Of a DNA stretch of 64,000 nucleotides, positions 1-64,000 are shown piece after piece. Every line of letters starts with the position of its first letter. Positions within the stretch are counted from its first letter, which is position 1. The notes below the pieces were generated by a model. The model searched no databases and was not told the DNA's origin. It saw nothing but the letters and a program-made list of their open reading frames with translations. The stretch is taken from NCBI GenBank assembly GCA_963722075.1, contig CAVRJM010000001.1:1280001-1344000 (forward strand), in the 5' to 3' direction. The position numbers were made by a program, and so were the translations under genes. This DNA comes from Candidatus Babeliales bacterium (GTDB lineage Bacteria > Babelota > Babeliae > Babelales > JANWKD01).

Positions 1-324
1 AACGCTGCGGCGATTAAGGCATCAGCAGGATTGGCCGAGCACTTAGAAATATACATGGCATCTTCCAGTCAAGCAGCAATAATTGACCTTAAAAAAGCGG
101 GATATCATTTATATATGGCAGTAGTTCAAGGAGGCGCCGACGCAACGCATGTAGAATATAAAGAGCCATTGTGCTTGATTATTGGCAGTGAAGCAACAGG
201 GATAAGCCCTGAATTACGCAAATCTGGCCAGCTTATTACGTTGCCGCAACGCAGCGCCGATATTTCTTATAATGCTTCAGTGGCAGCTGGTATTTTATTA
301 TTTTTAATTACTCAACAGAAGTGA
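1..324 (+). CDS. TrmH/SpoU-family RNA methyltransferase, 5'-truncated by the window edge
   Basis: Frame open from base 1 (NAAAIKASAGLAEHL). SPOUT motifs LIIGSEATGIS and SYNASVAAGILLF. Confidence 0.9.
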   Translation, partial: NAAAIKASAGLAEHLEIYMASSSQAAIIDLKKAGYHLYMAVVQGGADATHVEYKEPLCLIIGSEATGISPELRKSGQLITLPQRSADISYNASVAAGILLFLITQQK

Positions 325-382
325 TTGTTTATTTTGTAGTGATTATTATTCGAGGTCTAAAAATATGTGCATCTGGAAAAAC

Positions 383-572
383 CGTCGTTGCGAGCTCGTC
401 GAAGCAATCCAGAAAAAATTAATTTATTTGTATTTATGCAAGCGGAAATAAACTCAAAAAATTCAATATAAAGCATTAAATGCACTTTACAACAATAAAA
501 ATAATTAATCAATTTATGCCATAATGATTATTAAAAATTGAATCTGGATTGCTTCGTAAACTCGCAACGACG
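383..572. repeat. Inverted pair of REP-like palindromes (TGC/GCA stem type)
   Basis: cgtcgttgcgagctcgtcgaagcaatccag (383-412) and the reverse-oriented copy ctggattgcttcgtaaactcgcaacgacg (544-572), separated by an AT-rich spacer. Confidence 0.9.
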
Positions 573-653
573 TTATACTTGCAAAATTTATATTGATGTC
601 TGAACTCACTTTGCTGATTATTGAAAATGAAATGTTAATTAGTAGGTAAACTA

Positions 654-1070
654 CTAATCATGATCGCAACATTTTCCTGATTTTTCTTGGGCAGCTTTAT
701 GTACTGCTTCTTTAACTTTTTCAGGTGTTGGTTGATATAAATCGATAATATTGTTACCTGGATCTTTAAAGCTTACAATGATGCCATGAATTGCTTCAAC
801 TGGCTCGTTTATAAAAGATACCTCATCTTTTTTTTCTTCATAAAAAGCCCTGAGATCGGCAATTTCTAATACAATTCCTGTTCTACGTTCTGGTAGTTCT
901 TGATTGGCGTATGCCAAACCAAGCTTTACACCTTCAATATCGAATTCTGCCCATTTATTGGAAATGTGGAATTTTAAATGCAATCCCAAATCTTTATAAA
1001 ATCCGACTGCGTGTGCAAGGTCGTGTTGCATAAGAATTATCATATTTAATTTTATAGTTTGATTGGGCAT
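654..1070 (-). CDS. VOC/glyoxalase-bleomycin resistance family protein
   Basis: AVGFYKDLGL ... WAEF ... FKDPGNNIIDLYQ pattern of the VOC fold. Confidence 0.8.
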   Translation of the reverse strand: MPNQTIKLNMIILMQHDLAHAVGFYKDLGLHLKFHISNKWAEFDIEGVKLGLAYANQELPERRTGIVLEIADLRAFYEEKKDEVSFINEPVEAIHGIIVSFKDPGNNIIDLYQPTPEKVKEAVHKAAQEKSGKCCDHD

Positions 1071-1085
1071 TTTATCCTTAAAATT

Positions 1086-1664
1086 TTATTGTATTCTATT
1101 TACCACTTGACCAGTTTGATTATAAATGAGCTCTTCATTTGTTGAATCCCATACATAGTGACCGGGAAAACCGGTAAGATTATAGGTATATTCATTTCTT
1201 GAGATATCTGAGTTAATTACTACTAGGCAGCGCACGCTGTCGCAACATGAAGATATGCATGCATTTTTGGAATGGAAGGTAAATCCTTTGCCGTTTTGGC
1301 TCGTTTGTTGGAGGCCGTAGCCGGGAAACTTCATTTTTGGATATCCATTTCGGACTATATCCGAGAATATATTTGGTTTTTGCTTGGATTGTTTTGGATT
1401 TAACTTAGGTTTGGTAAAGAAATATAAATAACCAATTATGCCAAGTCCAGTGGTAAAACCAAACAAAGTGGTAAGATTACTTTTTGAGCTATAATCCTCA
1501 TAATATATTTGTCTTATAAGGTTACAGGTGCTTGCTATGGTTGTAAGAGCTCCTAGTGTATAAAATGCATCTTTTCCATCCTTGGTAAGATTCATTGCAG
1601 AAAGGTTGAGATTGGAAGAAATGGCTATGCAAAGTAAAAAAAATTTTATTATTTTCATAAACAT
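1086..1664 (-). CDS. Hypothetical exported/membrane protein (signal peptide, Met at +1, two hydrophobic segments)
   Basis: 192-aa ORF; MKIIKFFLLCIAISSNLNLSA|MNL. Confidence 0.65.
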   Translation of the reverse strand: MFMKIIKFFLLCIAISSNLNLSAMNLTKDGKDAFYTLGALTTIASTCNLIRQIYYEDYSSKSNLTTLFGFTTGLGIIGYLYFFTKPKLNPKQSKQKPNIFSDIVRNGYPKMKFPGYGLQQTSQNGKGFTFHSKNACISSCCDSVRCLVVINSDISRNEYTYNLTGFPGHYVWDSTNEELIYNQTGQVVNRIQ

Positions 1665-1767
1665 GTTTCTTATTAGAGTTGTTAAATATTATACAGTTCA
1701 GTTGCATTATTGTTATATTTTATCATAGATTGTAATTAATGTAATAAAAAATAAACTTATTGTATAA

Positions 1768-1801
1768 CTGGGTTCCTACGGCCTAAAGGCCTCAGAATGA
1801 C
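1768..1801 (-). repeat. Single REP-like palindrome (TCT stem type)
   Basis: Reverse complement gtcattctgaggcctttaggccgtaggaacccag, near-identical to copies at 6663 and 45252. Confidence 0.85.
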
Positions 1802-1812
1802 ATTTTTTAATA

Positions 1813-2463
1813 ATGAATATAAAAATTTATCCCTCACTCATTTCTTCCAATTTACTTGACTTAGAAAAAACTATTACGGAACTTAGCCCGTACTGCGATG
1901 GTTTTCATCTAGATGTTATGGACAATCATTTTGTTCCTAATTTAACCATGGGGCCAGATTTTGTTAATCAGATAGCTGAACACACCGATAAGCAGTTGGC
2001 AGTACATTTGATGGTGGAGCAACCGCTTACTATTATCGAGCGCTTAAAAATGAATAGGAATGCCATTATAGCTGTTCATGTTGAAACTGATTTTTCAAAA
2101 ACGGTAATAGAAAAAATAAAAGCGCGCGGCTGGTTAGTAAGCATAGCTATTAATCCAAGTACGCCCTTAGAGCGTATATACCAATGGGCAGCTCAGGTTG
2201 ATCAAATCCTTTTAATGTCAGTACAGCCAGGGTTTTCAGGTCAGCAATTTATCCCTGAATCGGTAGGACGGCTTCAAAAACTAGTAAATTATAAAAAGGA
2301 GCATTCATTGCGCTTTGAAATTGCAATGGATGGGGGTATTAATAGCCATAATATTGCACAATTAGTTTCTATAGGTTGTACTTCTTTTTGTGTGGCATCT
2401 GCAATTTTTAATGCAGCCAATCCTGCGCTAGCACTTAAAAAATTATCTGAAGCCGTTTTTTAA
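1813..2463 (+). CDS. rpe: Ribulose-phosphate 3-epimerase
   Basis: HLDVMDNHFVPNLTMG, HLMV, LLMSVQPGFSGQQF and DGGI motifs. Confidence 0.96.
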   Translation: MNIKIYPSLISSNLLDLEKTITELSPYCDGFHLDVMDNHFVPNLTMGPDFVNQIAEHTDKQLAVHLMVEQPLTIIERLKMNRNAIIAVHVETDFSKTVIEKIKARGWLVSIAINPSTPLERIYQWAAQVDQILLMSVQPGFSGQQFIPESVGRLQKLVNYKKEHSLRFEIAMDGGINSHNIAQLVSIGCTSFCVASAIFNAANPALALKKLSEAVF

Positions 2464-3846
2464 CTCATCATGCTTTTTCGCGCCATGATGTAATAAAATT
2501 TCGGTAACTTTTGGTGAGGTGGCATATTCTAGAGGAGTAAAGCCATCTAAATCCTCTGTATTTACGTATAAATACACTGCTCGTGAATCTTTGCCAAACA
2601 CCGATTCGATTGTTTTGATTAACCGTTCTATAATATTAAAAAATTCATCTTGATCTGAACTAAAATTGACTGCTGCTAATAAAGGGGTAAAGCCTTTTCC
2701 ATAAATACTAATATTCATGAGCATATATAAATAGAATTTATTAGGCGCGTAATCCATTATCTTTTTAATAAGTAGTTTAGAAATATCAAAATTTCGTCGT
2801 AAAATTGTTATACATAATGCGCCACGGCCATCTTGGGCAACATTTCTGAGTATGGTGTATATGGATTCTTCATCATTTTGAAAGAATCGTTCCATAACGT
2901 GTAAGAGAAATGCGGTATACTCATAGCTTAGTGCTGAAGCATGCATGAGTGGATCCCATCCATTGTGGCTGCGAACCGTTAACATCTCTAAAAATAGATG
3001 GGGATTATCTTTATATTGTTCTTGAGTGGTAGCAATTATTTTTTGAACAGCACTAAAGCGATCCTCGCGGATCGATTCAATCAATTCTAATCCTATCTGC
3101 CGCGCTTGTTCTACGTCTGGCGGTGTTTGATGAATAATGATGCCGCCATGCTCAACCAGTTCTTTTTTATGGCGGACGTTAAAATATGCTTCTGAAAGGG
3201 GCGTTTCGCCATAGGCATTTTCAGCATTAATAAAACTTTCAAATTCATTTGAATCTTTGCCCAATATTCTTTCAGCAATCGCGATCACCGTTGTTAAATT
3301 AACTAATGCACCTTGATAAGCAAGCCAATGTAATGGTGTCCATTTATCATTGTAAGCATTTGGGGTTAAAAAGCGGAAAAAAAGCTGCTTTTGATCGCCT
3401 ATTAAATCAATAATGTGATACATCATGAGTTCAATAATTTTTCGAGGAGCGTTTTGCACTATAAGATAAAATGCCGTATGCCCTTGTAGATTTTGTGCAT
3501 TTATAAAGTTAAAAACAGCCAACAGATCTTGCGTGCTGGTATTATAATATTGTTTAAGCCTTTCTAGGATAAAAACAATTTGGGTTATATCATTGAGTGC
3601 GGCAGCTCTAACCAGTACGGTACTTCCATAGCCATCGCGAGTGTTTATAAATGTATCAAAAGCAGCTTTATTATTTCTATAGGATTGCATTGCTTGCGTT
3701 AATATTGAGTTAAATTGCGTTTGATCTTTTAAGCGTTGTGCTCTGAGTAAACTGCGTCCCCGTTGTTCTGGTTCCGCAAAAGGGCGTAGTGTGTGTGTGA
3801 GTGCCAGAAATAATAGTACTAAAAATAGCGCATTGTTTTTAACCAT
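2443..3846 (-). CDS. Ankyrin-repeat protein with signal peptide
   Basis: Repeated FIN..D/N..GxTPL-type motifs (INTRDGYGSTVL, INAQNLQGHTAF, KWTPLHWLA, INAENAYGETPL, VNTEDLDGFTPLEYA); hydrophobic N-terminus. Confidence 0.85.
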   Translation of the reverse strand: MVKNNALFLVLLFLALTHTLRPFAEPEQRGRSLLRAQRLKDQTQFNSILTQAMQSYRNNKAAFDTFINTRDGYGSTVLVRAAALNDITQIVFILERLKQYYNTSTQDLLAVFNFINAQNLQGHTAFYLIVQNAPRKIIELMMYHIIDLIGDQKQLFFRFLTPNAYNDKWTPLHWLAYQGALVNLTTVIAIAERILGKDSNEFESFINAENAYGETPLSEAYFNVRHKKELVEHGGIIIHQTPPDVEQARQIGLELIESIREDRFSAVQKIIATTQEQYKDNPHLFLEMLTVRSHNGWDPLMHASALSYEYTAFLLHVMERFFQNDEESIYTILRNVAQDGRGALCITILRRNFDISKLLIKKIMDYAPNKFYLYMLMNISIYGKGFTPLLAAVNFSSDQDEFFNIIERLIKTIESVFGKDSRAVYLYVNTEDLDGFTPLEYATSPKVTEILLHHGAKKHDELKNGFR

Positions 3847-3917
3847 TATAGGACCTATTCAATGATTTTATTATCAAAAGAATGGTAACAATAATGAAAA
3901 ATTGTTTGCAACACTTA

Positions 3918-4508
3918 CTATATATTTTTAATACAAATCATATAAAGCGATCCCAATGGGATCGTATGCATATATGGTTCTAAGATTAGATGATTGGGAT
4001 ATAGATAATTGATGGTAACGTTATGCAACGGTGCTGCTTTTTTGAAAAATGATGGCCATAAGGGGTCGCATGTATATGCAGATTTGTTGAATAATTTTCT
4101 AATAGTATATATAAATGGGTTGAGTTCAAAAATAACTAACGTTCCTGACGGCTTGAGCGCCGCTAATAAAAAGGGAATAAGGGCCTTTCGCTCTTGAGGG
4201 TTGATATGATGCAGTACATTTACCATATAAATAAGGTCTGCATGAACTTTTGTATCACGAAGCTGTTCAGGGCTCAAAAAGGTAATATGAGGGTACTGTA
4301 TCCTATTATAAGAAAGGGCAGCGACATCAGTATCTATACCTAATAATTGGGCGTTGAAGAAGGCATTGCCCACCAATGCGGTTAATTGGGCGTCGCCACA
4401 GCCAAAATCAATAATGGTTAGTGGATCAGCGATATGATGAAATAGCGAACGCATTATACGGTCGCAAATATAGGCGTGTAAGGCTAAAGATTCCGATGAG
4501 TGGGTCAT
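3918..4508 (-). CDS. Class I SAM-dependent methyltransferase
   Basis: IIDFGCGDA motif I, VLHHI, ALKPSGTLVIFE. Confidence 0.85.
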   Translation of the reverse strand: MTHSSESLALHAYICDRIMRSLFHHIADPLTIIDFGCGDAQLTALVGNAFFNAQLLGIDTDVAALSYNRIQYPHITFLSPEQLRDTKVHADLIYMVNVLHHINPQERKALIPFLLAALKPSGTLVIFELNPFIYTIRKLFNKSAYTCDPLWPSFFKKAAPLHNVTINYLYPNHLILEPYMHTIPLGSLYMICIKNI

Positions 4509-4754
4509 TTTCTACTGTTTCATTAAAAAGCTTGATTCCTATTTATGAGCTTATCATAGTTAATAAACGAATAGAATTTTGGTGGTTTTAACGAAAGATT
4601 CCTCCCATAAGGCTGGGCCTTTAGACAAGGGGTAAAATATATATTATAATTATCCATATACTATGAAATTGTTTTAACGAAAGGCTGGGCTCTCTAGAAT
4701 ATATAAGTTTGTTGTTTATGACGTTTTTTAATTTTTTATGAGTACAAAGATAGA

Positions 4755-5108
4755 ATGAATATTTATGTTGGTAACCTCGCTCGTACGGTTACAGAAGATC
4801 AGTTGAGAGATTTATTTGCCCAAAAAGGGACAGTCACTTCAGTAAAAATTATAGTTGATAAATTTACTGGTGAAAAACGTGGATTTGGCTTTGTTGATAT
4901 GCCAAATCAATCAGAAGCTCAGCAAGCAATAGCGGAACTTGATGGTTATGAATTAGAGCGTCAAAGCCTAAAGGTTAACGAAGCTCGTGAACGCGAAGCT
5001 CGTGGCCCTCGTTCTGGCTCAGATCGTTTTGGCGGTGGTAGAGGCGGCGGAAGCAGCAGCGGTGGAAATAACCGTTCTTGGGGCTCCCCACGACCAAAAA
5101 GATTTTAA
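4755..5108 (+). CDS. RRM (RNP-1) RNA-binding protein with Gly-rich tail
   Basis: RNP2 NIYVGNL, RNP1 RGFGFVDM, LKVNEAR, Gly/Arg-rich C-terminus. Confidence 0.95.
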   Translation: MNIYVGNLARTVTEDQLRDLFAQKGTVTSVKIIVDKFTGEKRGFGFVDMPNQSEAQQAIAELDGYELERQSLKVNEAREREARGPRSGSDRFGGGRGGGSSSGGNNRSWGSPRPKRF

Positions 5109-5127
5109 TTAATTAGAATCTTACTAG

Positions 5128-5158
5128 AAGGGGCGAACATTTGTTCGCCCCTTTTTTT
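5128..5158 (+). terminator. Rho-independent terminator of the RRM gene
   Basis: aaggggcgaaca/tgttcgcccctt stem followed by a T-run, 20 bp after the stop codon. Confidence 0.9.
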
Positions 5159-5204
5159 ATGCAAATGCATTTAAAATATCGATTCAAAAGACTTAAATAG
5201 GATG

Positions 5205-5278
5205 CTGGATTGCTTCGTAAACTCGCAACGACGTCTTTTTTCGAACGTCGTCGTCCCGAGCGTAGCGTGGGGATCCAG
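5205..5278. repeat. Back-to-back REP-like dimer (TGC type minus, CCC type plus)
   Basis: ctggattgcttcgtaaactcgcaacgacg (5205-5233) and cgtcgtcccgagcgtagcgtggggatccag (5249-5278). Confidence 0.9.
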
Positions 5279-5351
5279 GCTGAAGTTAATATCTTTAAAA
5301 TATTTGGCATAAATACTTATTGTTTAGAGTCTCGGCTCTCCATTTATGCCT

Positions 5352-6593
5352 TTAACGAGTATAAAAGAGAGGAAATTGTTTACAGAGCTTTTCAACTTCT
5401 TGTTGTATTTTTGTTAGTCGAGTATCATCCTGAGCATTTTGTAATGCATTATCAATAAACTCAACAATGGTGCCCATTAATTCCGCTTTCATGCCTCGGG
5501 TAGTAATAGCAGGTGTTCCCAGGCGAATACCGCTGGTAATCCATGGCTTAGCTGGATCAAAGGGGATACAGCTTCTACTTACGGTTATTCCAGCTTTTTC
5601 AAGTGCTATTTCTGCTTCTCTTCCCGTAATATTTTTATTACGGAGATCAATAACAAAAAGATGGTTGTCGGTGCCACCAGCTACAATCCTATATCCTTTT
5701 TCTTGCAGTATGCAGGCCATACGGCGCGCATTGGCTATCACCTGTTGCTGGTATGCTTTGAATTCAGTTTGTAATGCCAAATGAAAGGCAACTGCTTTAG
5801 CGGCAATCACATTCATAAAAGGCCCACCTTGAATGCCCGGCATAATTGATCGATCAATAAGTTCAGCGTATTCTTTTTTACACATAATTAAGCCGCCTCG
5901 TGGGCCGCGTAATGTTTTATGGGTGGTGCTGGTAATGAAATCGGCATAATTGACTGGAGAGGGATGCAATCCTGCGGCAATAAGGCCGGCAATATGCGCA
6001 ATATCGGCCATAAAGAGAGCCCCTACTTCCTGAGCAATTGCTGCAAAACGTTTAAAATCAATTGTTTTAGAATAAGCTGATGCCCCTGCAATAATGAGTT
6101 TCGGTTTATGTGTATAAGCCAATTGCGCAATGTGATCATAATCAAGCTCTTCTGTTTGGCGGTTAACGGTATAAGAAACGGCCTTATAAATAGTTCCTGA
6201 AAAATTTACGGCGTGACCATGCGTTAAATGACCTCCCTCTGCTAAGCTCATTCCTAAGATCGTGTCTCCTGGTTGCAGCATCGAGAAATAAACGGCCAAA
6301 TTTGCTGGGGATCCAGCATGCGGTTGCACATTAACATGCTCTGCATTAAATAGTTTTTTACAGCGCTCCTGCGCCATAATTTCAGCTTCATCAACAAATT
6401 GGCAGCCGCTATAATAACGCTTGCCGGGATACCCTTCGGCATATTTATTAGTTAATACCGAACTAAGTGCTTCCAAAACTGCCGGAGAAGTGTAATTTTC
6501 AGATGCTATTAAATTAATAGTAGTTTCTTGGCGTACTTTTTCTTGTTCAATAGTGGTTGCAATATGAGGATCAATGAGCGGTAATTGTTTCAT
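5352..6593 (-). CDS. glyA: Serine hydroxymethyltransferase
   Basis: LIASEN, NKYAEGYPGKRYY, GGHLTHG, TSTTHKTLRGPRGG (PLP lysine). Confidence 0.98.
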   Translation of the reverse strand: MKQLPLIDPHIATTIEQEKVRQETTINLIASENYTSPAVLEALSSVLTNKYAEGYPGKRYYSGCQFVDEAEIMAQERCKKLFNAEHVNVQPHAGSPANLAVYFSMLQPGDTILGMSLAEGGHLTHGHAVNFSGTIYKAVSYTVNRQTEELDYDHIAQLAYTHKPKLIIAGASAYSKTIDFKRFAAIAQEVGALFMADIAHIAGLIAAGLHPSPVNYADFITSTTHKTLRGPRGGLIMCKKEYAELIDRSIMPGIQGGPFMNVIAAKAVAFHLALQTEFKAYQQQVIANARRMACILQEKGYRIVAGGTDNHLFVIDLRNKNITGREAEIALEKAGITVSRSCIPFDPAKPWITSGIRLGTPAITTRGMKAELMGTIVEFIDNALQNAQDDTRLTKIQQEVEKLCKQFPLFYTR

Positions 6594-6661
6594 AAAATTC
6601 CTTATAATTATTTAATTAACACATGAATTCGATCTAAGAGATCTATATTAAATGCTCTAAG

Positions 6662-6754
6662 CGTCATTCTGAGGCCTTTAGGCCGTGAGAATCCAGTAAT
6701 AAAATAAAGACTTTATTATTTATTCATTGGATCCTTACGCAAGCTCAGGATGAC
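6662..6754. repeat. Facing REP-like dimer (TCT type plus, CCT type minus)
   Basis: cgtcattctgaggcctttaggccgtgagaatccag (6662-6696) and tggatccttacgcaagctcaggatgac (6728-6754). Confidence 0.9.
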
Positions 6755-6905
6755 AATTTTGTCTGAGAAATGTAAGGCGATAATAAAATCGAATCACGTT
6801 TACAGTAATTATTAAGAGCGTGCTGATTTTGAAAAATAATTATATTTAAGTTATTCTATCAAGTAAGTAAAAGCTAAAAAATTAAAAAATGTAAGGATAT
6901 ACGCT

Positions 6906-7643
6906 ATGAAACATATGTCATTATTCCTAGCGTTATGTACCTTTACCGGTATGTATGCTGCTCAATCAATTTTTTATGGATCGATACAATTTCCTATCCA
7001 AATTAAAAATCCACCACCATTAACGCTCTTATTTAAAGGGAGCGAATATACTCTCATGGTTGATAAAGATGGTAACGTTTCTAAAAAAGGCACGTATGAA
7101 ATTTATGAAGAAAGTGATTGCCAGCAATTGTATATATTAATAACAGAAAATCTTAAATTGCCGACAACGCCTGATATAGCGTATTTAGAAACAGCTATTG
7201 GCCATTCCTATAAATTATATAAATTAACACGGTGTTATAAAAAAAGAGAAATACCGCTTTCCCAAGAAGAATCTTCTAAGCCAGCAGTTATGGTTGAAGC
7301 GGTACAGTATTGGGAAATTGAAGAGATAAAATCTGATGAATCGTCTATAAAAATACCCGATAATACTATTATCCTTTTAATGAACCCTGTCTTTATAACT
7401 GAAATTACTTCCGAACCATGGCGTTCTGATGATGCTGTTATAAAGCTGCCTACTATTATCTTTGATGATACTATTAATGAAAAAGCGCTGCAGGAAGTAA
7501 GTACTAAAATGTTGTTTGCTACGATTGATTTACGTTGTTTACATAAAAAGATAACTAAAACAACTAAAGCATATGCACAGAATCGTATTCTATCAGTTCC
7601 TGATCCATTGAATTGCTATACGCCTACTAATATACAATTATGA
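6906..7643 (+). CDS. Hypothetical exported protein, translationally coupled to tsaD
   Basis: 245-aa ORF, RBS aagga, signal-peptide-like N-terminus, ATGA overlap with tsaD. Confidence 0.75.
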   Translation: MKHMSLFLALCTFTGMYAAQSIFYGSIQFPIQIKNPPPLTLLFKGSEYTLMVDKDGNVSKKGTYEIYEESDCQQLYILITENLKLPTTPDIAYLETAIGHSYKLYKLTRCYKKREIPLSQEESSKPAVMVEAVQYWEIEEIKSDESSIKIPDNTIILLMNPVFITEITSEPWRSDDAVIKLPTIIFDDTINEKALQEVSTKMLFATIDLRCLHKKITKTTKAYAQNRILSVPDPLNCYTPTNIQL

Positions 7644-8662
7644 AAAAACGGCTGGTTTTAGGAATAGAAACTTCCTGTGATGAAGTAGCAGCCGCTGTCT
7701 ATGACTCGCATAAAGGCGTATTATCAAATGTGCTATTTTCTCAAATAGAGCTTCATCAGCACTATGGCGGTGTTATTCCTGAATTAGCTTCACGCTCAGC
7801 GATAGAAAAAATTAATACCATTGTTGCAGCTGCATTAGATGAAGCGCAAATGACTTTAGATCATATTGATTGTATTGCGGTAACCACCAAACCAGGATTA
7901 CCTGGTTCCTTATTAGTTGGATTAAATTTTGCTAAAGCAGTTGCCTATGTAAAAAATAAACCAATTATTGGTATCAATCATTTGGAAGGGCATGCATTTT
8001 CCGCTTGTATTGAGTACAAGGTTCCGTTTCCACATCTTTGTTTAACTGCATCTGGTGGTCATACGTCATTATATTTGATACATGATTTTGGTGAATATAC
8101 CGTACTCGGTTCAACGCTCGATGATGCTGCCGGAGAAGCATTTGATAAGATTTCTAAGATGATGCAACTGCCCTATCCGGGTGGGCCGGTTATTGAGCGG
8201 TTAGCAGCTCAAGTAGGTTTTAAAGATTTTTTTCAGTATCCACGTGGTACTAAGCATATGCTTGATTTTAGCTTCTCAGGGCTTAAAACGGCAATTATGT
8301 ATGATTTAGTGAATCGGGGGTTTTATGATTTGAAAGAAAAAAAGTTTATACAAACGCCTTCGCTTGAAATACAGCAACAAATTGCTAGTTCATTATTAGT
8401 ATGCGTTAGGGATGTTTTTGAACAAAAAATTAGTTTAGCGTTAAAGGGGCATCCGGGAGTACAGGCAGTTACCTTTGTAGGAGGGGTAGCTTCTAATACG
8501 TATTTAAAAAAATCGCTGGAAGCATTTTGTAAAAAAAGATCGTTAGCATTTTACTCACCTTCACGTCAGTATTGTACAGATAATGCGGCGATGATTGCTT
8601 TTGTTGGTAATTACAAAGCAGAGCAGGGCCTATATTCAGATTTATACTTGGATATATTTTAA
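7640..8662 (+). CDS. tsaD: tRNA N6-adenosine threonylcarbamoyltransferase
   Basis: LGIETSCDE, GGVIPELASR, NHLEGH, SGGHT, DDAAGEAFDK, FSFSGLKTA, CTDNAAMIA. Confidence 0.97.
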   Translation: MKKRLVLGIETSCDEVAAAVYDSHKGVLSNVLFSQIELHQHYGGVIPELASRSAIEKINTIVAAALDEAQMTLDHIDCIAVTTKPGLPGSLLVGLNFAKAVAYVKNKPIIGINHLEGHAFSACIEYKVPFPHLCLTASGGHTSLYLIHDFGEYTVLGSTLDDAAGEAFDKISKMMQLPYPGGPVIERLAAQVGFKDFFQYPRGTKHMLDFSFSGLKTAIMYDLVNRGFYDLKEKKFIQTPSLEIQQQIASSLLVCVRDVFEQKISLALKGHPGVQAVTFVGGVASNTYLKKSLEAFCKKRSLAFYSPSRQYCTDNAAMIAFVGNYKAEQGLYSDLYLDIF

Positions 8663-8677
8663 AAAGAAAAAGATGTT

Positions 8678-9100
8678 GTCATCCTGAGCGTTAGCGTAAG
8701 GATCCAGTTATAACTTTTTTCGTTAAATTTTTAATCGATAATCTTCATGTACGCCTGATCGAAAAGCCGTCGTTGCGAGTTTACGAAGCAATCCAGGTTG
8801 AAATATTAAATTACGCTATAATGTTAAAATTAAGTTAATGAATTACTCAAATAAAGAAATTATTAAGATCTCATTACCTTAAAAACTATTGCAAAAATCG
8901 TGTACGAAGCTTTTGCTTTGCGTAAATAATTTATAGTTCTCCTACCAACAATTCTTAAAATTATTTTTTTACCGTATACTTTAAATGAATTAAAATAGCA
9001 AAAAGAGGCATTAATTCTATTGTCTGGATCCCCACGCTGGCGCTCGGGACGACGATAGTTGAGAACGAGAATGTCGTTGCGAGCCTGCGAAGCAATCCAG
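8678..9100. repeat. Cluster of four REP-like palindromes
   Basis: 8678-8707 (+, CCT), 8768-8796 (+, TGC), 9024-9054 (-, CCC), 9073-9100 (+, TGC). Confidence 0.9.
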
Positions 9101-9148
9101 AAAAAGTTGTTGTGTTTTAAACCCTGACTCAACCGTAAATAAACAACT

Positions 9149-9649
9149 ATGGTTGATTTATGTGATTTTCCAAAAAAAATGAATATGATACCAGTACTAT
9201 CAATTACTGAAATTAAACAATTTTTTGGTAATGATGTTTTTAATAAAGCAAATCATTACGTTGATTATGATATCTTTAAGACATTTCGTACAAACGATAC
9301 GTTATTTAGTTCCTGTCGTGGCTCTTCAGGAATTTACAAACAACAATGCAGATTTTTAGAAGGAGTGATTTCTGAATTAAAGTGTACGTGTCCTGCGATG
9401 CGTCATTTTGGCCCTTGTAAACATATAGCAGCAATGCTTTTAAAATGGGTAGAAAACAAGGGATATTTTGCACCGCGAGCGGATATAAAGATTATTTTAA
9501 AAAGTAAAACAAAAGAAGATTTAATAAAAATTATTACCACTTTATGTGATAAAAACGAGAAATATGCTGAATCTCTTCATAAACTATTAGAAAAAAAGCA
9601 AATAAAAAAGAAAAAGTTTAAGAATATGATGAGTTCTGAAGATGAATAA
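9149..9649 (+). CDS. SWIM zinc-finger domain protein
   Basis: CTCP-x-PCKHIAAMLL SWIM signature preceded by GSSGIY; start may be an internal Met. Confidence 0.8.
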   Translation: MVDLCDFPKKMNMIPVLSITEIKQFFGNDVFNKANHYVDYDIFKTFRTNDTLFSSCRGSSGIYKQQCRFLEGVISELKCTCPAMRHFGPCKHIAAMLLKWVENKGYFAPRADIKIILKSKTKEDLIKIITTLCDKNEKYAESLHKLLEKKQIKKKKFKNMMSSEDE

Positions 9650-9661
9650 AGAAGGTAATTA

Positions 9662-10394
9662 ATGCATGCATCCCTTGAACTCATTGATCAATTAAAAAAA
9701 ACTATTGATGAACGGCGACCATTTGATGAATTTTCTCTGCAGCAAATTAAAGAATATTATCGTATTGGTTTAACGTATACAAGTAATGCCCTTGAAGGTA
9801 ATTCCCTTACCGAATCAGAAACAAAAATTGTATTAGAAGAAGGTATTACCATTGGCGGCAAACGGCTTATTGATCATTTTGAAGCGGTGGGGCATTCAGA
9901 AGCATACGATTTATTACTGCAACATCACCAAAAGAAAACAATAAGCGAAGTTTTAATTAAAAAATTGCATCATCTTTTTTATTATCGAATTGATGAGGCT
10001 AATGCCGGCGCTTATCGTACGGTAAAAATATATTTAACGGGCTCAAAGTACCCTTTCCCTGAACCAGAGCAATTAGCAGAATTAATGCATCAATTTATTA
10101 ATGAATTACCTAAATTACGAACAACGTTGCATCCAATAGAGTTTGCGGCATTGGTGCATAAAAAAATTTGTTTTAATTCATCCCTTTATTGATGGCAATG
10201 GAAGAGTTGCTCGGTTACTTATGAATCTAGTTTTATTGCAAGAAGGCTATACCATTGCAATTATCCCTCCCATCATGCGTCCCGATTATTTTAAAGCGTT
10301 CGAAAAAGCACATATTAATGATAAAGATTTTATCGAATTTATAGCGCAAATGGTAAAAGAATCACAACAAGATTATATTCGCTTATTTTGCTAA
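9662..10394 (+). pseudogene. Fic-family protein split by a +1 frameshift (probably a sequencing error)
   Basis: ORF 9662-10192 has TSNALEGN (class II inhibitory motif). ORF 10143-10394 has HPFIDGNGRVAR. Removing one A from the A7 run at 10160-10166 joins them as HKKFVLIHPF. Confidence 0.85.
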
Positions 10395-10479
10395 TCCAGA
10401 TAAGTAGACTTAAATTGTTATATTATGCAAAAATGTTATAACTGTAATAATTGTTTAATGCGTTATTGGAGTTATACCA

Positions 10480-11169
10480 GTGAAAAAGTTTTGTATCGCT
10501 ATAATTATTCTATTTGTAAATTTAATAAATGCTATGGAAACAGAGCCTTCCTTCTCCGTTGATTCTTATAAGGTGCATGATGAAAATAGTGGCTTACGGA
10601 TTGATAATTTAAAGTCTTCTGAGCATTCAAGCAATTCTGCGGTATATCAATTTTGTATTGCCATGTCTAAATATCCTCAAAAAATAAAAGTAATAAATAA
10701 TAATGCTGCAGCTAATTATATTGAAGCTGAACAACTGAAAAAAATAATAAAAGCTATTAACTATATTCAAAGCGAGGAAAAGCTGGATTTAACTGATTTA
10801 ATTGATATTATTCAAGAACCAGTAATAATGCAGCGAGAAGAACTCAGAGATGAATTAAAGCAGTTCTATCTAAGTAATTATAATTTGAGGCAGGAAAAGG
10901 GAGAGTTAGAAGATAAACTAGCTGAAAAAAATAAACATTTAGATGAACAATTACAAAAAAGAACGGGAGAGCTTCTTGAATCAGGAGCCGCACTATCACG
11001 TGTTTCGCTCGATATTGCAAATCTAACAAATCAATTAAAACAAAAAAGCAGATGGTTTTTTCAACGTCATCCATTATTAACAGCAGGTGGCGCCGTTCTT
11101 CTTTCAATGCCCATTTATTATGGTTTGTTCCGACTTTTGCAAGAATATAAGATTCCTTGTTTTGGTTAA
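10480..11169 (+). CDS. Exported coiled-coil protein with C-terminal membrane anchor, paralog 1 of 3
   Basis: GTG start with ggag RBS; signal peptide |METE; C-terminal RWFFQRHPLLTAGGAVLLSMPIYYGLF. Confidence 0.8.
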   Translation: MKKFCIAIIILFVNLINAMETEPSFSVDSYKVHDENSGLRIDNLKSSEHSSNSAVYQFCIAMSKYPQKIKVINNNAAANYIEAEQLKKIIKAINYIQSEEKLDLTDLIDIIQEPVIMQREELRDELKQFYLSNYNLRQEKGELEDKLAEKNKHLDEQLQKRTGELLESGAALSRVSLDIANLTNQLKQKSRWFFQRHPLLTAGGAVLLSMPIYYGLFRLLQEYKIPCFG

Positions 11170-11239
11170 AAAATAATTATTTATTTAGTAATAAAAATGG
11201 CATAATTATATTATTTGCTGTTATTTGCTGGAGTTCTCT

Positions 11240-11875
11240 ATGAAAAAATGTTTTATCGTTCTATTGCTTTTTACTGCTATATCCAATGCAATGGAAAAAA
11301 AAGAAATGCCGCAACAAGAAGCTTCTTTTACGGTTAAATACACCAAGGTTCATGAGGAAAATATTGGAAAACGTATTGATAATTCAAAATCTGATGATCA
11401 TTTAATTAGCTCAATGGTATATCACTTCTGTACTTTGTCTAAATATCCTACCAATATAACGGTGGTAAATAATAAAGTTGTTGCTAATGGTATTGGTGTT
11501 GAGCAATTGAAAAAAATGGTATCAGCTATCAAATATGAGCAAGCAAGCGGAACGTTAGATTTTACCGGTTTAATTGATGTGATATGTAAGCCGTTAACAA
11601 AACAACGAGATGAATGTTTACTTAAAATGGTAGAAGTGCAAAAAGAAAATGACGATTTACGGAAAGAAAACGATGAAGTAAGAAGAGAGAAAAATGGAAT
11701 AGCGTCCGCATTAACCAGGCTGCGCGTCCACAATAATGATTTAGGAAAACAATTAAAGCAACAAACCCGTTGGCTTTATCAACGCCATCCATTATTAACA
11801 GCAGCTGGCGCCGTTCTTCTTTCTCTGCCTTTATATTATGGGTTATTCTCATTATTAAAAACGTATCATTCTTGA
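11240..11875 (+). CDS. Exported coiled-coil protein with C-terminal membrane anchor, paralog 2 of 3
   Basis: ATG at 11240 after ggag; |MEKK; RWLYQRHPLLTAAGAVLLSLPLYYGLF. Confidence 0.8.
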   Translation: MKKCFIVLLLFTAISNAMEKKEMPQQEASFTVKYTKVHEENIGKRIDNSKSDDHLISSMVYHFCTLSKYPTNITVVNNKVVANGIGVEQLKKMVSAIKYEQASGTLDFTGLIDVICKPLTKQRDECLLKMVEVQKENDDLRKENDEVRREKNGIASALTRLRVHNNDLGKQLKQQTRWLYQRHPLLTAAGAVLLSLPLYYGLFSLLKTYHS

Positions 11876-11929
11876 TAAGAACAGTGCTGATAAAAACAAG
11901 CAAATTATTCTATTTGCCATTATTTAGGG

Positions 11930-12453
11930 CGATAATTGTTTATATTGTTATTGATGCGGAGATTATGATAAGCAAAGTATTTGGAGAAACCAATTACAAG
12001 ACAAAAAGTGAAATTGCTTACATTATTATAGAGCGTGTTCTAGGATCAATTCGGTTTAATTGGTTAATTGCAGATGCCCATTATGCGACTGAATACCTTC
12101 TGCCAAAGCTTTTTAACAGGTCAATAAAATTTCTGATGAAAATTCCCAGAAATCGCGTTGTTACTATTAACAATAAAACAGGACAATTGCAAAAAATTTT
12201 ACGTTTGAAAAAAAATAACAGATTTGCTTGTGGATACGGCACTATTTTTGGTCTTTCCTGTTATTTCTATGTGTTAAAAATTGATAAGGAAAAAATTATG
12301 TATCTTATCAGTAGCCATCAGCTCGGCAAAGAGAAGCTAATTTCTACATATAAGATTCGTTGGCAAATTGAATGCTTCAATAGAACTGCCAAACAACTTC
12401 TTGGATTCAGCGAATGCCAAATGCGTTCTTTTAACATGAGCGTGCGCATTTGA
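11930..12453 (+). mobile_element. Truncated DDE transposase remnant (IS701/IS4-like)
   Basis: WLIADAHYA and YKIRWQIECFNRTAKQLLGFSECQMRS resemble the second Asp and the Y-x2-R-W-x-I-E catalytic Glu motifs. No N-terminus or terminal repeats seen; left boundary approximate. Confidence 0.7.
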
Positions 12454-12456
12454 AAA

Positions 12457-12465
12457 TGGTATAAT
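12457..12465 (+). promoter_or_regulatory. Extended -10 promoter (TGgTATAAT) upstream of paralog 3
   Basis: aaaatggtataattata here; similar aaaatggcataattata (~11193) and aaaatgttataact (~10430) precede paralogs 2 and 1. Confidence 0.55.
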
Positions 12466-12491
12466 TATACTAGTAAATATTATTTAATCTA

Positions 12492-13181
12492 ATGAGGTTT
12501 AAGTTGAACTATTTTTTAATTATATTTTTCCTATTAACTACTATTGCTCAAGGCATGGATACGCAAAATCAAAAAGAGAAAACTCCTGTTCCTACCGAAG
12601 TGTCTTTTATTGTTGATTATCAAGAACATCTCAGAACTTGTTCGGTACGAGATAGAGAACCATTAGGGGTTGAACATATCATTAGCAGGATTGTAAAGCA
12701 TTTTGCTTTTAGTTTACGCAATCCTGAAAAAATTATAGTTCTTAATCGTGGCTACAATTGGAATTATGTTACTGAAGGTGACATTGAAAATATCTTTGGA
12801 GGATTTAGGTTTCAAGATGAACTCGATGGTCACGCAATAGCAAAACTAGATGTAACACGTTTATTGCATTATGCTCAACGAGGATTGAAGGAAAAACATT
12901 CACAGCGACAAAAAGAGATACAAGAAGAACATGATATAGAAAAAGGTAAATTAATGGAGATTATAAAAGAAAAAAAAGCAAAGTATTGTGATCTCAATAG
13001 GAAATGGCGTGCGCTTGATGCTGAAAAAAAAGATTTAGAAGATCGATTGAACCAAAAAAATAAATGGTTTTATCAACGCTATCCCTTGTTAACTGCAGGA
13101 TGTGCCGTTCTGTTTTCGATGCCTGTTTATTATAAACTATTTTTGATCTGGCAAAATTATCAAGCCGGTATTTCTTCGTAA
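12492..13181 (+). CDS. Exported coiled-coil protein with C-terminal membrane anchor, paralog 3 of 3
   Basis: |MDTQ after signal peptide; KWFYQRYPLLTAGCAVLFSMPVYYKLF. Confidence 0.8.
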   Translation: MRFKLNYFLIIFFLLTTIAQGMDTQNQKEKTPVPTEVSFIVDYQEHLRTCSVRDREPLGVEHIISRIVKHFAFSLRNPEKIIVLNRGYNWNYVTEGDIENIFGGFRFQDELDGHAIAKLDVTRLLHYAQRGLKEKHSQRQKEIQEEHDIEKGKLMEIIKEKKAKYCDLNRKWRALDAEKKDLEDRLNQKNKWFYQRYPLLTAGCAVLFSMPVYYKLFLIWQNYQAGISS

Positions 13182-13195
13182 AGATTATTTTTCTT

Positions 13196-13882
13196 ATGAT
13201 TAATGAACTATTATTCTTTTTCCATCTCTTTATTATCATTTTTGCTGCTTTAGGTGCTTTGTGGCTGGGCAAAGAAGCTTTAATATGTTTAATAGCATTA
13301 TTTGCATTGGTATCAAACTTATTTGTAACCAAACAAATTGCTCTCTTTGGATGTAATGCTACCGCAACCGATTCTTTTGCTATTGGTATCGTGCTCAGTT
13401 TAAATCTTTTGCAAGAATATTATGGTAAAGAAATAACTAAAAAAGCGATTTGGATTAGTTTTGCGATTGCTAGTATATATACTATTTTTTCCCAGCTGCA
13501 TCTTTTATATATACCCACTCCGTTTGATACTACGCATTCCCATGCGCATGCTTTATTTAGCGTAATGCCGCGCATTATGATTGCTTCGCTGGTTACCTAT
13601 TTTATCGTGCAACGCTTAGATTGTATGGTATATGAGATCCTTAAAAATCGTTTGCACGGAAATTATTTGGTTACTCGTAATTATGGTGCGATCTTGTTTT
13701 CGCAATTAACCGATACGGTACTATTTAGTTTTTTAGGATTATATGGGCTGGTAGAATCGATAATCCCTATAATATGTATAAGTTATTGTATTAAAGTAAT
13801 CGCTATTGGAGTGGCAACTCCGTTTATTTGGTTTTCAAAAAAAATAATGGTAAAAAATACTCATGAATCCCTTTCGTTTTGA
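13196..13882 (+). CDS. yhhQ: Queuosine-precursor transporter (YhhQ/COG1738, VUT family)
   Basis: Multi-TM protein with NLFVTKQI, LQEYYGK, PRIMIASL and SQLTDTVLF; overlaps tgt. Confidence 0.85.
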   Translation: MINELLFFFHLFIIIFAALGALWLGKEALICLIALFALVSNLFVTKQIALFGCNATATDSFAIGIVLSLNLLQEYYGKEITKKAIWISFAIASIYTIFSQLHLLYIPTPFDTTHSHAHALFSVMPRIMIASLVTYFIVQRLDCMVYEILKNRLHGNYLVTRNYGAILFSQLTDTVLFSFLGLYGLVESIIPIICISYCIKVIAIGVATPFIWFSKKIMVKNTHESLSF

Positions 13883-14993
13883 ACTGCTGTATCAATCTAA
13901 AAAATCTCGCGCTCGCGTAGGGCGTATTCACACCCCCCATGGTAGTATCGATACCCCTCATTTTGTTGCCGTAGGAACCAATGGTACCTTGAAAGCGCTT
14001 GATAGTGCCGTAGTAGATGAGATTGGGGTGCAATTGATGTTTTGCAACACCTATCATTTGATGGTACAGCCAGGAGTGGAAATTATTAAACAAGCAGGAG
14101 GTTTACATAATTTCATTAAGCGTAAGGGCCCTATAATTACTGATTCGGGGGGATTTCAGGTATTTAGTTTAGCCTATGGCACCGTGCATGATGAATTAAA
14201 GAGCAAGGGAACCAAAAAAAATGATGGCTCTGTAGTAAAAATTTCTGAAGACGGGGTGCTGTTTCGTTCGTATCGGGATGGCTCACCACTATTATTAACT
14301 CCCGAAAGTTCAGTACAAGCGCAAAAAGCATTGGGTGCTGATATTATTATCCCTCTTGATGAATTACCACCATATCATATTGATAAAAAACAATTAGAAA
14401 AATCATTAGCACGTACGCATCGCTGGGAAGAACGTTCATTACTTGAACATAAAAAAAATCCTAATAATCAAGCGATGTACTCAGTTATTCATGGGGGAAT
14501 TGATCCGGAATTGCGCAAAAAAAGTTGTTCGTTTTTGGCTCAACTAGATTTTGATGGGCATGCAATTGGCGGGAGCCTGGGGAAAAATCGTGAAGAGATG
14601 ATAGCAATGCTTACGCTTTTAATGTCGCAACTGCCATTAGAAAAACCAAATCATTTGCTGGGCATAGGGGATCTTGCATCACTTGAGCAGGCAATACAAT
14701 TAGGAATAGATACCTTTGATAGTTCGCACCCAACACGGTGTGCGCGGCACGGGCTTCTATTTACTTCTCAAGGTAATTTAAAAATCGAGCATGGCACTAA
14801 TAAAGCAAGCTTTGAACCGATTGATAGAGATTGTAGTTGTTTTGTTTGCCAAAAATATACGCGTGCCTATTTACATCACCTTTTTAAAGCGCATGAACTT
14901 ACGGGATATAGTTTAGCAACTATTCACAATCTGCACTTTATGGTACAATTGATGAATAATTATCGTAAAAAAATAATGAGTGGTGATTATTGA
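13863..14993 (+). CDS. tgt: tRNA-guanine transglycosylase
   Basis: RARVGRIHTPHG, CNTYHL, TDSGGFQVFSL, HLLGIG, GIDTFDS and the Zn site CSCFVC...HNLH. Confidence 0.97.
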   Translation: MNPFRFELLYQSKKSRARVGRIHTPHGSIDTPHFVAVGTNGTLKALDSAVVDEIGVQLMFCNTYHLMVQPGVEIIKQAGGLHNFIKRKGPIITDSGGFQVFSLAYGTVHDELKSKGTKKNDGSVVKISEDGVLFRSYRDGSPLLLTPESSVQAQKALGADIIIPLDELPPYHIDKKQLEKSLARTHRWEERSLLEHKKNPNNQAMYSVIHGGIDPELRKKSCSFLAQLDFDGHAIGGSLGKNREEMIAMLTLLMSQLPLEKPNHLLGIGDLASLEQAIQLGIDTFDSSHPTRCARHGLLFTSQGNLKIEHGTNKASFEPIDRDCSCFVCQKYTRAYLHHLFKAHELTGYSLATIHNLHFMVQLMNNYRKKIMSGDY

Positions 14994-15033
14994 TTTAATT
15001 ACAATCCAATCTTAAGGAAACTGATATAACTAT

Positions 15034-15672
15034 GTGACACACCACAATAATAATAGAACAAAATTTATTATAATCGTAATCACAACCTTACTCTTTAATT
15101 GTTCGCTACTTAACAGTATGAATACCCAGACAGAAACGATTATTAGAGGAGTTGCTTACCCTGTCACATCAGTGTTACAATTTGATCGTAGAAAACTTGC
15201 TCAGTTAATTTCTAATCCAGCTAAGCAGCATTTAATATATGCGGGCTATAATCAACAAGAATTAGCATTAAATAGGTTAGCGTATATAAAATTATTGACA
15301 TACGACAATGAAAGAACGCGGAAAAGCCCTCAGGAAGCGCGTAATAGAAAATTGGCTACCACTTTTAAATGGGATTTTGATATAAGTGTATCTTTATTAG
15401 GCGGGGCATACAAACTTTATAAAAATGAGGATGAAAACAAAAAAATGTTTTTTTATCCACTAATTTTAGGTATGTGCATTGGAGGCACGTATTGCTTTCT
15501 TAAAGGTCTTATCCGATTAAGCAACAATTATTCTGCTCATGCTATTGAACAAAAAAGAGAACGGCGGAAAAAAGTTAATAATGATCTAATAACTTTTATT
15601 AGAGATAAAGCTAAACTTCCCGTGACAAAGGTAATAACTACCGATAATCGGGTAATGATGAGATTAAATTAG
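15034..15672 (+). CDS. Hypothetical exported/membrane protein (Met at +1)
   Basis: 212-aa ORF with aagga RBS; hydrophobic N-region then |MNTQ; internal TM segment. Confidence 0.65.
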   Translation: MTHHNNNRTKFIIIVITTLLFNCSLLNSMNTQTETIIRGVAYPVTSVLQFDRRKLAQLISNPAKQHLIYAGYNQQELALNRLAYIKLLTYDNERTRKSPQEARNRKLATTFKWDFDISVSLLGGAYKLYKNEDENKKMFFYPLILGMCIGGTYCFLKGLIRLSNNYSAHAIEQKRERRKKVNNDLITFIRDKAKLPVTKVITTDNRVMMRLN

Positions 15673-15696
15673 TTAAAAAATCAAATTATAGGAAAT

Positions 15697-15729
15697 AAGG
15701 CTGCAATCGTTTTCATCAAAAGCAGCCTT
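15697..15729. terminator. Putative bidirectional terminator between convergent genes
   Basis: aaggctgc ... gcagcctt inverted repeat. Confidence 0.45.
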
Positions 15730-15743
15730 TATAAGAATTCTAC

Positions 15744-16130
15744 CTATTCAATTCCTTTATGCATTTCTTGCATAAGTTGCTGTGAAACTTGGTCAAAAAG
15801 GGATAATGCTTGTCGCGCTAAGAACATTTCAGCAAAACTGCCTGAAATCAACATATTACCAAATATAAATGCTAGCACACGACGTAAAGGGCTTTTTTGT
15901 TTGCCTTCTTTTGCATCTGATAATGAATCATACACTAAACAACCGCCGATACCAGCAGTAATCACGCCTGCTACAATGATAGCAATAAGGCGAGGATCAT
16001 TGGTATCTACCAGAGAAGGGCCGTAAATTCTTTGCTTGAGTGCAGTAAGATTTGTTGGCATATTTTCAGCGCGGGCACCAGTTGAAGTTAGAAGAAAAGC
16101 ACAAAACATCACAATAAGGTTTTTATTCAT
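15744..16130 (-). CDS. Hypothetical membrane protein with signal peptide
   Basis: 128 aa, aagga RBS, ARA signal-peptidase site, two hydrophobic segments. Confidence 0.65.
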   Translation of the reverse strand: MNKNLIVMFCAFLLTSTGARAENMPTNLTALKQRIYGPSLVDTNDPRLIAIIVAGVITAGIGGCLVYDSLSDAKEGKQKSPLRRVLAFIFGNMLISGSFAEMFLARQALSLFDQVSQQLMQEMHKGIE

Positions 16131-16411
16131 TTTTTTAATTCCTTTTAGGAAAATAATACAATATATATTATATATTACTAGATAAAGCTATAATTGCAAA
16201 ATTTCTCATTAATTATTACAAATGAAAATTATTTTATAAAGGTAGTATTTGTACTGTATGTATGTGCGCAATAAATCTTATAGGAATAGCTTTTAAATTA
16301 GTGGGCTTAACAGTAAGCAACTATTCATAATAGACGAGTTTTTATGATACCGTTAATGAAATAATATGGTGATAAAATAATAAACTGGCGATTCTTAATG
16401 AGGAGAAATAG

Positions 16412-16882
16412 ATGTATTATTCAAAATTAGTAACAATGCTTTGTTGCGTAATGAGTATTATTTTTGGTCAAGTAGCTTACTCAGGGCAATGGACTGAATT
16501 TTCATTTATTTTAAAACCCTCATTACTTGGTGGTATTGGCGTCTTTGCTACGCATGATATTTCTGCTAAGTCCCAGATTTTTAAAAACTATTTCAAGATA
16601 AGAACCCTAAAAATTAAAGAAGTACCCACCGATTTTATTAAATATTGTATTAAAATAAGTGATGAAGAGTGTTTATGCCCAAAGCGATTTGATCGCATGG
16701 AAATAGGATGGTATATAAATCATTCGGCTACACCCAACATTGCGCAGAGAACAGTAATTATTGAAGGCATAGAAGAATGTATTGTTTACGCTCTCAACGA
16801 TATCAAGGCTGGTGATGAAATTTTAATCGATTATAATTTTCTTAATGAGCCAGAGCATTTAAAAGAGGATTATTATAAATAA
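16412..16882 (+). CDS. SET-domain protein with N-terminal signal peptide
   Basis: GIGVFATHDI, YINHSATPN, ALNDIKAGDEILIDY motifs; gaggag RBS. Confidence 0.9.
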   Translation: MYYSKLVTMLCCVMSIIFGQVAYSGQWTEFSFILKPSLLGGIGVFATHDISAKSQIFKNYFKIRTLKIKEVPTDFIKYCIKISDEECLCPKRFDRMEIGWYINHSATPNIAQRTVIIEGIEECIVYALNDIKAGDEILIDYNFLNEPEHLKEDYYK

Positions 16883-17541
16883 TTTTTAGCTGATAGTGCT
16901 CTATCTTCTGGTAAAATAAACCTACCCTGCAAATATTCTTGAAAATCTTTTTTGCGCAATAAAAGAGTGCCATAGCCCGTTTTAAGCGGTTGTAACGAAA
17001 GCCCTTTTAATAAAAGAGCCATACGCATTTTAACATCTTCAAGTTGAGAAATATCGCGAGCCATAAGCTCAATTTCTAAAAACGTACCTAAGTTAGCAAC
17101 CTGATCAATACAAATCGTGAAAGAATCATGTTGATAGGTAGTACGCATTTTATCTACGGTATAATGAATTTCAAAATTATTAGCCCTCATTAAATCCGAA
17201 AAATCAGCTTTTTCTATGGCATTGAACTTAAGACTTATTAATAATTCATTAAGACGCGTAAGTTCATTTTCAATAAGTGGTAGAATAAAGGTGTGTTCTT
17301 CGCAATAATCCTGTATGGGCAAATTTGGATTATCAAGAGTTGCGCGATTAAATTTAATTTCTAATTTTTTATTATTGCGGGCGCGTATAAAAATACCTAG
17401 TTTGTAGAGGCGCCGATCCACTGTATCATAATACTCATCAGTATCATGCCTAGTATTGCGTAGCGAATAGTTTTTTAAAAAATCAGCTAATTCTTGATGG
17501 TTTAATATTTCATACCGCAATTCAATTTCGATAGTATTCAT
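16873..17541 (-). CDS. CYTH-domain protein (class IV adenylate cyclase/triphosphatase family)
   Basis: N-terminal EIELR, DEYYD, IRAR, K-x-R, IDQVANLGTFLEIE. Confidence 0.85.
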   Translation of the reverse strand: MNTIEIELRYEILNHQELADFLKNYSLRNTRHDTDEYYDTVDRRLYKLGIFIRARNNKKLEIKFNRATLDNPNLPIQDYCEEHTFILPLIENELTRLNELLISLKFNAIEKADFSDLMRANNFEIHYTVDKMRTTYQHDSFTICIDQVANLGTFLEIELMARDISQLEDVKMRMALLLKGLSLQPLKTGYGTLLLRKKDFQEYLQGRFILPEDRALSAKNYL

Positions 17542-17699
17542 AATGGTGCCTCTATAATTAAATTATTCTTCATCGAAACATAAGCATTTTTAGGATTTTT
17601 TTTCTGTGTTTGCTCAATTATTTCAATTATTAATTGACGAGCATTTCTTGTTTTTTGAAAGCCACTCCCGCCAATGGCAATAATTTGTTTTTTAATCAT
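17538..17699 (-). pseudogene. N-terminal fragment resembling peptidase E (S51 family)
   Basis: Manual translation MIKKQIIAIGGSGFQ...EQTQKKNPK (53 aa) resembles the S51 N-terminus (KQIIAIGGGG...KPK). Ends in an ATGA overlap with the CYTH gene. Confidence 0.5.
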
Positions 17700-17743
17700 A
17701 TTTTTTCGTATTCATGTTTGGCTGATATGAGGCCAAAGACTTA

Positions 17744-18607
17744 CTATACAAATTGTAAACATCTACTCCAACGAATTCGCTTCCAAAAATCGATTGGATG
17801 TAATAGTAAATCGAATATAAACCATGAATCATAACTATCAATTGAATAAATACGAAAAACTATTTTGCCATGAACTAAATGCTTATCAAAGGGACCAAAA
17901 TAACGAGAATCAGCACTGCCTTTACGATTATCTCCCATTGCCCATATTTGATTAGGGCCTAAATGAACATCAAATTCGTCAACATTACGGCCATTAACGA
18001 TTGTTGGTGTATAGGGTATTAAGAGTTGCTCTTCATGTAGTTTTGCCAAATATTTTTGTGCCAATTGTACATCAGCAGCATCCATTATATAAAAAGGTTG
18101 ATCTTCATAAGAATATGATGAATCATAGGTACGTGTATAAAATTTATCATCATGATAAATAGTAAGGAGTGGGTATTTATTCAAATGGGGCTCATCTAAT
18201 TTTTGTCCATTTCTATATACCACTGGTTTACCATCTTCAATAACGCCTTTGATATGATCGCCTGGTAATCCAATCACGCGCTTAGTCCAATTTTCTGGCC
18301 CATATACATAGCGTTGAAATAAATTAACAAAATAATTGTCTGAATAGGGAAAAACAGGGCTGTTTAGCGCAATAATATCCCCGTGTTGCAACTCTCTAAA
18401 AAGCACCGTGAATTTATCGGCAAAAAAACGTTCGCCAACCAACATGGTAGTTTCCATAGAGCCTGTGGGAACTTGATAGAGCCCATAAAAGAAGGTTCGA
18501 ATAATAAAGGCGAGCGGAACGATAACAATAATTGTTTCGATATATTGAGCAAGCGTTGATTTATTGGGACGCCGTATCCATGCCCAGAACCTATGCAAGA
18601 AATTCAT
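17744..18607 (-). CDS. lepB: Signal peptidase I
   Basis: VPTGSMETT (catalytic Ser), WTKRVIGLPGD (catalytic Lys), MGDNRKGSADSRYFG. Confidence 0.95.
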   Translation of the reverse strand: MNFLHRFWAWIRRPNKSTLAQYIETIIVIVPLAFIIRTFFYGLYQVPTGSMETTMLVGERFFADKFTVLFRELQHGDIIALNSPVFPYSDNYFVNLFQRYVYGPENWTKRVIGLPGDHIKGVIEDGKPVVYRNGQKLDEPHLNKYPLLTIYHDDKFYTRTYDSSYSYEDQPFYIMDAADVQLAQKYLAKLHEEQLLIPYTPTIVNGRNVDEFDVHLGPNQIWAMGDNRKGSADSRYFGPFDKHLVHGKIVFRIYSIDSYDSWFIFDLLLHPIDFWKRIRWSRCLQFV

Positions 18608-18747
18608 ACATTTTCCTATTATTTTAAAGGGTTATATTGGTATAGAATACATCAGTTGCTTGAGGGGGGCAAAAAAATTATGGTTCATGTGTGAGTATGT
18701 TATTATCTTATAGCTAGTAACAACTGATAAAATATCAAGGAGACTTT

Positions 18748-19509
18748 ATGCAGAACCTAATTACTATCTATGAGTTATCTCAACATCTCAATCAATATCT
18801 TACTATCAATGATTATACCGATATTTGCCCTAATGGATTGCAGGTAACTAATGAAGGTTATATCACCAGCATTGGAACAGCTGTTTCTCCTGATCTTGCA
18901 ACAATAGAAAAAGCAATTGAGCGCAAAGTTCAAGTTTTAATAACCCATCACGGAATTTTTAAAAATAACGAAACCACCATTCTTAATGGTTCAAAATTTC
19001 AAAAAATAAAAAAGCTTATAGAAAATAATATTGCATTACTGGTTTACCATTTACCATTAGATGCGCATCAAATCATTGGAAATAATTGGAAAGCGGCGCG
19101 CGATTTGGGTTGGGATAATTTACAACCATTTGGCGAATATAATGGCAACGTAATTGGAGTGCGAGGAACATTCCTCTCCATAGATGCGTATGAATTTACG
19201 AAAAAATTAGAAAAATATTATGGTAATAAAGCAGCTGTTGCTATAGCAAAACCTACAATCTCATCAGCAGCACTTATTTCCGGCGGTGGATATAAATATA
19301 TTGTTGAAGCAGCAAAGGCAGGAGTTGATTGTTTTATCACCGGCAGTTTTGATGAGCCATCGTGGTACACAGCTTTTGAAGAAAATATTAATTTTTATGG
19401 CTTAGGACATGCTGCTACTGAAAAAATTGGACCCAAAGCACTGGCTGAATATATCCAAAAACAATTTAGTATGTCTGCTACTTTTATTGATACGCAAAAT
19501 CCATTTTGA
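18748..19509 (+). CDS. Nif3/YbgI-like dinuclear metal centre protein
   Basis: PNGLQV, LITHHG, YHLPLDAH..IGNN, GHAATEK, NPF C-terminus. Confidence 0.92.
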   Translation: MQNLITIYELSQHLNQYLTINDYTDICPNGLQVTNEGYITSIGTAVSPDLATIEKAIERKVQVLITHHGIFKNNETTILNGSKFQKIKKLIENNIALLVYHLPLDAHQIIGNNWKAARDLGWDNLQPFGEYNGNVIGVRGTFLSIDAYEFTKKLEKYYGNKAAVAIAKPTISSAALISGGGYKYIVEAAKAGVDCFITGSFDEPSWYTAFEENINFYGLGHAATEKIGPKALAEYIQKQFSMSATFIDTQNPF

Positions 19510-19643
19510 GCTAAAAGATGTCTTCAGAAATGCATCCAGATGAAATTCATATTAATACGGATTTAAAATAATTTTGTAAGCTTCCTATTTGACTAATATA
19601 TATTATAGATAAATAAATAACCATCATAAATAGGGGAAAATAC

Positions 19644-20261
19644 ATGTTGTCTTCTTTAATGATTACTGCTGCATATATCGGATTACAAATTTTAAGCATC
19701 CCACAAACGGTATTACTACCAGGATGGTTGAATATTTATAAAGAATATCCCATTTTAAATCAGGGAACTATCGAAGGAGTTAATGCAAGCTTTGCGAAGG
19801 TTTCAAAAGAACCTCATTGTGTATTTTTAATTGCAAAAACTGATGAATATCCGGTTGCGGGCATTGCCACCGGTATTCCATTAGCAGCATACGATGATAA
19901 CGCAGAATATTTTAAAGAAAAAGGCTTAGATCCTTCCGATTATTTTCATATCAATGATGCAATTATTTTGCCACCGTATCAAAATAAAGGAATTGGTTCT
20001 AAATTGTATAAAAAATTAGAGAAGAAAGCACGTTTATGGGGGTATAAAGGAATTTCTGTTTGCACGGTTAAGCGTGAAAAAGATCATCCTTTAAGACCGT
20101 TGCAATACAAGAGTTCTAAGAAATTTTGGAAGCGCTTGGGTTTTACAAAAGTATCTTTAATAACTAAAGAAGCATGGCCTACTATAATTGATGATCGAGG
20201 CGCCGTAGAAGAACAGTATGAAAATACGTTGGTATGGTGGACTAAGGAATTAAAGGCATGA
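19644..20261 (+). CDS. GNAT-family N-acetyltransferase
   Basis: Motif A YQNKGIGSKL; DHPLRP..Y...FWKRLGF. Confidence 0.85.
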   Translation: MLSSLMITAAYIGLQILSIPQTVLLPGWLNIYKEYPILNQGTIEGVNASFAKVSKEPHCVFLIAKTDEYPVAGIATGIPLAAYDDNAEYFKEKGLDPSDYFHINDAIILPPYQNKGIGSKLYKKLEKKARLWGYKGISVCTVKREKDHPLRPLQYKSSKKFWKRLGFTKVSLITKEAWPTIIDDRGAVEEQYENTLVWWTKELKA

Positions 20262-20277
20262 AAAATTAATTCATTTC

Positions 20278-20306
20278 TTGATTTTCTACTATTTTCACGT
20301 TAATAT
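20278..20306 (+). promoter_or_regulatory. Putative sigma70 promoter of the NTT gene
   Basis: TTGATT-17bp-TAATAT. Confidence 0.45.
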
Positions 20307-20473
20307 TATTTATTGTGCTAACTCTAAAATTATAGGATATCCTTACAGTTCGCACCGATGAACATGTATCTTAAAAAATGATACAAAGGATATTTCTGTA
20401 CCTAATGATAACGATCCTATCTTTCTATCATTCTTAAGAGCTATTATATTTATTGATTTTTTTTAGGAGATCT

Positions 20474-21868
20474 ATGATTTCGTTGTTACAAACTATTTGT
20501 AAGCCAATTTTTGGCACCTTTGAACGTGAAGAATTTAAGAAATTCTTACGCATGGGTGCAATTTTTACCTGCATTATTGGTACCTATTGGACCTTACGTA
20601 TTCTTAAAAACGCGCTCTTTTGCAGCCTCGTAGGAGCAGGATATTTGCCGTGGGCAAAAACGGTGTCTATAGTGTGCCTTATTCCCTTGGTGATGCTCTA
20701 CACTAAATTATTTGATATGTTTTCCCGCGAAAAAATGTTTTATATTCTTTCGGGAGTATACGGCATATTAACGGTTGTTTTTTCATTATTATTGATAAGC
20801 CCTATAGGCATATCAACTGCTGAAAATATATGTGCGCGTGAGGGTTCTGCTTTTTGGGCTACCCAAATTATTGGCTTTTTGTGGTATGTATTTGTTGAAA
20901 GTTATGGTTCATTGGTGATTGCTCTTTTCTGGGCGATAGCTTCTGATATTACCTTACCTGATTCAGCAAAAAAGGGGTTTTCATTGGTTGTTGCTATTGG
21001 GCAACTTGGTGGTATTGTAGGCCCCTATTTTATTACCCGTTTACCGCGCTTTTTAGGGTTTTCTACCAGCGCACTTTCGGTATTTACCTGCACCTTTTTT
21101 ATTATTGGATCGATTCTATTACTGCGAAACTTTTTTAAAGTAACGCCATCAAATTTGCTGCAATCATTCCATGGCAAAAATGAAGCGCAAGAAGAAAAAG
21201 AACAAGAGCCAGGATTTATGGAAGGGCTGGTGCTTTTATTAAAACATGGGTATTTGATTGGTATCTTTGGCGTTCTTTGTTTTTTTGAAATTATTGTTAC
21301 CATTTTTGATTTCCATTTTCATACGCTGGCCGCATCGCATTATTCTGGTACGGCATTAGCAGAATATTTGGGAATTTATGGTTCCTCAGTAAATGCCATT
21401 ACCTTCTTATTCTTACTCCTTGGTATTAGTAATATCACGCGCATTTTGGGCGTTGGTGTTTCATTGGCATTGGTTCCGTTAATTTTTGGTTTTGCGGTAT
21501 TTGGTTTTACCATGTTCAATAGTTTAACCTTCTTATTTGCATTAATGGTCAGTTCAAAAGGTATCAATTATGCACTTAACGGACCTGCATTAAAGCAACT
21601 CTATATTCCTACCACGCATGATGTTCGCTTTAAATCACAAGCATGGATTGAGACCTTTGGTTCACGCGCATCAAAAGAAGCTGGATCATTATTTAATATG
21701 TTGATGATACCATTACAAAAAAGTTTAGGAGAAGTTGCTGGGCGTGCACGCCATGTGGTGCTTAGTTCTTATTTAGGATTTGGTTTAGTTATTGCATGGT
21801 TTTTAATTGCGCTATATTTAGGAAGAACGTATAAACGTGCAATTGATGCTAAGAAAGTAGTGTGTTAA
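20474..21868 (+). CDS. NTT/TLC-family nucleotide (ATP/ADP) translocase
   Basis: Multi-TM protein; YWTLRILKN, LFW...SDI, KGINYALNGP.LKQLYIPT, KSQAWIETFGSR. ATG at 20474 after aggag. Substrate cannot be assigned. Confidence 0.88.
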   Translation: MISLLQTICKPIFGTFEREEFKKFLRMGAIFTCIIGTYWTLRILKNALFCSLVGAGYLPWAKTVSIVCLIPLVMLYTKLFDMFSREKMFYILSGVYGILTVVFSLLLISPIGISTAENICAREGSAFWATQIIGFLWYVFVESYGSLVIALFWAIASDITLPDSAKKGFSLVVAIGQLGGIVGPYFITRLPRFLGFSTSALSVFTCTFFIIGSILLLRNFFKVTPSNLLQSFHGKNEAQEEKEQEPGFMEGLVLLLKHGYLIGIFGVLCFFEIIVTIFDFHFHTLAASHYSGTALAEYLGIYGSSVNAITFLFLLLGISNITRILGVGVSLALVPLIFGFAVFGFTMFNSLTFLFALMVSSKGINYALNGPALKQLYIPTTHDVRFKSQAWIETFGSRASKEAGSLFNMLMIPLQKSLGEVAGRARHVVLSSYLGFGLVIAWFLIALYLGRTYKRAIDAKKVVC

Positions 21869-21895
21869 AAAAGGGAGCTTTATGCTCCCTTTTTT
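21867..21895. terminator. Bidirectional rho-independent terminator
   Basis: aaaaaagggagc-ttat-gctcccttttt. Confidence 0.9.
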
Positions 21896-21915
21896 ATTCT
21901 TTGTTTGTGATGCTA

Positions 21916-22255
21916 TTAAGCGTTTTCTTCTTCAAAAATAGATCCGCAGGCAAAGCATAAGAAGCCATCTTTAATATGTGAAGTTGCATCTTGGGCCCAT
22001 GTTAATAACTCATCGGCAGATTCTTGATCAAGTCTATTTGCTTTCATCAGATGGAGGTAACGTGAACATTTTTTTAAATTCTGACTACGTGAATCTTTTT
22101 TTAACCATTTCTCAATTTTTGCTTTTTGTTCTTCTGGTGATAATTGTGAAAATTTCTCTATGAATTGTTGTTTTTTTTGGGAGAGCTTACCGAAAAACCC
22201 AATTTTAAAAAATAACCGTCCATCGCGATTGAATAGATTGTAAATACTTTCTCAT
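21916..22255 (-). pseudogene. Hypothetical protein (~113 aa) interrupted by two homopolymer frameshifts
   Basis: aaggtg-ATG at 22255. Adding one base to each of the runs at 22207-22212 and 22171-22178 gives a continuous frame MRKYLQ...QQFIEKFSQLSPEEQKAKIEKW...CFACGSIFEEENA, ending before the terminator. Confidence 0.5.
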
Positions 22256-22307
22256 CACCTTCTCAATGCTTTTATAAATTATATGGTTTTAGAATATCAC
22301 GCCTTTT

Positions 22308-22335
22308 GTCATTCCGAACGAAGTGTGGGAATCCA
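22308..22335 (+). repeat. Single REP-like palindrome (TCC/GGA stem variant)
   Basis: gtcattccgaacgaagtgtgggaatcca. Confidence 0.7.
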
Positions 22336-22354
22336 TTTATTTATTGATACCTCC

Positions 22355-22858
22355 TTATTGATTCTTATAATACAAACTAAGAATTGCTTTTAAATTAGTG
22401 GTGGCAGTATCGCCTTGTTTTAATCGTTCTTGAATCTCTTTTGCCGTTAGCCAATAAGCAGCGCTAAAATCATTTTTTTCAAATGAAATATCGGTATGGG
22501 GAACTTTAATTTCATAGACCGCAACATAGCCATTTACTGTATGTTCAAAAGGAGAAATAAAACCCAAAAATGTATATGAAACGGTGCTGATATCAAGCAT
22601 CACTTCTTCTAAGACCTCGCGCTTTAATGCTTCTTGATAGGTTTCGCCTGAAATAACGCATCCGCCTACGCAGGCCAAATTATTGGGATAATCAATCTTG
22701 GTAGGCGCGCGGCGTGGAATAAAAAATTTATTTTCATGCCTAATGAGTGCACATACTAAACGGAAATTTTTCTTTTTTTGTGCGAATGCATCAGTGCGTT
22801 TCATGGTTGCTATAATAGTGCCAGAGGCATCTACTAAATCTATTAATTCATCAGTCAT
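22355..22858 (-). CDS. NUDIX hydrolase
   Basis: GGCVISGETYQEALKREVLEE Nudix box. Confidence 0.9.
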   Translation of the reverse strand: MTDELIDLVDASGTIIATMKRTDAFAQKKKNFRLVCALIRHENKFFIPRRAPTKIDYPNNLACVGGCVISGETYQEALKREVLEEVMLDISTVSYTFLGFISPFEHTVNGYVAVYEIKVPHTDISFEKNDFSAAYWLTAKEIQERLKQGDTATTNLKAILSLYYKNQ

Positions 22859-22940
22859 GATAATTCCAAATTTATAGCTTTATATAATAATTATTTTATT
22901 ATTATACCACAGTGATCGTTAAAACTAAAAAGGTGACATT

Positions 22941-23561
22941 ATGCTATTCAGATCAAAAATTGCTTGTGCAGCTCTATTACTAAATTTATTTTTGTGCCCG
23001 TTAGCACAATCGAATGAAAGTCCTTTTAACCAAATAATAGAATTATTAGAATCCGGTGGTAACCATGATTATATTGGCGAACCGGTTTGCCAATTAGAAC
23101 ATGCCTTACAATGTGCTCAATTGGCAGTTGATGCTGGTGCTGATGATCAAACGGTACTAGCGGCATTACTTCATGATATTGGCCATTTATGCGCATCTGG
23201 TGATAACGCAACGATGGGTGAATATGGCATCGATCAACATGAAAAAGTGGGCGCTCAATTTGTTCGTGATCATGGTTTGCCCGAAAAAGTTGCGCAACTT
23301 ATTGAAGGTCATGTACAAGCAAAGCGGTATTTAACCGCTAAATATCCGGAATATTATCAAAAGCTTTCTGATGCTAGTAAACAAACGCTTGAATATCAAG
23401 GCGGCCCGATGTCGCCAGAAGAGGCTTTAGAATTTGAAAAAGACCCGTTATTTGAACAAAAGCTGCAAATGCGTTATTGGGATGAGCAAGCAAAGAAAGT
23501 GGGTTGGCAGGTAAAGCCGTTAGAAGATTATAAAACTTTGCTTGTTAATTATTTGCGTTAA
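22941..23561 (+). CDS. HD-domain protein of the PhnZ/TmpB-like oxygenase family, with signal peptide
   Basis: YIGEPV.QLEHALQ, LLHDIGH, HE..G, HVQAKRYL, LS.AS..TL..QGGPM, WDEQAK. Confidence 0.85.
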   Translation: MLFRSKIACAALLLNLFLCPLAQSNESPFNQIIELLESGGNHDYIGEPVCQLEHALQCAQLAVDAGADDQTVLAALLHDIGHLCASGDNATMGEYGIDQHEKVGAQFVRDHGLPEKVAQLIEGHVQAKRYLTAKYPEYYQKLSDASKQTLEYQGGPMSPEEALEFEKDPLFEQKLQMRYWDEQAKKVGWQVKPLEDYKTLLVNYLR

Positions 23562-25596
23562 AAAGATGTTTATGAGGGTAATTTTCTTTAATTTTATCCT
23601 GTAAAAACTTTTTAACTGCATCTGGTAATTTCTGAAGTGACGGTATAAATAGTTTAAATTCATCTGAGAATAAATAATCACTATTATCTTCTTCTATATG
23701 CTGTAAAGCATAATCAAATAGTAACATGGTTAAGAGGGATTGATCTTCTAGTTGCTTTTTATCATAAAAGCTATATTCAATTATTTGATTTTCAAAAGAA
23801 ACAAATAGTCGTCGATTATCATACGAAAATGCACAAGCGTTAGGTAGATCATAGGTATTATAAGGGATGGTTGTTATACATTCGCCGGTTTGGATTTCTA
23901 TTATTTGAATTTCTTCTCGTGCTGTTGGTGCATGCTTGTTTTTCAAAGTTGCCATAAGGGCACCATTAGGTGAAAAAACTAATTTATCTAAAGGTGATTT
24001 TTGTGGCAATTCTTTAAGAGATTTTTCAGCTTGTATATCCAATAAGCAAATGGCGTCTTCATCATTATATGCTAATACATTTGATGTTGGTGAAAAAGCA
24101 AAATCATATATTTTTTTATGAGTAGTATATGTTGTCACTATTGAATGTTTGGAATAATCATAAATATGAATTTTGCTATTCTCTTTTGAATCTTCATTAA
24201 TAGCAATAAGAGGGCCGTTGCGTGAAAATGCATGTTTAGTTGATAGTTGGTTATTAACGGTGATGGTTTGGTTAGTATTAAAATCATGCAAATAAGTAGC
24301 ATGCGGGTTTTGAGTAGAATATACTAGCTTATTATTTGGAATGAAGGTTATTGCTGCACAACAGCTATCTGAGTTAATAGTTTTAATACATTTACCAGTG
24401 TTTACATCCCATATTTTAATTAGATTATTATCGGTCCCTTTTTTTTGTTGGCTTGCTAAAAAAGCACCATCTGGTGAAAAGCTAAAGCATACATCTACAA
24501 GATTAATAGGTAGCTTACGTATTGGTTTCTTGGTTATGCAATCAATGAATGCAGTATCTTTAATTGTTTTTCTTATAAAAGCTGTTTGAGTGGGTGATAT
24601 AATAAATGCACCGTAATGACTGCTGGGTAGTTGTCTTAAAATGAACGATGAGGTTACTTTTTGTGCTATCTGCTTTGAAATGGTATTAATTCTTGTTGAA
24701 TGATTAATGATCTGCTGTACTAATAGCTGTTCTTGCTGCGGGGTAAGTTTAAACGCATTAAACCAAGAAATAAAGCCGGTAATAGTTTTGCTATATTTTT
24801 TTTGGGCTAATTCATACAGTTTTTCTAAGCAACTACTAGTTATTAATGAGAAATTAGTTTGCTGAACATAATCCAATAAGTGTGCAAGAGATGTTTGCGT
24901 ATAAGTAGTCCTAATACGGTTAATAATATGTGGTATACATAAATTTACTAAAGAAGGTATTTCAGCAGCTGGTAAAAAATAAGAAGTTTGCGGTGCTCGT
25001 ATTTTTTGCTCGGTTGAAGCATATTCAAAAAATAAACTGTCTGATTTTTTTAGCAAGGGATATCCTATTTGAGCAGATTGCCCAATAAGGTTGTTAATGG
25101 CATTGCGCAGTGCGTTGACAGTTTTTGTCCACTTATCGCACCCATTATTATACAAAGTAATAATTTGTGATAACCCATGCAGTTGCTTATGATGAATAAG
25201 AAAATCAATCAAAGGTAAAAGTTGTTCCAGAGCATTGTTAAAAAGCAGTTGATCTTCTTCTTGTTGAAGATGAATAATAGGCTCTATTAGTGTGCTGCAT
25301 AAATAATCAATCAGCTCATGATGAGTAGTATGCTGAATTAATTGAATCATAGCATTAAGTTGTTGATTAAGTGGTAGATTAGGGGTAAAGATCGAATTCA
25401 AAATATCTTGAAAGCAGTTATTATCCTGGTGATTAAAGGCATGTTCAAGTTGCTGTGCAATGTGGGTAATTGAAGAACTTTCTTGAATTGATATGTTGGT
25501 ATTGCTTGTATACGCTGTCTCCATAGAATATGTAAAGAAACCAGCAGTACTTAATGCAAATAGAAAATAAAGTAATTGCTTACCAATGAAATCCAC
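23545..25596 (-). CDS. WD40/beta-propeller repeat protein with signal peptide (Met at +1)
   Basis: FSPDGAFLAS, IKIWDVNTGKCIKTI, FSPNGALMAT, TGECITTI; |META after the hydrophobic N-region. Confidence 0.85.
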   Translation of the reverse strand: MDFIGKQLLYFLFALSTAGFFTYSMETAYTSNTNISIQESSSITHIAQQLEHAFNHQDNNCFQDILNSIFTPNLPLNQQLNAMIQLIQHTTHHELIDYLCSTLIEPIIHLQQEEDQLLFNNALEQLLPLIDFLIHHKQLHGLSQIITLYNNGCDKWTKTVNALRNAINNLIGQSAQIGYPLLKKSDSLFFEYASTEQKIRAPQTSYFLPAAEIPSLVNLCIPHIINRIRTTYTQTSLAHLLDYVQQTNFSLITSSCLEKLYELAQKKYSKTITGFISWFNAFKLTPQQEQLLVQQIINHSTRINTISKQIAQKVTSSFILRQLPSSHYGAFIISPTQTAFIRKTIKDTAFIDCITKKPIRKLPINLVDVCFSFSPDGAFLASQQKKGTDNNLIKIWDVNTGKCIKTINSDSCCAAITFIPNNKLVYSTQNPHATYLHDFNTNQTITVNNQLSTKHAFSRNGPLIAINEDSKENSKIHIYDYSKHSIVTTYTTHKKIYDFAFSPTSNVLAYNDEDAICLLDIQAEKSLKELPQKSPLDKLVFSPNGALMATLKNKHAPTAREEIQIIEIQTGECITTIPYNTYDLPNACAFSYDNRRLFVSFENQIIEYSFYDKKQLEDQSLLTMLLFDYALQHIEEDNSDYLFSDEFKLFIPSLQKLPDAVKKFLQDKIKENYPHKHLFNANN

Positions 25597-25870
25597 TAAA
25601 CCCTCCCATTTTAAATCAAGGTTATATAATCTAATTATAAAGAATAAAAAGAATTGTTCAAGAGTTGTTTTTTACAAATATAAATATTTTATTGTTGTTG
25701 CCTCCGATTATTTCTGAATTAACCGCAATATTTAATATTGGAATTTACGGTCTTTTAAAAACGGTAGAATCTTTTTATGATTGAAAAGTAGAAGCATATA
25801 ATCTAGAAATATATGATAGAAAAGAAAGAAGATGATAGAATAGAGCAAAGTAAAGCAGTAGGAGAGTAGT

Positions 25871-26230
25871 ATGATTAGGGCATATACGTTCCTTTTCTTT
25901 TTTTTAATTATGGCTCATTTATATGGCCAAAATGATCCGGATTTGGTTCGTTTTAAAAATCTTATTGAAAAAACCGTATCGGGCGATTTTAAAAAAATAC
26001 ATGGTGAAGAACTTTTTGATATGTTTAGCTCTATTATTTCAAAGCCATCTAATACTTGTTATAAAAAATTAGCTTTTTTTGAATTGTTAAAAAGAAAATC
26101 AACGCATCCAACTATTAAAGAGGTTCTTAGCAAGAGCAAAGAAAAGCATCCGCGCATTTATAAGCAACTTGAGCAGATTTATAAACTGAATCGAACGGCT
26201 CCGGTGGTTATTATGAATGAATGCTCTTAA
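25871..26230 (+). CDS. Hypothetical exported protein
   Basis: aggag RBS, signal-peptide-like N-terminus, 119 aa. Confidence 0.6.
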   Translation: MIRAYTFLFFFLIMAHLYGQNDPDLVRFKNLIEKTVSGDFKKIHGEELFDMFSSIISKPSNTCYKKLAFFELLKRKSTHPTIKEVLSKSKEKHPRIYKQLEQIYKLNRTAPVVIMNECS

Positions 26231-26668
26231 TTACTTTTTAGAAAAATAATCATTGAGATGTTTCAAGAGTAAAGAAGGGTAGAGGGTATGCAACTGCGGA
26301 TCAAATTGGTTGATCTCCCACCAGCGATAATGAATCATTTCTCTGCGTTCATCTTCAGTATTATTATCAAAACTAATTGAAGCATTATCTATTTGCGCCA
26401 AGAAAATATATTCTTTAAATAAAATAGGCTGATCACGAACTGTGCGTACTTCTTGGGTGTACCAGCGATGAGTAGATTCTATTAGTGCGTTTTCTATTCC
26501 CGTTTCTTCAAAAAGTTCGCGCTGTGCTGCTTGAAAAAGTGTTTCGCCTTCTTCAACACCACCGCCGGGAGTGAGCCAAAATATTTCTTTGCCGTTATTA
26601 AATTGTAACAATAAAAATTTATTTTCAGTATTTAAAAGTACAACGCGTGCAGTGATTCGTTCTTTCAT
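26231..26668 (-). CDS. NUDIX hydrolase
   Basis: PGGGVEEGETLFQAAQRELFEETG. Confidence 0.92.
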   Translation of the reverse strand: MKERITARVVLLNTENKFLLLQFNNGKEIFWLTPGGGVEEGETLFQAAQRELFEETGIENALIESTHRWYTQEVRTVRDQPILFKEYIFLAQIDNASISFDNNTEDERREMIHYRWWEINQFDPQLHTLYPSLLLKHLNDYFSKK

Positions 26669-27345
26669 AGGTAGGCCTTATAATTTAAAAATTCTTTAAT
26701 TTTTTGTGCAATTTCAGCTGCAGATTCTTTATCGGTATTAACGGTTAAATCATAGGGCATATCCCAAAATACGGTAGCATAGTGGCTTCGCGCATGGCCT
26801 TTTGGAGAAGTGCCGCGTGCTGTTTCACGTTCTTCTAAGACCGTGATAGGTGCCTGCACCTTAACCCATACGGTAGGTATATTTTGTAGCTTATTTTGTA
26901 AATCTTGTAACCATTCTTTTTTATAAGCGATGTAATCAACGATACAGTTGCAGCCATTTTGTGCATAGGCGGCGATTGTGCTATTCATAGCGTAGGCAAC
27001 TTTTTCGCCTTGTTCTCCTACATATAAGGTAATAATTGAATTATTATCATTGTCTTGTGTAGTTTCAACCCAACGAATAGGATTTGATGATTGCCAATAC
27101 GATAAATTTTGAGGGGTAATTTCTGGCATCGGGTTATCAAAGAGATTATCAATTCCCGGTTTAAGCCATAAATTAGGCATCATTAATGCTTGAAATTCTT
27201 TTTGAATAGAACTTTTTCCTGCCGCAGAAGGGCCATTAAGAATAATAACGGTTCCATATGAAGGTTTTTGGTTGTTATTATATATCATATATATTCCACC
27301 AATGGTAATTAGTGTGCTTACTAAAATAATAAATTTATTGATCAT
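26665..27345 (-). CDS. Chloramphenicol phosphotransferase-like P-loop kinase with N-terminal TM
   Basis: IILNGPSAAGKSSI, ERETARG, YDLTVNT. Confidence 0.8.
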   Translation of the reverse strand: MINKFIILVSTLITIGGIYMIYNNNQKPSYGTVIILNGPSAAGKSSIQKEFQALMMPNLWLKPGIDNLFDNPMPEITPQNLSYWQSSNPIRWVETTQDNDNNSIITLYVGEQGEKVAYAMNSTIAAYAQNGCNCIVDYIAYKKEWLQDLQNKLQNIPTVWVKVQAPITVLEERETARGTSPKGHARSHYATVFWDMPYDLTVNTDKESAAEIAQKIKEFLNYKAYL

Positions 27346-27365
27346 ATAAACTCTTTCATAACTTT

Positions 27366-27394
27366 ATGAGGAGATCAATTTTTGATCTCCTCAT
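27366..27394. terminator. Hairpin between the hydrolase and CPT-like genes
   Basis: Perfect 13-bp inverted repeat atgaggagatcaa-ttt-ttgatctcctcat. Confidence 0.6.
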
Positions 27395-27403
27395 TATTAT
27401 CGG

Positions 27404-28531
27404 CTAATTATTTTTTAAAATCCACTCAGCAATGATCTGCATTACTGTTGGTGCTATTGTTTCTTTTATCGTAGCATATTCGGCTAATGCACCTGTTTTG
27501 CATGTTTGAAACATATGATTCAAATTTGGTAATTCGATAAATGTACAATTATTATTCCCCGAATCGTTGAATGCTTGCTGCAATATAGGAAATGTTTTTT
27601 CACATGACACTATTGTATCGTGTGGACTTGCGATTACCAAGACAGCGCATTGCATTTCCTTAAGCATGTTACGAGGATCATAATAAGTAAAAAAGCGATA
27701 GCTTGGTGCCGTTAATTTCTCAATAAGCATATCAGCATTTTCTTGAGTAAAAGCAAAAGGTAACTTTTTTGCTTCTTCTTGTTGTGATGTGGGTAAACTC
27801 TGTAAGTATTGCATAATTACTTTGTGGATCATCTTTTGTGCTTTAGGCTGATCAGCTTCTTCTTTAATAATGTTGTAAACAATAGTCCGCACATGCTTAT
27901 CGCGTTCAATAAAATCATGACTTGCGCCATCGGCTTGCAATTGTAATCCAGCTTGATAAATCAAATCGTGAACGCCAAGTGCAACATGAGGTGCCATAAG
28001 AATAGCAAAAGCGATATTTTTGCATTGTGATGCTACTAAAGATGCTATTAACCCTCCTTCGCTAAAACCAATAAGTCCGATTTTTGCTGAATCAATTTCT
28101 TCACGTGTTTTTAAATAATCGATACCAGCCATAACATCACGCGCAAGGTCTTCGCTCGTTACTGTTGACCAATCACCCGTTGATTGCCCAACGCCTCGTT
28201 TATCGTATCGTAATACGGCAATCCCTTGTTGTGTTAAATATTCTGCAAGCACCTTAAAATAAGTATGTCCCATACCGGTTAAGTTGCGATCGTTTGGACC
28301 AAAACCTGCAATTAAAATAACCGTTGGGAAAGATGTAAGATTGTTGGGTACGGTTAAGGTACCAGCAAGGGTAATATGATCGATGGTGTTTTCAAAAAAG
28401 ACCTCTTCTTGATGATATGTTATTTGGTTTTTAGAATTCATTGTTTTTATTCTTTCAATAATAAGATTATTTGTTTTTACTTGTGTAATAAAAAAGAGCA
28501 GGCAGAACGCCATGCACTGTGTTTTATGCAT
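27404..28531 (-). CDS. Alpha/beta hydrolase, exported
   Basis: TLAGTLTVP, LRYDKRGVGQS, nucleophile GFSEGG, LNHMFQ. Start chosen at MHKTQ after an agga RBS. Confidence 0.9.
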   Translation of the reverse strand: MHKTQCMAFCLLFFITQVKTNNLIIERIKTMNSKNQITYHQEEVFFENTIDHITLAGTLTVPNNLTSFPTVILIAGFGPNDRNLTGMGHTYFKVLAEYLTQQGIAVLRYDKRGVGQSTGDWSTVTSEDLARDVMAGIDYLKTREEIDSAKIGLIGFSEGGLIASLVASQCKNIAFAILMAPHVALGVHDLIYQAGLQLQADGASHDFIERDKHVRTIVYNIIKEEADQPKAQKMIHKVIMQYLQSLPTSQQEEAKKLPFAFTQENADMLIEKLTAPSYRFFTYYDPRNMLKEMQCAVLVIASPHDTIVSCEKTFPILQQAFNDSGNNNCTFIELPNLNHMFQTCKTGALAEYATIKETIAPTVMQIIAEWILKNN

Positions 28532-28783
28532 GAAAATTCCTATGGAATTAATAACATTAAAAATTAATAAATGAGAAAAGTAGATAACTACCCACTTTTT
28601 TAACAAGCGGTTCTATAGTAAAAATTGATAAAAGTTGGTAATTAATTGAAAAGAATAAAAACTTTCATAAGCTACCCGAATTCTTTCTAGTAAAGGGTAA
28701 TGGAGATATTATTTTAATAATAGCAGGAAAATTGATACAAAACAAAAAAATTTAATGATTCTTACAATAGACTCAAAATAAGT

Positions 28784-28830
28784 AAAAAAACGGAGTCTGG
28801 ATAAATTTTCATCCAGACTCCGTTTTTTTT
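28784..28830. terminator. Rho-independent terminator after the ABC permease
   Basis: A7-cggagtctggat ... atccagactccg-T8. Confidence 0.9.
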
Positions 28831-29620
28831 ATACATAATCAAGACGTTTTTTTAAATTGCGAATTCCCACAATAAAGCAAAAAGCTGAGAAAATAAGTAT
28901 TACGCCAATGCATATCCAAAAATTAAGATAGCCTTCTTGCCCTAGTAGTGCTACTCGTGCGGCTTCAGTAATATAGATCATGGGATTGAGCAAATTAATA
29001 TACGCAGCAATCGGCATTACTTTATATAATGAAAGCCAAGAAAATTGAAAACCACCCATGAACCACATAGGGAAAATATAACGCATCCAAATATTTTCCA
29101 TTTGCATGATGTTTGGAATCTTGCTGGCTGCCCATAAAACAAATCCTGCATAAAAGATATTTTGTACCAGTAAAATAATTAGTAATTTGCCATACTGTAT
29201 CGTAGTTAAATCAAACTGATTCCATAATGCTAATTTACCCATGGGAAGTATAAGCAGTGTAAAAATGAAATAGATAATAAAATAATAAATAGCTTTACAA
29301 AGTAAAACGAACCATGAAGGTATAGGAAGTGTTAGATAGAAATTGATAATGCGCTCACCTTCTAAATCTGAGATAAATTCCACTACACTTGTATACATGG
29401 TAAAAAGACCTCCGGCACCAATCATAGCTGCATATTGAAACATACCAAAATTAGCATTTAAACCAAATAATGGCATAACATAGGCGGTTACAATTAAACT
29501 CATTATCACCCATATAGCTAGGTTGATAAGTTTATCTAAAAAACCTTGTTTGAAGACGGTCATTTCTATTTTTACTAGTTGCGCACAAATAGTGGCATAT
29601 GATTTTATATTTGTATTCAT
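28829..29620 (-). CDS. ABC-2 type transporter permease
   Basis: Six TM segments; NPMIYITEAAR; downstream of the ABC ATPase gene. Confidence 0.85.
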   Translation of the reverse strand: MNTNIKSYATICAQLVKIEMTVFKQGFLDKLINLAIWVIMSLIVTAYVMPLFGLNANFGMFQYAAMIGAGGLFTMYTSVVEFISDLEGERIINFYLTLPIPSWFVLLCKAIYYFIIYFIFTLLILPMGKLALWNQFDLTTIQYGKLLIILLVQNIFYAGFVLWAASKIPNIMQMENIWMRYIFPMWFMGGFQFSWLSLYKVMPIAAYINLLNPMIYITEAARVALLGQEGYLNFWICIGVILIFSAFCFIVGIRNLKKRLDYV

Positions 29621-29662
29621 ATAATCAATCTTCGTTTAAAAGTTTTACAAAAAGGTAAAGAT

Positions 29663-29749
29663 GTCATTGCGAGCTTGCGCGGCAATCCATTTATGAAAAT
29701 AAAGACTTTTATTTACTCACTGGATCCCCACGCTTACGCTCGGGATGAC
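29663..29749. repeat. Facing REP-like dimer inside the ABC operon
   Basis: gtcattgcgagcttgcgcggcaatcca (29663-29689) and ctggatccccacgcttacgctcgggatgac (29720-29749). Confidence 0.88.
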
Positions 29750-29812
29750 AATTGTTTATTTTTACTTACTTGACCCATAGTATTGAGTTTATCAAAGTGA
29801 ATCTCATGGCTA

Positions 29813-30544
29813 TTAACCTTCGTTTAATAGGTTAACAAATAGATCTTCAAGATTTTTTTGTTGAAAATCAGCCATTAATTTTTCAGGGACATCAATTAAT
29901 TTTATTTGTCCTTTATCCAAAATACAGACGCGATCAGAAAGCTTTTCTGCTTCATCAAGATAATGGGTAGTTAATAACACCGTGATGCCATTATTTTTAA
30001 GATCTTTAATTATTTCCCATAAATTTCTTCTAATATGCGGATCTAAGCCCACTGTTGGTTCATCAAAAATGATGATTTCGGGTTGATGGATCAAGCTGCG
30101 GGCAATCATAAAGCGTTGTTTATAACCACCAGATAAAACGCCGGCATTTTTAGATAGATATTGCTGTAGATTCAGTTGTTTTGCTAAAAGATCAATACGT
30201 TCTTTTATAATCTCTTCAGAAAGACCGTATAATTTACCGGCAAAAGTAAGATTCTGTTCCAGCGTAAGTGCATTATTTAGATTTGGATGTTGCGGGCAAA
30301 AACCGATTTTAGACCTGAAAAAGGTAATATCATTATAAATTGAACTGCCATTATATTCGATATCGCCGCTGGTTGGTGGATGTAAGGTGGCAATGATTGA
30401 TGATAAAGTTGTTTTGCCTGCGCCATTAATACCCAGTAGTGTAAGTATTTCGCCTTGATATATATCTAAGTTTATTCCTTTTAGAACGGGAGTAGCACCA
30501 TAACTTTTTTGTATATTTTTAATTTTTAATACAATATTTTGCAT
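29813..30544 (-). CDS. ABC transporter ATP-binding protein (DrrA/NodI-like)
   Basis: GINGAGKTT, LSGGYKQR, IFDEPTVGLDP, TTHYLDEAE. Confidence 0.95.
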   Translation of the reverse strand: MQNIVLKIKNIQKSYGATPVLKGINLDIYQGEILTLLGINGAGKTTLSSIIATLHPPTSGDIEYNGSSIYNDITFFRSKIGFCPQHPNLNNALTLEQNLTFAGKLYGLSEEIIKERIDLLAKQLNLQQYLSKNAGVLSGGYKQRFMIARSLIHQPEIIIFDEPTVGLDPHIRRNLWEIIKDLKNNGITVLLTTHYLDEAEKLSDRVCILDKGQIKLIDVPEKLMADFQQKNLEDLFVNLLNEG

Positions 30545-30673
30545 GATTGTAACTATTTTTGATTTTTAAAATAGTAAAAATGTTATTACTGTTTTAAAAA
30601 GGGGGTGTAATGAATGAAATAAAATAACAGAGTTTAATTATTATTATCCGTAAAAGAAAATTAATAATTAAAG

Positions 30674-30703
30674 TTAGCGGATGAAGGTGCTTGAAACTTT
30701 CAT
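30674..30703 (-). promoter_or_regulatory. Putative leader peptide MKVSSTFIR upstream of the ABC operon
   Basis: AGGAG RBS, 9-codon ORF, downstream of a good promoter match. Confidence 0.5.
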
Positions 30704-30751
30704 GACTTTTTTCTCCTGAAATGAGAGAAATGTTTTATAGATTATTTTATC

Positions 30752-30780
30752 ATATTAAATATATTTTAATATTTTGTCAA
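30752..30780 (-). promoter_or_regulatory. sigma70 promoter of the ABC operon
   Basis: TTGACA-17bp-TAATAT on the minus strand. Confidence 0.65.
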
Positions 30781-30848
30781 ATTAATCTTGTTCTTTATCG
30801 GGGGCAAATGCATTTAAAGTATTGAATTCAAAAAGTTTAAATGGAATC

Positions 30849-30917
30849 CTGGATTGCTTCGACAAGCTCGCAACGACGTTCTTTTCGACCGTCGTCCCGA
30901 GCATAGCGTGGATTCAG
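30849..30917. repeat. Back-to-back REP-like dimer, homologous to the 5205 module
   Basis: ctggattgcttcgacaagctcgcaacgacg (30849-30878) and degenerate cgtcgtcccgagcatagcgtggattcag (30890-30917). Confidence 0.88.
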
Positions 30918-31042
30918 GCCAAAGTTAATATTCTTTTAATAAATTCACTTCCCTAAAAACATTCAGGCAGGTATGCGAGCAGTGTCCATGAACCGATTTT
31001 GATGATACTCTTAAAAATATGATTTTGTTATAAATATGGGAT

Positions 31043-31633
31043 TTGTTGATGAAAATGGACAATATGCAAATACAATTTTTATATGAAAAGAGTAATTTAA
31101 AAAAAGCTCCTATTACTACACCGCTTGGCTCTATGATTGCCATAACTGATGAATCATCATTACATGCATTAGCCTTTGCTGATGGTGTGAATCGCGGGCG
31201 GGAATTTAATGTTATTAATCGTGCGGCGGATGCATCAATTACTAATGGGCGCACTGCCATTTTAGATTTACTGGAGCAGGAACTCGCCTATTATTTTGAA
31301 GGTTCTTTAACAGCGTTTAAAACGCCTATTAGTTTAAAAGGCTCCTTGTTTCAAACTACGGTGTGGCATCAATTACAAAAAATTCCTTTTGGCAGCACGG
31401 CATCATATAGAGAAGTTGCAGCAGCGATTGATAAGCCAACTGCATATCGGGGGGTGGCACAAGCGAATGCTACTAATCATTTGGTAATTATTGTTCCTTG
31501 CCATCGGGTGATTACCAGTAATGGAACCTTGGGCGGCTTTAGCGCAGGGCTCCATAGAAAAGAATGGCTTCTGAATCATGAGAAAAATAGTTCAATTTTT
31601 GCTAATAGTATTGAATCCATAGGGTTTATTTGA
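31043..31633 (+). CDS. ogt: Methylated-DNA--protein-cysteine methyltransferase
   Basis: TPLG, FQ..VW..L..IPFG.T.SY, active site VPCHRVI, RKEWLLNHE. Start uncertain. Confidence 0.9.
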   Translation: MLMKMDNMQIQFLYEKSNLKKAPITTPLGSMIAITDESSLHALAFADGVNRGREFNVINRAADASITNGRTAILDLLEQELAYYFEGSLTAFKTPISLKGSLFQTTVWHQLQKIPFGSTASYREVAAAIDKPTAYRGVAQANATNHLVIIVPCHRVITSNGTLGGFSAGLHRKEWLLNHEKNSSIFANSIESIGFI

Positions 31634-31658
31634 CAAATAAGATTATTTGGTGTAGGAT
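31630..31658 (+). promoter_or_regulatory. sigma70 promoter of the ABC-F gene
   Basis: TTGACA-17bp-TAGGAT. Confidence 0.6.
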
Positions 31659-31693
31659 ATAATTATAGTATAATCTTTAACCTGGATATAAAT

Positions 31694-31767
31694 ATGATAC
31701 TCTCTCATTTGGAATCTATCCGAACCACTTAATAAACCCAGTACAACAGTATTGTTATTGTGCTGGG
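31694..31767 (+). promoter_or_regulatory. Putative leader peptide MILSHLESIRTT plus hairpin (attenuator-like)
   Basis: uORF 31694-31732 after gga; stem cccagtacaa/ttgtgctggg at 31737-31767. Confidence 0.45.
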
Positions 31768-31925
31768 GATTTACAAGAATTATCTCTCAGATCTCTTCTA
31801 ATTCCCCTTTGTTATTAATTAAAAGCGCATAAGCCGTGGGCAAAGGCTGGCCTTGTCAGGCATAGTTTGCCGAGCTCGAAGGCCCGGATAAGCTAAGACT
31901 GGCGCTTATTTTAAAGGGGTATCTT

Positions 31926-33764
31926 ATGATACATATTAAAAATTTAACTTATTTATTTGGTACACGAAAACTGTATGACAATCTGTCCTGTTCTATACTA
32001 GAAAAGGATCGCGTTGGATTAGTGGGATTAAATGGTAGTGGAAAATCTACCTTGTTAAAACTAATTGCAGATGCACTCACCACCGCCAATCCAGCTATTT
32101 CTATACCAAAAACGAAAAAAATAGCCTATTTTCCACAAGAGATTGTTTTGCAATCAGATAAAACAATTTATGATGAAACATTTTCAAGTCGGCAGGATAT
32201 TACTGATTTGCTTGCGCAAGCAGCACGCTTAGAAGAAAAACTGACCAATGCGTATGAAGATGCTGTTTTAGAAAAATATGTGGCGGTTCAAGAAAAGCTT
32301 GCTCGTTTAAACGTGCATGAAGTAAAAGCAAAAGCAGAAGAAGTATTATTTGGGCTCGGGTTTACCCGTGAACAATTTGATAAGCCAGTCAATCAATTAA
32401 GCGTTGGTTGGAAAATGAGAATCGTTCTGGCTAAATTATTGGTGCAAGATGCAGATTTTTACTTATTTGATGAACCCACTAACCATCTTGATATTGTAGC
32501 CAAAGAATGGTTTTTACAATTTTTATTGAAATCTTCCTTTGGATTTATTTTAGTGTGCCATGAGCGCTATTTACTTAATAAAGCGTGTAGTTCTATTTTT
32601 GAATTAGAACTTGGCAAAGGTAAAATGTTTACCGGTAATTATCAAAGATATCTAGAACTAAAAGAACGTGAATCAGCTATTCTTGAAGGTGCCTACGAAC
32701 AGCAACAAAAACAGATCCAAGCAAAACAAGCAGTTATTGATCGATTCAGGGCAGGTACTCGAGCAAAAATGGCTCAAAGTATGTTAAAAGCGCTCGATAA
32801 AGTAGAGCGAATCACCTTGCCACCAAAGCCTAAAAGCATTGCGATTGATTTTCCACCGATTGAATCATCAGCAAAGGTTGTATTACAGGTCAATAATGTT
32901 GGCTATGCATTTAAAGATAAACCGCTTTTTAAGAACGTTAATTTTTCCTTAGAGCGGGGCGATAAAATGGCGCTGATTGCCCCTAACGGGATGGGTAAAA
33001 CCACGTTATTTAATCTTATTGCCGGTTGTTATCCGCTGCAGGAAGGTACGGTAACATTTGGTGATAGAGTTACCTTTGCACTTTTTGATCAGGATCAGAC
33101 CGCATCGTTACCGGCTGATAAAACTATTTTTCAGGCGTTGCAAGAAAGTTGTCCAACGGTGTCTACCAGCGTTATTCGTGGTATGCTTGGTGCATTTCTT
33201 TTTAGTGCTGATGATCAATATAAAAAAATCTCAGTGCTGAGCGGTGGTGAGAGAAATCGGGTGGGAATGATTAAGGTGCTTTTACAAAAAGCAAACTTAT
33301 TCTTGCTTGATGAACCAACTAACCATCTTGATATGCCTTCTAAAGAAGTGTTATTACAAGCGTTACAAGAATATAAAGGAACTATACTGTTTGTTTCACA
33401 TGATCAGGATTTTATTAATAAAGTAGCAAATAAAATTGCTGAGCTCACGCCACAAGGTGTTGCAGTATATACTGGCAATTATGATGATTTTGTATATCAA
33501 AAAAAGATGATCAATGCAGCGCAATCACAGCAACCTCAACAAGAACAGCGTAAAGAAGAAAAGAAAAAAAAAGCACAAACGTATATTTCAGTTGATACTA
33601 AATCATTAGAAAGTAAGCTTAAAAATTTGGAAAGATCGATAGAAAAAATGCAACTATCATTTGCTCAACTTATGTATGGCACGCCTGCATTTGAACAAGC
33701 ACAACAAAAGCTTAAAGATCTTGAAGAAGAGTATGAACAATTAATGGAAGAATGGGTTGGATAG
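31926..33764 (+). CDS. ABC-F family ATPase (ribosome-associated)
   Basis: Two ABC domains (GLNGSGKST, DEPTNHLD twice, APNGMGKTT, LSGGE), no TM segments, C-terminal coiled coil. Confidence 0.95.
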   Translation: MIHIKNLTYLFGTRKLYDNLSCSILEKDRVGLVGLNGSGKSTLLKLIADALTTANPAISIPKTKKIAYFPQEIVLQSDKTIYDETFSSRQDITDLLAQAARLEEKLTNAYEDAVLEKYVAVQEKLARLNVHEVKAKAEEVLFGLGFTREQFDKPVNQLSVGWKMRIVLAKLLVQDADFYLFDEPTNHLDIVAKEWFLQFLLKSSFGFILVCHERYLLNKACSSIFELELGKGKMFTGNYQRYLELKERESAILEGAYEQQQKQIQAKQAVIDRFRAGTRAKMAQSMLKALDKVERITLPPKPKSIAIDFPPIESSAKVVLQVNNVGYAFKDKPLFKNVNFSLERGDKMALIAPNGMGKTTLFNLIAGCYPLQEGTVTFGDRVTFALFDQDQTASLPADKTIFQALQESCPTVSTSVIRGMLGAFLFSADDQYKKISVLSGGERNRVGMIKVLLQKANLFLLDEPTNHLDMPSKEVLLQALQEYKGTILFVSHDQDFINKVANKIAELTPQGVAVYTGNYDDFVYQKKMINAAQSQQPQQEQRKEEKKKKAQTYISVDTKSLESKLKNLERSIEKMQLSFAQLMYGTPAFEQAQQKLKDLEEEYEQLMEEWVG

Positions 33765-33786
33765 GGGGCAATAAAATGCCCCCTTT
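33763..33786. terminator. Hairpin between convergent ABC-F and dipeptidase genes
   Basis: agggggca-ataaaa-tgccccct-tt. Confidence 0.8.
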
Positions 33787-33788
33787 AT

Positions 33789-34568
33789 CTATTCAATAGC
33801 AAAATCAAAATAACTAGAATCTTGATTAGCAGGGTATGGCTCATTAACTAAAGTAAAATGCCACCATTCTTGATCATAATTTCTGAACCCATGTTTTTCC
33901 ATAACCGATTTTAAATAGGCACGATTTTCTTTTGCTTTTGCATCAATAAGTTCATTTTCTGTATGCGATGCGGTATCAAACAGATCAAAGGAAGAACCCA
34001 TATCTACCGTACCATCATCTAAAAATGTAATAGTAAACCCATCCTTGAGCGTACGATCTTGTTTTTCAATCGAATGTACTTTTTGACCCTCCTTTATAAT
34101 AGTAAGGTCTATAGTACTTCCTCTGGAATGGCCCGAGCGTTTAGCAACATAGCCAAGTTCAAATACTTTTGCTTTATCAACCCGTGGGTAGTATTCATCT
34201 TTTTTTACTTGATCAGTTTGGTCTTGGCTCCATTGTATAAAATTATTTACCGCTTGTTGTGGGCGGTATGCATCATAGATAACTAAACAATACCCATTTT
34301 TTTTAAGTTCTTCTTGAACTTTTTTTAATGCATTCGCCGCTTCTTTAGTAAGAACCACGGTAGATTTTTTATACCCGTCAACCGGTTTGCCAACAAAATT
34401 TTCATTACTAAAATAGCGCAGAGAAGTTTCGATAGAATCATCGCATTCATGCAGCTCAATAAACCCTTTTTCACGAGCTTCTTGAGTAATGCCATATATA
34501 AACCCGAACGTGATTATGCTAGAAAATAGAACAGCATACATGCGTTTTTTGAATGTGAAGGTCATCAT
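33789..34568 (-). CDS. ddpX: D-Ala-D-Ala dipeptidase (VanX/DdpX, M15D family), N-terminal TM/signal
   Basis: YDAYRPQ, SGHSRGSTIDL, DMGSSFD, EWWHF; ATG at 34568 after aaggag. Confidence 0.92.
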   Translation of the reverse strand: MMTFTFKKRMYAVLFSSIITFGFIYGITQEAREKGFIELHECDDSIETSLRYFSNENFVGKPVDGYKKSTVVLTKEAANALKKVQEELKKNGYCLVIYDAYRPQQAVNNFIQWSQDQTDQVKKDEYYPRVDKAKVFELGYVAKRSGHSRGSTIDLTIIKEGQKVHSIEKQDRTLKDGFTITFLDDGTVDMGSSFDLFDTASHTENELIDAKAKENRAYLKSVMEKHGFRNYDQEWWHFTLVNEPYPANQDSSYFDFAIE

Positions 34569-34708
34569 AAGAGACTCCTTGTGTAAAGTTTGGTTTTTAA
34601 GGTCACCACGTAGCATAACGTAGAATTTTTAATTTGAAAAAGGCCCTCAGTGCTTACCTGGAAATGATGCTAAATTATGCTTCTGTCGATTATTTGCGTG
34701 TGATCATG

Positions 34709-34933
34709 TCATATGTTTTGTGCAGGTTGTTGGTCTTCAATGGGAATAGGTTTTTGAATATGTGAGGCGTAAATCAGTGCCCTAATTTGATAAATGCAAT
34801 ATCCTGCCAATGCAAAGCTGGCTATTTTAAGAACTATATACATTGGTAAATTATTACTAATTGCTTGGTCAATAAAAGGGGATTCGGGTGTTTTTTTTAG
34901 CGGCTGGATTAACGTAGATGGATGGGAATCCAT
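34709..34933 (-). CDS. Small hypothetical membrane protein
   Basis: 74-aa ORF with one hydrophobic segment; no recognisable family. Confidence 0.35.
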   Translation of the reverse strand: MDSHPSTLIQPLKKTPESPFIDQAISNNLPMYIVLKIASFALAGYCIYQIRALIYASHIQKPIPIEDQQPAQNI

Positions 34934-35032
34934 TAATTAATATCTACCCTTACATTGTTTTTACGAGCGTCTTCAGATACCATATATAATGCTAAAAATA
35001 TTTTTTTTGATAAAGGTTATCATTGCATAATT

Positions 35033-36214
35033 ATGAGTTCGCCTCTTAACGAATCTGTACAAAAAACATCTCTTCAATATATACAAGAAAATTTGTTTTC
35101 TACTTGGTTGGAAATTGATAAACAAGCATTAGAACACAACATCAAAAGTTATAAAAAAATAACCCAGCCAGCGTTGCTTGCATTGGTTATAAAAAGTAAT
35201 GCCTATGGGCATGGTATGCAAGAAATTGCAGCGCTCTGTGATAAAAATAATTTAGTTGATTATTTATGTACCGTTAACCTCTCTGAAGCCATTCAGTTAC
35301 GATCCAAGGGAATAAAAAAACCAATTGTTGCATTAAGCATTCTTGATGAAAATTTTGAAAAAGCGCTTTTTCATTCGATTGATGTTGCCGTGTATGATAT
35401 GCAGACGGTATTGCAATTAAATGCTGTGGGCCAAATAGCGCAAAAAAAAGTGAACATACATATTAAAATAGATACCGGGCTTTCACGCTTAGGGTTTTTA
35501 GTTAATGATGCGCTTCCTATCATAAAGCAGATATATCAATTGCCCTATATTACGATTAAAGGAATCTTTACTCATTTTGCGGAAGCTGAAAATAGTGATC
35601 AAACATTTACTAATCAACAAATTTCGCGCTTTACCATGCTTCTTGATACCCTGGAAAAAGAGGGGATTATAATACCATTGAAGCACAGTTCGTGTTCAGC
35701 AGCAGCGACAGCAAATTCGCTGAGCCATTTCACCATGGCGCGCGTGGGAATAGGTCTCTATGGGTTATGGCCATCACCTGAAAATAAGCACATAACCAAC
35801 AATATGCATCCTCATTTTTCGCTAAAACCAGTGCTCACCTGGAAAACGAGAATCTTACAAATTAAAGAAGTTCCGGCTGGCAGCTCAATAGGATATGATC
35901 GTACTTTTTTTGCTGAAAAACCAATGCGCATTGCCATTTTGCAAATTGGCTATTGGGATGGCTATGATCGGCAATTATCAAATAAAGGAATTGTTATGAT
36001 CAATAATCATTATGCTCGAGTGGTAGGCAGAGTTGCCATGAATCTATGTATGATTGATATTACCTCATTGCCAGTATCACTTAATGATGAAGTGATACTG
36101 TTGGGTAATTACCCGGGAGTAACGGCTGATGATTTGGCAGATCGTTGCCAAACTATTAATTATGAGATGGTGACGCGTATCAATCCGCAATTACCAAGAA
36201 TAATAAAAGATTAG
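35033..36214 (+). CDS. alr: Alanine racemase
   Basis: VIKSNAYGHG (PLP Lys), HIKIDTGLSRLG, FTHFA, RVGIGLYG, IGY, GRVAMN, TINYE. Start approximate. Confidence 0.96.
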   Translation: MSSPLNESVQKTSLQYIQENLFSTWLEIDKQALEHNIKSYKKITQPALLALVIKSNAYGHGMQEIAALCDKNNLVDYLCTVNLSEAIQLRSKGIKKPIVALSILDENFEKALFHSIDVAVYDMQTVLQLNAVGQIAQKKVNIHIKIDTGLSRLGFLVNDALPIIKQIYQLPYITIKGIFTHFAEAENSDQTFTNQQISRFTMLLDTLEKEGIIIPLKHSSCSAAATANSLSHFTMARVGIGLYGLWPSPENKHITNNMHPHFSLKPVLTWKTRILQIKEVPAGSSIGYDRTFFAEKPMRIAILQIGYWDGYDRQLSNKGIVMINNHYARVVGRVAMNLCMIDITSLPVSLNDEVILLGNYPGVTADDLADRCQTINYEMVTRINPQLPRIIKD

Positions 36215-36222
36215 TTAATTTA

Positions 36223-36717
36223 TTATTGTTTATCAAAATTCATGATAATAAGCGGATTTCCTAATGCAGCAACAAATTTTTGTAGATCCTGTGGCATTAA
36301 AACGGTGGTTGCATTATTTTCAAGCGGATGGCATCCAATTTGAGTTTGTTCAAAAATGCAAGAATCTAAAACAACTGAAACTTCATGATGAGTATCATTA
36401 ATGAGTGCAAGTGGCGTCACTGAACCGGGAGTTACTTTCAAATAACGCATTAATTCTTGTTCATTAGCAAAGCGAAGCTCTGGTGCGGATAATTTTTTGG
36501 CAACGTCTTTTAAGCGGATTGCGGTATCAAATAAAGCGGTAATGAGCCAAAAACGTTTTTTCTTGTCTTTTAAAAAGAGATTTTTCACATGCGTTGCGGG
36601 AACATGTGCAGTTGCTTGTGCTTGTTCAACGGTAAATACCGGTTCATGAACATAGGTTGTTGTTTCTATTGAAAGCTGTTGTAAATAACCAAATAGTTTT
36701 TGTTGGTTTTCGTTCAT
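36223..36717 (-). CDS. YbaK/ProX-type aminoacyl-tRNA deacylase
   Basis: HEPVFTVE, KNLFLKDKK, LRFA, PGSVTPLAL.ND, CHPLENNAT. Confidence 0.9.
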   Translation of the reverse strand: MNENQQKLFGYLQQLSIETTTYVHEPVFTVEQAQATAHVPATHVKNLFLKDKKKRFWLITALFDTAIRLKDVAKKLSAPELRFANEQELMRYLKVTPGSVTPLALINDTHHEVSVVLDSCIFEQTQIGCHPLENNATTVLMPQDLQKFVAALGNPLIIMNFDKQ

Positions 36718-36847
36718 ACATATTTCTTATTATAATATTTCTATTAGAATTAATTTTAAAATTTTATTAACAAAAGTTGATCTCTTATAAAAAATGTTTA
36801 ATTTATTTAGTAATTATATTTTATGTTTTAAAATCAACAAGGTGTAT

Positions 36848-37276
36848 ATGTTTAAAAAATTTCTATTTTTATCATTAACATTATTCAATTTACATAATTG
36901 TCTTTCTATGAACACAAAAGAGCTTAAACAAACACGTATTCAAGAAGAAAATGGGAAGCCTTTTTATTCAGTAGAGTTTGAAGATACATGGGGTGATACC
37001 GATGCTCAAGCGCTATACAAATTTAAATCGCTCTATTCATTTTCAGAAAAGCCATCCTCTGAACTAGGTCAACTATTTTCTTCAAATGAAGATCATCGAC
37101 CATATCAACGGTTAATTGTAAACCGTCATTATGCACAATTACCATTTTATAAAAGACATGCCGGTAAATTTGGCTTGGGTGCAGGGTTATTGGTTGGCAT
37201 TTTTGGAATAGGAATGGCTTGTTCAGTTACCAAATTTTCAAATTGGTTATCAGAATGGAAAATATTTAATCCATAA
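36848..37276 (+). CDS. Hypothetical exported protein with C-terminal TM (Met at +1)
   Basis: aaggtg RBS; MFKKFLFLSLTLFNLHNCLS|MNT; FYKRH followed by a hydrophobic segment. Confidence 0.65.
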   Translation: MFKKFLFLSLTLFNLHNCLSMNTKELKQTRIQEENGKPFYSVEFEDTWGDTDAQALYKFKSLYSFSEKPSSELGQLFSSNEDHRPYQRLIVNRHYAQLPFYKRHAGKFGLGAGLLVGIFGIGMACSVTKFSNWLSEWKIFNP

Positions 37277-37796
37277 TTTTTATAAAGTTAAAAAAATCGT
37301 CAATTTCTTTGAATGATTTTAATATATAAATCTGTTTTTCATCTTTATATTCTTCAAGAATAGTTAAAATCATGTTTTTATAAAGTTTATTAAAATGCCA
37401 TACCCATTTTAGAAATTGTAAAAACTCAATACTCAATAATCGCTGTGGGCAGTTCTCAGGGCTGCCCGGAAGCACAATGCCTCTATTTAAGAATGCACGT
37501 TTTATTACGTACCAAATGCACTTGTAGCGCGGTACATCAAGAAAAATAATAACATTGGCATAAAAAGCTCTTTTATAAAATACCCGATAATAAGAACCTT
37601 CCATAATCCAGGAATCGCGCTCACATAATTCATCATGAATGGCATCAAAAACTTCAAATTCAATGCGTTTCCAATGAGGCTTCCAATAATATTGATCTAA
37701 ATGATAGAGAGGGAGATTATGTTTTTCTTTGAGTTTGAATGCAAGGGTAGTTTTGCCTGAGCCGGCACAGCCTATGATGGCTATTCTTTTAGTCAT
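37266..37796 (-). CDS. FlaR/topology-modulation-like P-loop kinase
   Basis: RIAIIGCAGSGKTTLA, HLDQYYWKPHW, WIMEG.Y, FLKWVW.F. Confidence 0.85.
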   Translation of the reverse strand: MTKRIAIIGCAGSGKTTLAFKLKEKHNLPLYHLDQYYWKPHWKRIEFEVFDAIHDELCERDSWIMEGSYYRVFYKRAFYANVIIFLDVPRYKCIWYVIKRAFLNRGIVLPGSPENCPQRLLSIEFLQFLKWVWHFNKLYKNMILTILEEYKDEKQIYILKSFKEIDDFFNFIKIMD

Positions 37797-37830
37797 ATTT
37801 TATATGAGTTTTGAGGAATTAATTCTATAA

Positions 37831-38054
37831 CTGGATTCTTACGGCCTAAAGCCCTCAGAATAACAGGATTTCTAATGATTGTCATACTAAGGAGCGTATG
37901 CGACGTAAGGATCCAGTGAATAAATAAATCAAACATTTTAATTTTAATTGATCGATTCGTAAACCGTGTCCGCCGAAGCCGATCAAGCGAAGGCTGGGTC
38001 GCAACCGATGGCTTTCGATCTATGTCGTCACGAGCCGAAGGCGTGGTGATCCAG
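37831..38054. repeat. Cluster of four REP-like palindromes, one interrupted by a second hairpin family
   Basis: 37831-37864 (-, TCT), 37881-37916 (+, degenerate), ~37948-38010 (-, TGC, interrupted), 38024-38054 (+, CAC/GTG). Confidence 0.8.
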
Positions 38055-38108
38055 TATTTTTATTAACCTTTGAGTATAATAGTTTCTGCAAAAATCAATA
38101 TACAGGAT

Positions 38109-38966
38109 TTATAATGCCATATCACAATAAACAGGGTGATGGTCGCTGGCAAATACGTCGCTCTGAGGAATTACACAATGAGTAATAACGGTAATTGGTG
38201 AAGTAAGGGTATCGCGCATTAAAATATGGTCAATCCATTTGTAGTTATCATAATACCATCCAGTTGCAGTATAATCAGGGCCTGATTTGTGTGTAGCAAT
38301 CTCTTTTACGTGAATAAAAGGATGGCAGATTTGTTTGATGGCTCCCTTAAATTCAGTATTAAAATCACCCATTAAAATGACTGGAATAGTAGGATCTTGC
38401 ATTCTTACATGGTCCATAATGGTATAAATGCCGCTCAATTGTGCTGCTCTGTACATATGATCTAAATGGGTGTTGTATACTATGATTTCTTGATCGGTAG
38501 CGTTTATTTTAAAATGCGCCATCGTACAAATACGGGGTAACCAACCGGTGAAAGGGGCATCCCAAGGCAACCATCCCAGTAAAGAATCAACCGTGTTAAT
38601 GAAAAAAGTTTCAGAAGAAAGAAGTGACAATACAGAAGTATTATAAAAGATAGGAGTATATTCATCCTTTGCTAATCCCCACCAGCTTGAGCCGCGACCC
38701 GTGCCACAATAACTAAAATGGGGCAATGCTTCAACTAAATCATTAATTTGGTCAGTAATAGGTTCTTGAAGTCCAATAAGATCTGGGTTTGTTTCTTGTA
38801 GGATGTTCACTACAAGAGGTAATCGATTGGACCATTCGTGTTGCTCTTGTTTTTCATAACCTTTACGACGAATGTTATAGGTCATAACTCGTAAAGGCAC
38901 TGCTAATGCGTTACTTGATAAAAAGAAAAAGGTGATAAAAGAAAGAATTGATTTTTTACATCTCAT
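38109..38966 (-). CDS. Endonuclease/exonuclease/phosphatase (EEP) family protein, exported
   Basis: RVMTYNIR, PDLIGLQE, YNTHLDH, MGDFN, IDHI, SDHHPV; signal peptide ending ALA. Confidence 0.92.
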   Translation of the reverse strand: MRCKKSILSFITFFFLSSNALAVPLRVMTYNIRRKGYEKQEQHEWSNRLPLVVNILQETNPDLIGLQEPITDQINDLVEALPHFSYCGTGRGSSWWGLAKDEYTPIFYNTSVLSLLSSETFFINTVDSLLGWLPWDAPFTGWLPRICTMAHFKINATDQEIIVYNTHLDHMYRAAQLSGIYTIMDHVRMQDPTIPVILMGDFNTEFKGAIKQICHPFIHVKEIATHKSGPDYTATGWYYDNYKWIDHILMRDTLTSPITVITHCVIPQSDVFASDHHPVYCDMAL

Positions 38967-39179
38967 AATAACCTCACTATATAATTATTATATAGTATAA
39001 TTATAAAATGGCAACAATATGTGCTTTATCAAAATGAAATAATCTCTAATAGTGCAATCATGCAATGAACTATTTTGCGTAATTTCAAATATAAATTATA
39101 GATATGTGAAAATTTGACATGAAATTCTTTTTGAGTATAAAATAAAGCATAAAAAGCTATATTATTAGGGGAAAAAATC

Positions 39180-39866
39180 ATGTTGTTAAAGAAATATTGG
39201 ATGATGCTTTTTATAAGTATATTCTTTTTACCAAGAATACATGCAGACAATGCGCTTTCATCTCAAAAAATCATAGCAATATCATACCAGAAGATAATTG
39301 CACATCGGGATTGGAAATTAACATTTAAGAAAGCTGCGCGTGCCTTTAAAAAGATTTCATTAAAAGACCTTCCTAAAGGGTTTAAAGTAATGGGGGCTAC
39401 CTTAAAGAAGCACTTTAAGGGTGCAGAAATTAAATTGGATCAACTAATACAAGAATATTCCTTTTTAAATAAGTATAGAGAATTAATGTATGAAGTTGCT
39501 ACTGCAGCGTACCATGATGCGCACATGATTATGTTATTAGAAAAACTTAAAGCAAAAGGGGTGCTGCTCGTATTAGCAACTAATACACCGGCTGATTGGA
39601 TTGAATATCTAAAAGGGCATCAAGAGTGCTTTAAGCTTTTTGATCTATATTGTTTGGGTTCTGGTGATTTTGGTAGAAAGCCTGATTTTAAATATCTGCA
39701 GAATTTGCATGCCGCAGTTTCAAATGAGGATTCCCCCATTTTGATTATTGATTCAGATGCCCAAAATGTAAAAAAGATGCAATGTGATGAACTGAATATT
39801 CAATCAATACAATTTACAACACCGCAAGAGCTTGAAATACAGTTAATTGAACTTGGTTATTTATAA
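39180..39866 (+). CDS. Degenerate HAD-like protein with signal peptide
   Basis: LATN, GRKPD..Y and IIDSDAQNV resemble HAD motifs II-IV; motif I DxD absent. Confidence 0.6.
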   Translation: MLLKKYWMMLFISIFFLPRIHADNALSSQKIIAISYQKIIAHRDWKLTFKKAARAFKKISLKDLPKGFKVMGATLKKHFKGAEIKLDQLIQEYSFLNKYRELMYEVATAAYHDAHMIMLLEKLKAKGVLLVLATNTPADWIEYLKGHQECFKLFDLYCLGSGDFGRKPDFKYLQNLHAAVSNEDSPILIIDSDAQNVKKMQCDELNIQSIQFTTPQELEIQLIELGYL

Positions 39867-39937
39867 TTTCTCTTTTTGTTTTTTATTAAACAATTAATTA
39901 TCATAGGAATAATTAATTTATTTACGATAGGGAAATT

Positions 39938-40282
39938 ATGATAGTAAGAAATTCACTGTTATTGGTTATTTTTTCATGTTGTGCAATTGACAGCTTATTG
40001 ACTATGGATAAAATGGAAATAAAAATTCAAAGAAAACTTTTTAAAATTGCGCGCAATCCATTATTAGTGGAATATCCAAATCAAACAGATCAGAAAGCTT
40101 TTTTACAATATAAAAAAGATCAAGAAATTGCTTTTGAAAGCGGTAAATTTTACACCTGTGAAATAATTAAGCATCCTACAGCTATAGGTTATTTATATAG
40201 CAAAATGTCGCAAGTATCTGATTTGAGGCGCATATTAATTGAATCTTTTTCTTACATAATATTTCCCGATGAAAAAAATTAG
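39938..40282 (+). CDS. Hypothetical exported protein (Met at +1)
   Basis: aggga RBS; hydrophobic N-region then |MDK. Confidence 0.6.
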   Translation: MIVRNSLLLVIFSCCAIDSLLTMDKMEIKIQRKLFKIARNPLLVEYPNQTDQKAFLQYKKDQEIAFESGKFYTCEIIKHPTAIGYLYSKMSQVSDLRRILIESFSYIIFPDEKN

Positions 40283-41018
40283 TTCAGTTCACAATGAAGA
40301 AATAAAGGCAATAGTAAAATTACATACGGTAAAAGGACGTAAAGAACAAAAGCGCTTTTTTGCCGAAGGGTATACCGTATGTGCTACGTTAATTGCTGCT
40401 GGTTATAAACCACTGCAGGTATACAGCACCGAATTACTCTTACCCCAGGCACAGCAACTAGCAGGCGTGCGGTTCATAACCGTTGTTGATTCCATAGTGC
40501 TCGCCAAAATGTCGGCAGCGCAAACGCCAAGCGGTATTTTATCAGTATTTTCATTGCCATCAATGCCCGAACCAGCATTATTAAGTGCTGGCATAGTGCT
40601 CTATAATGTTACCGATCCGGGTAATATGGGTACCTTATTAAGAACATGCGCAGCCATGGGCAAAAAAACTGCCGTAATAATAGAGGGTGCCGATCCTTGG
40701 AGCCCTAAAGTGGTACAAGCATCAGCGGGAACGCTTGGTTTATTAGATATTTTTGAACTGAGTTGGCCGTTGCTAAAGATGCACCAGCGGGATTTGCAAT
40801 TGCATGCATTGGTATGCAAGGGCGGCAAAACAATTGATAAAAAGACACAGGATAATATACTATTTCTTGTAGGCAATGAAGCACAGGGGATTCCTGAACA
40901 TATTGTTCAAGAATGTGATCAACAAATTACCTTAGAAATGCCGGGTAAGATTGATAGTTTAAATGTTGCTGTTGCGGGTTCCATTGCGTTATATTTAGCA
41001 TGGTACACTTCTTCATAG
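40269..41018 (+). CDS. TrmH-family RNA methyltransferase
   Basis: FFAEG, DPGNMGTLLRT, PKVVQASAG, VGNEAQG, SLNVAVAGSI. Confidence 0.93.
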   Translation: MKKISSVHNEEIKAIVKLHTVKGRKEQKRFFAEGYTVCATLIAAGYKPLQVYSTELLLPQAQQLAGVRFITVVDSIVLAKMSAAQTPSGILSVFSLPSMPEPALLSAGIVLYNVTDPGNMGTLLRTCAAMGKKTAVIIEGADPWSPKVVQASAGTLGLLDIFELSWPLLKMHQRDLQLHALVCKGGKTIDKKTQDNILFLVGNEAQGIPEHIVQECDQQITLEMPGKIDSLNVAVAGSIALYLAWYTSS

Positions 41019-41031
41019 TGAAAGGTATTTT

Positions 41032-41421
41032 ATGAACTATATTTTATTACTAATGAGTCTGGCAATAATGACTTCTTCGTTACAAGCAATGAGATCTAAA
41101 GATGATACAAATCTTCCCAATAGAATTTACGGTAATAGCCGTGCAAATTCTGAAAATGAACCGCGTGTAGTAACGCTTCGTGTTTTATTAAATGCTAATA
41201 CCCACAATATTACTATGCAAGATCGTGAATTATTAACCGATTCTCCTTATTTGGTGCGCCCTCTTACTCGAGCGCAGCCTATATCAATGCAGTATAGATT
41301 ACCATGGATTCCGGGTACCCATTACAGGTCATTAGAAGATTGTTGTTGGTTAGGATTTTATTGTAGTGCTGCTGCAGGAATCGTGGGAATGGCATATTTA
41401 GCTTCGATGTTTGGTCAATAA
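41032..41421 (+). CDS. Hypothetical exported protein with C-terminal TM (Met at +1)
   Basis: MNYILLLMSLAIMTSSLQA|MRS; hydrophobic C-terminus. Confidence 0.6.
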   Translation: MNYILLLMSLAIMTSSLQAMRSKDDTNLPNRIYGNSRANSENEPRVVTLRVLLNANTHNITMQDRELLTDSPYLVRPLTRAQPISMQYRLPWIPGTHYRSLEDCCWLGFYCSAAAGIVGMAYLASMFGQ

Positions 41422-41458
41422 AATGTCACACAACTACTATTTGGATGCAATATAAATA

Positions 41459-42760
41459 ATGGGTGGACATCATAAGTTATCATTTTGGACTGCCGTATTA
41501 GTTAATTTGAATGTAATGTTTGGTGCAGGCATATTCATTAATACTATATCGGTGGCCAAACAGGCAGGTTTTTTGGGATTCATAAGCTATTTGGTAGTAG
41601 CAATTCTTCTTATTCCCTTAATCATAGGTATGAGTCGTTTAATTGCGCTTTTTCCTAATGGGGGCTTTTATGGGTATGGTGCCCATACCATTAGCAAGGG
41701 CGTTGGTTTTTTTAGTGCATGGGCTTATTTTACTGGTAAATTAGCATCAGCGGCATTACTGGTTCATGTATTTTCAACGTTGATAGTATCATTATTTCCC
41801 GGGTACCTAGGAATATCAACTATTGCTCTTGATAGTATTATTATTTGTTTGTTTGCATGGCTCAATTTGCATCATATGAAAACAGGCAGAGCAATTATGT
41901 ATACCTTTATGGTTTTCAAAGTAGTGCCTATTCTCTTTGCTATTTTGAGTTGCCTTTATTTATATTCGTATTGGTCGGTGCCGGCCGATTTATTCTTATG
42001 GTCGGGAATACCTTATGCCATTCCATTGGTAATATTTGCTTTTACTGGTTTTGAAGTATGTTGTTCGTTAAGTAGTTCAATTGAAAATGCACAAAAAAAT
42101 GGACCACGCATTATTTTTTTAACGTATGGCTTAGTCGTTTGTACCACTATCATATATCAATTTTTTATGTTTCTTACCGCGGGTTCTTCTTTAATGGGTC
42201 AAGAAAGCTATTTAGGGGTTTTCCCAACACTATTGAGTTTATTATTTGCTGATAATTCTCTATTGGTGCAGCATGGTACGCACATCATTCATGTTGCAAT
42301 AGCGTGCGCTTCCCTGGGCGGAAGTTATGGCATATTATTTAGCAATCACTGGAATTTATATGCACTTGCTGAGCATAACCATACTTTTTTCCCTCAAATA
42401 CTTACCACTCTTAATAGTTATTCAATTCCGTTCTATTGCATACTAGTAGAAGCTATTCTTTGCATTTTTTATTTAGTGGTTACCCAAGCATCAGTAGTGA
42501 TATTACAACAGATTAGTGTGATGGGAAGTGTGCTTGCGTATACGATGAGCATGGTGGGACTTTTATATTTTAGCCGTACGCAGGATTCCTTCAATGGTCG
42601 TTATATAATATGGGGTGCCTTATTAAGCTGTTTATTATTTATAAGCTGTTGTGTAAGAAATTTTTATTATAATGGATTATATGCCTTTTATTTTTTCACC
42701 ATTATTTTAATTTTTGGCATTGGTATGTATTTAATTACCAAAAAGAAAGGTAGTGCGTGA
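41459..42760 (+). CDS. APC-family amino acid permease
   Basis: MFGAGIF, P..GG.YGY, GFFSAW.Y, FAFTGFE; about 12 TM segments. Confidence 0.9.
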   Translation: MGGHHKLSFWTAVLVNLNVMFGAGIFINTISVAKQAGFLGFISYLVVAILLIPLIIGMSRLIALFPNGGFYGYGAHTISKGVGFFSAWAYFTGKLASAALLVHVFSTLIVSLFPGYLGISTIALDSIIICLFAWLNLHHMKTGRAIMYTFMVFKVVPILFAILSCLYLYSYWSVPADLFLWSGIPYAIPLVIFAFTGFEVCCSLSSSIENAQKNGPRIIFLTYGLVVCTTIIYQFFMFLTAGSSLMGQESYLGVFPTLLSLLFADNSLLVQHGTHIIHVAIACASLGGSYGILFSNHWNLYALAEHNHTFFPQILTTLNSYSIPFYCILVEAILCIFYLVVTQASVVILQQISVMGSVLAYTMSMVGLLYFSRTQDSFNGRYIIWGALLSCLLFISCCVRNFYYNGLYAFYFFTIILIFGIGMYLITKKKGSA

Positions 42761-43923
42761 AATGGCTCTTGTTATGCTTAAATATAACAACTATTGTGTA
42801 TGGCATGGAAATTGAGGATGATAAAAATACTCAAAGCGAATGCCAATTACCGGCTGAAATTTTTTGTCTTATTCAAAAACAAGTAAATACGCGTCAGTAC
42901 TATACTATTAAATATTCTCCTGATACAGAAATTTTTAGCCCTAATAATAATAAGCTGGGGATTATTTCTCATGCAAGGGATAACCAACGATTTCAATTTA
43001 CAAATTTTGTTCATTATTCACCTGGATTTAATGATATGGAAGACCCGGGTTCTAAAACGGGTTTTATAGTTCATCATGAATTAGTAAAATTTCTATTTTT
43101 TGATGCTGGTTCTGGGGAGGCACATTTTGATGGTCCAAATGATGCTAATACATTTTTACTGAGTAATCCTATAAAAAATAGCAATGGAATCGTAGGTTAT
43201 AATATTTTTATGGCTTTTATAAAAAATAAGGATCAACGTAAAAAAATGCATCAGGATTGTTGGGATCGTTATTGCGATACATTTGATAACGCTATATTTA
43301 GGTGTGGATCTTTAACCGCTTTAGCATTATATAACAAGGACAATATAATTGCTTGTGCTGATAATTATGATTTAGACAAAAAGATAGCTCTTTATGATTC
43401 AACGGGAATCTTAATTACAGAAAGTGTTCTGCCTAAAAAGTATGGACTTTTAAAAAAGTTATCATTTTTAACTCATCGTACTTTGTTTGGATTAACGCAA
43501 AAAGGGCGATTGATTACTGTAGCGTTTCATGAAGCCTCGGGTACCTTAACTATCCATAAACAAAGAATAAAAGCAAACAATACCAAAGTTAAAGTACAAA
43601 ATTTTGCGGTGGATCCGTGCCATCTTGGGCAATTACTGTTGCTCCTGGAAGATAATCGGTTGTTTTTAGTGAACATTAAAAAACCTGCTATTGAATCCTT
43701 TTATATATTAAATACTGGTCCAATAGAAAACCTCTGGTTTTATAATGATAAAGTTGGGTATCTAGAAAAAGATTCAATTAAAGATAATAAAGCGACGTTT
43801 GTTACCTTTGATCTGTATCAATTTGTTAATGAACATGAGGTTAATAATAAGCATGCTAATGAATATTTGACTAAATTGGTAGAAAAATTTATAGATGATG
43901 ATAGAAATAGAAAACATAACTAA
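42757..43923 (+). CDS. Hypothetical exported protein (Met at +1), F-box-like start and probable beta-propeller
   Basis: IVYG|MEIE; QLPAEIFCLI; beta-strand-rich C-terminal half. Confidence 0.65.
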   Translation: MKWLLLCLNITTIVYGMEIEDDKNTQSECQLPAEIFCLIQKQVNTRQYYTIKYSPDTEIFSPNNNKLGIISHARDNQRFQFTNFVHYSPGFNDMEDPGSKTGFIVHHELVKFLFFDAGSGEAHFDGPNDANTFLLSNPIKNSNGIVGYNIFMAFIKNKDQRKKMHQDCWDRYCDTFDNAIFRCGSLTALALYNKDNIIACADNYDLDKKIALYDSTGILITESVLPKKYGLLKKLSFLTHRTLFGLTQKGRLITVAFHEASGTLTIHKQRIKANNTKVKVQNFAVDPCHLGQLLLLLEDNRLFLVNIKKPAIESFYILNTGPIENLWFYNDKVGYLEKDSIKDNKATFVTFDLYQFVNEHEVNNKHANEYLTKLVEKFIDDDRNRKHN

Positions 43924-44005
43924 ATGTCATTTAATAAAATTTATTTAGCTAAAAAGGTTATTTTGTTTCTTATTCACTTATCTTGATCGAAGAATTTTAC
44001 GTTAC

Positions 44006-45070
44006 CTATCTGATCTTGAGCGTCAGCAAAGCAAATAAGCACAAAATAAGCGAAATGATACCAAATCGCACCGTAATTTTAGATTCTTGCCACCCTAATA
44101 ATTCAAAATGATGATGAAGGGGGGCCATTTTAAAAATGCGCTTACCAAAATATTTAAATGATACTACTTGCATAATAACTGATACGGTTTCCATCACAAA
44201 AAGACCGCCTGAAATTACTAAGAGCAGTTCTTGTTTTGCAAGAATAGCCATAAGAGCTAATGCGCTTCCCAGTGCTAATGATCCGACGTCTCCCATAAAT
44301 ATTTGTGCTGGATAGGTATTGTACCACAAAAATCCTAATGAGGCGCCTACTAATGCGCAACCAATGATGGTAATTTCTGAAGAATGTGCGTACGGAATAT
44401 GTAGGTAATAGGCCAATAAAAAATGGCCAGCAATGTAGCAAATTAAGGAATAGAGCGCAAAATTAGGAATCAATGAACCGATGGCAAGTCCATCCAAGCC
44501 GTCAGTTAAATTTACGGCATTACACATGGCAACTAAAATGAAGGCAACCCAAGCGATATAAAAATAACCAAGATCAATAGTGAGATTTTTAAAAAACGGG
44601 AAACTGATAAAAGCTTGGTTGGGGTTATGAGCATAAAGGCAGATAGCTATAATAAGCGCAAATGTTATTTGTAGTAGAAATTTGCTACGAGCCGATATTC
44701 CTTTCTTTCGCTTAATTTTGAACCAATCATCTAAAAAGCCAATGATACCAAATCCTGTGATGCAGGCCAAAAACAGTAATACCGTATACTGAAGCAGATT
44801 ACACCATAATAAGGATGAGAAAATAACCGTGGCAATAATAAATATACCCCCCATAGTGGGCATATTGTTTTTAATTTTATGTGCCTCGGGTGTCCATTCT
44901 CGTACGTTAGTGCGAAAAAATTGTTGAGACTTATTAATAAACCAATTACCAAAGATAAATGAAAAAAAAAGGGAGGTAAGGAGTGCTGCTATGGCACGAA
45001 AACTAACATAATGAATAACATTAAAAATGGAAAAAGTATGTTTTAGATAATTTGATAAATGATATATCAT
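44006..45070 (-). CDS. mraY: Phospho-N-acetylmuramoyl-pentapeptide transferase
   Basis: PTMGG, GFLDD, NAVNLTDGLDGLA, IFMGDVGS, MAPLHHHFEL.GW.E. Confidence 0.97.
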   Translation of the reverse strand: MIYHLSNYLKHTFSIFNVIHYVSFRAIAALLTSLFFSFIFGNWFINKSQQFFRTNVREWTPEAHKIKNNMPTMGGIFIIATVIFSSLLWCNLLQYTVLLFLACITGFGIIGFLDDWFKIKRKKGISARSKFLLQITFALIIAICLYAHNPNQAFISFPFFKNLTIDLGYFYIAWVAFILVAMCNAVNLTDGLDGLAIGSLIPNFALYSLICYIAGHFLLAYYLHIPYAHSSEITIIGCALVGASLGFLWYNTYPAQIFMGDVGSLALGSALALMAILAKQELLLVISGGLFVMETVSVIMQVVSFKYFGKRIFKMAPLHHHFELLGWQESKITVRFGIISLILCLFALLTLKIR

Positions 45071-45143
45071 AGTAAGCTTTCAAAATTAATATTTTTTGGT
45101 TTACAAAATTACTCAAAGCTTAATAATAAGGCTTAAGAATGAT

Positions 45144-45342
45144 GTCGTTGCGAGCTTGTCGAAGCAATCCAGGTTCATTTAATATTTGGTAATTTATTCT
45201 TGTTTACTGGATCCTTACACTCCGTTCAGGATGACATTCACAAGCCTCCCCGTCATTCTGAGGCCTTTGGCCGTAAGAATCCAGTGATAAAATGATTTCT
45301 AATAATAATCAAGCCTGGATTGCTTCGCAGGCTCGCAACGAC
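45144..45342. repeat. Four-unit alternating REP-like array (BIME-like)
   Basis: 45144-45172 (+, TGC), 45207-45235 (-, CCT), 45251-45284 (+, TCT), 45315-45342 (-, TGC). Confidence 0.92.
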
Positions 45343-45633
45343 ATTTCTTTGGAAATTGTATATCCTTTGAGCAAAATTTCTTTCGTATTTAAATAAGCAA
45401 AGCTCAATGTGCTTTTAGTTCTCATTATAGCAATTATTACAATTGTTGCTGCGGATATTTAAAGAAAAGCGAGACATGGTCATATTTATAATTTCTCTTT
45501 GGAAATAAATAATTTATTAATATGGCTAAAAGGGCTGTTGAATACCCCCTTTTGACAATAAAAGTGAGCTATTTAAACTATTAAGTATGCTAGTTTCATC
45601 TACATAAGATATGATATCGGAGGAAAACTAACT

Positions 45634-46074
45634 ATGAAATCGAGTTATTTAGGTAAAGCAGGAAAGTGTGGAGCGTTGTTTTTATTACTGTATGGTACTA
45701 TACCATCCACCAACAAAGCAGTACCCATAGCAAGTACTGCTATGGTAACCTCAAGCAACGATGCGAAATCACCTGGCCAAGAATTTATTGCTGAACTGAG
45801 AAAGTTTTGCAATGACTTTAAGGATACCACTTCTTTTAGCAAGTTTTGCGTAAAACTTGTAACCTTTCTTGAACAATATGCAGCCGCTATTAAAAATGAG
45901 TTTCCTACGCTTAGTATCCAGGAGCTTATAAAAGCACTCAAAGATGTTCAAAATAAAACTAGCTCTATGATGATAGGGTTTAAACTACATCCGTTTTTTA
46001 AAGAATTACCACATGACCTGCAAGATGTTTCTAAATGGCGAGCGGCCCTGAACAGGCGGTTGTCTCTGCAATAA
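45634..46074 (+). CDS. Hypothetical exported helical protein
   Basis: ggagg RBS; upstream TTGACA (45552) ... TAAACT; signal-like N-terminus. Confidence 0.7.
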   Translation: MKSSYLGKAGKCGALFLLLYGTIPSTNKAVPIASTAMVTSSNDAKSPGQEFIAELRKFCNDFKDTTSFSKFCVKLVTFLEQYAAAIKNEFPTLSIQELIKALKDVQNKTSSMMIGFKLHPFFKELPHDLQDVSKWRAALNRRLSLQ

Positions 46075-46198
46075 ATCTATTTCGATTATGGATAAGGGGA
46101 AATGGAGGCCTTTTAACATCAATTGAAATCTTACGCTAGATACGATACCATTATCTCTAGGAGAAATCTTAGGGATAATGGCTTTTTAGAATGATATC

Positions 46199-48004
46199 AT
46201 GGCAAAAACTGGTTCATATGATTTTGATGTAATAGTAGTAGGTGGTGGGCATGCTGGTATAGAAGCTGCTTATGCATCTGCTCGTTTAGGGTCAAAAACA
46301 TTATTAATTACTTTAAATTTAGATCGTATTGGCTATATGCCGTGTAACCCTGCAATTGGCGGGGTGGGCAAAGGACATATTGTATTTGAAATTAGCGCCT
46401 TAGGCGGCTTAATGCCTAAATTATGTACGCAAACATATTTGCAAGCGCGTATGCTGAACACCAAAAAAGGGCCGGCGGTTCAAGGATTGCGATTACAAAT
46501 TGATAAACATGCTTATAACGATCATGCCAAGCAAACATTAGAACGAACGGAAAATTTACAGATTATTTCTGGCATGGTTGAATCCTTATTTCTTGATAAT
46601 AAAGGTGCAATTTGCGGCGCCAAAACGCGTGAAGGGGTAGAATACAGTGCTGGTGCTGTTATTTTAACCACCGGTACGTTTTTAAATGGCGTGGTGCATA
46701 TTGGCAAAAATAATTATTCTGCTGGTCGCCAAGGGGATGAAGCGGTTCCTCATTTAACATCATTTTTAAATAAATTGGGTTTAATAACCGGTCGATTAAA
46801 AACAGGAACACCACCGCGCTTATTGCGCTCAAGTATTGATTTTTCTCAATTAGATATGCAAGCGCCAGATAACTTGAATCATCTTTTTGAATTTCATCCG
46901 CATACCGTTACCAATAAGCGCGATTGCTTTATTGCGTATACTAATTCTAAAACCCATGAAATAATAAGAAAAAATTTACCTTTATCTGCCATGTATAGCG
47001 GCAATATTAAAGGTATTGGACCGCGTTATTGCCCGTCTGTTGAAGATAAAATTGCGCGCTTTCCTGATAAAACAGCGCATCATATTTTTGTAGAACCAGA
47101 AAGTGCTTCAAGTGATGAGATTTACCCAAACGGTATTTCTACTTCATTGCCATTACCGGTGCAACTTGAAATGGTACATTCGATTGTTGGATTTGAACAA
47201 GCGGTTATTGTGCGTCCTGGCTATGCGATTGAGTATGATTTTGTGCTTCCTGATCAATTATCCCATACATTAGAAGTTAAAAAAGTTCCCGGTCTTTTTT
47301 TGGCGGGTCAGATTAATGGCACTACCGGCTACGAAGAGGCGGCCGGCCAAGGAATTATGGCGGGAATCAATGCTCATTTGAAAGTACATAGATTGGCGCC
47401 GTTTATACTTGATAGAAACCAAGGATATATTGGCGTTATGATCGATGATTTGGTTACCTTAGGTGTTGATGAACCATATCGTATGTTTACTTCTCGTGCT
47501 GAACGGCGTTTAACATTGCGGCAGGATAATGTGTTTTTACGATTAGCTGACACCAGTTATAATTTAGGCCTTATTGATAAAACTATGTACGAAGCTATTC
47601 AACAAGAAAAAGCTATTGTATCTGATACCATAACGCAACTTAAATCGGGAAAAAATAGCTGTGATATTTTGCAATTATTAGGCAATCAAGAAGAGCATAA
47701 ACAGAAGCTTAATGAATTTACGGATGGCAAATTATCCAACCGATTACTAGAAACAATTTGGGCTGATATACGGTATGAGCCCTATTTAAAACGTGAAGAA
47801 AAAGAAATAGAAAAGTCAAAGGTATATCAAGAGTTGAATATTCCCGAAAGCTTTAATTATAGCATTATTCCCGGTCTTTCTACGGAGTTAAAACAAAAAT
47901 TAACTAGGCATAAACCCAAAACAATTGCGCAAGCAATGCTTATTACGGGAATGACACCAGCGGCAATTTCGCTGCTTATCTTTAAGGTTCGAGAACATCA
48001 ATAA
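46199..48004 (+). CDS. mnmG: tRNA uridine-5-carboxymethylaminomethyl modification enzyme
   Basis: VVGGGHAGIEAA, CNPAIGG, RLKTGTPPR, GPRYCPS.EDK, AGQINGTTGYEEAA. Confidence 0.98.
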   Translation: MAKTGSYDFDVIVVGGGHAGIEAAYASARLGSKTLLITLNLDRIGYMPCNPAIGGVGKGHIVFEISALGGLMPKLCTQTYLQARMLNTKKGPAVQGLRLQIDKHAYNDHAKQTLERTENLQIISGMVESLFLDNKGAICGAKTREGVEYSAGAVILTTGTFLNGVVHIGKNNYSAGRQGDEAVPHLTSFLNKLGLITGRLKTGTPPRLLRSSIDFSQLDMQAPDNLNHLFEFHPHTVTNKRDCFIAYTNSKTHEIIRKNLPLSAMYSGNIKGIGPRYCPSVEDKIARFPDKTAHHIFVEPESASSDEIYPNGISTSLPLPVQLEMVHSIVGFEQAVIVRPGYAIEYDFVLPDQLSHTLEVKKVPGLFLAGQINGTTGYEEAAGQGIMAGINAHLKVHRLAPFILDRNQGYIGVMIDDLVTLGVDEPYRMFTSRAERRLTLRQDNVFLRLADTSYNLGLIDKTMYEAIQQEKAIVSDTITQLKSGKNSCDILQLLGNQEEHKQKLNEFTDGKLSNRLLETIWADIRYEPYLKREEKEIEKSKVYQELNIPESFNYSIIPGLSTELKQKLTRHKPKTIAQAMLITGMTPAAISLLIFKVREHQ

Positions 48005-48017
48005 AAAAGGGTTCATT

Positions 48018-48227
48018 ATGAAATACCATCTTCCATTACTAACATTAATTTGTTGCTTGGTAGTAATGAGTCATAGTATGGATAATAGTAGGCAAGAGCG
48101 TGATAAAAGAAATCAAAAAGCTCAGGCAGAATGTCAGGCAAAGCGTAAAAAAAAACCTGACAGAACCGAAGAGGAACTAGCCCAAGATGCTATTTATATT
48201 GCAACTTTAAATTGTATTTTAATGTAA
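48018..48227 (+). CDS. Small exported protein (Met at +1)
   Basis: 69 aa; MKYHLPLLTLICCLVVMSHS|MDN; basic KRKKK stretch. Confidence 0.5.
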   Translation: MKYHLPLLTLICCLVVMSHSMDNSRQERDKRNQKAQAECQAKRKKKPDRTEEELAQDAIYIATLNCILM

Positions 48228-48232
48228 AGTAA

Positions 48233-48895
48233 ATGATGATTAAAAAAAGATCTTTTTTTACCAGAAATAGTTTTTTTGTTTTTATTTTAACCTTTTATAG
48301 CGTGCTTTTTATAGAATATGTTTTTACAACCAAAGAATTAGCAGCTTTAAAAATTGAAGAGGAGCTTAAAGAACAAGATGCAGTTCCGTTACTTGATGAT
48401 TCCATTTTGACCATGGAGCCATTAAAGCCTAAAAATGAAGTAGTTGCCCTTACTCCAAGAAAAGAAGCAGTACCGGTAATAAAAACGGCATCAAGTCTTA
48501 CCATAGCACCAGAAAATAAAAAAAAACCTATAACGCAACAGCACGCTACTGATCATGAACGTATTGTTACCATATGCAATGATATTACTCAAGATATGGT
48601 TACCTATAAAAAACATTGGTCAGGCCATCATGCGCCGTCAAAATTTATAGTAAAAGTAAATGATCAAGAATTAAAAAAGGGCGTGCCGACACCGGTGAAA
48701 GTGGTTGATGACAACGTGCGAATTTCTTATAGCTATGAATTTCGCGCCATGGGATGTGTGTATCGCACTGGTGGAAGAAATCTTGAATATAAGATTCCAA
48801 AAAAAGTTGAACAATGTAGTTCAACTTTTTCCTGGGATGCCCCCCATAATTTGATTCTTGAGCATGGACAATTAGTTGCGGTTACTGATTTTTGA
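48233..48895 (+). CDS. Hypothetical membrane-anchored protein
   Basis: N-terminal TM, low-complexity linker, beta-rich C-terminal domain. Confidence 0.7.
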   Translation: MMIKKRSFFTRNSFFVFILTFYSVLFIEYVFTTKELAALKIEEELKEQDAVPLLDDSILTMEPLKPKNEVVALTPRKEAVPVIKTASSLTIAPENKKKPITQQHATDHERIVTICNDITQDMVTYKKHWSGHHAPSKFIVKVNDQELKKGVPTPVKVVDDNVRISYSYEFRAMGCVYRTGGRNLEYKIPKKVEQCSSTFSWDAPHNLILEHGQLVAVTDF

Positions 48896-48976
48896 ATAAT
48901 TCTCTTATGTTTATAAAACTTTTATCGCTTACAAATGAGATCTACCTTGAGCCTTAGTGTAACGAATTGGAAAGAT

Positions 48977-49094
48977 GTCGTTGCGAGTTTACGAAGCAAT
49001 CCAGGCTCATTTAAAGTTTTCTAGTTTGCTGATAAATTTTTTAATTGTTTAAATAATTGATATTTCTGGATTGCCGCGCTTCGCTCGCAACGAC
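48977..49094. repeat. Facing REP-like dimer (TGC type)
   Basis: gtcgttgcgagtttacgaagcaatccag (48977-49004) and ctggattgccgcgcttcgctcgcaacgac (49066-49094). Confidence 0.9.
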
Positions 49095-49265
49095 AGCCTG
49101 TCTTTATTATTGTAATTTGAGGCAAATTTTTTTATACATTGCAAATAAGCTTCCAGAGAACCCATTAAATAAGTTTATTGAGTTTTTTCAGTAATATATG
49201 CTATTATTAAATTATCGATAAAAACAGCATATAAATAGCAAGAATCGCTTAAAAAATGAGAGGTT

Positions 49266-50717
49266 ATGAAAGCCTATTTTAAACATCTTTATTTATCATT
49301 TTTATTATTTTCTTGGTTTATTCCGTATGACCTTTTTTCCAATGTAACTGTTTACAATATCCCTAGAGAAAGCAATTTGGTTGATATTTCTGCAAATGAG
49401 AATATTCAAGATACCATAGAACTAGGTGTTAAAAGCTTTATAGAAGGTAAAAGAAATATTGGAAGAATTAGTTATTTAACGCCGCGAGAAGTTCGAGCCC
49501 TATTTTCCAATAAAGTTAAGGAGTTGTATGGTGAAAAAAAGGGTAATGAAATAATTAATAACTATTTTACTGATGATTATTTTGGTAGAAAAAGAGAAGT
49601 CGAAGAAGAAAAATCGCCGTATCAAATAGTTCAAGAAGATCCTTATTTAGCTACGCATATATATAATGCTTTAGGGTCTCCTACAAATAAACCTGGTAGG
49701 GAAGGTACTATGGAAGAGGCGCGAAAAAGATGGGGTATAGAAACTTTGCTTTTAACACCTCAAGAAGTTTTTGAGGCATTACCAGATTATGTGACAAATA
49801 GATTAAATCTTACATCGGGAACATTTGAAGAATTTAAGGAAAAATACCCAGAAAAGGCAAAAGTAATTTTTTCTAAAGATTTTTTTATCCCAAGGGATCC
49901 TGCAGCGCGTAAATCTTATTTTTTAACGCATTCATTTGGATTTTTTGATCAACAATTAGTTGCTGATATTTACATAACAGCAAAAAGAATCATGGGATTA
50001 ACTAAAAAGGGTGATTACATTATTATTTTTGGTAATACTCCCTATTTTGTAGGAAGAGCATTATCTAAATTAATTTCTTTAGACCCAAGCAATGAAAATT
50101 ATCGAGAAATTATTGAATTCCCGTTTTCAGGTTCGCCTAATAGAGTGAGGCCTTTGAGTTTTCCCACTTATAAAGATATTGTAACTTCAGAGCGATTGAA
50201 ATATTTACAAACTAGATTGAAGAAAGTTGGTTTATCACCAGAAAATAAAAATTTGCAAAAACATGGAATTTATTTTCTTGATGTAATTGCAACTGGAAGT
50301 GGTGTTGCATATACGATTGAAGAAATATTACGATCATTTATTGCTGCAGATCAGCAAATTCCAAATATTAATATTATATCATTAAATCAAATTGATATAC
50401 ATAAGGAAGAAGACCAAAGAAATGCTCAAATAGCTGAAACAGACGCATCTGATGGGGATGAACTTACGTTATTTTTTCCTAGTAAATTTAACCCTCATTT
50501 TGCAGTGGATGCATTCGTTATTTATTTGCCGCGTCATGGAATGTTAGATATTTTGCCATCAACTGAATGGCGTATTTTCCCTGAATATAATGCTGCTTTT
50601 TGGGTTCCTGAGTATGATTACTTATTACATTGGCCGCAAACTGAAGTTGCTCATATATTACTTCAATTTTTTGATGCGAACCTTGAACATATTATGAAAC
50701 AGGATACTGGCAAGTAA
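49266..50717 (+). CDS. Hypothetical exported protein with PRTase-like motif
   Basis: 483 aa, gagg RBS, signal-like N-terminus; IYFLDVIATGSGV resembles a PRPP-binding loop. Confidence 0.7.
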   Translation: MKAYFKHLYLSFLLFSWFIPYDLFSNVTVYNIPRESNLVDISANENIQDTIELGVKSFIEGKRNIGRISYLTPREVRALFSNKVKELYGEKKGNEIINNYFTDDYFGRKREVEEEKSPYQIVQEDPYLATHIYNALGSPTNKPGREGTMEEARKRWGIETLLLTPQEVFEALPDYVTNRLNLTSGTFEEFKEKYPEKAKVIFSKDFFIPRDPAARKSYFLTHSFGFFDQQLVADIYITAKRIMGLTKKGDYIIIFGNTPYFVGRALSKLISLDPSNENYREIIEFPFSGSPNRVRPLSFPTYKDIVTSERLKYLQTRLKKVGLSPENKNLQKHGIYFLDVIATGSGVAYTIEEILRSFIAADQQIPNINIISLNQIDIHKEEDQRNAQIAETDASDGDELTLFFPSKFNPHFAVDAFVIYLPRHGMLDILPSTEWRIFPEYNAAFWVPEYDYLLHWPQTEVAHILLQFFDANLEHIMKQDTGK

Positions 50718-50831
50718 TATGAGGTATCTTATTATTATTTTTGCTTTAAGTTATAATGAATACTGTCATCATAGAAAATTGCAAGGCAGTAACAGTTGAA
50801 GTGCCAAAAATTTAAAGGTTTATTTACTTAA

Positions 50832-50902
50832 TGGATTGCTTCGTAAACTCGCAATGACGTCTAGTGGGTTGTCATTAGGAGCCGGCGGGAGTAGTGATCC
50901 AG
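50832..50902. repeat. Back-to-back REP-like dimer (second copy degenerate)
   Basis: tggattgcttcgtaaactcgcaatgacg (50832-50859) and gtcattaggagccggcgggagtagtgatccag (50871-50902). Confidence 0.8.
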
Positions 50903-50929
50903 TAATTAAAGAGAAATATAATTATTCCA

Positions 50930-51703
50930 ATGTATCCAAAATTACTACATATTTACGGTCCTTTTTTTGTACAAAGCTATGGTGTATGTATAGCGTTAGG
51001 GTTAGTGCTTTATACCTGGTTACTGTTCAAGGATCCCATTCGTAAGAAACTCGTAACTGATGATCAGTTTCACACCCTGCTATTAGCAGGGGTGTTGAGC
51101 GCATTGTTGGGCGGTAGAATACTCTATTTTCTTACCGAAGAACCACTGGGATCGTTAAGAGAGTTTTTTGAAGTATGGACCGGAGGCTTTGCCGTATTAG
51201 GTTCGGTGTTGGGGGTATTGGTGGTACTTTCATATTTGTTAAAAAGCTATAAATTACCGGTGCTTCTATCTCTTGACCGGGCTGCGTTATATGGGCCATT
51301 ATTGCAAGGAATTTCGCGCATTGGCTGTTTTTTAGCCGGGTGCTGTTATGGGAAGATAACGAACGTAAGCTGGGCTATTACCTATACTGATCGTGACTGC
51401 TTGGCTCCTTTGCACGTTGGCCTACACCCGACGCAATTATATAGTGCATGTTCCTTATTTCTTATTTTTTTCCTATTAATCTATGCGCAGCGTGTATTAA
51501 AAAAAGATGGCCAATTATTCCTATTATATTTAAGCTGTATGAGCTTTGAACGGTTTTTTAATGATTTTTTACGTGCCGACCGTTCTTTTTTTGGTAATTT
51601 TATCTATTCTAATCATCAACTTATAGCATTAGCAATTGGTATCATTTCTATAACCTGCTTGGTATTTCGTTCAAGGAAAGCCGTTGGTGCCCACGGATTA
51701 TGA
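50930..51703 (+). CDS. lgt: Prolipoprotein diacylglyceryl transferase
   Basis: MYP.L, SYG, GGRILY, W.GG, RIGCFLAGCCYG, HPTQLY, RFF.DFLR. Confidence 0.93.
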   Translation: MYPKLLHIYGPFFVQSYGVCIALGLVLYTWLLFKDPIRKKLVTDDQFHTLLLAGVLSALLGGRILYFLTEEPLGSLREFFEVWTGGFAVLGSVLGVLVVLSYLLKSYKLPVLLSLDRAALYGPLLQGISRIGCFLAGCCYGKITNVSWAITYTDRDCLAPLHVGLHPTQLYSACSLFLIFFLLIYAQRVLKKDGQLFLLYLSCMSFERFFNDFLRADRSFFGNFIYSNHQLIALAIGIISITCLVFRSRKAVGAHGL

Positions 51704-53472
51704 ACACAAATATTTTTAATTATATTAAAAATAGAATTGCGATTCTTGAGATTGTTAATAATTATACGACGGTAAAAAAAACGGGCCAATATTGGAAGGG
51801 TGCCTGCCCATTTCATAGTGAAAAGACGCCTTCATTTACGGTAAGCCCTGATAAAAATATCTTTTATTGTTTTGGTTGCCACAGTGGTGGAGACGTTATT
51901 ACCTTTATTGCCAAAGTTGAAAATATTACTCCTTTACAAGCAGTACATCATTTAGCCGAGCAATATTCTATTGATATACCACAGCAATTAGATGCTTATA
52001 AAGATCAAACCAACCTAGAACAAAAAAAACATTATTGGCATGTATGCCAGCTGGTGGCTCAATGGTGCCATGAAAATCTGCTTAAATCGACCCCAGCCAT
52101 GCACTATCTTAAAGAGCGGGGATTAAGCAAGGATTCATTATCGTTATTCATGCTGGGGTACTTCCCCAAAGGAATGCGGGAGCTTAAAGGACTTTTGGAA
52201 TTTATTAAACCATACCATTATCTTGCACAAGATCTTATAGAAGCGGGTATCTTGAGTGAAGGCAAAACGCAGCTCTATTCTCCTTTTGAGGATCGCATCA
52301 TGTTTCCCATCAAGGATTATCTAGGAAGATTTTGTGGTTTTGGGGCGCGAATTTTTAATGCAACTGATGAGCGCTCGAAATATTATAATTCAAAAGAAAA
52401 TAGCTATTTTTTAAAAGGGTCACTTATTTTTGGCTTTGATTCAGCAAAACAAGCTATTCAAAAGGCTGATGCGGCTTTTTTGGTTGAAGGCTACATGGAT
52501 TGCATTGCTATGGTGCAGCATGGATTTACTAATACGGTGGCAACCCTGGGTACAGCCTGTACGCTTGAGCATTTAAAACTTATGGCGCGGTACACCTCAA
52601 CGGTCTACGTGGTCTATGATAGTGATTTGGCAGGGCAAAATGCCATTTTACGGTTGGTTGAATTGTGTTGGCAGGTGAATCTGGAATTAAAGGTGATACA
52701 ATTGCCGCGGCATGAAGATCCTGCTTCTTATTTACAAAAGAACCTGGATTTTACTCAATTACTGAAGGATGCGCAGAATATTTTTACCTATTATATTCAG
52801 CACATGGGTGCAGATTTTGAAGGAAAACCACTTAATGAAAAGGTACGCCTAACCCGGCATTTATTAAAGATAATTCTTCAGGTTGCTGAGCCGCTCAAAC
52901 AGGATTTCTTATTGCAAATGGCCGCTAAATCCTACCAAATACCCTTTGATACCCTGAAAAAAGAGCTTCTAAAGAGCGGTGAACGGGCGTCAGATAAGCC
53001 CGAAACAGCCGCAACAAGCTCAGTGGCTACGGCTTTGCCGGAATCTTTATCCTTGAAAACAAATTCAGAATTGGAAAAAAAATTATTTTCTGTTATAATA
53101 AATAACGTGGGGATCCTTCAGGAAGAGGATTGGCATTTTATTGATTACTTTAATGGCCCATTGCAGGATATTTTAAAGAATATAAAACTTATAAAAAGTG
53201 AAAATCCGTCCCATGACTTTATCAATTTTTTTGAATTGCTGAGTTCGGAGCAAAAAAGTGTGGTGAGTAAATTATTAGTAGAATTTCAAGAATATACTCA
53301 TGAAAAGAACTTTGCACACCTATTTACGCAATTTCAAAAACAACACTGGAAATCATTGATGGCGGTTTTTAAAATAAAGCTTGCTAAGGCTGAGCAAGAA
53401 GGAAATAAAAATTTAACACAAAAACTGCTGCACGATCTGCAAAAAGTTAAAAATAAATTTAAAAATATCTAA
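51700..53472 (+). CDS. dnaG: DNA primase
   Basis: CPFHSEKTPSF...YCFGC zinc finger, RIMFPI, KYYNS, VEGYMD, YDSDLAG. Confidence 0.97.
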   Translation: MNTNIFNYIKNRIAILEIVNNYTTVKKTGQYWKGACPFHSEKTPSFTVSPDKNIFYCFGCHSGGDVITFIAKVENITPLQAVHHLAEQYSIDIPQQLDAYKDQTNLEQKKHYWHVCQLVAQWCHENLLKSTPAMHYLKERGLSKDSLSLFMLGYFPKGMRELKGLLEFIKPYHYLAQDLIEAGILSEGKTQLYSPFEDRIMFPIKDYLGRFCGFGARIFNATDERSKYYNSKENSYFLKGSLIFGFDSAKQAIQKADAAFLVEGYMDCIAMVQHGFTNTVATLGTACTLEHLKLMARYTSTVYVVYDSDLAGQNAILRLVELCWQVNLELKVIQLPRHEDPASYLQKNLDFTQLLKDAQNIFTYYIQHMGADFEGKPLNEKVRLTRHLLKIILQVAEPLKQDFLLQMAAKSYQIPFDTLKKELLKSGERASDKPETAATSSVATALPESLSLKTNSELEKKLFSVIINNVGILQEEDWHFIDYFNGPLQDILKNIKLIKSENPSHDFINFFELLSSEQKSVVSKLLVEFQEYTHEKNFAHLFTQFQKQHWKSLMAVFKIKLAKAEQEGNKNLTQKLLHDLQKVKNKFKNI

Positions 53473-53481
53473 AGGAATAGA

Positions 53482-55469
53482 ATGATTAAAAAAGTAATAA
53501 AGAAAAATGAAAGTCACGGTGCTAAAGGTCCTAAAAAGAGTAAAAATCTGATTGAAGAAGAGGCACCTAAAAAAGGTCAAAAAGCGGTATTAAAAGAAGT
53601 TCCGGGTGATGAAGAATCATTTGATCCTACCGCACGCTTAGAAATTAAAAAAGGATTGATTGAGCCTTTATTAGTTAAAGGGAAAAAGCTTGGTTATTTA
53701 ACGTATGAAGAAATTATGGAATTTAGCCATAAGCATCACTTATCTGACCAAGATACCAATTCAATCATGCGTCTTTTTGATAAAGAAAACATTGATTTAT
53801 TAATGCAAGAAGAGCTGGATACTAATTCACCTGATATACATGATTATGAAAAAGATGATGAGCCGCTTAAAAGCAAAAATTTAAAAGAAAAATTTGAAAA
53901 TTCATTAGATATTGATTCTGATGAAGATTTGATTGAGGATGAAGAAGATACAGAAGCGGAAGATGAAGAGCGCCTTGCCGCTATTAAAGAAGCGGTATCT
54001 TCAACGCAAATAGCCGATGGGGTAAAATGCTACTTACGTGATATCGGTAAAATTCCTCTCTTAAATAAGAAAACTGAAACGGTTATTGCTGAGCAGATCG
54101 CTAGTGGTAAAAAAGGATCTATTGAAGCAATTTCAAAATTTCCTTTTATTCATAAAGAATTCGTTTCTATTGGTGAGCGTTTACAAAAAGATTCTATTGC
54201 ACTTAAAGATGTGATTCAATTTTCTGAATTCGATCAAGAAAACTTACCAAAGGTGCAAGAAGAAAAAGATGCCTTACTGGCAACGATAAAAACAATTGCT
54301 GATTTGATTGATAATGAAGAAAAAATATATCGATCATATCGAGGAAAATTGGATACCGATGCTAAAAAGAAAGAGATGCTTGATAAGGTTAAGCAAAATA
54401 AAGAAAAAATTGCACAGACTATTCAATCAATTAAGGTCGCCAATAAACTTATTCGTAAATTAGGTAACCGTATCGAAAAAGCGGTAACTAAAATTAACGA
54501 AAAGAATCATGACATTGATCTGAGCAAAGAGAAAGTTAGTCTCTTACAGCGAAAAAAAGCAGCGCCAGAAATTCAAGCAGAGATAGAAGAACTTGAGCGT
54601 TCAATTCGTTCCTCTCAAAAGATTATTAAAAAATATGAAGGAGAGATGGGATTAAACCAAGATCTTGTTATTAAATATTATACGCAGCTTAAAATAAGTC
54701 AGGTAAAAGATAAACGTGCTAAAGATGATCTTGCTAAAGCAAACTTACGCTTAGTGGTAAATATTGCAAAAAAATATATAAACCGCGGACTCCATTTCCT
54801 TGATCTTATTCAAGAAGGTAATATTGGTTTAATGAAAGCGGTGGAAAAATTTGAGTTTGAACGAGGCTATAAGTTTTCTACATATGCCACTTGGTGGATT
54901 CGTCAAGCAATTACCCGTGCTATAGCAGATCAATCACGTACGATTCGTGTTCCAGTCCATATGGTGGAAACCTTAAATAAGATTAACAAAATTAAAAGAA
55001 TCTTTGTGCAAGAGCATGGCCGTGAACCAACGCATGCCGAGCTTGCTAAAGAATTAAATATTGATGAAAAGAAAATCAAAAATATTATTAAGATCTCTAA
55101 AGAGCCTATTTCACTTGAAACCCCAGTAGGTGATAGTGAAGATGCCTTTATTAAAGACTTTATTGAAAACGAAGATGAATTTTCACCCGCTGATACCGTA
55201 GCAGTAATGATCTTAAAGAACGTGTGCGAGAAGTGCTTAAAACATTAACACCGCGTGAAGAGAAGGTACTTAAAATGCGTTTTGGTATTGACGTAGCGTC
55301 AGAGCATACACTTGAAGAAGTGGGTAAAGATTTCTCAGTAACGCGAGAACGTATTCGTCAAATTGAAGTTAAAGCATTACGTAAATTACGTCATCCATCA
55401 CGAAGCAAAAAATTAGAATCGTTTTTTGATAAAGAATTTGATAGCATTTCAAATGATTCTATTGAATGA
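53482..55469 (+). CDS. rpoD: RNA polymerase primary sigma factor, with an apparent 1-nt deletion near 55203
   Basis: [42 protein letters not shown]. Region 4 ([20 protein letters not shown]) is in the -1 frame; adding one base at gta gca(a)gt aat restores [16 protein letters not shown]. Confidence 0.95.
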
Positions 55470-55501
55470 CGCATTTATTGAAAAAAAGGTAAAAAAGAAC
55501 A

Positions 55502-56809
55502 ATGGAACCTGATCATTTTTGGGGATTATTATATAGTGAAATTGCTGGGTTTATTATTGCAATAATAAGTTGCGCTTTATTCTCTTTTTTAGAAACAACC
55601 GTAACGGCGTTGCGGCTTTTTAAATTAAAAGAATTAGCTACTTCTGCCAAACGATACAAAACCTTATTAGAGACGCTCGAAAATAATCCTCATCAGGTTT
55701 TGATTACTATCTTAATTGCTAATAGTTTAGCAAATGTTACCGCGGCAGCTTTAATTACCACTATTACTGAGCAGATTTTTTCGCGTTTACATCTTTCTTC
55801 TGGGTTAGGATTTTCGGTGGGTATTGGATTTGGCACCTTTGCAATATTACTGTTTGGCGAAGTTATTCCTAAAAACTTTGCAAAGCTGCATGGTGAAAAG
55901 CTATTTAAATCGGCCTTATGGATTACTAATATTACTTTTTACATACTGTATCCATTTGTAAAATTCTTAATTGCACTTTCAGATTTTTTTGTATCATATG
56001 TAGGTGGCAGAGCCGAATCAACCGAGCTTGTTACTTCTGAGCGTGAGATTCGATTTTTGATTGATTATATTAATAAAAAAGGGCTTATCGAAACAGAAAA
56101 AACAGAAATGCTCCAAAGTATCTTTAATTTTGGCAGTAAGCCCGTTAAAGAAATTATGGTTCCTATGATTGATATTATTATGGTCAGTTCAAAAGAATCA
56201 TTAAAGGAAGCGCTTACTACCTTTTCTACCTATCAATTTTCTCGTATGCCTGTTTATGAAGATAACCCCGATAACGTTATTGGGTTAATTTATCAAAAGG
56301 ATATTTTTACGCTTCTTTCAAAGGGAGAAGATAAACCGCTCATTGACCTGGTGCGGCCTATTATTTTTGTACCAGAGAATATGAAAATTAATCAGCTATT
56401 ACGTCAATTTAAGGTAGAACGTATGCATATGGCTATGGTTATTAATGAATATGGCAACAGTACCGGATTAGTTACCCTTGAAGATATTCTTGAAGAAATT
56501 GTGGGTGAGATTAATGATGAATATGAAGAAATTACTGAAAAAATAGTTTCATTAAAAGAAGGCGGTTGGCTTGTTGATGCTACCGTCGATTTAGAGACGC
56601 TTAGTAATCTGCTGGGCATTAATTTTGAAGTTGAAGATGCCTTTACCTTAGCAGGTTTTTTAATGGAGCAGATGCAGCATTTGCCTAAAAAGGATGAACG
56701 GATTTTATACCATCACTATTATTTCCACGTACAAAAAGCCAGCCATAAGCGCGTAATTCAGGTATGGATTTATAAAGAGAATAGTGCTGATAAGAATGCC
56801 ATTATATAA
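55502..56809 (+). CDS. HlyC/CorC (CNNM) family protein: DUF21 + CBS pair + CorC domain
   Basis: FSFLET, TILIAN, FGEVIPKNFA, EIMVP, FSRMPVY, GLVTLEDILEEIVGEI.DE. Confidence 0.93.
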   Translation: MEPDHFWGLLYSEIAGFIIAIISCALFSFLETTVTALRLFKLKELATSAKRYKTLLETLENNPHQVLITILIANSLANVTAAALITTITEQIFSRLHLSSGLGFSVGIGFGTFAILLFGEVIPKNFAKLHGEKLFKSALWITNITFYILYPFVKFLIALSDFFVSYVGGRAESTELVTSEREIRFLIDYINKKGLIETEKTEMLQSIFNFGSKPVKEIMVPMIDIIMVSSKESLKEALTTFSTYQFSRMPVYEDNPDNVIGLIYQKDIFTLLSKGEDKPLIDLVRPIIFVPENMKINQLLRQFKVERMHMAMVINEYGNSTGLVTLEDILEEIVGEINDEYEEITEKIVSLKEGGWLVDATVDLETLSNLLGINFEVEDAFTLAGFLMEQMQHLPKKDERILYHHYYFHVQKASHKRVIQVWIYKENSADKNAII

Positions 56810-56821
56810 TAAGATCGTATT

Positions 56822-57100
56822 ATGAAAAATGTGTCTGTTGGGATAAGCGATTTTAAGAAACTTATCACTGGAAATTATTATTATGTCGATAAGACACTGT
56901 TAATTAGAGAGCTATTTGAAAGCCCTGGAATAGTACAATTAATTCCCCGTCCGCGTCGGTTTGGCAAGACGCTTAACCTTTCCATGTTAAAATATTTTTT
57001 TGAAAAAACCGAAATTGATAATAGTGGCCTTTTTACGAACACCAAGATTTGGCATGATGAGCAATATAGAAAACTGCAAGGAAAATATTCGGTAATCCTT
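56822..57100 (+). pseudogene. N-terminal fragment of an AAA-ATPase-like/PD-(D/E)XK family protein
   Basis: GISDFKKL....YYYVDKT, PRPRRFGKTLNLSMLKYFF, GKYSVI. Family resemblance stops near residue 93, far short of full-length members. Confidence 0.8.
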
Positions 57101-57483
57101 TATTGGCCGCTGTTAAATAAACTTCTTTTGCATAGTCTTGTGATTGGAAATAATTTTGTTGTTTTGCTTCTGGAAAATATTTTTTATAGAAATCTATGTA
57201 GAGGTCCAATCCTTTTTGGAGCAAATTTATAAATATGGGGTTTGTCAGTTTTTGGTAGTTTGCTTAAAACTTCTGCATAATGGGCATTTACTAATGCAAT
57301 TTGCCGAATACAATCATGTGCTTCAACCGCTTTTTTAAATTCTTCTTGATACAGTTCTTCATTATTTTTAAGTTCTCGTCTCAGTGCAAAATGTTCTTCC
57401 ATAGGATTGCTGCTGGTAATAGGCGTGGATGTGGATTCACAGTCTTGCATGCAATAAGGAGATACAGAAAATAAGATACTCAT
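57033..57483 (-). pseudogene. Hypothetical protein split by a frameshift near 57225
   Basis: ORFs 57184-57483 and 57033-57224 join (KPHIY-x-LLQKGLDLY) if one base is removed from tataaattt. Confidence 0.45.
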
Positions 57484-57560
57484 TAGTTATAAAGGAAAAA
57501 GGCGTTATTTACAATGCTTTATGTAAAAGTTTGCTGTTTTTTTAAAGAATAAATTTGTAT

Positions 57561-60311
57561 TTATAGAATATTTTGTAACCAAGAATAATGTGGTTGCTTT
57601 TTTAATTTATCCAATTCTTGTTGATGTTCTAGAGATAATTGAGCGCCATATTTTTTTAATATTCTAATAACTTTTCTAACTTGCCTTCGTTCCAAGTAAA
57701 ATTCCATATCCCATCCTTCGTGCATATATTGAATTAGCTCTCGATATTTATTAAGTAATAGTTCTGATTGCAAATTTGAAGAAATGCCATATGAACACAA
57801 TAATTTAATCTTTTTTAAACCATCAGCATCATCGCCAAACGTAAATACTCTTTTTACAAATTCTTCGTCTTGATTATAGCCGGCATCTAAAAATAATTTA
57901 AAAATTTCTTCTTGAGTGTATGATGATAAATTTAGATTAAAATTATCCGCTGATGGCTTGAAATTAAGCACTTCTTTTAAAAAAAGATTAATTTTTGATA
58001 AAGCAGCTTGCGGATTATGATCATGTTTGCTCCATGAAGCCTCAAGCAAAAGTCTATCTATAATTCTATAAGATTGAGCACCCATATTCAGTAATTCTAT
58101 AAATTCAGATAGTTTGTTTTTGTAAAGTGTGTATTCCAATAGATTATATGCAGTCACGGATCCAGGGATATTAGAATTAACGGATTTAGAAAGCTCATCC
58201 GCGATTGTTGTGTTTAAATAATCGCTATTTTCTGCGTTATAGTTAAAAATTCTTTTCAGGGATTCTTTTTGTTCTTGATGGGATATTTGTAACTGCGAAT
58301 GCCGTTTTAACGGTAATAAGTTTTTAAAAATAAGAGCATCAATTAAGTGATTTTCTCCATATTTAAACCTACGAAGTAACGATTTAACCTCGTTAGTATC
58401 TAGAATGATGTCCAATTGTTCTTGTTGAGGTAAATAATAAATAAGCCCATCAATGAATATTTTTTCTTCCCCAGAAAGGTCCTGCCTAAAAATTTTTTTT
58501 AGTAAAGGGATATGATTTTTTAAATACTCCTCAAATCGCTTATCTTTTAAATGAATTTTATAACGAATAATTGCCTTAATGACTGACTCGATAAAATGTT
58601 CATCATTAGGAAGACTTTGCATTAAACTGAATGCTAAATCAAAAAAAGCAGGAGAATGCTTATAATAAAATATCTCATTAATAACCAATAGTGCTTGATT
58701 GGGATCATGTAATGGTTGGCTAATAAAGTAATGATACAAAACTTCGTCAGATGAAGTTTGGCACCGCTCACGTGGATTCAATGCAGTAAGGCAACTTAAA
58801 TTTTGTTTTGTTAACGGATTAAGTTCATAATCTTTTGCATTAAGAAAGGTCAAACAATAAGGAGAGCCATATTTTGAATCTTTTTTTCTTAAATCTTTTA
58901 TAAACGTATGCCCGGGAACGATAGTTAATAGCAATTTATCAGACTGATTCTTTTCAGTTATGGTAATAGTAATGGTATTATGTTTAGCTTCAATATCATT
59001 AACTGGTTGGAATGTTATTTTCCTGCGATGATCAGAAAGAGCTTCACCTAATTCTTGGAAGGTGGTCACCTTTATATTCAACAAGTAATTAAACAGATTG
59101 ATGACATTAATCGCTGATGAACGAATTTCATAATTACCGCGAACATATTCTATAGTTGGACTATCTGAAACGGTATTCATCCATGCTTGGCCGGCACCAC
59201 GTACCAAGGTGCTATCTTTTTGATTATTAACTGAGTCAAAAGAGCAATAATCAATATAAAATTGAATTAATTCTTGACGTGGGCTGATTGTATCGGGGAG
59301 CATTGAAAGGTCAAACGAACTATCCTTATGGTTTACTAATAAACGGTTAAAAATACTCCGCATTGAAGTTTCAAAACAATCCGGTGCTCTGTTTTGTGAA
59401 TCGCCATATGCATAAGCACTTTGAATTACTTGAGGAGGATATACATTTGCATATTGTTCTTTAATAGTAGTAATGATTGTTTGCTCATAATGATCAGTAG
59501 CAAATCCTATAGGATTTGTTTGACTATAATTTTGTTTAAAGTTTTCTAAAAATTCAGCGTATTTTTGTTCTGTTTCATTGGAATAATGGTCAGCTATTAA
59601 TTGTTGCGCATTATTTGATTCTTTAAAAACGGGTAGATGGTTATGAAGTGACTCTAAATATTGTACCGGCTCTTCTTTTTTATTGGCTTTAAGATGTAAA
59701 AAGCCTAACAGTGATGATTGCGTACTATGTGGTAATAAGTGCTTTTTATGTTTGCTTTCCTGGGCAGCTTTTTGTATGGTATCAAGAACGGCGTTAATTT
59801 TAGCTAAACTAGCTCTATCAGCAACTCTATTATGCTCATCTTTCCATTGCTGGGCAATGTTATCTTTCGTTTTATCAAAAGTATTATTCTGTAAGCTTCC
59901 TATAATGGTCCCTACTAGGCGCGGGTTTAATGAGTAACAAGGGTTACTTTTATTTTGAGTTGGCCTAAATTGATCATCGCGCAAGTGGAATAATCCTGTT
60001 TTTTCATCTGATACCAATTTTGTTAATGCATCTTGCTCGCTGCCATACTGATATAATCGTTTTAACCATCCACTTTCAGCGAGCGCTGCACCATGAATAG
60101 GGGAAAAAGGCTTTGCTTCATCAGTAAGCCCATTATAAAGATGCTTTAAGTGATCATGATGGAGTGAGCGGGTTCTGGAAAATGAAAAAGGAGAAAAGGC
60201 ATTAAATAAATTTGAAATAGTTTTTCGAGAACGGGCAGTGATACGACTCATAGCCCAGGCTGCAGGGCTAGTGGATAGTAATAACACTATTAAAAATTTA
60301 TAAAAAGACAT
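57561..60311 (-). CDS. Large exported protein: signal peptide + presequence-like segment, possible Cys-His domain, degenerate ankyrin-like C-terminus
   Basis: aggagg RBS; AAWA|MSRITARSRK; PDCFET and PGHTF; repeated LLxxGA/GY/GI motifs. Confidence 0.8.
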   Translation of the reverse strand: MSFYKFLIVLLLSTSPAAWAMSRITARSRKTISNLFNAFSPFSFSRTRSLHHDHLKHLYNGLTDEAKPFSPIHGAALAESGWLKRLYQYGSEQDALTKLVSDEKTGLFHLRDDQFRPTQNKSNPCYSLNPRLVGTIIGSLQNNTFDKTKDNIAQQWKDEHNRVADRASLAKINAVLDTIQKAAQESKHKKHLLPHSTQSSLLGFLHLKANKKEEPVQYLESLHNHLPVFKESNNAQQLIADHYSNETEQKYAEFLENFKQNYSQTNPIGFATDHYEQTIITTIKEQYANVYPPQVIQSAYAYGDSQNRAPDCFETSMRSIFNRLLVNHKDSSFDLSMLPDTISPRQELIQFYIDYCSFDSVNNQKDSTLVRGAGQAWMNTVSDSPTIEYVRGNYEIRSSAINVINLFNYLLNIKVTTFQELGEALSDHRRKITFQPVNDIEAKHNTITITITEKNQSDKLLLTIVPGHTFIKDLRKKDSKYGSPYCLTFLNAKDYELNPLTKQNLSCLTALNPRERCQTSSDEVLYHYFISQPLHDPNQALLVINEIFYYKHSPAFFDLAFSLMQSLPNDEHFIESVIKAIIRYKIHLKDKRFEEYLKNHIPLLKKIFRQDLSGEEKIFIDGLIYYLPQQEQLDIILDTNEVKSLLRRFKYGENHLIDALIFKNLLPLKRHSQLQISHQEQKESLKRIFNYNAENSDYLNTTIADELSKSVNSNIPGSVTAYNLLEYTLYKNKLSEFIELLNMGAQSYRIIDRLLLEASWSKHDHNPQAALSKINLFLKEVLNFKPSADNFNLNLSSYTQEEIFKLFLDAGYNQDEEFVKRVFTFGDDADGLKKIKLLCSYGISSNLQSELLLNKYRELIQYMHEGWDMEFYLERRQVRKVIRILKKYGAQLSLEHQQELDKLKKQPHYSWLQNIL

Positions 60312-60326
60312 ACAACCTCCTAATTT

Positions 60327-61535
60327 TTATTGCTTCAGTTGATTTAATTGTTTGGTAACTTCCGTAGCCATTTTTTTTAATTCAGGATCATAATTAAAAC
60401 GATCGGGATGAAATTGGCTCACCAGTTTTAAATAAGCGGTCTTAATTTCTTCATCGGCAGTGATATAAGAAAGCCCCACCAGAAGATTTGTATTGAGTTT
60501 CTTATTATTTTTTATTTGGGTAAATAAATGATACACCGCCTGTTCAGTTGAATTTTGGTATTTGTTTTCATCAAAATTAGTGAATTGTTGTGCTGATTCA
60601 TACTTAGCATAGTTTGCAGTATTAGATTGATAACTTTTAGATTCTTGGGCACGGTTTTTTTGTTGAGCGGGTATATCTAAAACATTATATAAATCATGAC
60701 ATTTATTGGTGGTAATAGTTTCTTTACAAATAACGGTTTTATATTCTTCGATATATATTAAATCGCCCTTGCGATATGTTACCCTTTTACATGGTTGCAT
60801 AAGAATGGAAAGTATAACTTCGTAAATATGAACATTCTCGTAGTTATATTCTCGAAGAGCAGCATTACGTGCTTCTTTTATTTCTATATAATATTGAACT
60901 AAATCGCCCGGTTCAAAATAGAGCTGTAATTTTTTTAAAGCACCAATATTGAGTTTGCGTACTGCCAATCGTAATGCTTTTTTATTAAGGCGAGCGCCAT
61001 ATTTTAACAAGGTGCTTATAAGAGCCTCTTGCTTTTCGGGAGAAAGATGTTTGCTTAAAAAGACCGCATGGTCGAGCGCGGTTGATCCCATTACTCCCGT
61101 GCGATGATCAAGACAACTATTAAGTAAGTTGGCATCACGCATTTTTTGTACTAATTCTTCAAATGAAAGATTGGCAAAAAAAGAGCACTCTTTACCTTGT
61201 GTTTTAGCTGCAAAGGCGTCCAAAAGTTCATCATGGTATTGTTGTGTTGATTTAAAGTAGGATTTAACGTGTTCCCATATAGTTTGTTGTGGCTTTGAAT
61301 ATGAAAATAATCTGCGTGGCGCAGGATTAGTAAAAGGAGCTTTTTGTTCATTATTATAGCCAGAAAAAGTCCATAAGGTTCCTAAAAAGATTTTAGATCG
61401 ATTATTGAAAGGGTTAGAAGGCCTAAAAATGCTCGAAAGAGAAGCAGTAGATCTTGGCCTGGTAACTTTATTCATTCCCCAGCTATAGGTAGAAATAAAT
61501 AGAAGGAATAAGATAATAAACTTATAAAAAGACAT
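60327..61535 (-). CDS. Exported protein with an ankyrin-like repeat and C-terminal DnaJ (J) domain
   Basis: YSWG|MNKVTRPRS; GSTALDHAV...LLKYGA; EIKTAYLKLVSQFHPDRF (HPD motif). Confidence 0.82.
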   Translation of the reverse strand: MSFYKFIILFLLFISTYSWGMNKVTRPRSTASLSSIFRPSNPFNNRSKIFLGTLWTFSGYNNEQKAPFTNPAPRRLFSYSKPQQTIWEHVKSYFKSTQQYHDELLDAFAAKTQGKECSFFANLSFEELVQKMRDANLLNSCLDHRTGVMGSTALDHAVFLSKHLSPEKQEALISTLLKYGARLNKKALRLAVRKLNIGALKKLQLYFEPGDLVQYYIEIKEARNAALREYNYENVHIYEVILSILMQPCKRVTYRKGDLIYIEEYKTVICKETITTNKCHDLYNVLDIPAQQKNRAQESKSYQSNTANYAKYESAQQFTNFDENKYQNSTEQAVYHLFTQIKNNKKLNTNLLVGLSYITADEEIKTAYLKLVSQFHPDRFNYDPELKKMATEVTKQLNQLKQ

Positions 61536-61571
61536 ATAAACCCCATTTAGTTATTTATTGTGTATAAATAT

Positions 61572-61686
61572 AAAATAAATTAAAATTTGCTATTTGTCAA
61601 ATAATATAGGATTGGTAGAAAATGGGAGATTTTATTTGTTTTTTTGTTAATGCAAATTGGACAGAAGAAAAGGGTTCTTATAGACT
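61572..61686. promoter_or_regulatory. Divergent sigma70-like promoters
   Basis: Minus strand TTGACA (61600-61595)-17bp-TATTTT; plus strand TGGACA (61658)-17bp-TAGACT (61681). Confidence 0.5.
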
Positions 61687-61728
61687 ACAATTTATACAAA
61701 AAATAGGTCGTTTTGATAAAGGATTATA

Positions 61729-62865
61729 ATGAAAAAGCTCTTATGGTGCATAGGGTTATTTGGATTATTGCCAATGGTTTATTCAATGGATGAAGAACAG
61801 CTTCAAGAAACGGTTATTGGCATTTCATATGAAGATCTACCAGTTGAATTACATTTCCATATTGCTAAATGTATCAGTGATGATATTGTTTCGGGGATTG
61901 AAAATTACCAGCAATTTCAAAAAGCACTTGATGCTTATAAAGTATTAGTCAATATTGGTTTAGTATCTCATTATCATGATGAACTGGTTAAAAGCCTTCA
62001 TATTCCTGCCAACTTTCCCCTCAATATTTCTTCTGATAATGCTTTAACAGAAATTGATGAGCAATTAGCTAAAAAATCACGCCAGAAGGAAAATGTGATT
62101 GGCTTAAAAATACATTTGTTGGCGGAAGAATTAAGGCAATTTCCTGATCTTAGCACTATTGATGAAAAAGTATGTTCCGATGATGAAACGCGCGGTTTTA
62201 TTCGAAAAGGGTTGGTTACCTTATTGAGCAGGGAACTATATAAACATCCTCATTTTGATAAGGGTCTGTTCTCGAAAGAAAATATTGAGGTTCTTTCAAC
62301 AAAAAATATATCTCCTGATTTTACTATTCAAGGTAAGCCATTATTGTTTTACTCAATGATGCTAGGCGATTGTGTTATTTGCGCTGATATAAGAAAAAGA
62401 GAGGAAGAACTTGGGTCTAGAAAAATAGATCGAGCAAAACATTATATATTTTATTTTTGTCCTCCTTATCGTGATAGATATCATTGGATTACTGATGTTT
62501 TTGGGGAAGAATACCCTGACTATCATTTTTTAAATACCTACTATGAAAAACAAGATGCGCAATGGGCAGAACGGAGAACAAAAGGGACATATGATATATA
62601 TCAGCAATCTAACATATGTTTATTGAGCCACACAGAAAAAAAGGCTGATCAGCTGTATGATGGGGATGAAAATGAAAAACACAAAAAGAGAATTGGGGAG
62701 AGCTTTTTATTTTTACAGGATTTTATGAAATCTGGTGGTACCGTTAGTAAGGTATATGGATTGACTCTCGAGGATGAATACATCAAAGATGCGATTGATG
62801 CTTTGAAGTTTGCCATAAATAAAGATGGTGTAGAATCTGTACAAGAAGCGGATCCAGCTTCATAA
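61729..62865 (+). CDS. Hypothetical exported protein (Met at +1) with F-box-like motif
   Basis: aagga RBS; MVYS|MDEE; YEDLPVELHFHIAKCI. Confidence 0.75.
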   Translation: MKKLLWCIGLFGLLPMVYSMDEEQLQETVIGISYEDLPVELHFHIAKCISDDIVSGIENYQQFQKALDAYKVLVNIGLVSHYHDELVKSLHIPANFPLNISSDNALTEIDEQLAKKSRQKENVIGLKIHLLAEELRQFPDLSTIDEKVCSDDETRGFIRKGLVTLLSRELYKHPHFDKGLFSKENIEVLSTKNISPDFTIQGKPLLFYSMMLGDCVICADIRKREEELGSRKIDRAKHYIFYFCPPYRDRYHWITDVFGEEYPDYHFLNTYYEKQDAQWAERRTKGTYDIYQQSNICLLSHTEKKADQLYDGDENEKHKKRIGESFLFLQDFMKSGGTVSKVYGLTLEDEYIKDAIDALKFAINKDGVESVQEADPAS

Positions 62866-62913
62866 AGATCATATTTATTAATTTTATTCAAATAAATACC
62901 ATAGATTAACCAT

Positions 62914-63501
62914 CTAAAAAGTAAAACGAGCTAACTCTATATGAAATCCCTGATTTGAGGAAAATAAAATCAATTCATGTTTTCCCAATAAAAAATTATC
63001 CGAATAGTTTTTTATTGTGGAAGTTAGGATGGGCATGCTTTCTTGTTGGAACTTTCTCAAGTCTTTAGAAAAAGTGTTTTGTAATCGTGCTAGTGTAATA
63101 TGTGGTAAAAAAGCATTTGCATTTTCGTTTTGTCCAAATTGCTGAGTAAACAAAGTATATATATGTGATAAAACAGGCGAAGGTTGGGTTATTATTGCGA
63201 TTACTCCATGCTGCCCGACAAACTCTAATTTTATAGGCGAGCGGTAATCATATAATGAATAGGGCCCATATTGATGCATGTGCGTAGTAATACTATGTTG
63301 GCACTGTTCAATCAAGGCAGGAATCTCCATTTCTTGCCGTGGGCCAAAAAAATATATGGTCATATGCAATTGTTTTTGTAAGCGGATTGTAAGATCATAT
63401 TTTGTTAAAAGAGCTATTAGTTGATGTGCCAATACTTGTTGCAACTCTTTAAAAACTTCTTGATCGTTAAATGAAAGAGCAATGAATACATTTTGGGCCA
63501 T
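62914..63501 (-). CDS. 2H phosphoesterase (ThpR/2'-5' RNA ligase family)
   Basis: N-terminal VFIAL; two HxT motifs LHMTI and PHITLAR. Confidence 0.85.
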   Translation of the reverse strand: MAQNVFIALSFNDQEVFKELQQVLAHQLIALLTKYDLTIRLQKQLHMTIYFFGPRQEMEIPALIEQCQHSITTHMHQYGPYSLYDYRSPIKLEFVGQHGVIAIITQPSPVLSHIYTLFTQQFGQNENANAFLPHITLARLQNTFSKDLRKFQQESMPILTSTIKNYSDNFLLGKHELILFSSNQGFHIELARFTF

Positions 63502-63540
63502 ATCGGTTCCGTACGAGGCGCTTAGTGTTCACATTTTAAA

Positions 63541-63741
63541 TTATAATTTAGTGGACCACCAGAGTAATGCTGCGGTGATGATTGCATTAGTGATAATTGC
63601 CACAATATTTAATTGGGAAGTCCATGTTAGAGAAAAAAATTGTATTGGCAGTACATGAAAATAACTGAGCATAATATGGCTTAAAGTATGGAAGGCTTCG
63701 ACTCCAGCAAAAAAGATCACGATTTCTTTTTTTGACCACAT
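63541..63741 (-). CDS. Small two-TM membrane protein
   Basis: aaggag RBS before MWSKKEIVIFFAGVEAFHTLSH; hydrophobic throughout. Confidence 0.65.
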   Translation of the reverse strand: MWSKKEIVIFFAGVEAFHTLSHIMLSYFHVLPIQFFSLTWTSQLNIVAIITNAIITAALLWWSTKL

Positions 63742-63814
63742 AAAAATTCTCCTTTTAGTTTTTGCACTCATTATGCACTAGCATTTTTTATGAAATCAAT
63801 ATTTTTCAACATTT

Positions 63815-63981
63815 GTCATCCTGAGCCGCGTGAGCGGCGTGAGGATCCAGTATAAAAATAAAAAATCAAAATTTTTTTTGAAATTACAAGGAGTGATTTA
63901 GTTACTGGATCCTCACGTCACTTCGTTCCTCAGGATGACATTCGTATGTTTGTCATTCTGAGCGTTAGTGTAAGAATCCAG
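63815..63981. repeat. Three-unit alternating REP-like array (may continue past the window end)
   Basis: 63815-63850 (+, CCT), 63905-63939 (-, CCT), 63952-63981 (+, TCT). Confidence 0.9.
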
Positions 63982-64000
63982 TGATAAATAAAATACCTTA

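Follow-up and report, generated by a model that had tools for sequence, protein, structure and literature searches.

Why do so many proteins encoded at this locus carry a methionine directly behind their predicted signal peptide? The locus is a 64-kb window, the whole stretch of DNA that was analysed, from a genome of the Babelota (Dependentiae), a lineage of protist parasites. An earlier note had proposed that a Met at position +1 of the signal peptidase I (SPase I) site, usually followed by Asp, Glu or Asn, is an N-terminal code of exported effectors. All 14 of its motifs were found at the named genes, in frame, 16–28 residues past the start and with A, G, S or T at -1, and D, E or N followed the Met in 12/14.

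The 14 genes are given here with the predicted cleavage site as a slash, followed by the position of the +1 ATG. On the forward strand, three tandem paralogs lie at 10480..11169 (INA/MET, 10534; GTG start with a ribosome-binding site), 11240..11875 (SNA/MEK, 11291) and 12492..13181 (AQG/MDT, 12555). Orphans lie at 15034..15672 (LNS/MNT, 15118), 36848..37276 (CLS/MNT, 36908), 39938..40282 (LLT/MDK, 40004) and 41032..41421 (LQA/MRS, 41089). The same strand encodes proteins at 42757..43923 (VYG/MEI, 42805; a 388-aa ORF), 48018..48227 (SHS/MDN, 48078; a small protein) and 61729..62865 (VYS/MDE, 61786). The last had no Pfam match and has an F-box-like LPxE motif by pattern alone; a Pfam F-box-like search of the whole genome gave zero matches. 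On the reverse strand are a 192-aa protein with no Pfam match at 1086..1664 (LSA/MNL, 1595) and a WD40 beta-propeller protein at 23545..25596 (TYS/MET, 25524), which is eukaryote-type and has paralogs elsewhere in the genome. Two further reverse-strand proteins have presequence-like N-termini. In the protein at 57561..60311 (AWA/MSR, 60251), a paralog of an ankyrin-bearing protein, the mature N-terminus is Arg/Ser-rich and acid-free like a mitochondrial presequence. The protein at 60327..61535 (SWG/MNK, 61475) has a weak DnaJ match, its ankyrin-like features are a lead only, and its ESM Atlas leads were all under 0.9.

BLASTP among the 14 mature regions matched nothing outside the tandem trio. 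The label "orphan" fits only in part; it fails for the WD40 protein, for the protein with the weak DnaJ match and for four with paralogs elsewhere in the genome. The exported EEP, HD and SET proteins have no Met at the predicted site, and neither, judged by eye, has DdpX. Rfam and tRNA searches of the window gave zero matches, ESM Atlas queries with the N-terminal 45 residues returned nothing usable, and homolog searches for an AAA protein and for the 42757 protein returned almost nothing.

The second Met could be the true start codon, or translation could begin there internally to make a cytoplasmic isoform. Ribosome-binding sites were compared between the two positions. Anti-Shine-Dalgarno pairing of -3.5 kcal/mol or lower was found at 70% of first starts (n=183) vs 3.8% of +1 ATGs; deep internal ATGs reached 11%, above the +1 ATGs. 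In the window 12/14 first starts paired at -3.2 or better and no +1 ATG fell below -2.2. Because the ribosome-binding site stands at the upstream start (70%) and not at the +1 ATG (4%), the +1 ATG is not a start codon, and this form of the earlier proposal, which we give a negligible chance, was ruled out. Two points fit it. The database representative of the 42757 protein has 372 aa, 16 below the ORF, a difference equal to the signal peptide length, and one RelE-like case outside the window may, by eye, be a false call. Gene callers can start these genes at the second Met, which hides the signal peptide.

Cleavage sites were considered across the whole genome. They were called with our own heuristic, which is blind to the +1 residue, and are predictions, not SignalP or experimental sites. 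For E. coli OmpA and AppA its calls were plausible when set beside the true sites. Met stood at +1 in 154/552 signal-bearing proteins, with a background of 1.8%. In 200 shuffles the count averaged 17.9 and never exceeded 30; the excess suspected from the window extends far beyond it. Offsets adjoining +1 held 0–31 Met. The next commonest +1 residues were Leu (39) and Ser (38), with Gln at 25; one residue, Met, dominates +1 of the predicted SPase I substrates. A check that used no predicted site agreed: 254/424 Met behind the h-region were preceded by A, S or G, vs ∼19% for internal Met. Among 221 Met proteins, signal length peaked at 18–20 and -1 was A (101), S (56), G (40), P (12), T (7) or C (5), although the rule itself requires a small -1. 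With a basic n-region, a hydrophobic h-region and small residues at -1/-3, the Met proteins are predicted to be Sec/SPase I substrates. Strict counts are safer than those of the liberal rule for Met, whose false calls (pilins, the Ser-Met of LepB itself, a PBP anchor and Met within the h-region) account for many of the 25 "mixed" families.

The residue behind the Met is also restricted. E/D/N/Q occupied +2 in 122/154 (79%) Met proteins, with 8 small, 9 bulky and 15 basic residues in the remainder. The bias is specific to this position, because E/D/N/Q drops to 27% at +3, equal to +2 of non-Met proteins. A longer motif, M-E-x-P, recurs, with MEAP found 13 times and Pro at +4 in 43/221. A minority has a presequence-like or basic, NLS-like stretch behind the Met. 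Presequence-like N-termini were not enriched (5/214 Met vs 9/310 non-Met), and a presequence processing motif, chosen post hoc, was found in 3/443 vs 0/704 (p=0.057).

Eukaryote-type domains were found in 19/116 Met vs 5/150 non-Met proteins (p=3e-4). In a held-out part the counts were 12/49 vs 4/64 (p=0.012), or 12/49 vs 7/64 (p=0.076) when RING, UCH and MavL were counted too. The enriched domains were ankyrin, WD40, Skp1, DnaJ and zinc-finger. Among signal-bearing proteins Met was found in 24/36 ankyrin, 13/16 WD40 and 4/4 Skp1_POZ proteins; 6 of the ankyrin calls and 1 of the WD40 calls were made by eye. DnaJ, AAA, C2H2 and Skp1 domains require cytosolic or nuclear partners. The periplasmic and envelope families (OmpH, HtrA, MreC, solute-binding, FKBP, secretins and BamD-like proteins) are without the Met. 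The proposal of an effector-class N-terminal code is supported. When 2.4 Mb of sequence from other Babelota was sampled, 6/183 Met vs 53/331 non-Met proteins had relatives there; the Met proteins are lineage-specific and mostly orphan or eukaryote-like. Some clear host-type effectors are without the Met: Gln stands at +1 in a ubiquitin hydrolase (UCH), a RING protein and a MavL-like protein, SET and DOT1 methyltransferases also have another residue, and 12/36 ankyrin proteins are non-Met, several with predicted destabilising +1 residues.

The pattern was significant in 38/121 Babelota genomes from 8/17 families and was seen in Babela, where an ankyrin protein reads IIA/MET, and in Vermiphilus. 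It is patchy. Within one family the Met was found in 7/8 ankyrin proteins of genome G028 and 0/9 of genome G008, and eight Met-poor genomes had it in 0/26 signal-bearing ankyrin proteins (counted by eye). In small control samples Met stood at +1 in 0/15 E. coli, 0/15 Fusobacterium (26% GC), 0/10 Cardinium plasmid and 0/1 Bandiella plasmid proteins, which argues against AT-richness or predictor bias. Matches to the DNA pattern numbered 4 in 4.6 Mb of E. coli and 5, 1 of them in frame, in 2.1 Mb of Fusobacterium. The +1 Met pattern was not found in the papers searched. The Babela massiliensis and Chromulinavorax destructans papers report signal peptides but not a +1 Met, and their main texts never use the word "methionine" (PMC4378268, PMC6561590). 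The ankyrin, WD40 and ubiquitin-system effectors described there share the phylum, classes, Sec signals and type II secretion of those seen here.

Type II secretion is described as the sole secretion system of Babela (PMC4378268). Type II machinery was found in 31/31 genomes, each with two or three secretins, and GspC, two GspD and a PilM/GspL-like gene share one locus. The window encodes one of two signal peptidase I copies in the genome (Peptidase_S26; 17744..18607, reverse strand); by prediction, either this copy makes the cut or it is a paralog of the enzyme that does. LepB copy number was rejected as the cause of the pattern, since it does not follow the Met across genomes: G014 is Met-rich with one copy, and G007 has two copies and no Met shown.

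Our preferred reading, to which we give an even chance, is that Met-E/D/N/Q provides delivered effectors with an N-terminus which, without being acetylated, is overlooked by the N-degron ligases and aminopeptidases of the host. What the sequences show is the motif and where it lies, that paralogs conserve it, that eukaryote-type and orphan proteins carry it preferentially, and that the genome has a type II system. Signal peptidase would cut the Sec-signal proteins and expose Met, mostly followed by Glu, Gln, Asn or Asp, and the effectors would reach the protist host by way of the type II system. A folded protein arriving after translation would miss the acetylation that takes place on the ribosome. 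Its N-terminus would then be an Arg/N-degron if it exposed a basic or bulky residue or a Met before a bulky one, and unacetylated small N-terminal residues would be targets of other ligases. Met before a small residue would be clipped by methionine aminopeptidase. Met-E/D/N/Q would escape all three, and the minority with a presequence-like or basic stretch would resemble a newly made host protein. We infer that the bond is cleaved, that the proteins are secreted and enter the host cytosol, and that this is the reason for selection. According to PMC10611716, unacetylated MI, ML, MY and MF peptides bind UBR4, KCMF1 and UBR2 in human cells and ME binds poorly, while IAP and ZER1/ZYG11B act on NatA-type ends that lack acetylation. 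N-degron specificities known from human and yeast are extrapolated here to a protist host. The same paper describes NatB as ribosome-associated. The earlier note had linked the motif to NatB. The M-D/E/N/Q class is indeed that of NatB (122/154), but acetylation is unlikely because NatB works on the ribosome and a secreted bacterial protein would arrive after translation; such a protein would more probably benefit from lacking a degron in its unacetylated state. Of the three options raised in the earlier note, mimicry of host N-termini fits best, with delivery predicted. Degron avoidance leaves the recurrence of M-E-x-P unexplained.

Met-E/Q/N/D-x-(P) might instead be a bacterial sorting signal that selects a cargo class for secretion or translocation, which we consider rather unlikely overall. 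Its reader, acting once Sec export is complete, would be the type II system, a periplasmic chaperone or one of the signal peptidase paralogs, an assignment that shares the same low standing. The motif extends to +4, MEAP occurs in unrelated proteins with different codons and signal sequences, and the boundary between envelope and effector-like proteins is sharp. The paired secretins of all 31 genomes and the two LepB copies of the source genome offer candidate readers, Pro at -1 in 12/221 suggests an unusual peptidase specificity, and a second cassette is common among the non-Met cargoes. As a precedent, the mature N-terminus decides export in Plasmodium (bioRxiv 2023.07.12.548774). Against this, the whole order has the type II system and the Met is patchy even within a family, LepB copies do not follow it, and the UCH and RING proteins must get to host ubiquitin without it. 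The Met is not an obligate export tag, because type II machinery is present in 31/31 genomes, yet several lineages and some clear effectors do without; the idea of a universal signal for a second export step is thereby weakened.

The Met could instead be a neutral relic, left where a signal-peptide cassette was repeatedly fused before the start codon of captured genes or where a signal-plus-Met cassette was shuffled among effectors. A PEBP/YbhB-family domain begins at or beside the Met in three genomes, DnaJ domains start within 8–11 residues of it, and Met genes lie side by side more often than in shuffled order (57 adjacent pairs vs 28). Both forms are nevertheless distinctly unlikely, because diverged paralogs retain the Met in precisely this place, whereas -1 (A/G/S/P/C) and +2 (E/Q/N/D/K) swap within narrow sets and small +2 residues are depleted. 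Ala and Ser are common at eukaryotic starts and scarce at +2 here, +2 differs from the genome's own gene starts (22% E/D/N/Q), and neither the codons nor the signal sequences of the MEAP cassettes are shared. Some members may have a fusion origin; selection must hold the Met. It is very unlikely that Met-acidic ends guard exported proteins from periplasmic or vacuolar aminopeptidases or serve a bacterial N-terminal modifying enzyme. The genome carries exported S9/S15-type peptidases and GNAT acetyltransferases with hydrophobic N-termini, and the Bacteroidetes Q-rule is a precedent (PMC5837995). However, resident envelope proteins, most in need of protection, are without the Met, and the enzyme is hypothetical.

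Under the Q-rule, Gln at SPase I +1 is cyclised by glutaminyl cyclase (PMC5837995). Both patterns place a lineage-specific single residue directly behind a type I signal peptidase site, and stability is reportedly the benefit proposed for the Q-rule (PMC10653852). Here the residue is Met, not Gln (25/552), and the preference at +2 is fixed. The Q-rule applies in all compartments and to at least 60% of substrates, and has a modifying enzyme, whereas the Met is confined to effector-like cargo, covers 28–40%, is patchy within the phylum and has no known enzyme. In Plasmodium PEXEL processing (bioRxiv 2023.07.12.548774), a proteolysed secretory precursor likewise exposes an N-terminus marking host-targeted effectors of an intracellular parasite; there the ER, plasmepsin V and an RxL motif are used, and here a bacterial Sec/SPase I site exposing Met.

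A broader reading is offered tentatively: Babelota may use an N-terminal address code on type II cargo, in which signal peptidase makes a eukaryote-style N-terminus. With the same reserve, Met-E/Q/N/D might denote stable cytosolic proteins, Met plus presequence mitochondria and Met plus basic patch the nucleus, and a separate leucine-heptad helix behind the signal might tag a second enzyme class. If true, PEXEL maturation would have a counterpart in bacteria, and a type II system would be delivering hundreds of effectors into a host cytosol. Orphan secreted proteins are a large share of small Dependentiae genomes. The two-residue mark parts effector-like from envelope proteins, is a predictor for about 150–220 genes here and makes the delivery route testable. 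It would tie bacterial signal peptidase processing to host N-degron biology.

An earlier note listed 14 signal-bearing proteins in the window with Met at +1, the first residue after the predicted signal peptidase I (SPase I) cut. All 14 sites, e.g. LSA|MNL and INA|MET, are present and in frame with A, G, S or T at -1, and D, E or N follows the Met in 12/14. Cleavage sites were then predicted for 1371 called genes with a heuristic whose score depends on the h-region and on residues -3 and -1 and which is blind to +1. Met occupied +1 in 176/727 proteins of a permissive set. In a working set, limited to proteins scoring ≥4.6 with no more than one additional membrane segment, it stood at +1 of the heuristic sites in 154/552 proteins against a background of 1.6–1.8%, confirming the excess genome-wide; 200 shuffles of this set averaged 17.9 and never exceeded 30. 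A loose rule that also tolerated an offset of a few residues between the Met and the best site yielded 221 proteins, false calls among them. The identical pipeline found no +1 Met in 98 kb of E. coli (0/15), in 98 kb of the AT-rich control Fusobacterium vincentii NZ_CP084075.1 (0/15; 26% GC; loci L173 and L174 of a 2.1 Mb record filed as a plasmid that resembles a chromosome), or in a Cardinium plasmid (0/10).

The earlier note had also considered that the second Met might be an internal or true start codon. A standard anti-Shine-Dalgarno sequence is present at the 16S end. Among 183 Met proteins, 70% have a pairing of ≤-3.5 kcal/mol before the first start but only 3.8% before the +1 ATG; for 6338 ATGs deep inside genes the share is 11%. 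The start-codon reading was therefore rejected.

The residue after the Met is restricted as well. Among the 154 proteins, +2 is E, D, N or Q in 122, small in 8, bulky in 9 and basic in 15, while E/D/N/Q make up 27% at +3 of Met proteins and likewise 27% at +2 of non-Met proteins. Among relatives, 135/229 loose-set proteins have E/D/N/Q after the Met. The 221 loose-set proteins fall into 152 BLAST clusters and so are not one expanded family. The 130 homolog families divide into 27 all-Met, 78 without Met and 25 mixed, and many of the mixed ones owe their status to false calls of the loose rule. All-Met families hold the Met constant, while residues at -1 and +2 are exchanged within their respective sets and the downstream sequence diverges. 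Judged by sequence, the Met and the following residue are a two-residue motif under selection.

Pro, unusual at -1 for SPase I, precedes the Met in 12/221 Met proteins and swaps with Ser in one paralog pair. The genome encodes two SPase I paralogs, ∼69% identical (window 17744-18607 and C1:326673-327542, C1 being the main contig); many Babeliales have two or three copies, sometimes in tandem.

Across Babelota, in the neighbourhoods of signal peptidase genes (49 loci), Met was the top +1 residue (29/240). A DNA pattern (MK/MN, hydrophobic codons, a small residue, Met, then E/D/Q/N/K/H) matched 1578 times in 121 genomes, versus 536 for a His-codon control. It was individually significant (p<0.01) in 38/121 genomes, which belong to 8/17 families, by a low-power test in which kin are not independent. 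The feature is seen in Babela massiliensis (P0067) and Vermiphilus pyriformis and is patchy, with 0/12, 0/8, 0/29, 0/8 and 0/9 in genomes G006, G007, G016, G010 and G009. Counted by eye, signal-bearing ankyrin proteins carry it in 0/26 cases in eight Met-poor genomes, and in 7/8 in G028 versus 0/9 in G008 of the same family. The +1 Met is a real feature, genome-wide and phylum-spread.

Eukaryote-type domains (ankyrin, WD40, Sel1, C2H2, DnaJ, AAA, Skp1) were counted in two Pfam scans, together covering C1:1-1170 kb. In C1:1-765 kb they occurred in 19/116 Met proteins versus 5/150 non-Met proteins (the best-scoring 150 of 171; p=3e-4), a comparison that the earlier note had suggested. A held-out scan of proteins of at least 100 aa in C1:765-1170 kb gave 12/49 versus 4/64 (p=0.012), the 64 non-Met proteins coming from the 100 with the highest scores in the second half of the genome, or 12/49 versus 7/64 (p=0.076) with RING, UCH and MavL-like domains included. 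Pooled counts were 31/165 versus 12/214 (p=7e-5); all these p-values are optimistic owing to paralogs. Genome-wide, Met marks 24/36 ankyrin, 13/16 WD40 and 4/4 Skp1 signal-bearing proteins. Envelope families fall in the non-Met set of the scanned genes. On inspection by eye, PBP, pilin, LigD, oxidoreductase, thioredoxin and beta-helix matches among Met proteins seem to be false calls; two metallophosphoesterases and a PEBP protein may be true members. In a 2.4 Mb sample of other Babelota, relatives were found for 6/183 Met and 53/331 non-Met proteins; by this comparison the Met proteins are lineage-specific. Four tandem Skp1_POZ plus WD40 proteins (C1:973370-982700) are all of the Met class, and two begin with a basic NLS-like stretch.

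A second cassette, a ∼22-residue leucine-heptad amphipathic helix after the signal peptide, often followed by a Pro-rich linker, occurs mostly in non-Met proteins (13/552 signal-like proteins versus 1/3422 internal windows). It lies outside the window at C1:377929, 438101, 438949, 515432, 931396, 941185, 946819, 985915, 1075639-1081462 and 1132271, and in relatives at L138 (G020) and L100 (G014). The domains to which it is joined (EEP, MavL-like, RING and orphan) are unrelated, and similar helices end one Macro and one NUDIX protein at the extreme C-terminus. It is possibly a second export or membrane-targeting tag. Signal-bearing SET (window 16412-16882) and DOT1-family (L073:4-621) methyltransferases without the Met are possible chromatin-directed effectors. 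A GNAT acetyltransferase with a hydrophobic N-terminus lies two genes from lepB (window 19644-20261), and two further signal-bearing GNATs lie at C1:581247-582837; the periplasm is not expected to contain acetyl-CoA. A Fic-like gene is, by eye, apparently split into two overlapping ORFs (window 9662-10394), and a short AAA-ATPase_like fragment looks truncated (window 56822-57232).

The pattern is apparently undescribed. No description was found in literature on Dependentiae/Babeliae secretion, signal peptidase, effector N-degrons or Holosporales signal peptides, though an earlier mention is possible. In the main texts of PMC6561590, PMC4378268, PMC4776705 and PMC5837995 the word "methionine" occurs 0 times, a count of the full word and not of the abbreviation "Met". 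The pattern resembles the Bacteroidetes Q-rule as a lineage-specific +1 rule and PEXEL as a mark of effector-type cargo, but belongs to neither.

Babelota, to which this genome belongs, are described as intracellular parasites of protists (PMC6561590), and the genome (1.47 Mb, 35% GC, including the window) encodes an ATP/ADP translocase. After Sec export, the SPase I cut would leave Met-E/Q/N/D at the start of the mature protein, and a type II system, the sole secretion system reported for Babela (PMC4378268), would carry the folded protein out of the bacterium. Two or three secretins are kept in 31/31 genomes tested; here the type II locus (C1:1151734-1160265) reads GspC-GspD-PilM/GspL-like-GspD, with large secretins of 932 and 799 aa flanking the PilM/GspL-like gene. 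That the protein would then enter the host cytosol is suggested by domains whose partners are cytosolic. A few Met proteins, two in the window, have an Arg/Ser-rich, acid-free, mitochondrial presequence-like stretch after the Met; the enrichment is not significant, and they are of interest because Chromulinavorax is described as remodelling the host mitochondrion (PMC6561590).

The motif could instead be a bacterial sorting signal, which would account better for the sharp class boundary and for M-E-x-P but leaves the patchy distribution unexplained, the type II system being universal; we consider it rather unlikely. Several evident effectors lack the Met, which speaks against both this and degron avoidance in the host. 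MavL-like, RING and ubiquitin-hydrolase (UCH) proteins (C1:931396, 1132271 and 1149061) have Gln at the predicted +1, a residue found there in 20/317 non-Met proteins overall; post hoc, this Gln could cyclise to pyroglutamate and block their N-termini. Methionine aminopeptidase clips Met before small residues, and the residues found at +2 avoid both the small and the bulky class. According to a study of human cells (PMC10611716), degrons include basic or bulky residues when exposed as well as unacetylated Met-bulky ends, unacetylated NatA-type ends are likewise targeted, an unacetylated ME peptide is bound poorly by UBR4, KCMF1 and UBR2, and NatB is ribosome-associated. These data together with the +2 avoidance favour degron avoidance without acetylation. 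We give about an even chance to this plausible but putative mechanism, by which Met-E/D/N/Q would spare the delivered proteins from degradation in the host.

Follow-up and report, generated by a model that had tools for sequence, protein, structure and literature searches.

Locus and gene layout

The window, the whole 64,000-nucleotide stretch of Candidatus Babeliales DNA that was analysed, contains two tandem minus-strand open reading frames, and re-reading of the sequence returned both at the lengths first described (916 and 402 aa).

57561..60311, minus strand: ORF A, 916 aa, in the order signal peptide, presequence-like leader, Cys/His domain and helical C-terminal part
60327..61535, minus strand: ORF B, 402 aa, with signal peptide, presequence-like leader, ankyrin-like middle (a lead only) and C-terminal three-helix J-domain
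60316..60321, minus strand: AGGAGG ribosome-binding site, assigned from sequence, in the 15 nt that separate B from A
61572..61600, minus strand: weakly supported match to a sigma-70-like promoter (TTGACA-17-TATTTT), lying upstream of B

Judging from the sequence, B followed by A is likely to form one operon; sites of the promoter type numbered 24, against 22.9 in shuffles. DNA contigs from three runs were identical wherever they overlapped the stretch, and none spans the whole of it. The near-identical 5' DNA of the two genes, a further point of the original prediction, held over the first bases from the start codon (14/14, 17/18) and soon faded (23/30, 36/60). With the shared 5' DNA this short, and the proteins unrelated past residues 1–46, a recent duplication of A and B was rejected.

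Signal peptides and leaders of ORF A and ORF B

Signal-peptide calls, leader scoring and placement of the cleavage at 20/21 follow rules of our own throughout, and gave the following N-terminal features.

60252..60311, minus strand: predicted Sec signal peptide of ORF A, residues 1–20, ending A-W-A (sequence and custom heuristic)
61476..61535, minus strand: predicted Sec signal peptide of ORF B, residues 1–20, ending S-W-G (sequence and custom heuristic)
60165..60251, minus strand: leader of ORF A, Met21–Ser49, 29 aa, 6 K/R, no D/E; its R48-S49 end precedes L50, where the family domain begins
61308..61475, minus strand: leader of ORF B, residues 21–76 (about 56 aa), 6 R, 3 K, 7 S and 1 E; its R75-L76 end precedes F77-S78

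Both N-termini match Sec/SPase I features, with a basic n-region (K5), a hydrophobic core at residues 6–14, and small residues at −1 and −3, and the 20-aa signal peptides ending AWA (A) and SWG (B), followed by Met21, agree with the heuristic as originally proposed. Met21 is present in both proteins and is not distinctive, since genome-wide 225 of 552 signal-peptide-like ORFs have Met directly after the signal peptide (149 of the 225 start M-E/D/N/Q); it was rejected as a special mark of A and B, being a lineage-wide habit. Recounting reproduced the claimed compositions, with 5 R, 1 K, 7 S and no D/E in residues 21–52 of A, and 4 R, 2 K, 7 S and no D/E in residues 21–62 of B, and located the claimed RRLFSYS at B74.

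Mitochondrial presequences are described as 20–60 aa long, Arg-rich and acid-poor, with an R-2 cut (PMC7723863; PMC8847149), and after signal-peptide removal the leaders of A (29 aa) and B (about 56 aa) are of this size and unconserved in sequence. Under the published motif definition (PMC8847149), R75-L76/F77-S78 in B is a predicted MPP site followed by an Icp55 site. The Icp55 consensus R-X-(F/Y/I/L)-(S/A)-(S/T) is partly matched by B (R-L-F-S-Y) and unmatched by A (R-S-L-H-H).

Leaders across the ORF A family

For family A, the best 150 of 2379 representatives were taken, of which 147 could be anchored on the domain, and 92 had a called signal peptide. A leader of at least 12 aa precedes the domain in 47 of these 92, and all but one of the 47 (46) are basic and acid-poor. 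The motif R-x-(I/L/F/Y/V) at the first residue of the domain was found in 36 of the 46 basic leaders, against 7.6 (maximum 18) in 2000 shuffles, counts that overstate independence because family-A members are kin; the same anchored motif occurred in 0 of 45 short-linker (leaderless) members. The position that follows the hydrophobic residue usually holds Y/H/L/I/V, unlike the S/A of the Icp55 consensus. Family-A leaders are 18–97 aa long, unalignable, and show no sequence conservation. In 15 leaders inspected by hand (21–74 aa), R made up 12.4%, compared with 3.0% in the domain, and D+E 0.8%, compared with 11.7%; amphipathicity, expected of a positively charged presequence helix, was weak (hydrophobic-moment z against shuffles, mean 0.73, 10/15 positive, 0.6 for A). 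On a 36-row family tree, the leader label needs 4 changes, at least 2 of them forced.

A 23-member clade (FastTree, SH-like 99), nested among members with signal peptide plus leader, carries the leader at residue 1 and has no called signal peptide, as judged from the proteins as called; at least one other family-A row lacking a signal peptide, P0007, is a mis-called start. The leaders of this clade contain 11.6% R and 1.2% D+E, with the motif in 20/23. Taxon names were attached to 3 of the 23, all gammaproteobacterial MAGs, two of them Legionella sp., and the one member tested matched nothing at more than 32% in 261 Babelota genomes. Since this clade has no signal peptide, another export route is likely for it. 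Locus searches found no family-A locus in named genomes, metagenomes or viral contigs, and the plasmids searched gave no match.

RxLR and PEXEL are host-entry motifs, and the leader might be a translocation signal of that sort, or a cationic membrane-binding peptide, which takes the protein over the vacuole membrane or into vesicles, is cut at R-x-L and plays no mitochondrial part. Binding of basic leaders to anionic membranes is conceivable, some such step is required on the way to the host cytosol, and both leader-bearing family-A paralogues in this genome end in R-x-L-H; across the 36 family-A junctions, however, the hydrophobic position varies among I, L, Y, F and V (17 I, 13 L, 4 Y) and L is not fixed. 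In each family roughly half of the members are secreted leaderless, the leader is kept in the clade that likely uses another export route, and junctions such as R-A-F-S-T and R-T-Y-S-T fit the published Icp55 consensus (PMC8847149), so an entry motif is considered unlikely.

Domains of the two proteins

Downstream of the leaders, four regions were delimited.

58872..60164, minus strand: family domain of ORF A, from residue 50 to about 480, in which Cys312 and Glu314 are invariant and His468 nearly so
57564..58844, minus strand: helical C-terminal part of ORF A, variable in the family, with ankyrin repeats in 7/35 aligned members
60936..61133, minus strand: ankyrin-like middle of ORF B, a lead only (first Atlas match Ank+DnaJ at 0.87, under 0.9)
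60330..60494, minus strand: J-domain of ORF B, residues about 348–402, HPD at 376–378, helix IV absent, ending after helix III

For ORF A, Cys312 is invariant in alignments of 35 and 32 rows, and His468 is present in at least 90%. In a model of residues 271–489, Cys312 opens a helix and His468 opens a strand. Structure comparison with this core model gave middling matches (Z 4.5–5.4, rmsd 4.3–4.6, 8–14% identity; best Z 5.4 at rmsd 4.3 over 136 aligned residues), with clan CA matches to USPL1 (7zju), TssM (8pz3), streptopain (6ukd/4d8b), interpain A (3bba) and USP30 (5ohn), and every match that covered the whole core (136–143 residues) was a papain-fold (clan CA) cysteine protease. Residues 271–489 are thus modelled as a likely papain-fold Cys312/His468 hydrolase. 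Pfam holds no family for the domain, Foldseek with the domain gave no match, the PDB searched by sequence gave nothing credible, a whole-domain VIA search matched the helical tail only, and the ESM Atlas had no match at 0.9 for A or B. The domain represents a new and large family of likely Cys/His enzymes, counting at least 2379 representatives in leader-bearing and leaderless branches.

For ORF B, the C-terminal HPD J-domain of the original prediction stands as far as its HPD, at B376; the domain stops after helix III and scores below the Pfam (PF00226) cut-off (23.8 vs 27.8 bits, model positions 12–51 of 63). Three relatives of B exceed that cut-off (35.5–38.6 bits), H-P-D between helices II and III is invariant in 6 aligned relatives, and the best matches among solved structures were generic J-domains, with E no better than 0.002. 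Pam18/Tim14 and DjlA are class C J-domain proteins, which have a C-terminal three-helix J-domain. B resembles them in closing with an HPD J-domain that stops after helix III, and differs in having no membrane anchor and being a predicted secreted protein. A short C-terminal three-helix J-domain was found in 15 secreted proteins, with a leader in only 5, those 5 being the search seeds. Because leaderless secreted proteins have it too, this domain alone does not point to mitochondria, and its reading as mitochondria-specific Pam18 mimicry was rejected, the same domain occurring on leaderless Babelota proteins.

A word-indexed homologue search for B returned 0 among 4758 candidates, a genome search for its relatives gave matches in 11/261 genomes, several through the J-domain alone or to canonical DnaJ, and a phylum search with an alignment of the C-terminal J-domain brought up canonical DnaJ for the most part (30 rows canonical, 30 other). 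Leader junctions in the relatives are R-T-F-S-S (in L040, at a place comparable to B's junction), R-Y-Y-S-T, R-Y-F-A-T and R-L-Y-S. Pfam found no ankyrin on B itself; the relative L041 matches Pfam Ank_2 at 1e-7.

Other cargo and controls

In a third family (C), a basic Met leader was present in 12/25 members with a called signal peptide and missing from 13, and 4 of the 12 leaders passed the strict rule. The same leader composition also precedes orphan proteins.

Propeptides are common in papain-fold proteases, and a leader acting as propeptide or flexible linker, which would block activity until a protease of the bacterium or the host cleaved it after Arg, would have its cut site exactly at the domain start. 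This is slightly less likely still than an entry motif, given that family-A leaders are unconserved over their 18–97 aa and missing from 45 members, that the composition recurs before non-protease cargo (J-proteins, family C, orphans), and that a near-total exclusion of D/E is unexpected for a linker.

The crude leader rule matched 10/552 signal-peptide-like ORFs in this genome, compared with 3.5 expected from internal starts and with a mean of 6.0 (maximum 14) in shuffles of the first 90 residues, so that by itself this genome-wide count carries little weight; anchored on the family, the leader test is strong as sequence evidence. Among 19 basic acid-free starts, the strict R-x-hydrophobic-S/H motif occurred in 4, vs 1.6 (134/2000 shuffles). 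A genome sampled without regard to the A and B families gave 4 rule matches among 17 signal-peptide-plus-Met proteins in 200 kb (including R-A-F-S-T and R-N-Y-S-T), and 0/21 in a further 400 kb. The published Icp55 consensus was modestly enriched, with 8/141 among basic-start secreted proteins and 21/1202 among the others (p 0.008 by Fisher test; 11/2000 block shuffles). Periplasmic housekeeping proteins had been named at the outset as the place where a similar segment would count against the idea; the leader was present in 0/19 envelope housekeeping proteins (0/6 own, 0/13 homologues), of which one Pal homologue and one secretin likewise start basic and acid-poor. A weak non-Babelota control (75 loci, 1.19 Mb, GC 61%) contained 74 signal-peptide-like ORFs, with 3 spurious rule matches and 0/7 with Met.

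Another organelle as destination, whether a plastid (transit-peptide mimic) or the nucleus or nucleolus (basic stretch), is the least likely alternative, for although transit peptides too are Ser-rich, basic and acid-poor (PMC7723863) and the phylum has no defined host range (PMC12172432), high Arg, Arg in the first residues and the R-2 junction favour mitochondria over plastids (PMC8847149), heterotrophic protists are the described hosts of the phylum (PMC12172432), and A and B have no K/R clusters typical of nuclear signals.

Proposed route to the host mitochondrion

The leader of A and B is probably a cleavable mitochondrial presequence, which would carry a predicted secreted protein into the mitochondrion of a protist host. 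The original idea that signal-peptide removal exposes a mitochondrial-type presequence gains three independent kinds of sequence support, namely that the leader varies in sequence and length, keeps its composition and ends in an R-2 motif at the domain start; that it is all-or-none within three unrelated families; and that it stays at the extreme N-terminus in the clade without a signal peptide. Its presence or absence as a module across hundreds of relatives suggests that a dedicated protein set, with a predicted protease and a chaperone partner among its members, is likely sent to the host mitochondrion.

Along the proposed route, Sec export and signal-peptidase cleavage would free Met21, and A and B would then leave the bacterium by type II secretion or in outer-membrane vesicles; secretion genes in the genome comprise two secretins, T2SS F and pseudopilin genes. 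Host TOM/TIM23 would import both proteins, with MPP cutting after R48-S49 in A or R75-L76 in B. Once inside the matrix, A is envisaged as a cysteine hydrolase of papain fold, and B as a J-protein whose HPD would bring mitochondrial Hsp70 to a client held by the ankyrin-like part; paralogues that lack a leader, of which this genome has two, would go to other compartments of the host. A difficulty is that type II secretion passes folded proteins whereas TOM/TIM23 need unfolded ones, and crossing the vacuole membrane is a further hurdle. A cultured relative replicates wrapped in a host mitochondrion, which expands around the bacterium, and appears to shed outer-membrane vesicles; in this one cultured case the mechanism of remodelling is unnamed (PMC6561590).

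A broader proposal, on which opinion is evenly balanced, is that Babelota possess a phylum-wide second addressing system of Sec-exported effectors with a eukaryote-like Met start, in which a presequence module, gained or lost and in some cases with a stop-transfer segment after it, would direct a standing subset of proteases, J-proteins and orphan families to the matrix and inner membrane of protist mitochondria. The bacterium would then supply part of the organelle proteome as the nucleus does, and Legionella-like bacteria would have taken one such effector, dropping only the signal peptide. The sequence rule would single out, from the hundreds of secreted orphans that uncultured genomes encode, likely mitochondrial effectors, which standard predictors would miss because the signal peptide hides the presequence, and presequences repeatedly gained and lost on bacterial genes would offer a natural model for the origin of targeting peptides.

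Comparison with known systems

The literature searched yielded no published description of Babelota proteins with signal peptide plus mitochondrial-type leader. The closest bacterial likeness is by design, with no sequence relation claimed: Anaplasma phagocytophilum Ats-1 also has an N-terminal presequence, and is imported into the host mitochondrion and cleaved (PMC2824752). Ats-1 is a single type IV substrate with its presequence at residue 1 (PMC2824752), whereas the A/B leader is preceded by a Sec signal peptide, begins anew with Met, and is shared as a module by several unrelated families in the phylum. Chlamydia trachomatis, likewise intracellular, has several proteins with mitochondrial-type N-termini, found by MitoProt on native N-termini and then tested for targeting, three of them shown to be type III secreted; unlike A and B, this set has no stacked signal peptide and presequence, the term 'signal peptide' being absent from the available text of the preprint (bioRxiv 10.1101/2022.08.30.505961). 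The stacked design itself is known from fungal and oomycete effectors, in which a secretion signal is followed by an organelle address bared by cleavage; the LOCALIZER paper presents transit-peptide mimicry as seemingly rare and an exclusively mitochondrial case as not yet shown at that time (PMC5353544). Those effectors belong to eukaryotic plant pathogens and are mostly chloroplast-directed (PMC5353544), whereas A and B are bacterial and would be Sec-dependent and protist-directed.

The two genes and their surroundings

The window (G000:C1:1280001-1344000) lies within a 1.47-Mb genome whose RpoD is nearest (57-65%) to TM6/Dependentiae/Babeliales records. It holds the following features:

20516-21826 (+), ATP/ADP translocase (PF03219, Pfam), with more matches at G000:C1:232249-235023
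53482-55469 (+), split rpoD: a 588-aa ORF ends before sigma region 4, which is on an overlapping 81-aa ORF in a different frame; likely an assembly error near 55230
56822-57483, just downstream of A, truncated AAA-ATPase-like ORF (PF09820, 2-83 of 201) and convergent 99-aa ORF, probably gene remnants
57561-60311 (-), ORF A, 916 aa
60327-61535 (-), ORF B, 402 aa, with a C-terminal J-domain
62914-63501 (-), 2H-phosphoesterase-like ORF, Pfam matches under cut-off
about 63815-63941, imperfect intergenic inverted repeat (arms ~37 bp, REP-like), followed by another similar arm

On reading the sequence, A and B and their N-termini were as described in the original prediction. The near-identical gene starts also claimed there extend over the first 18-30 bases only (identical bases 14/14, 17/18, 23/30, 36/60), and protein likeness between A and B is confined to residues 1-46. 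B lies upstream of A, separated by 15 nt that hold AGGAGG, and the two likely form one operon.

The leader in family A

A's domain was present in 48 of the 261 phylum genomes and yielded 2379 representatives at 50% identity, the best 150 of which (A and profile rows included) were used as the test sample. The domain start was anchored in 147 of the 150 by a profile without leader columns, and a signal peptide was called, using our own heuristic, in 92. Among these best 150 of 2379, the 92 members form two groups: 45 are leaderless, and in 47 a leader (18-97 aa) separates signal peptide from domain; 46 of the 47 leaders are basic and acid-poor, and R-x-hydrophobic stands at the domain anchor in 36 (shuffled leaders 7.6, maximum 18, 2000 shuffles) and in 0/45 leaderless members. 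The junction reads Q-K-R-S/T-I/L-Y/H. Fifteen hand-checked leaders contain 12.4% R and 0.8% D+E (domain, 3.0% and 11.7%), and their amphipathicity is weakly above shuffles. Composition and junction agree with the presequence description and R-2 rule in the available text of PMC7723863 and PMC8847149. The predicted cut in A would fall after R48-S49, exactly at the start point of leaderless paralogues.

This genome encodes two family-A paralogues with leader and two without. In trees, leader-bearing rows cluster without forming a single clade (4 label changes on a 36-row tree). Kinship therefore inflates the family-A counts, and gain or loss of the leader happened at least twice. Two leader-bearing genes of relatives, L264 (G254) and L266 (G249), are in pieces, one broken by a transposase-like ORF and the other split into 217 + 723 aa.

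A clade without signal peptides

A FastTree tree was computed from 132 of the 147 anchored proteins, 15 unclassified rows being excluded. Nested among members with signal peptide and leader is a 23-member clade (SH-like 99) in which the leader starts at residue 1; from the protein sequences, a signal peptide was called in 0/23. The clade leaders (19-65 aa; R 11.6%, D+E 1.2%) carry the motif in 20/23. Taxon names were obtained for 3 of 30 proteins looked up. All three belong to the clade: two are Legionella sp. MAG records and one is a Gammaproteobacteria MAG. When one clade member was searched against the 261 Babelota genomes, no match exceeded 32%. Legionellales export effectors through Dot/Icm, whose signals are C-terminal, so the leader would be a free N-terminus in the host in both lineages, as a presequence requires. 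Five further signal-peptide-less rows, scattered outside the clade, are likely mis-called starts.

B, J-domains and other families

One relative of B, L040, is full-length (34% identity), and the rest are more distant. L040, L041, L042, L044, L046 and L050 all carry signal peptide and basic leader, with junctions including R-T-F-S-S, R-Y-Y-S-T, R-L-Y-S and R-Y-F-A-T; four have a C-terminal HPD J-domain ending after helix III, three exceeding the Pfam cut-off. Since only 5/15 secreted proteins with a C-terminal short J-domain (the seeds and B) bear the leader, the short J-domain is a module of effectors in general. Secreted proteins at G000:C1:306095-310160 and 1064190-1065518 have a full J-domain straight after signal peptide+Met and an acidic start, and are likely non-mitochondrial counterparts of B.

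A further orphan family is located as follows:

G000:C1:557373-563998, 1165279 and 1384520, and loci L321-L350 of relatives; third secreted family, present in 38/261 genomes

From 37 rows (7 without 5' end, 5 without signal-peptide call), 25 members with a signal-peptide call remained; 12 of these bear the leader, 4 of them passing the strict rule, and 13 lack it. Behind many of the leaders stands a short hydrophobic stretch, resembling inner-membrane stop-transfer signals. Secreted M48-type metallopeptidases (G000:C1:940036 and 1146031, L139, L199) differ among paralogues: some carry a basic-then-hydrophobic leader and some have no leader. A possible parallel is OMA1, the mitochondrial M48 protease. 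Forty-two proteins were scanned against Pfam: 4 secretion genes, with candidates and secreted J controls making up the other 38. Most of the candidates had no Pfam family.

Genome-wide counts and housekeeping control

By the heuristic, 552/1290 ORFs of this genome are signal-peptide-like, and in 225 of these the predicted mature protein begins with Met; the available text of PMC6561590 gives 44% of genes with signal peptides in a cultured relative. Most signal-peptide+Met proteins start acidic, and M-E/D/N/Q begins 241/426 of them in this genome and the relatives' stretches (background E/D/N/Q 21%). Eukaryotic NatB acts on such starts, and mature effectors may mimic host N-termini, escaping N-degron decay.

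The leader rule (basic, acid-poor leader ending R-x-(F/L/I/Y)-(S/H/Y/A/F/T)) was matched by 10/552 signal-peptide-like ORFs (expected 3.5 from internal starts; 6.0, maximum 14, from shuffles), seven of which look real. The motif occurred in 9/37 basic-start proteins versus 4.2 in block shuffles (2/500). When this genome was combined with 5 RpoD loci and 2.4 Mb of sequence from 11 relatives, 15 of 426 signal-peptide+Met proteins matched, against an expected 3.6. This count is not blind, since known family members had served as the midpoint of several of the stretches. The blind genome G005, without match to either family, gave 4/17 in the first 200 kb and 0/21 in a further 400 kb. A strict motif in 19 proteins was not significant (4 versus 1.6). 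The Icp55 consensus from the literature showed modest enrichment (8/141 versus 21/1202). These counts make the leader class small, a few proteins per genome.

Nine envelope housekeeping proteins were located in this genome, six with a called signal peptide, as had 13 homologues (2 more had none). A similar segment in periplasmic housekeeping proteins, the counter-evidence named in the original prediction, was absent (rule, 0/6 own and 0/13 homologues); one Pal homologue and one secretin start basic and acid-poor, but without junction.

Fold of A and proposed route

AlphaFold2 models of A were confident (residues 49-620, pLDDT 88.9; 271-489, pLDDT 90.1). Cys312 and Glu314 are invariant in family A and His468 nearly so. 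All matches spanning A's core in a wide structural search were papain-fold proteases: USPL1 (Z 5.4, rmsd 4.3, 136 aligned), TssM (5.4), streptopain (5.2), interpain A (4.7) and USP30 (4.5). Since these Z values are middling and a Foldseek search gave no match, A is graded only as a likely Cys/His hydrolase of papain type.

Architecture, modular occurrence and junction motif were observed for the leaders. That signal-peptide removal exposes a mitochondrial presequence at Met21, as originally proposed, is quite probable: the leaders of A and B are predicted, from sequence, to be mitochondrial targeting signals. A and B would be exported by Sec, releasing the Met21 start, and leave the bacterium through type II secretion or vesicles; the genome encodes two secretins, T2SS F and pseudopilin genes. 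Import by host TOM/TIM23 and an MPP cut would follow, after which, inside the matrix, A would cleave proteins and B would recruit Hsp70; putative engagement of mitochondrial Hsp70 by B is about an even call. Type II substrates are folded and mitochondrial import takes unfolded protein, a weak link in this route; passage over any vacuole membrane is a second.

Comparison with known systems

Signal peptide plus presequence-like leader is a real, phylum-wide feature, open to direct testing. Searches of openly accessible literature, supplements aside, found no paper describing a presequence placed after a Sec signal peptide, whether in Babelota or elsewhere among bacteria, and the words 'effector' and 'secretion' are absent from the available text of a 2025 Babelota survey (PMC12172432). 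The arrangement has known relatives, as far as the accessible parts of these sources describe them: presequence-bearing bacterial effectors, namely Ats-1 (PMC2824752) and those of Chlamydia (bioRxiv 10.1101/2022.08.30.505961), and fungal effectors that combine a signal peptide with transit-peptide mimicry (PMC5353544).
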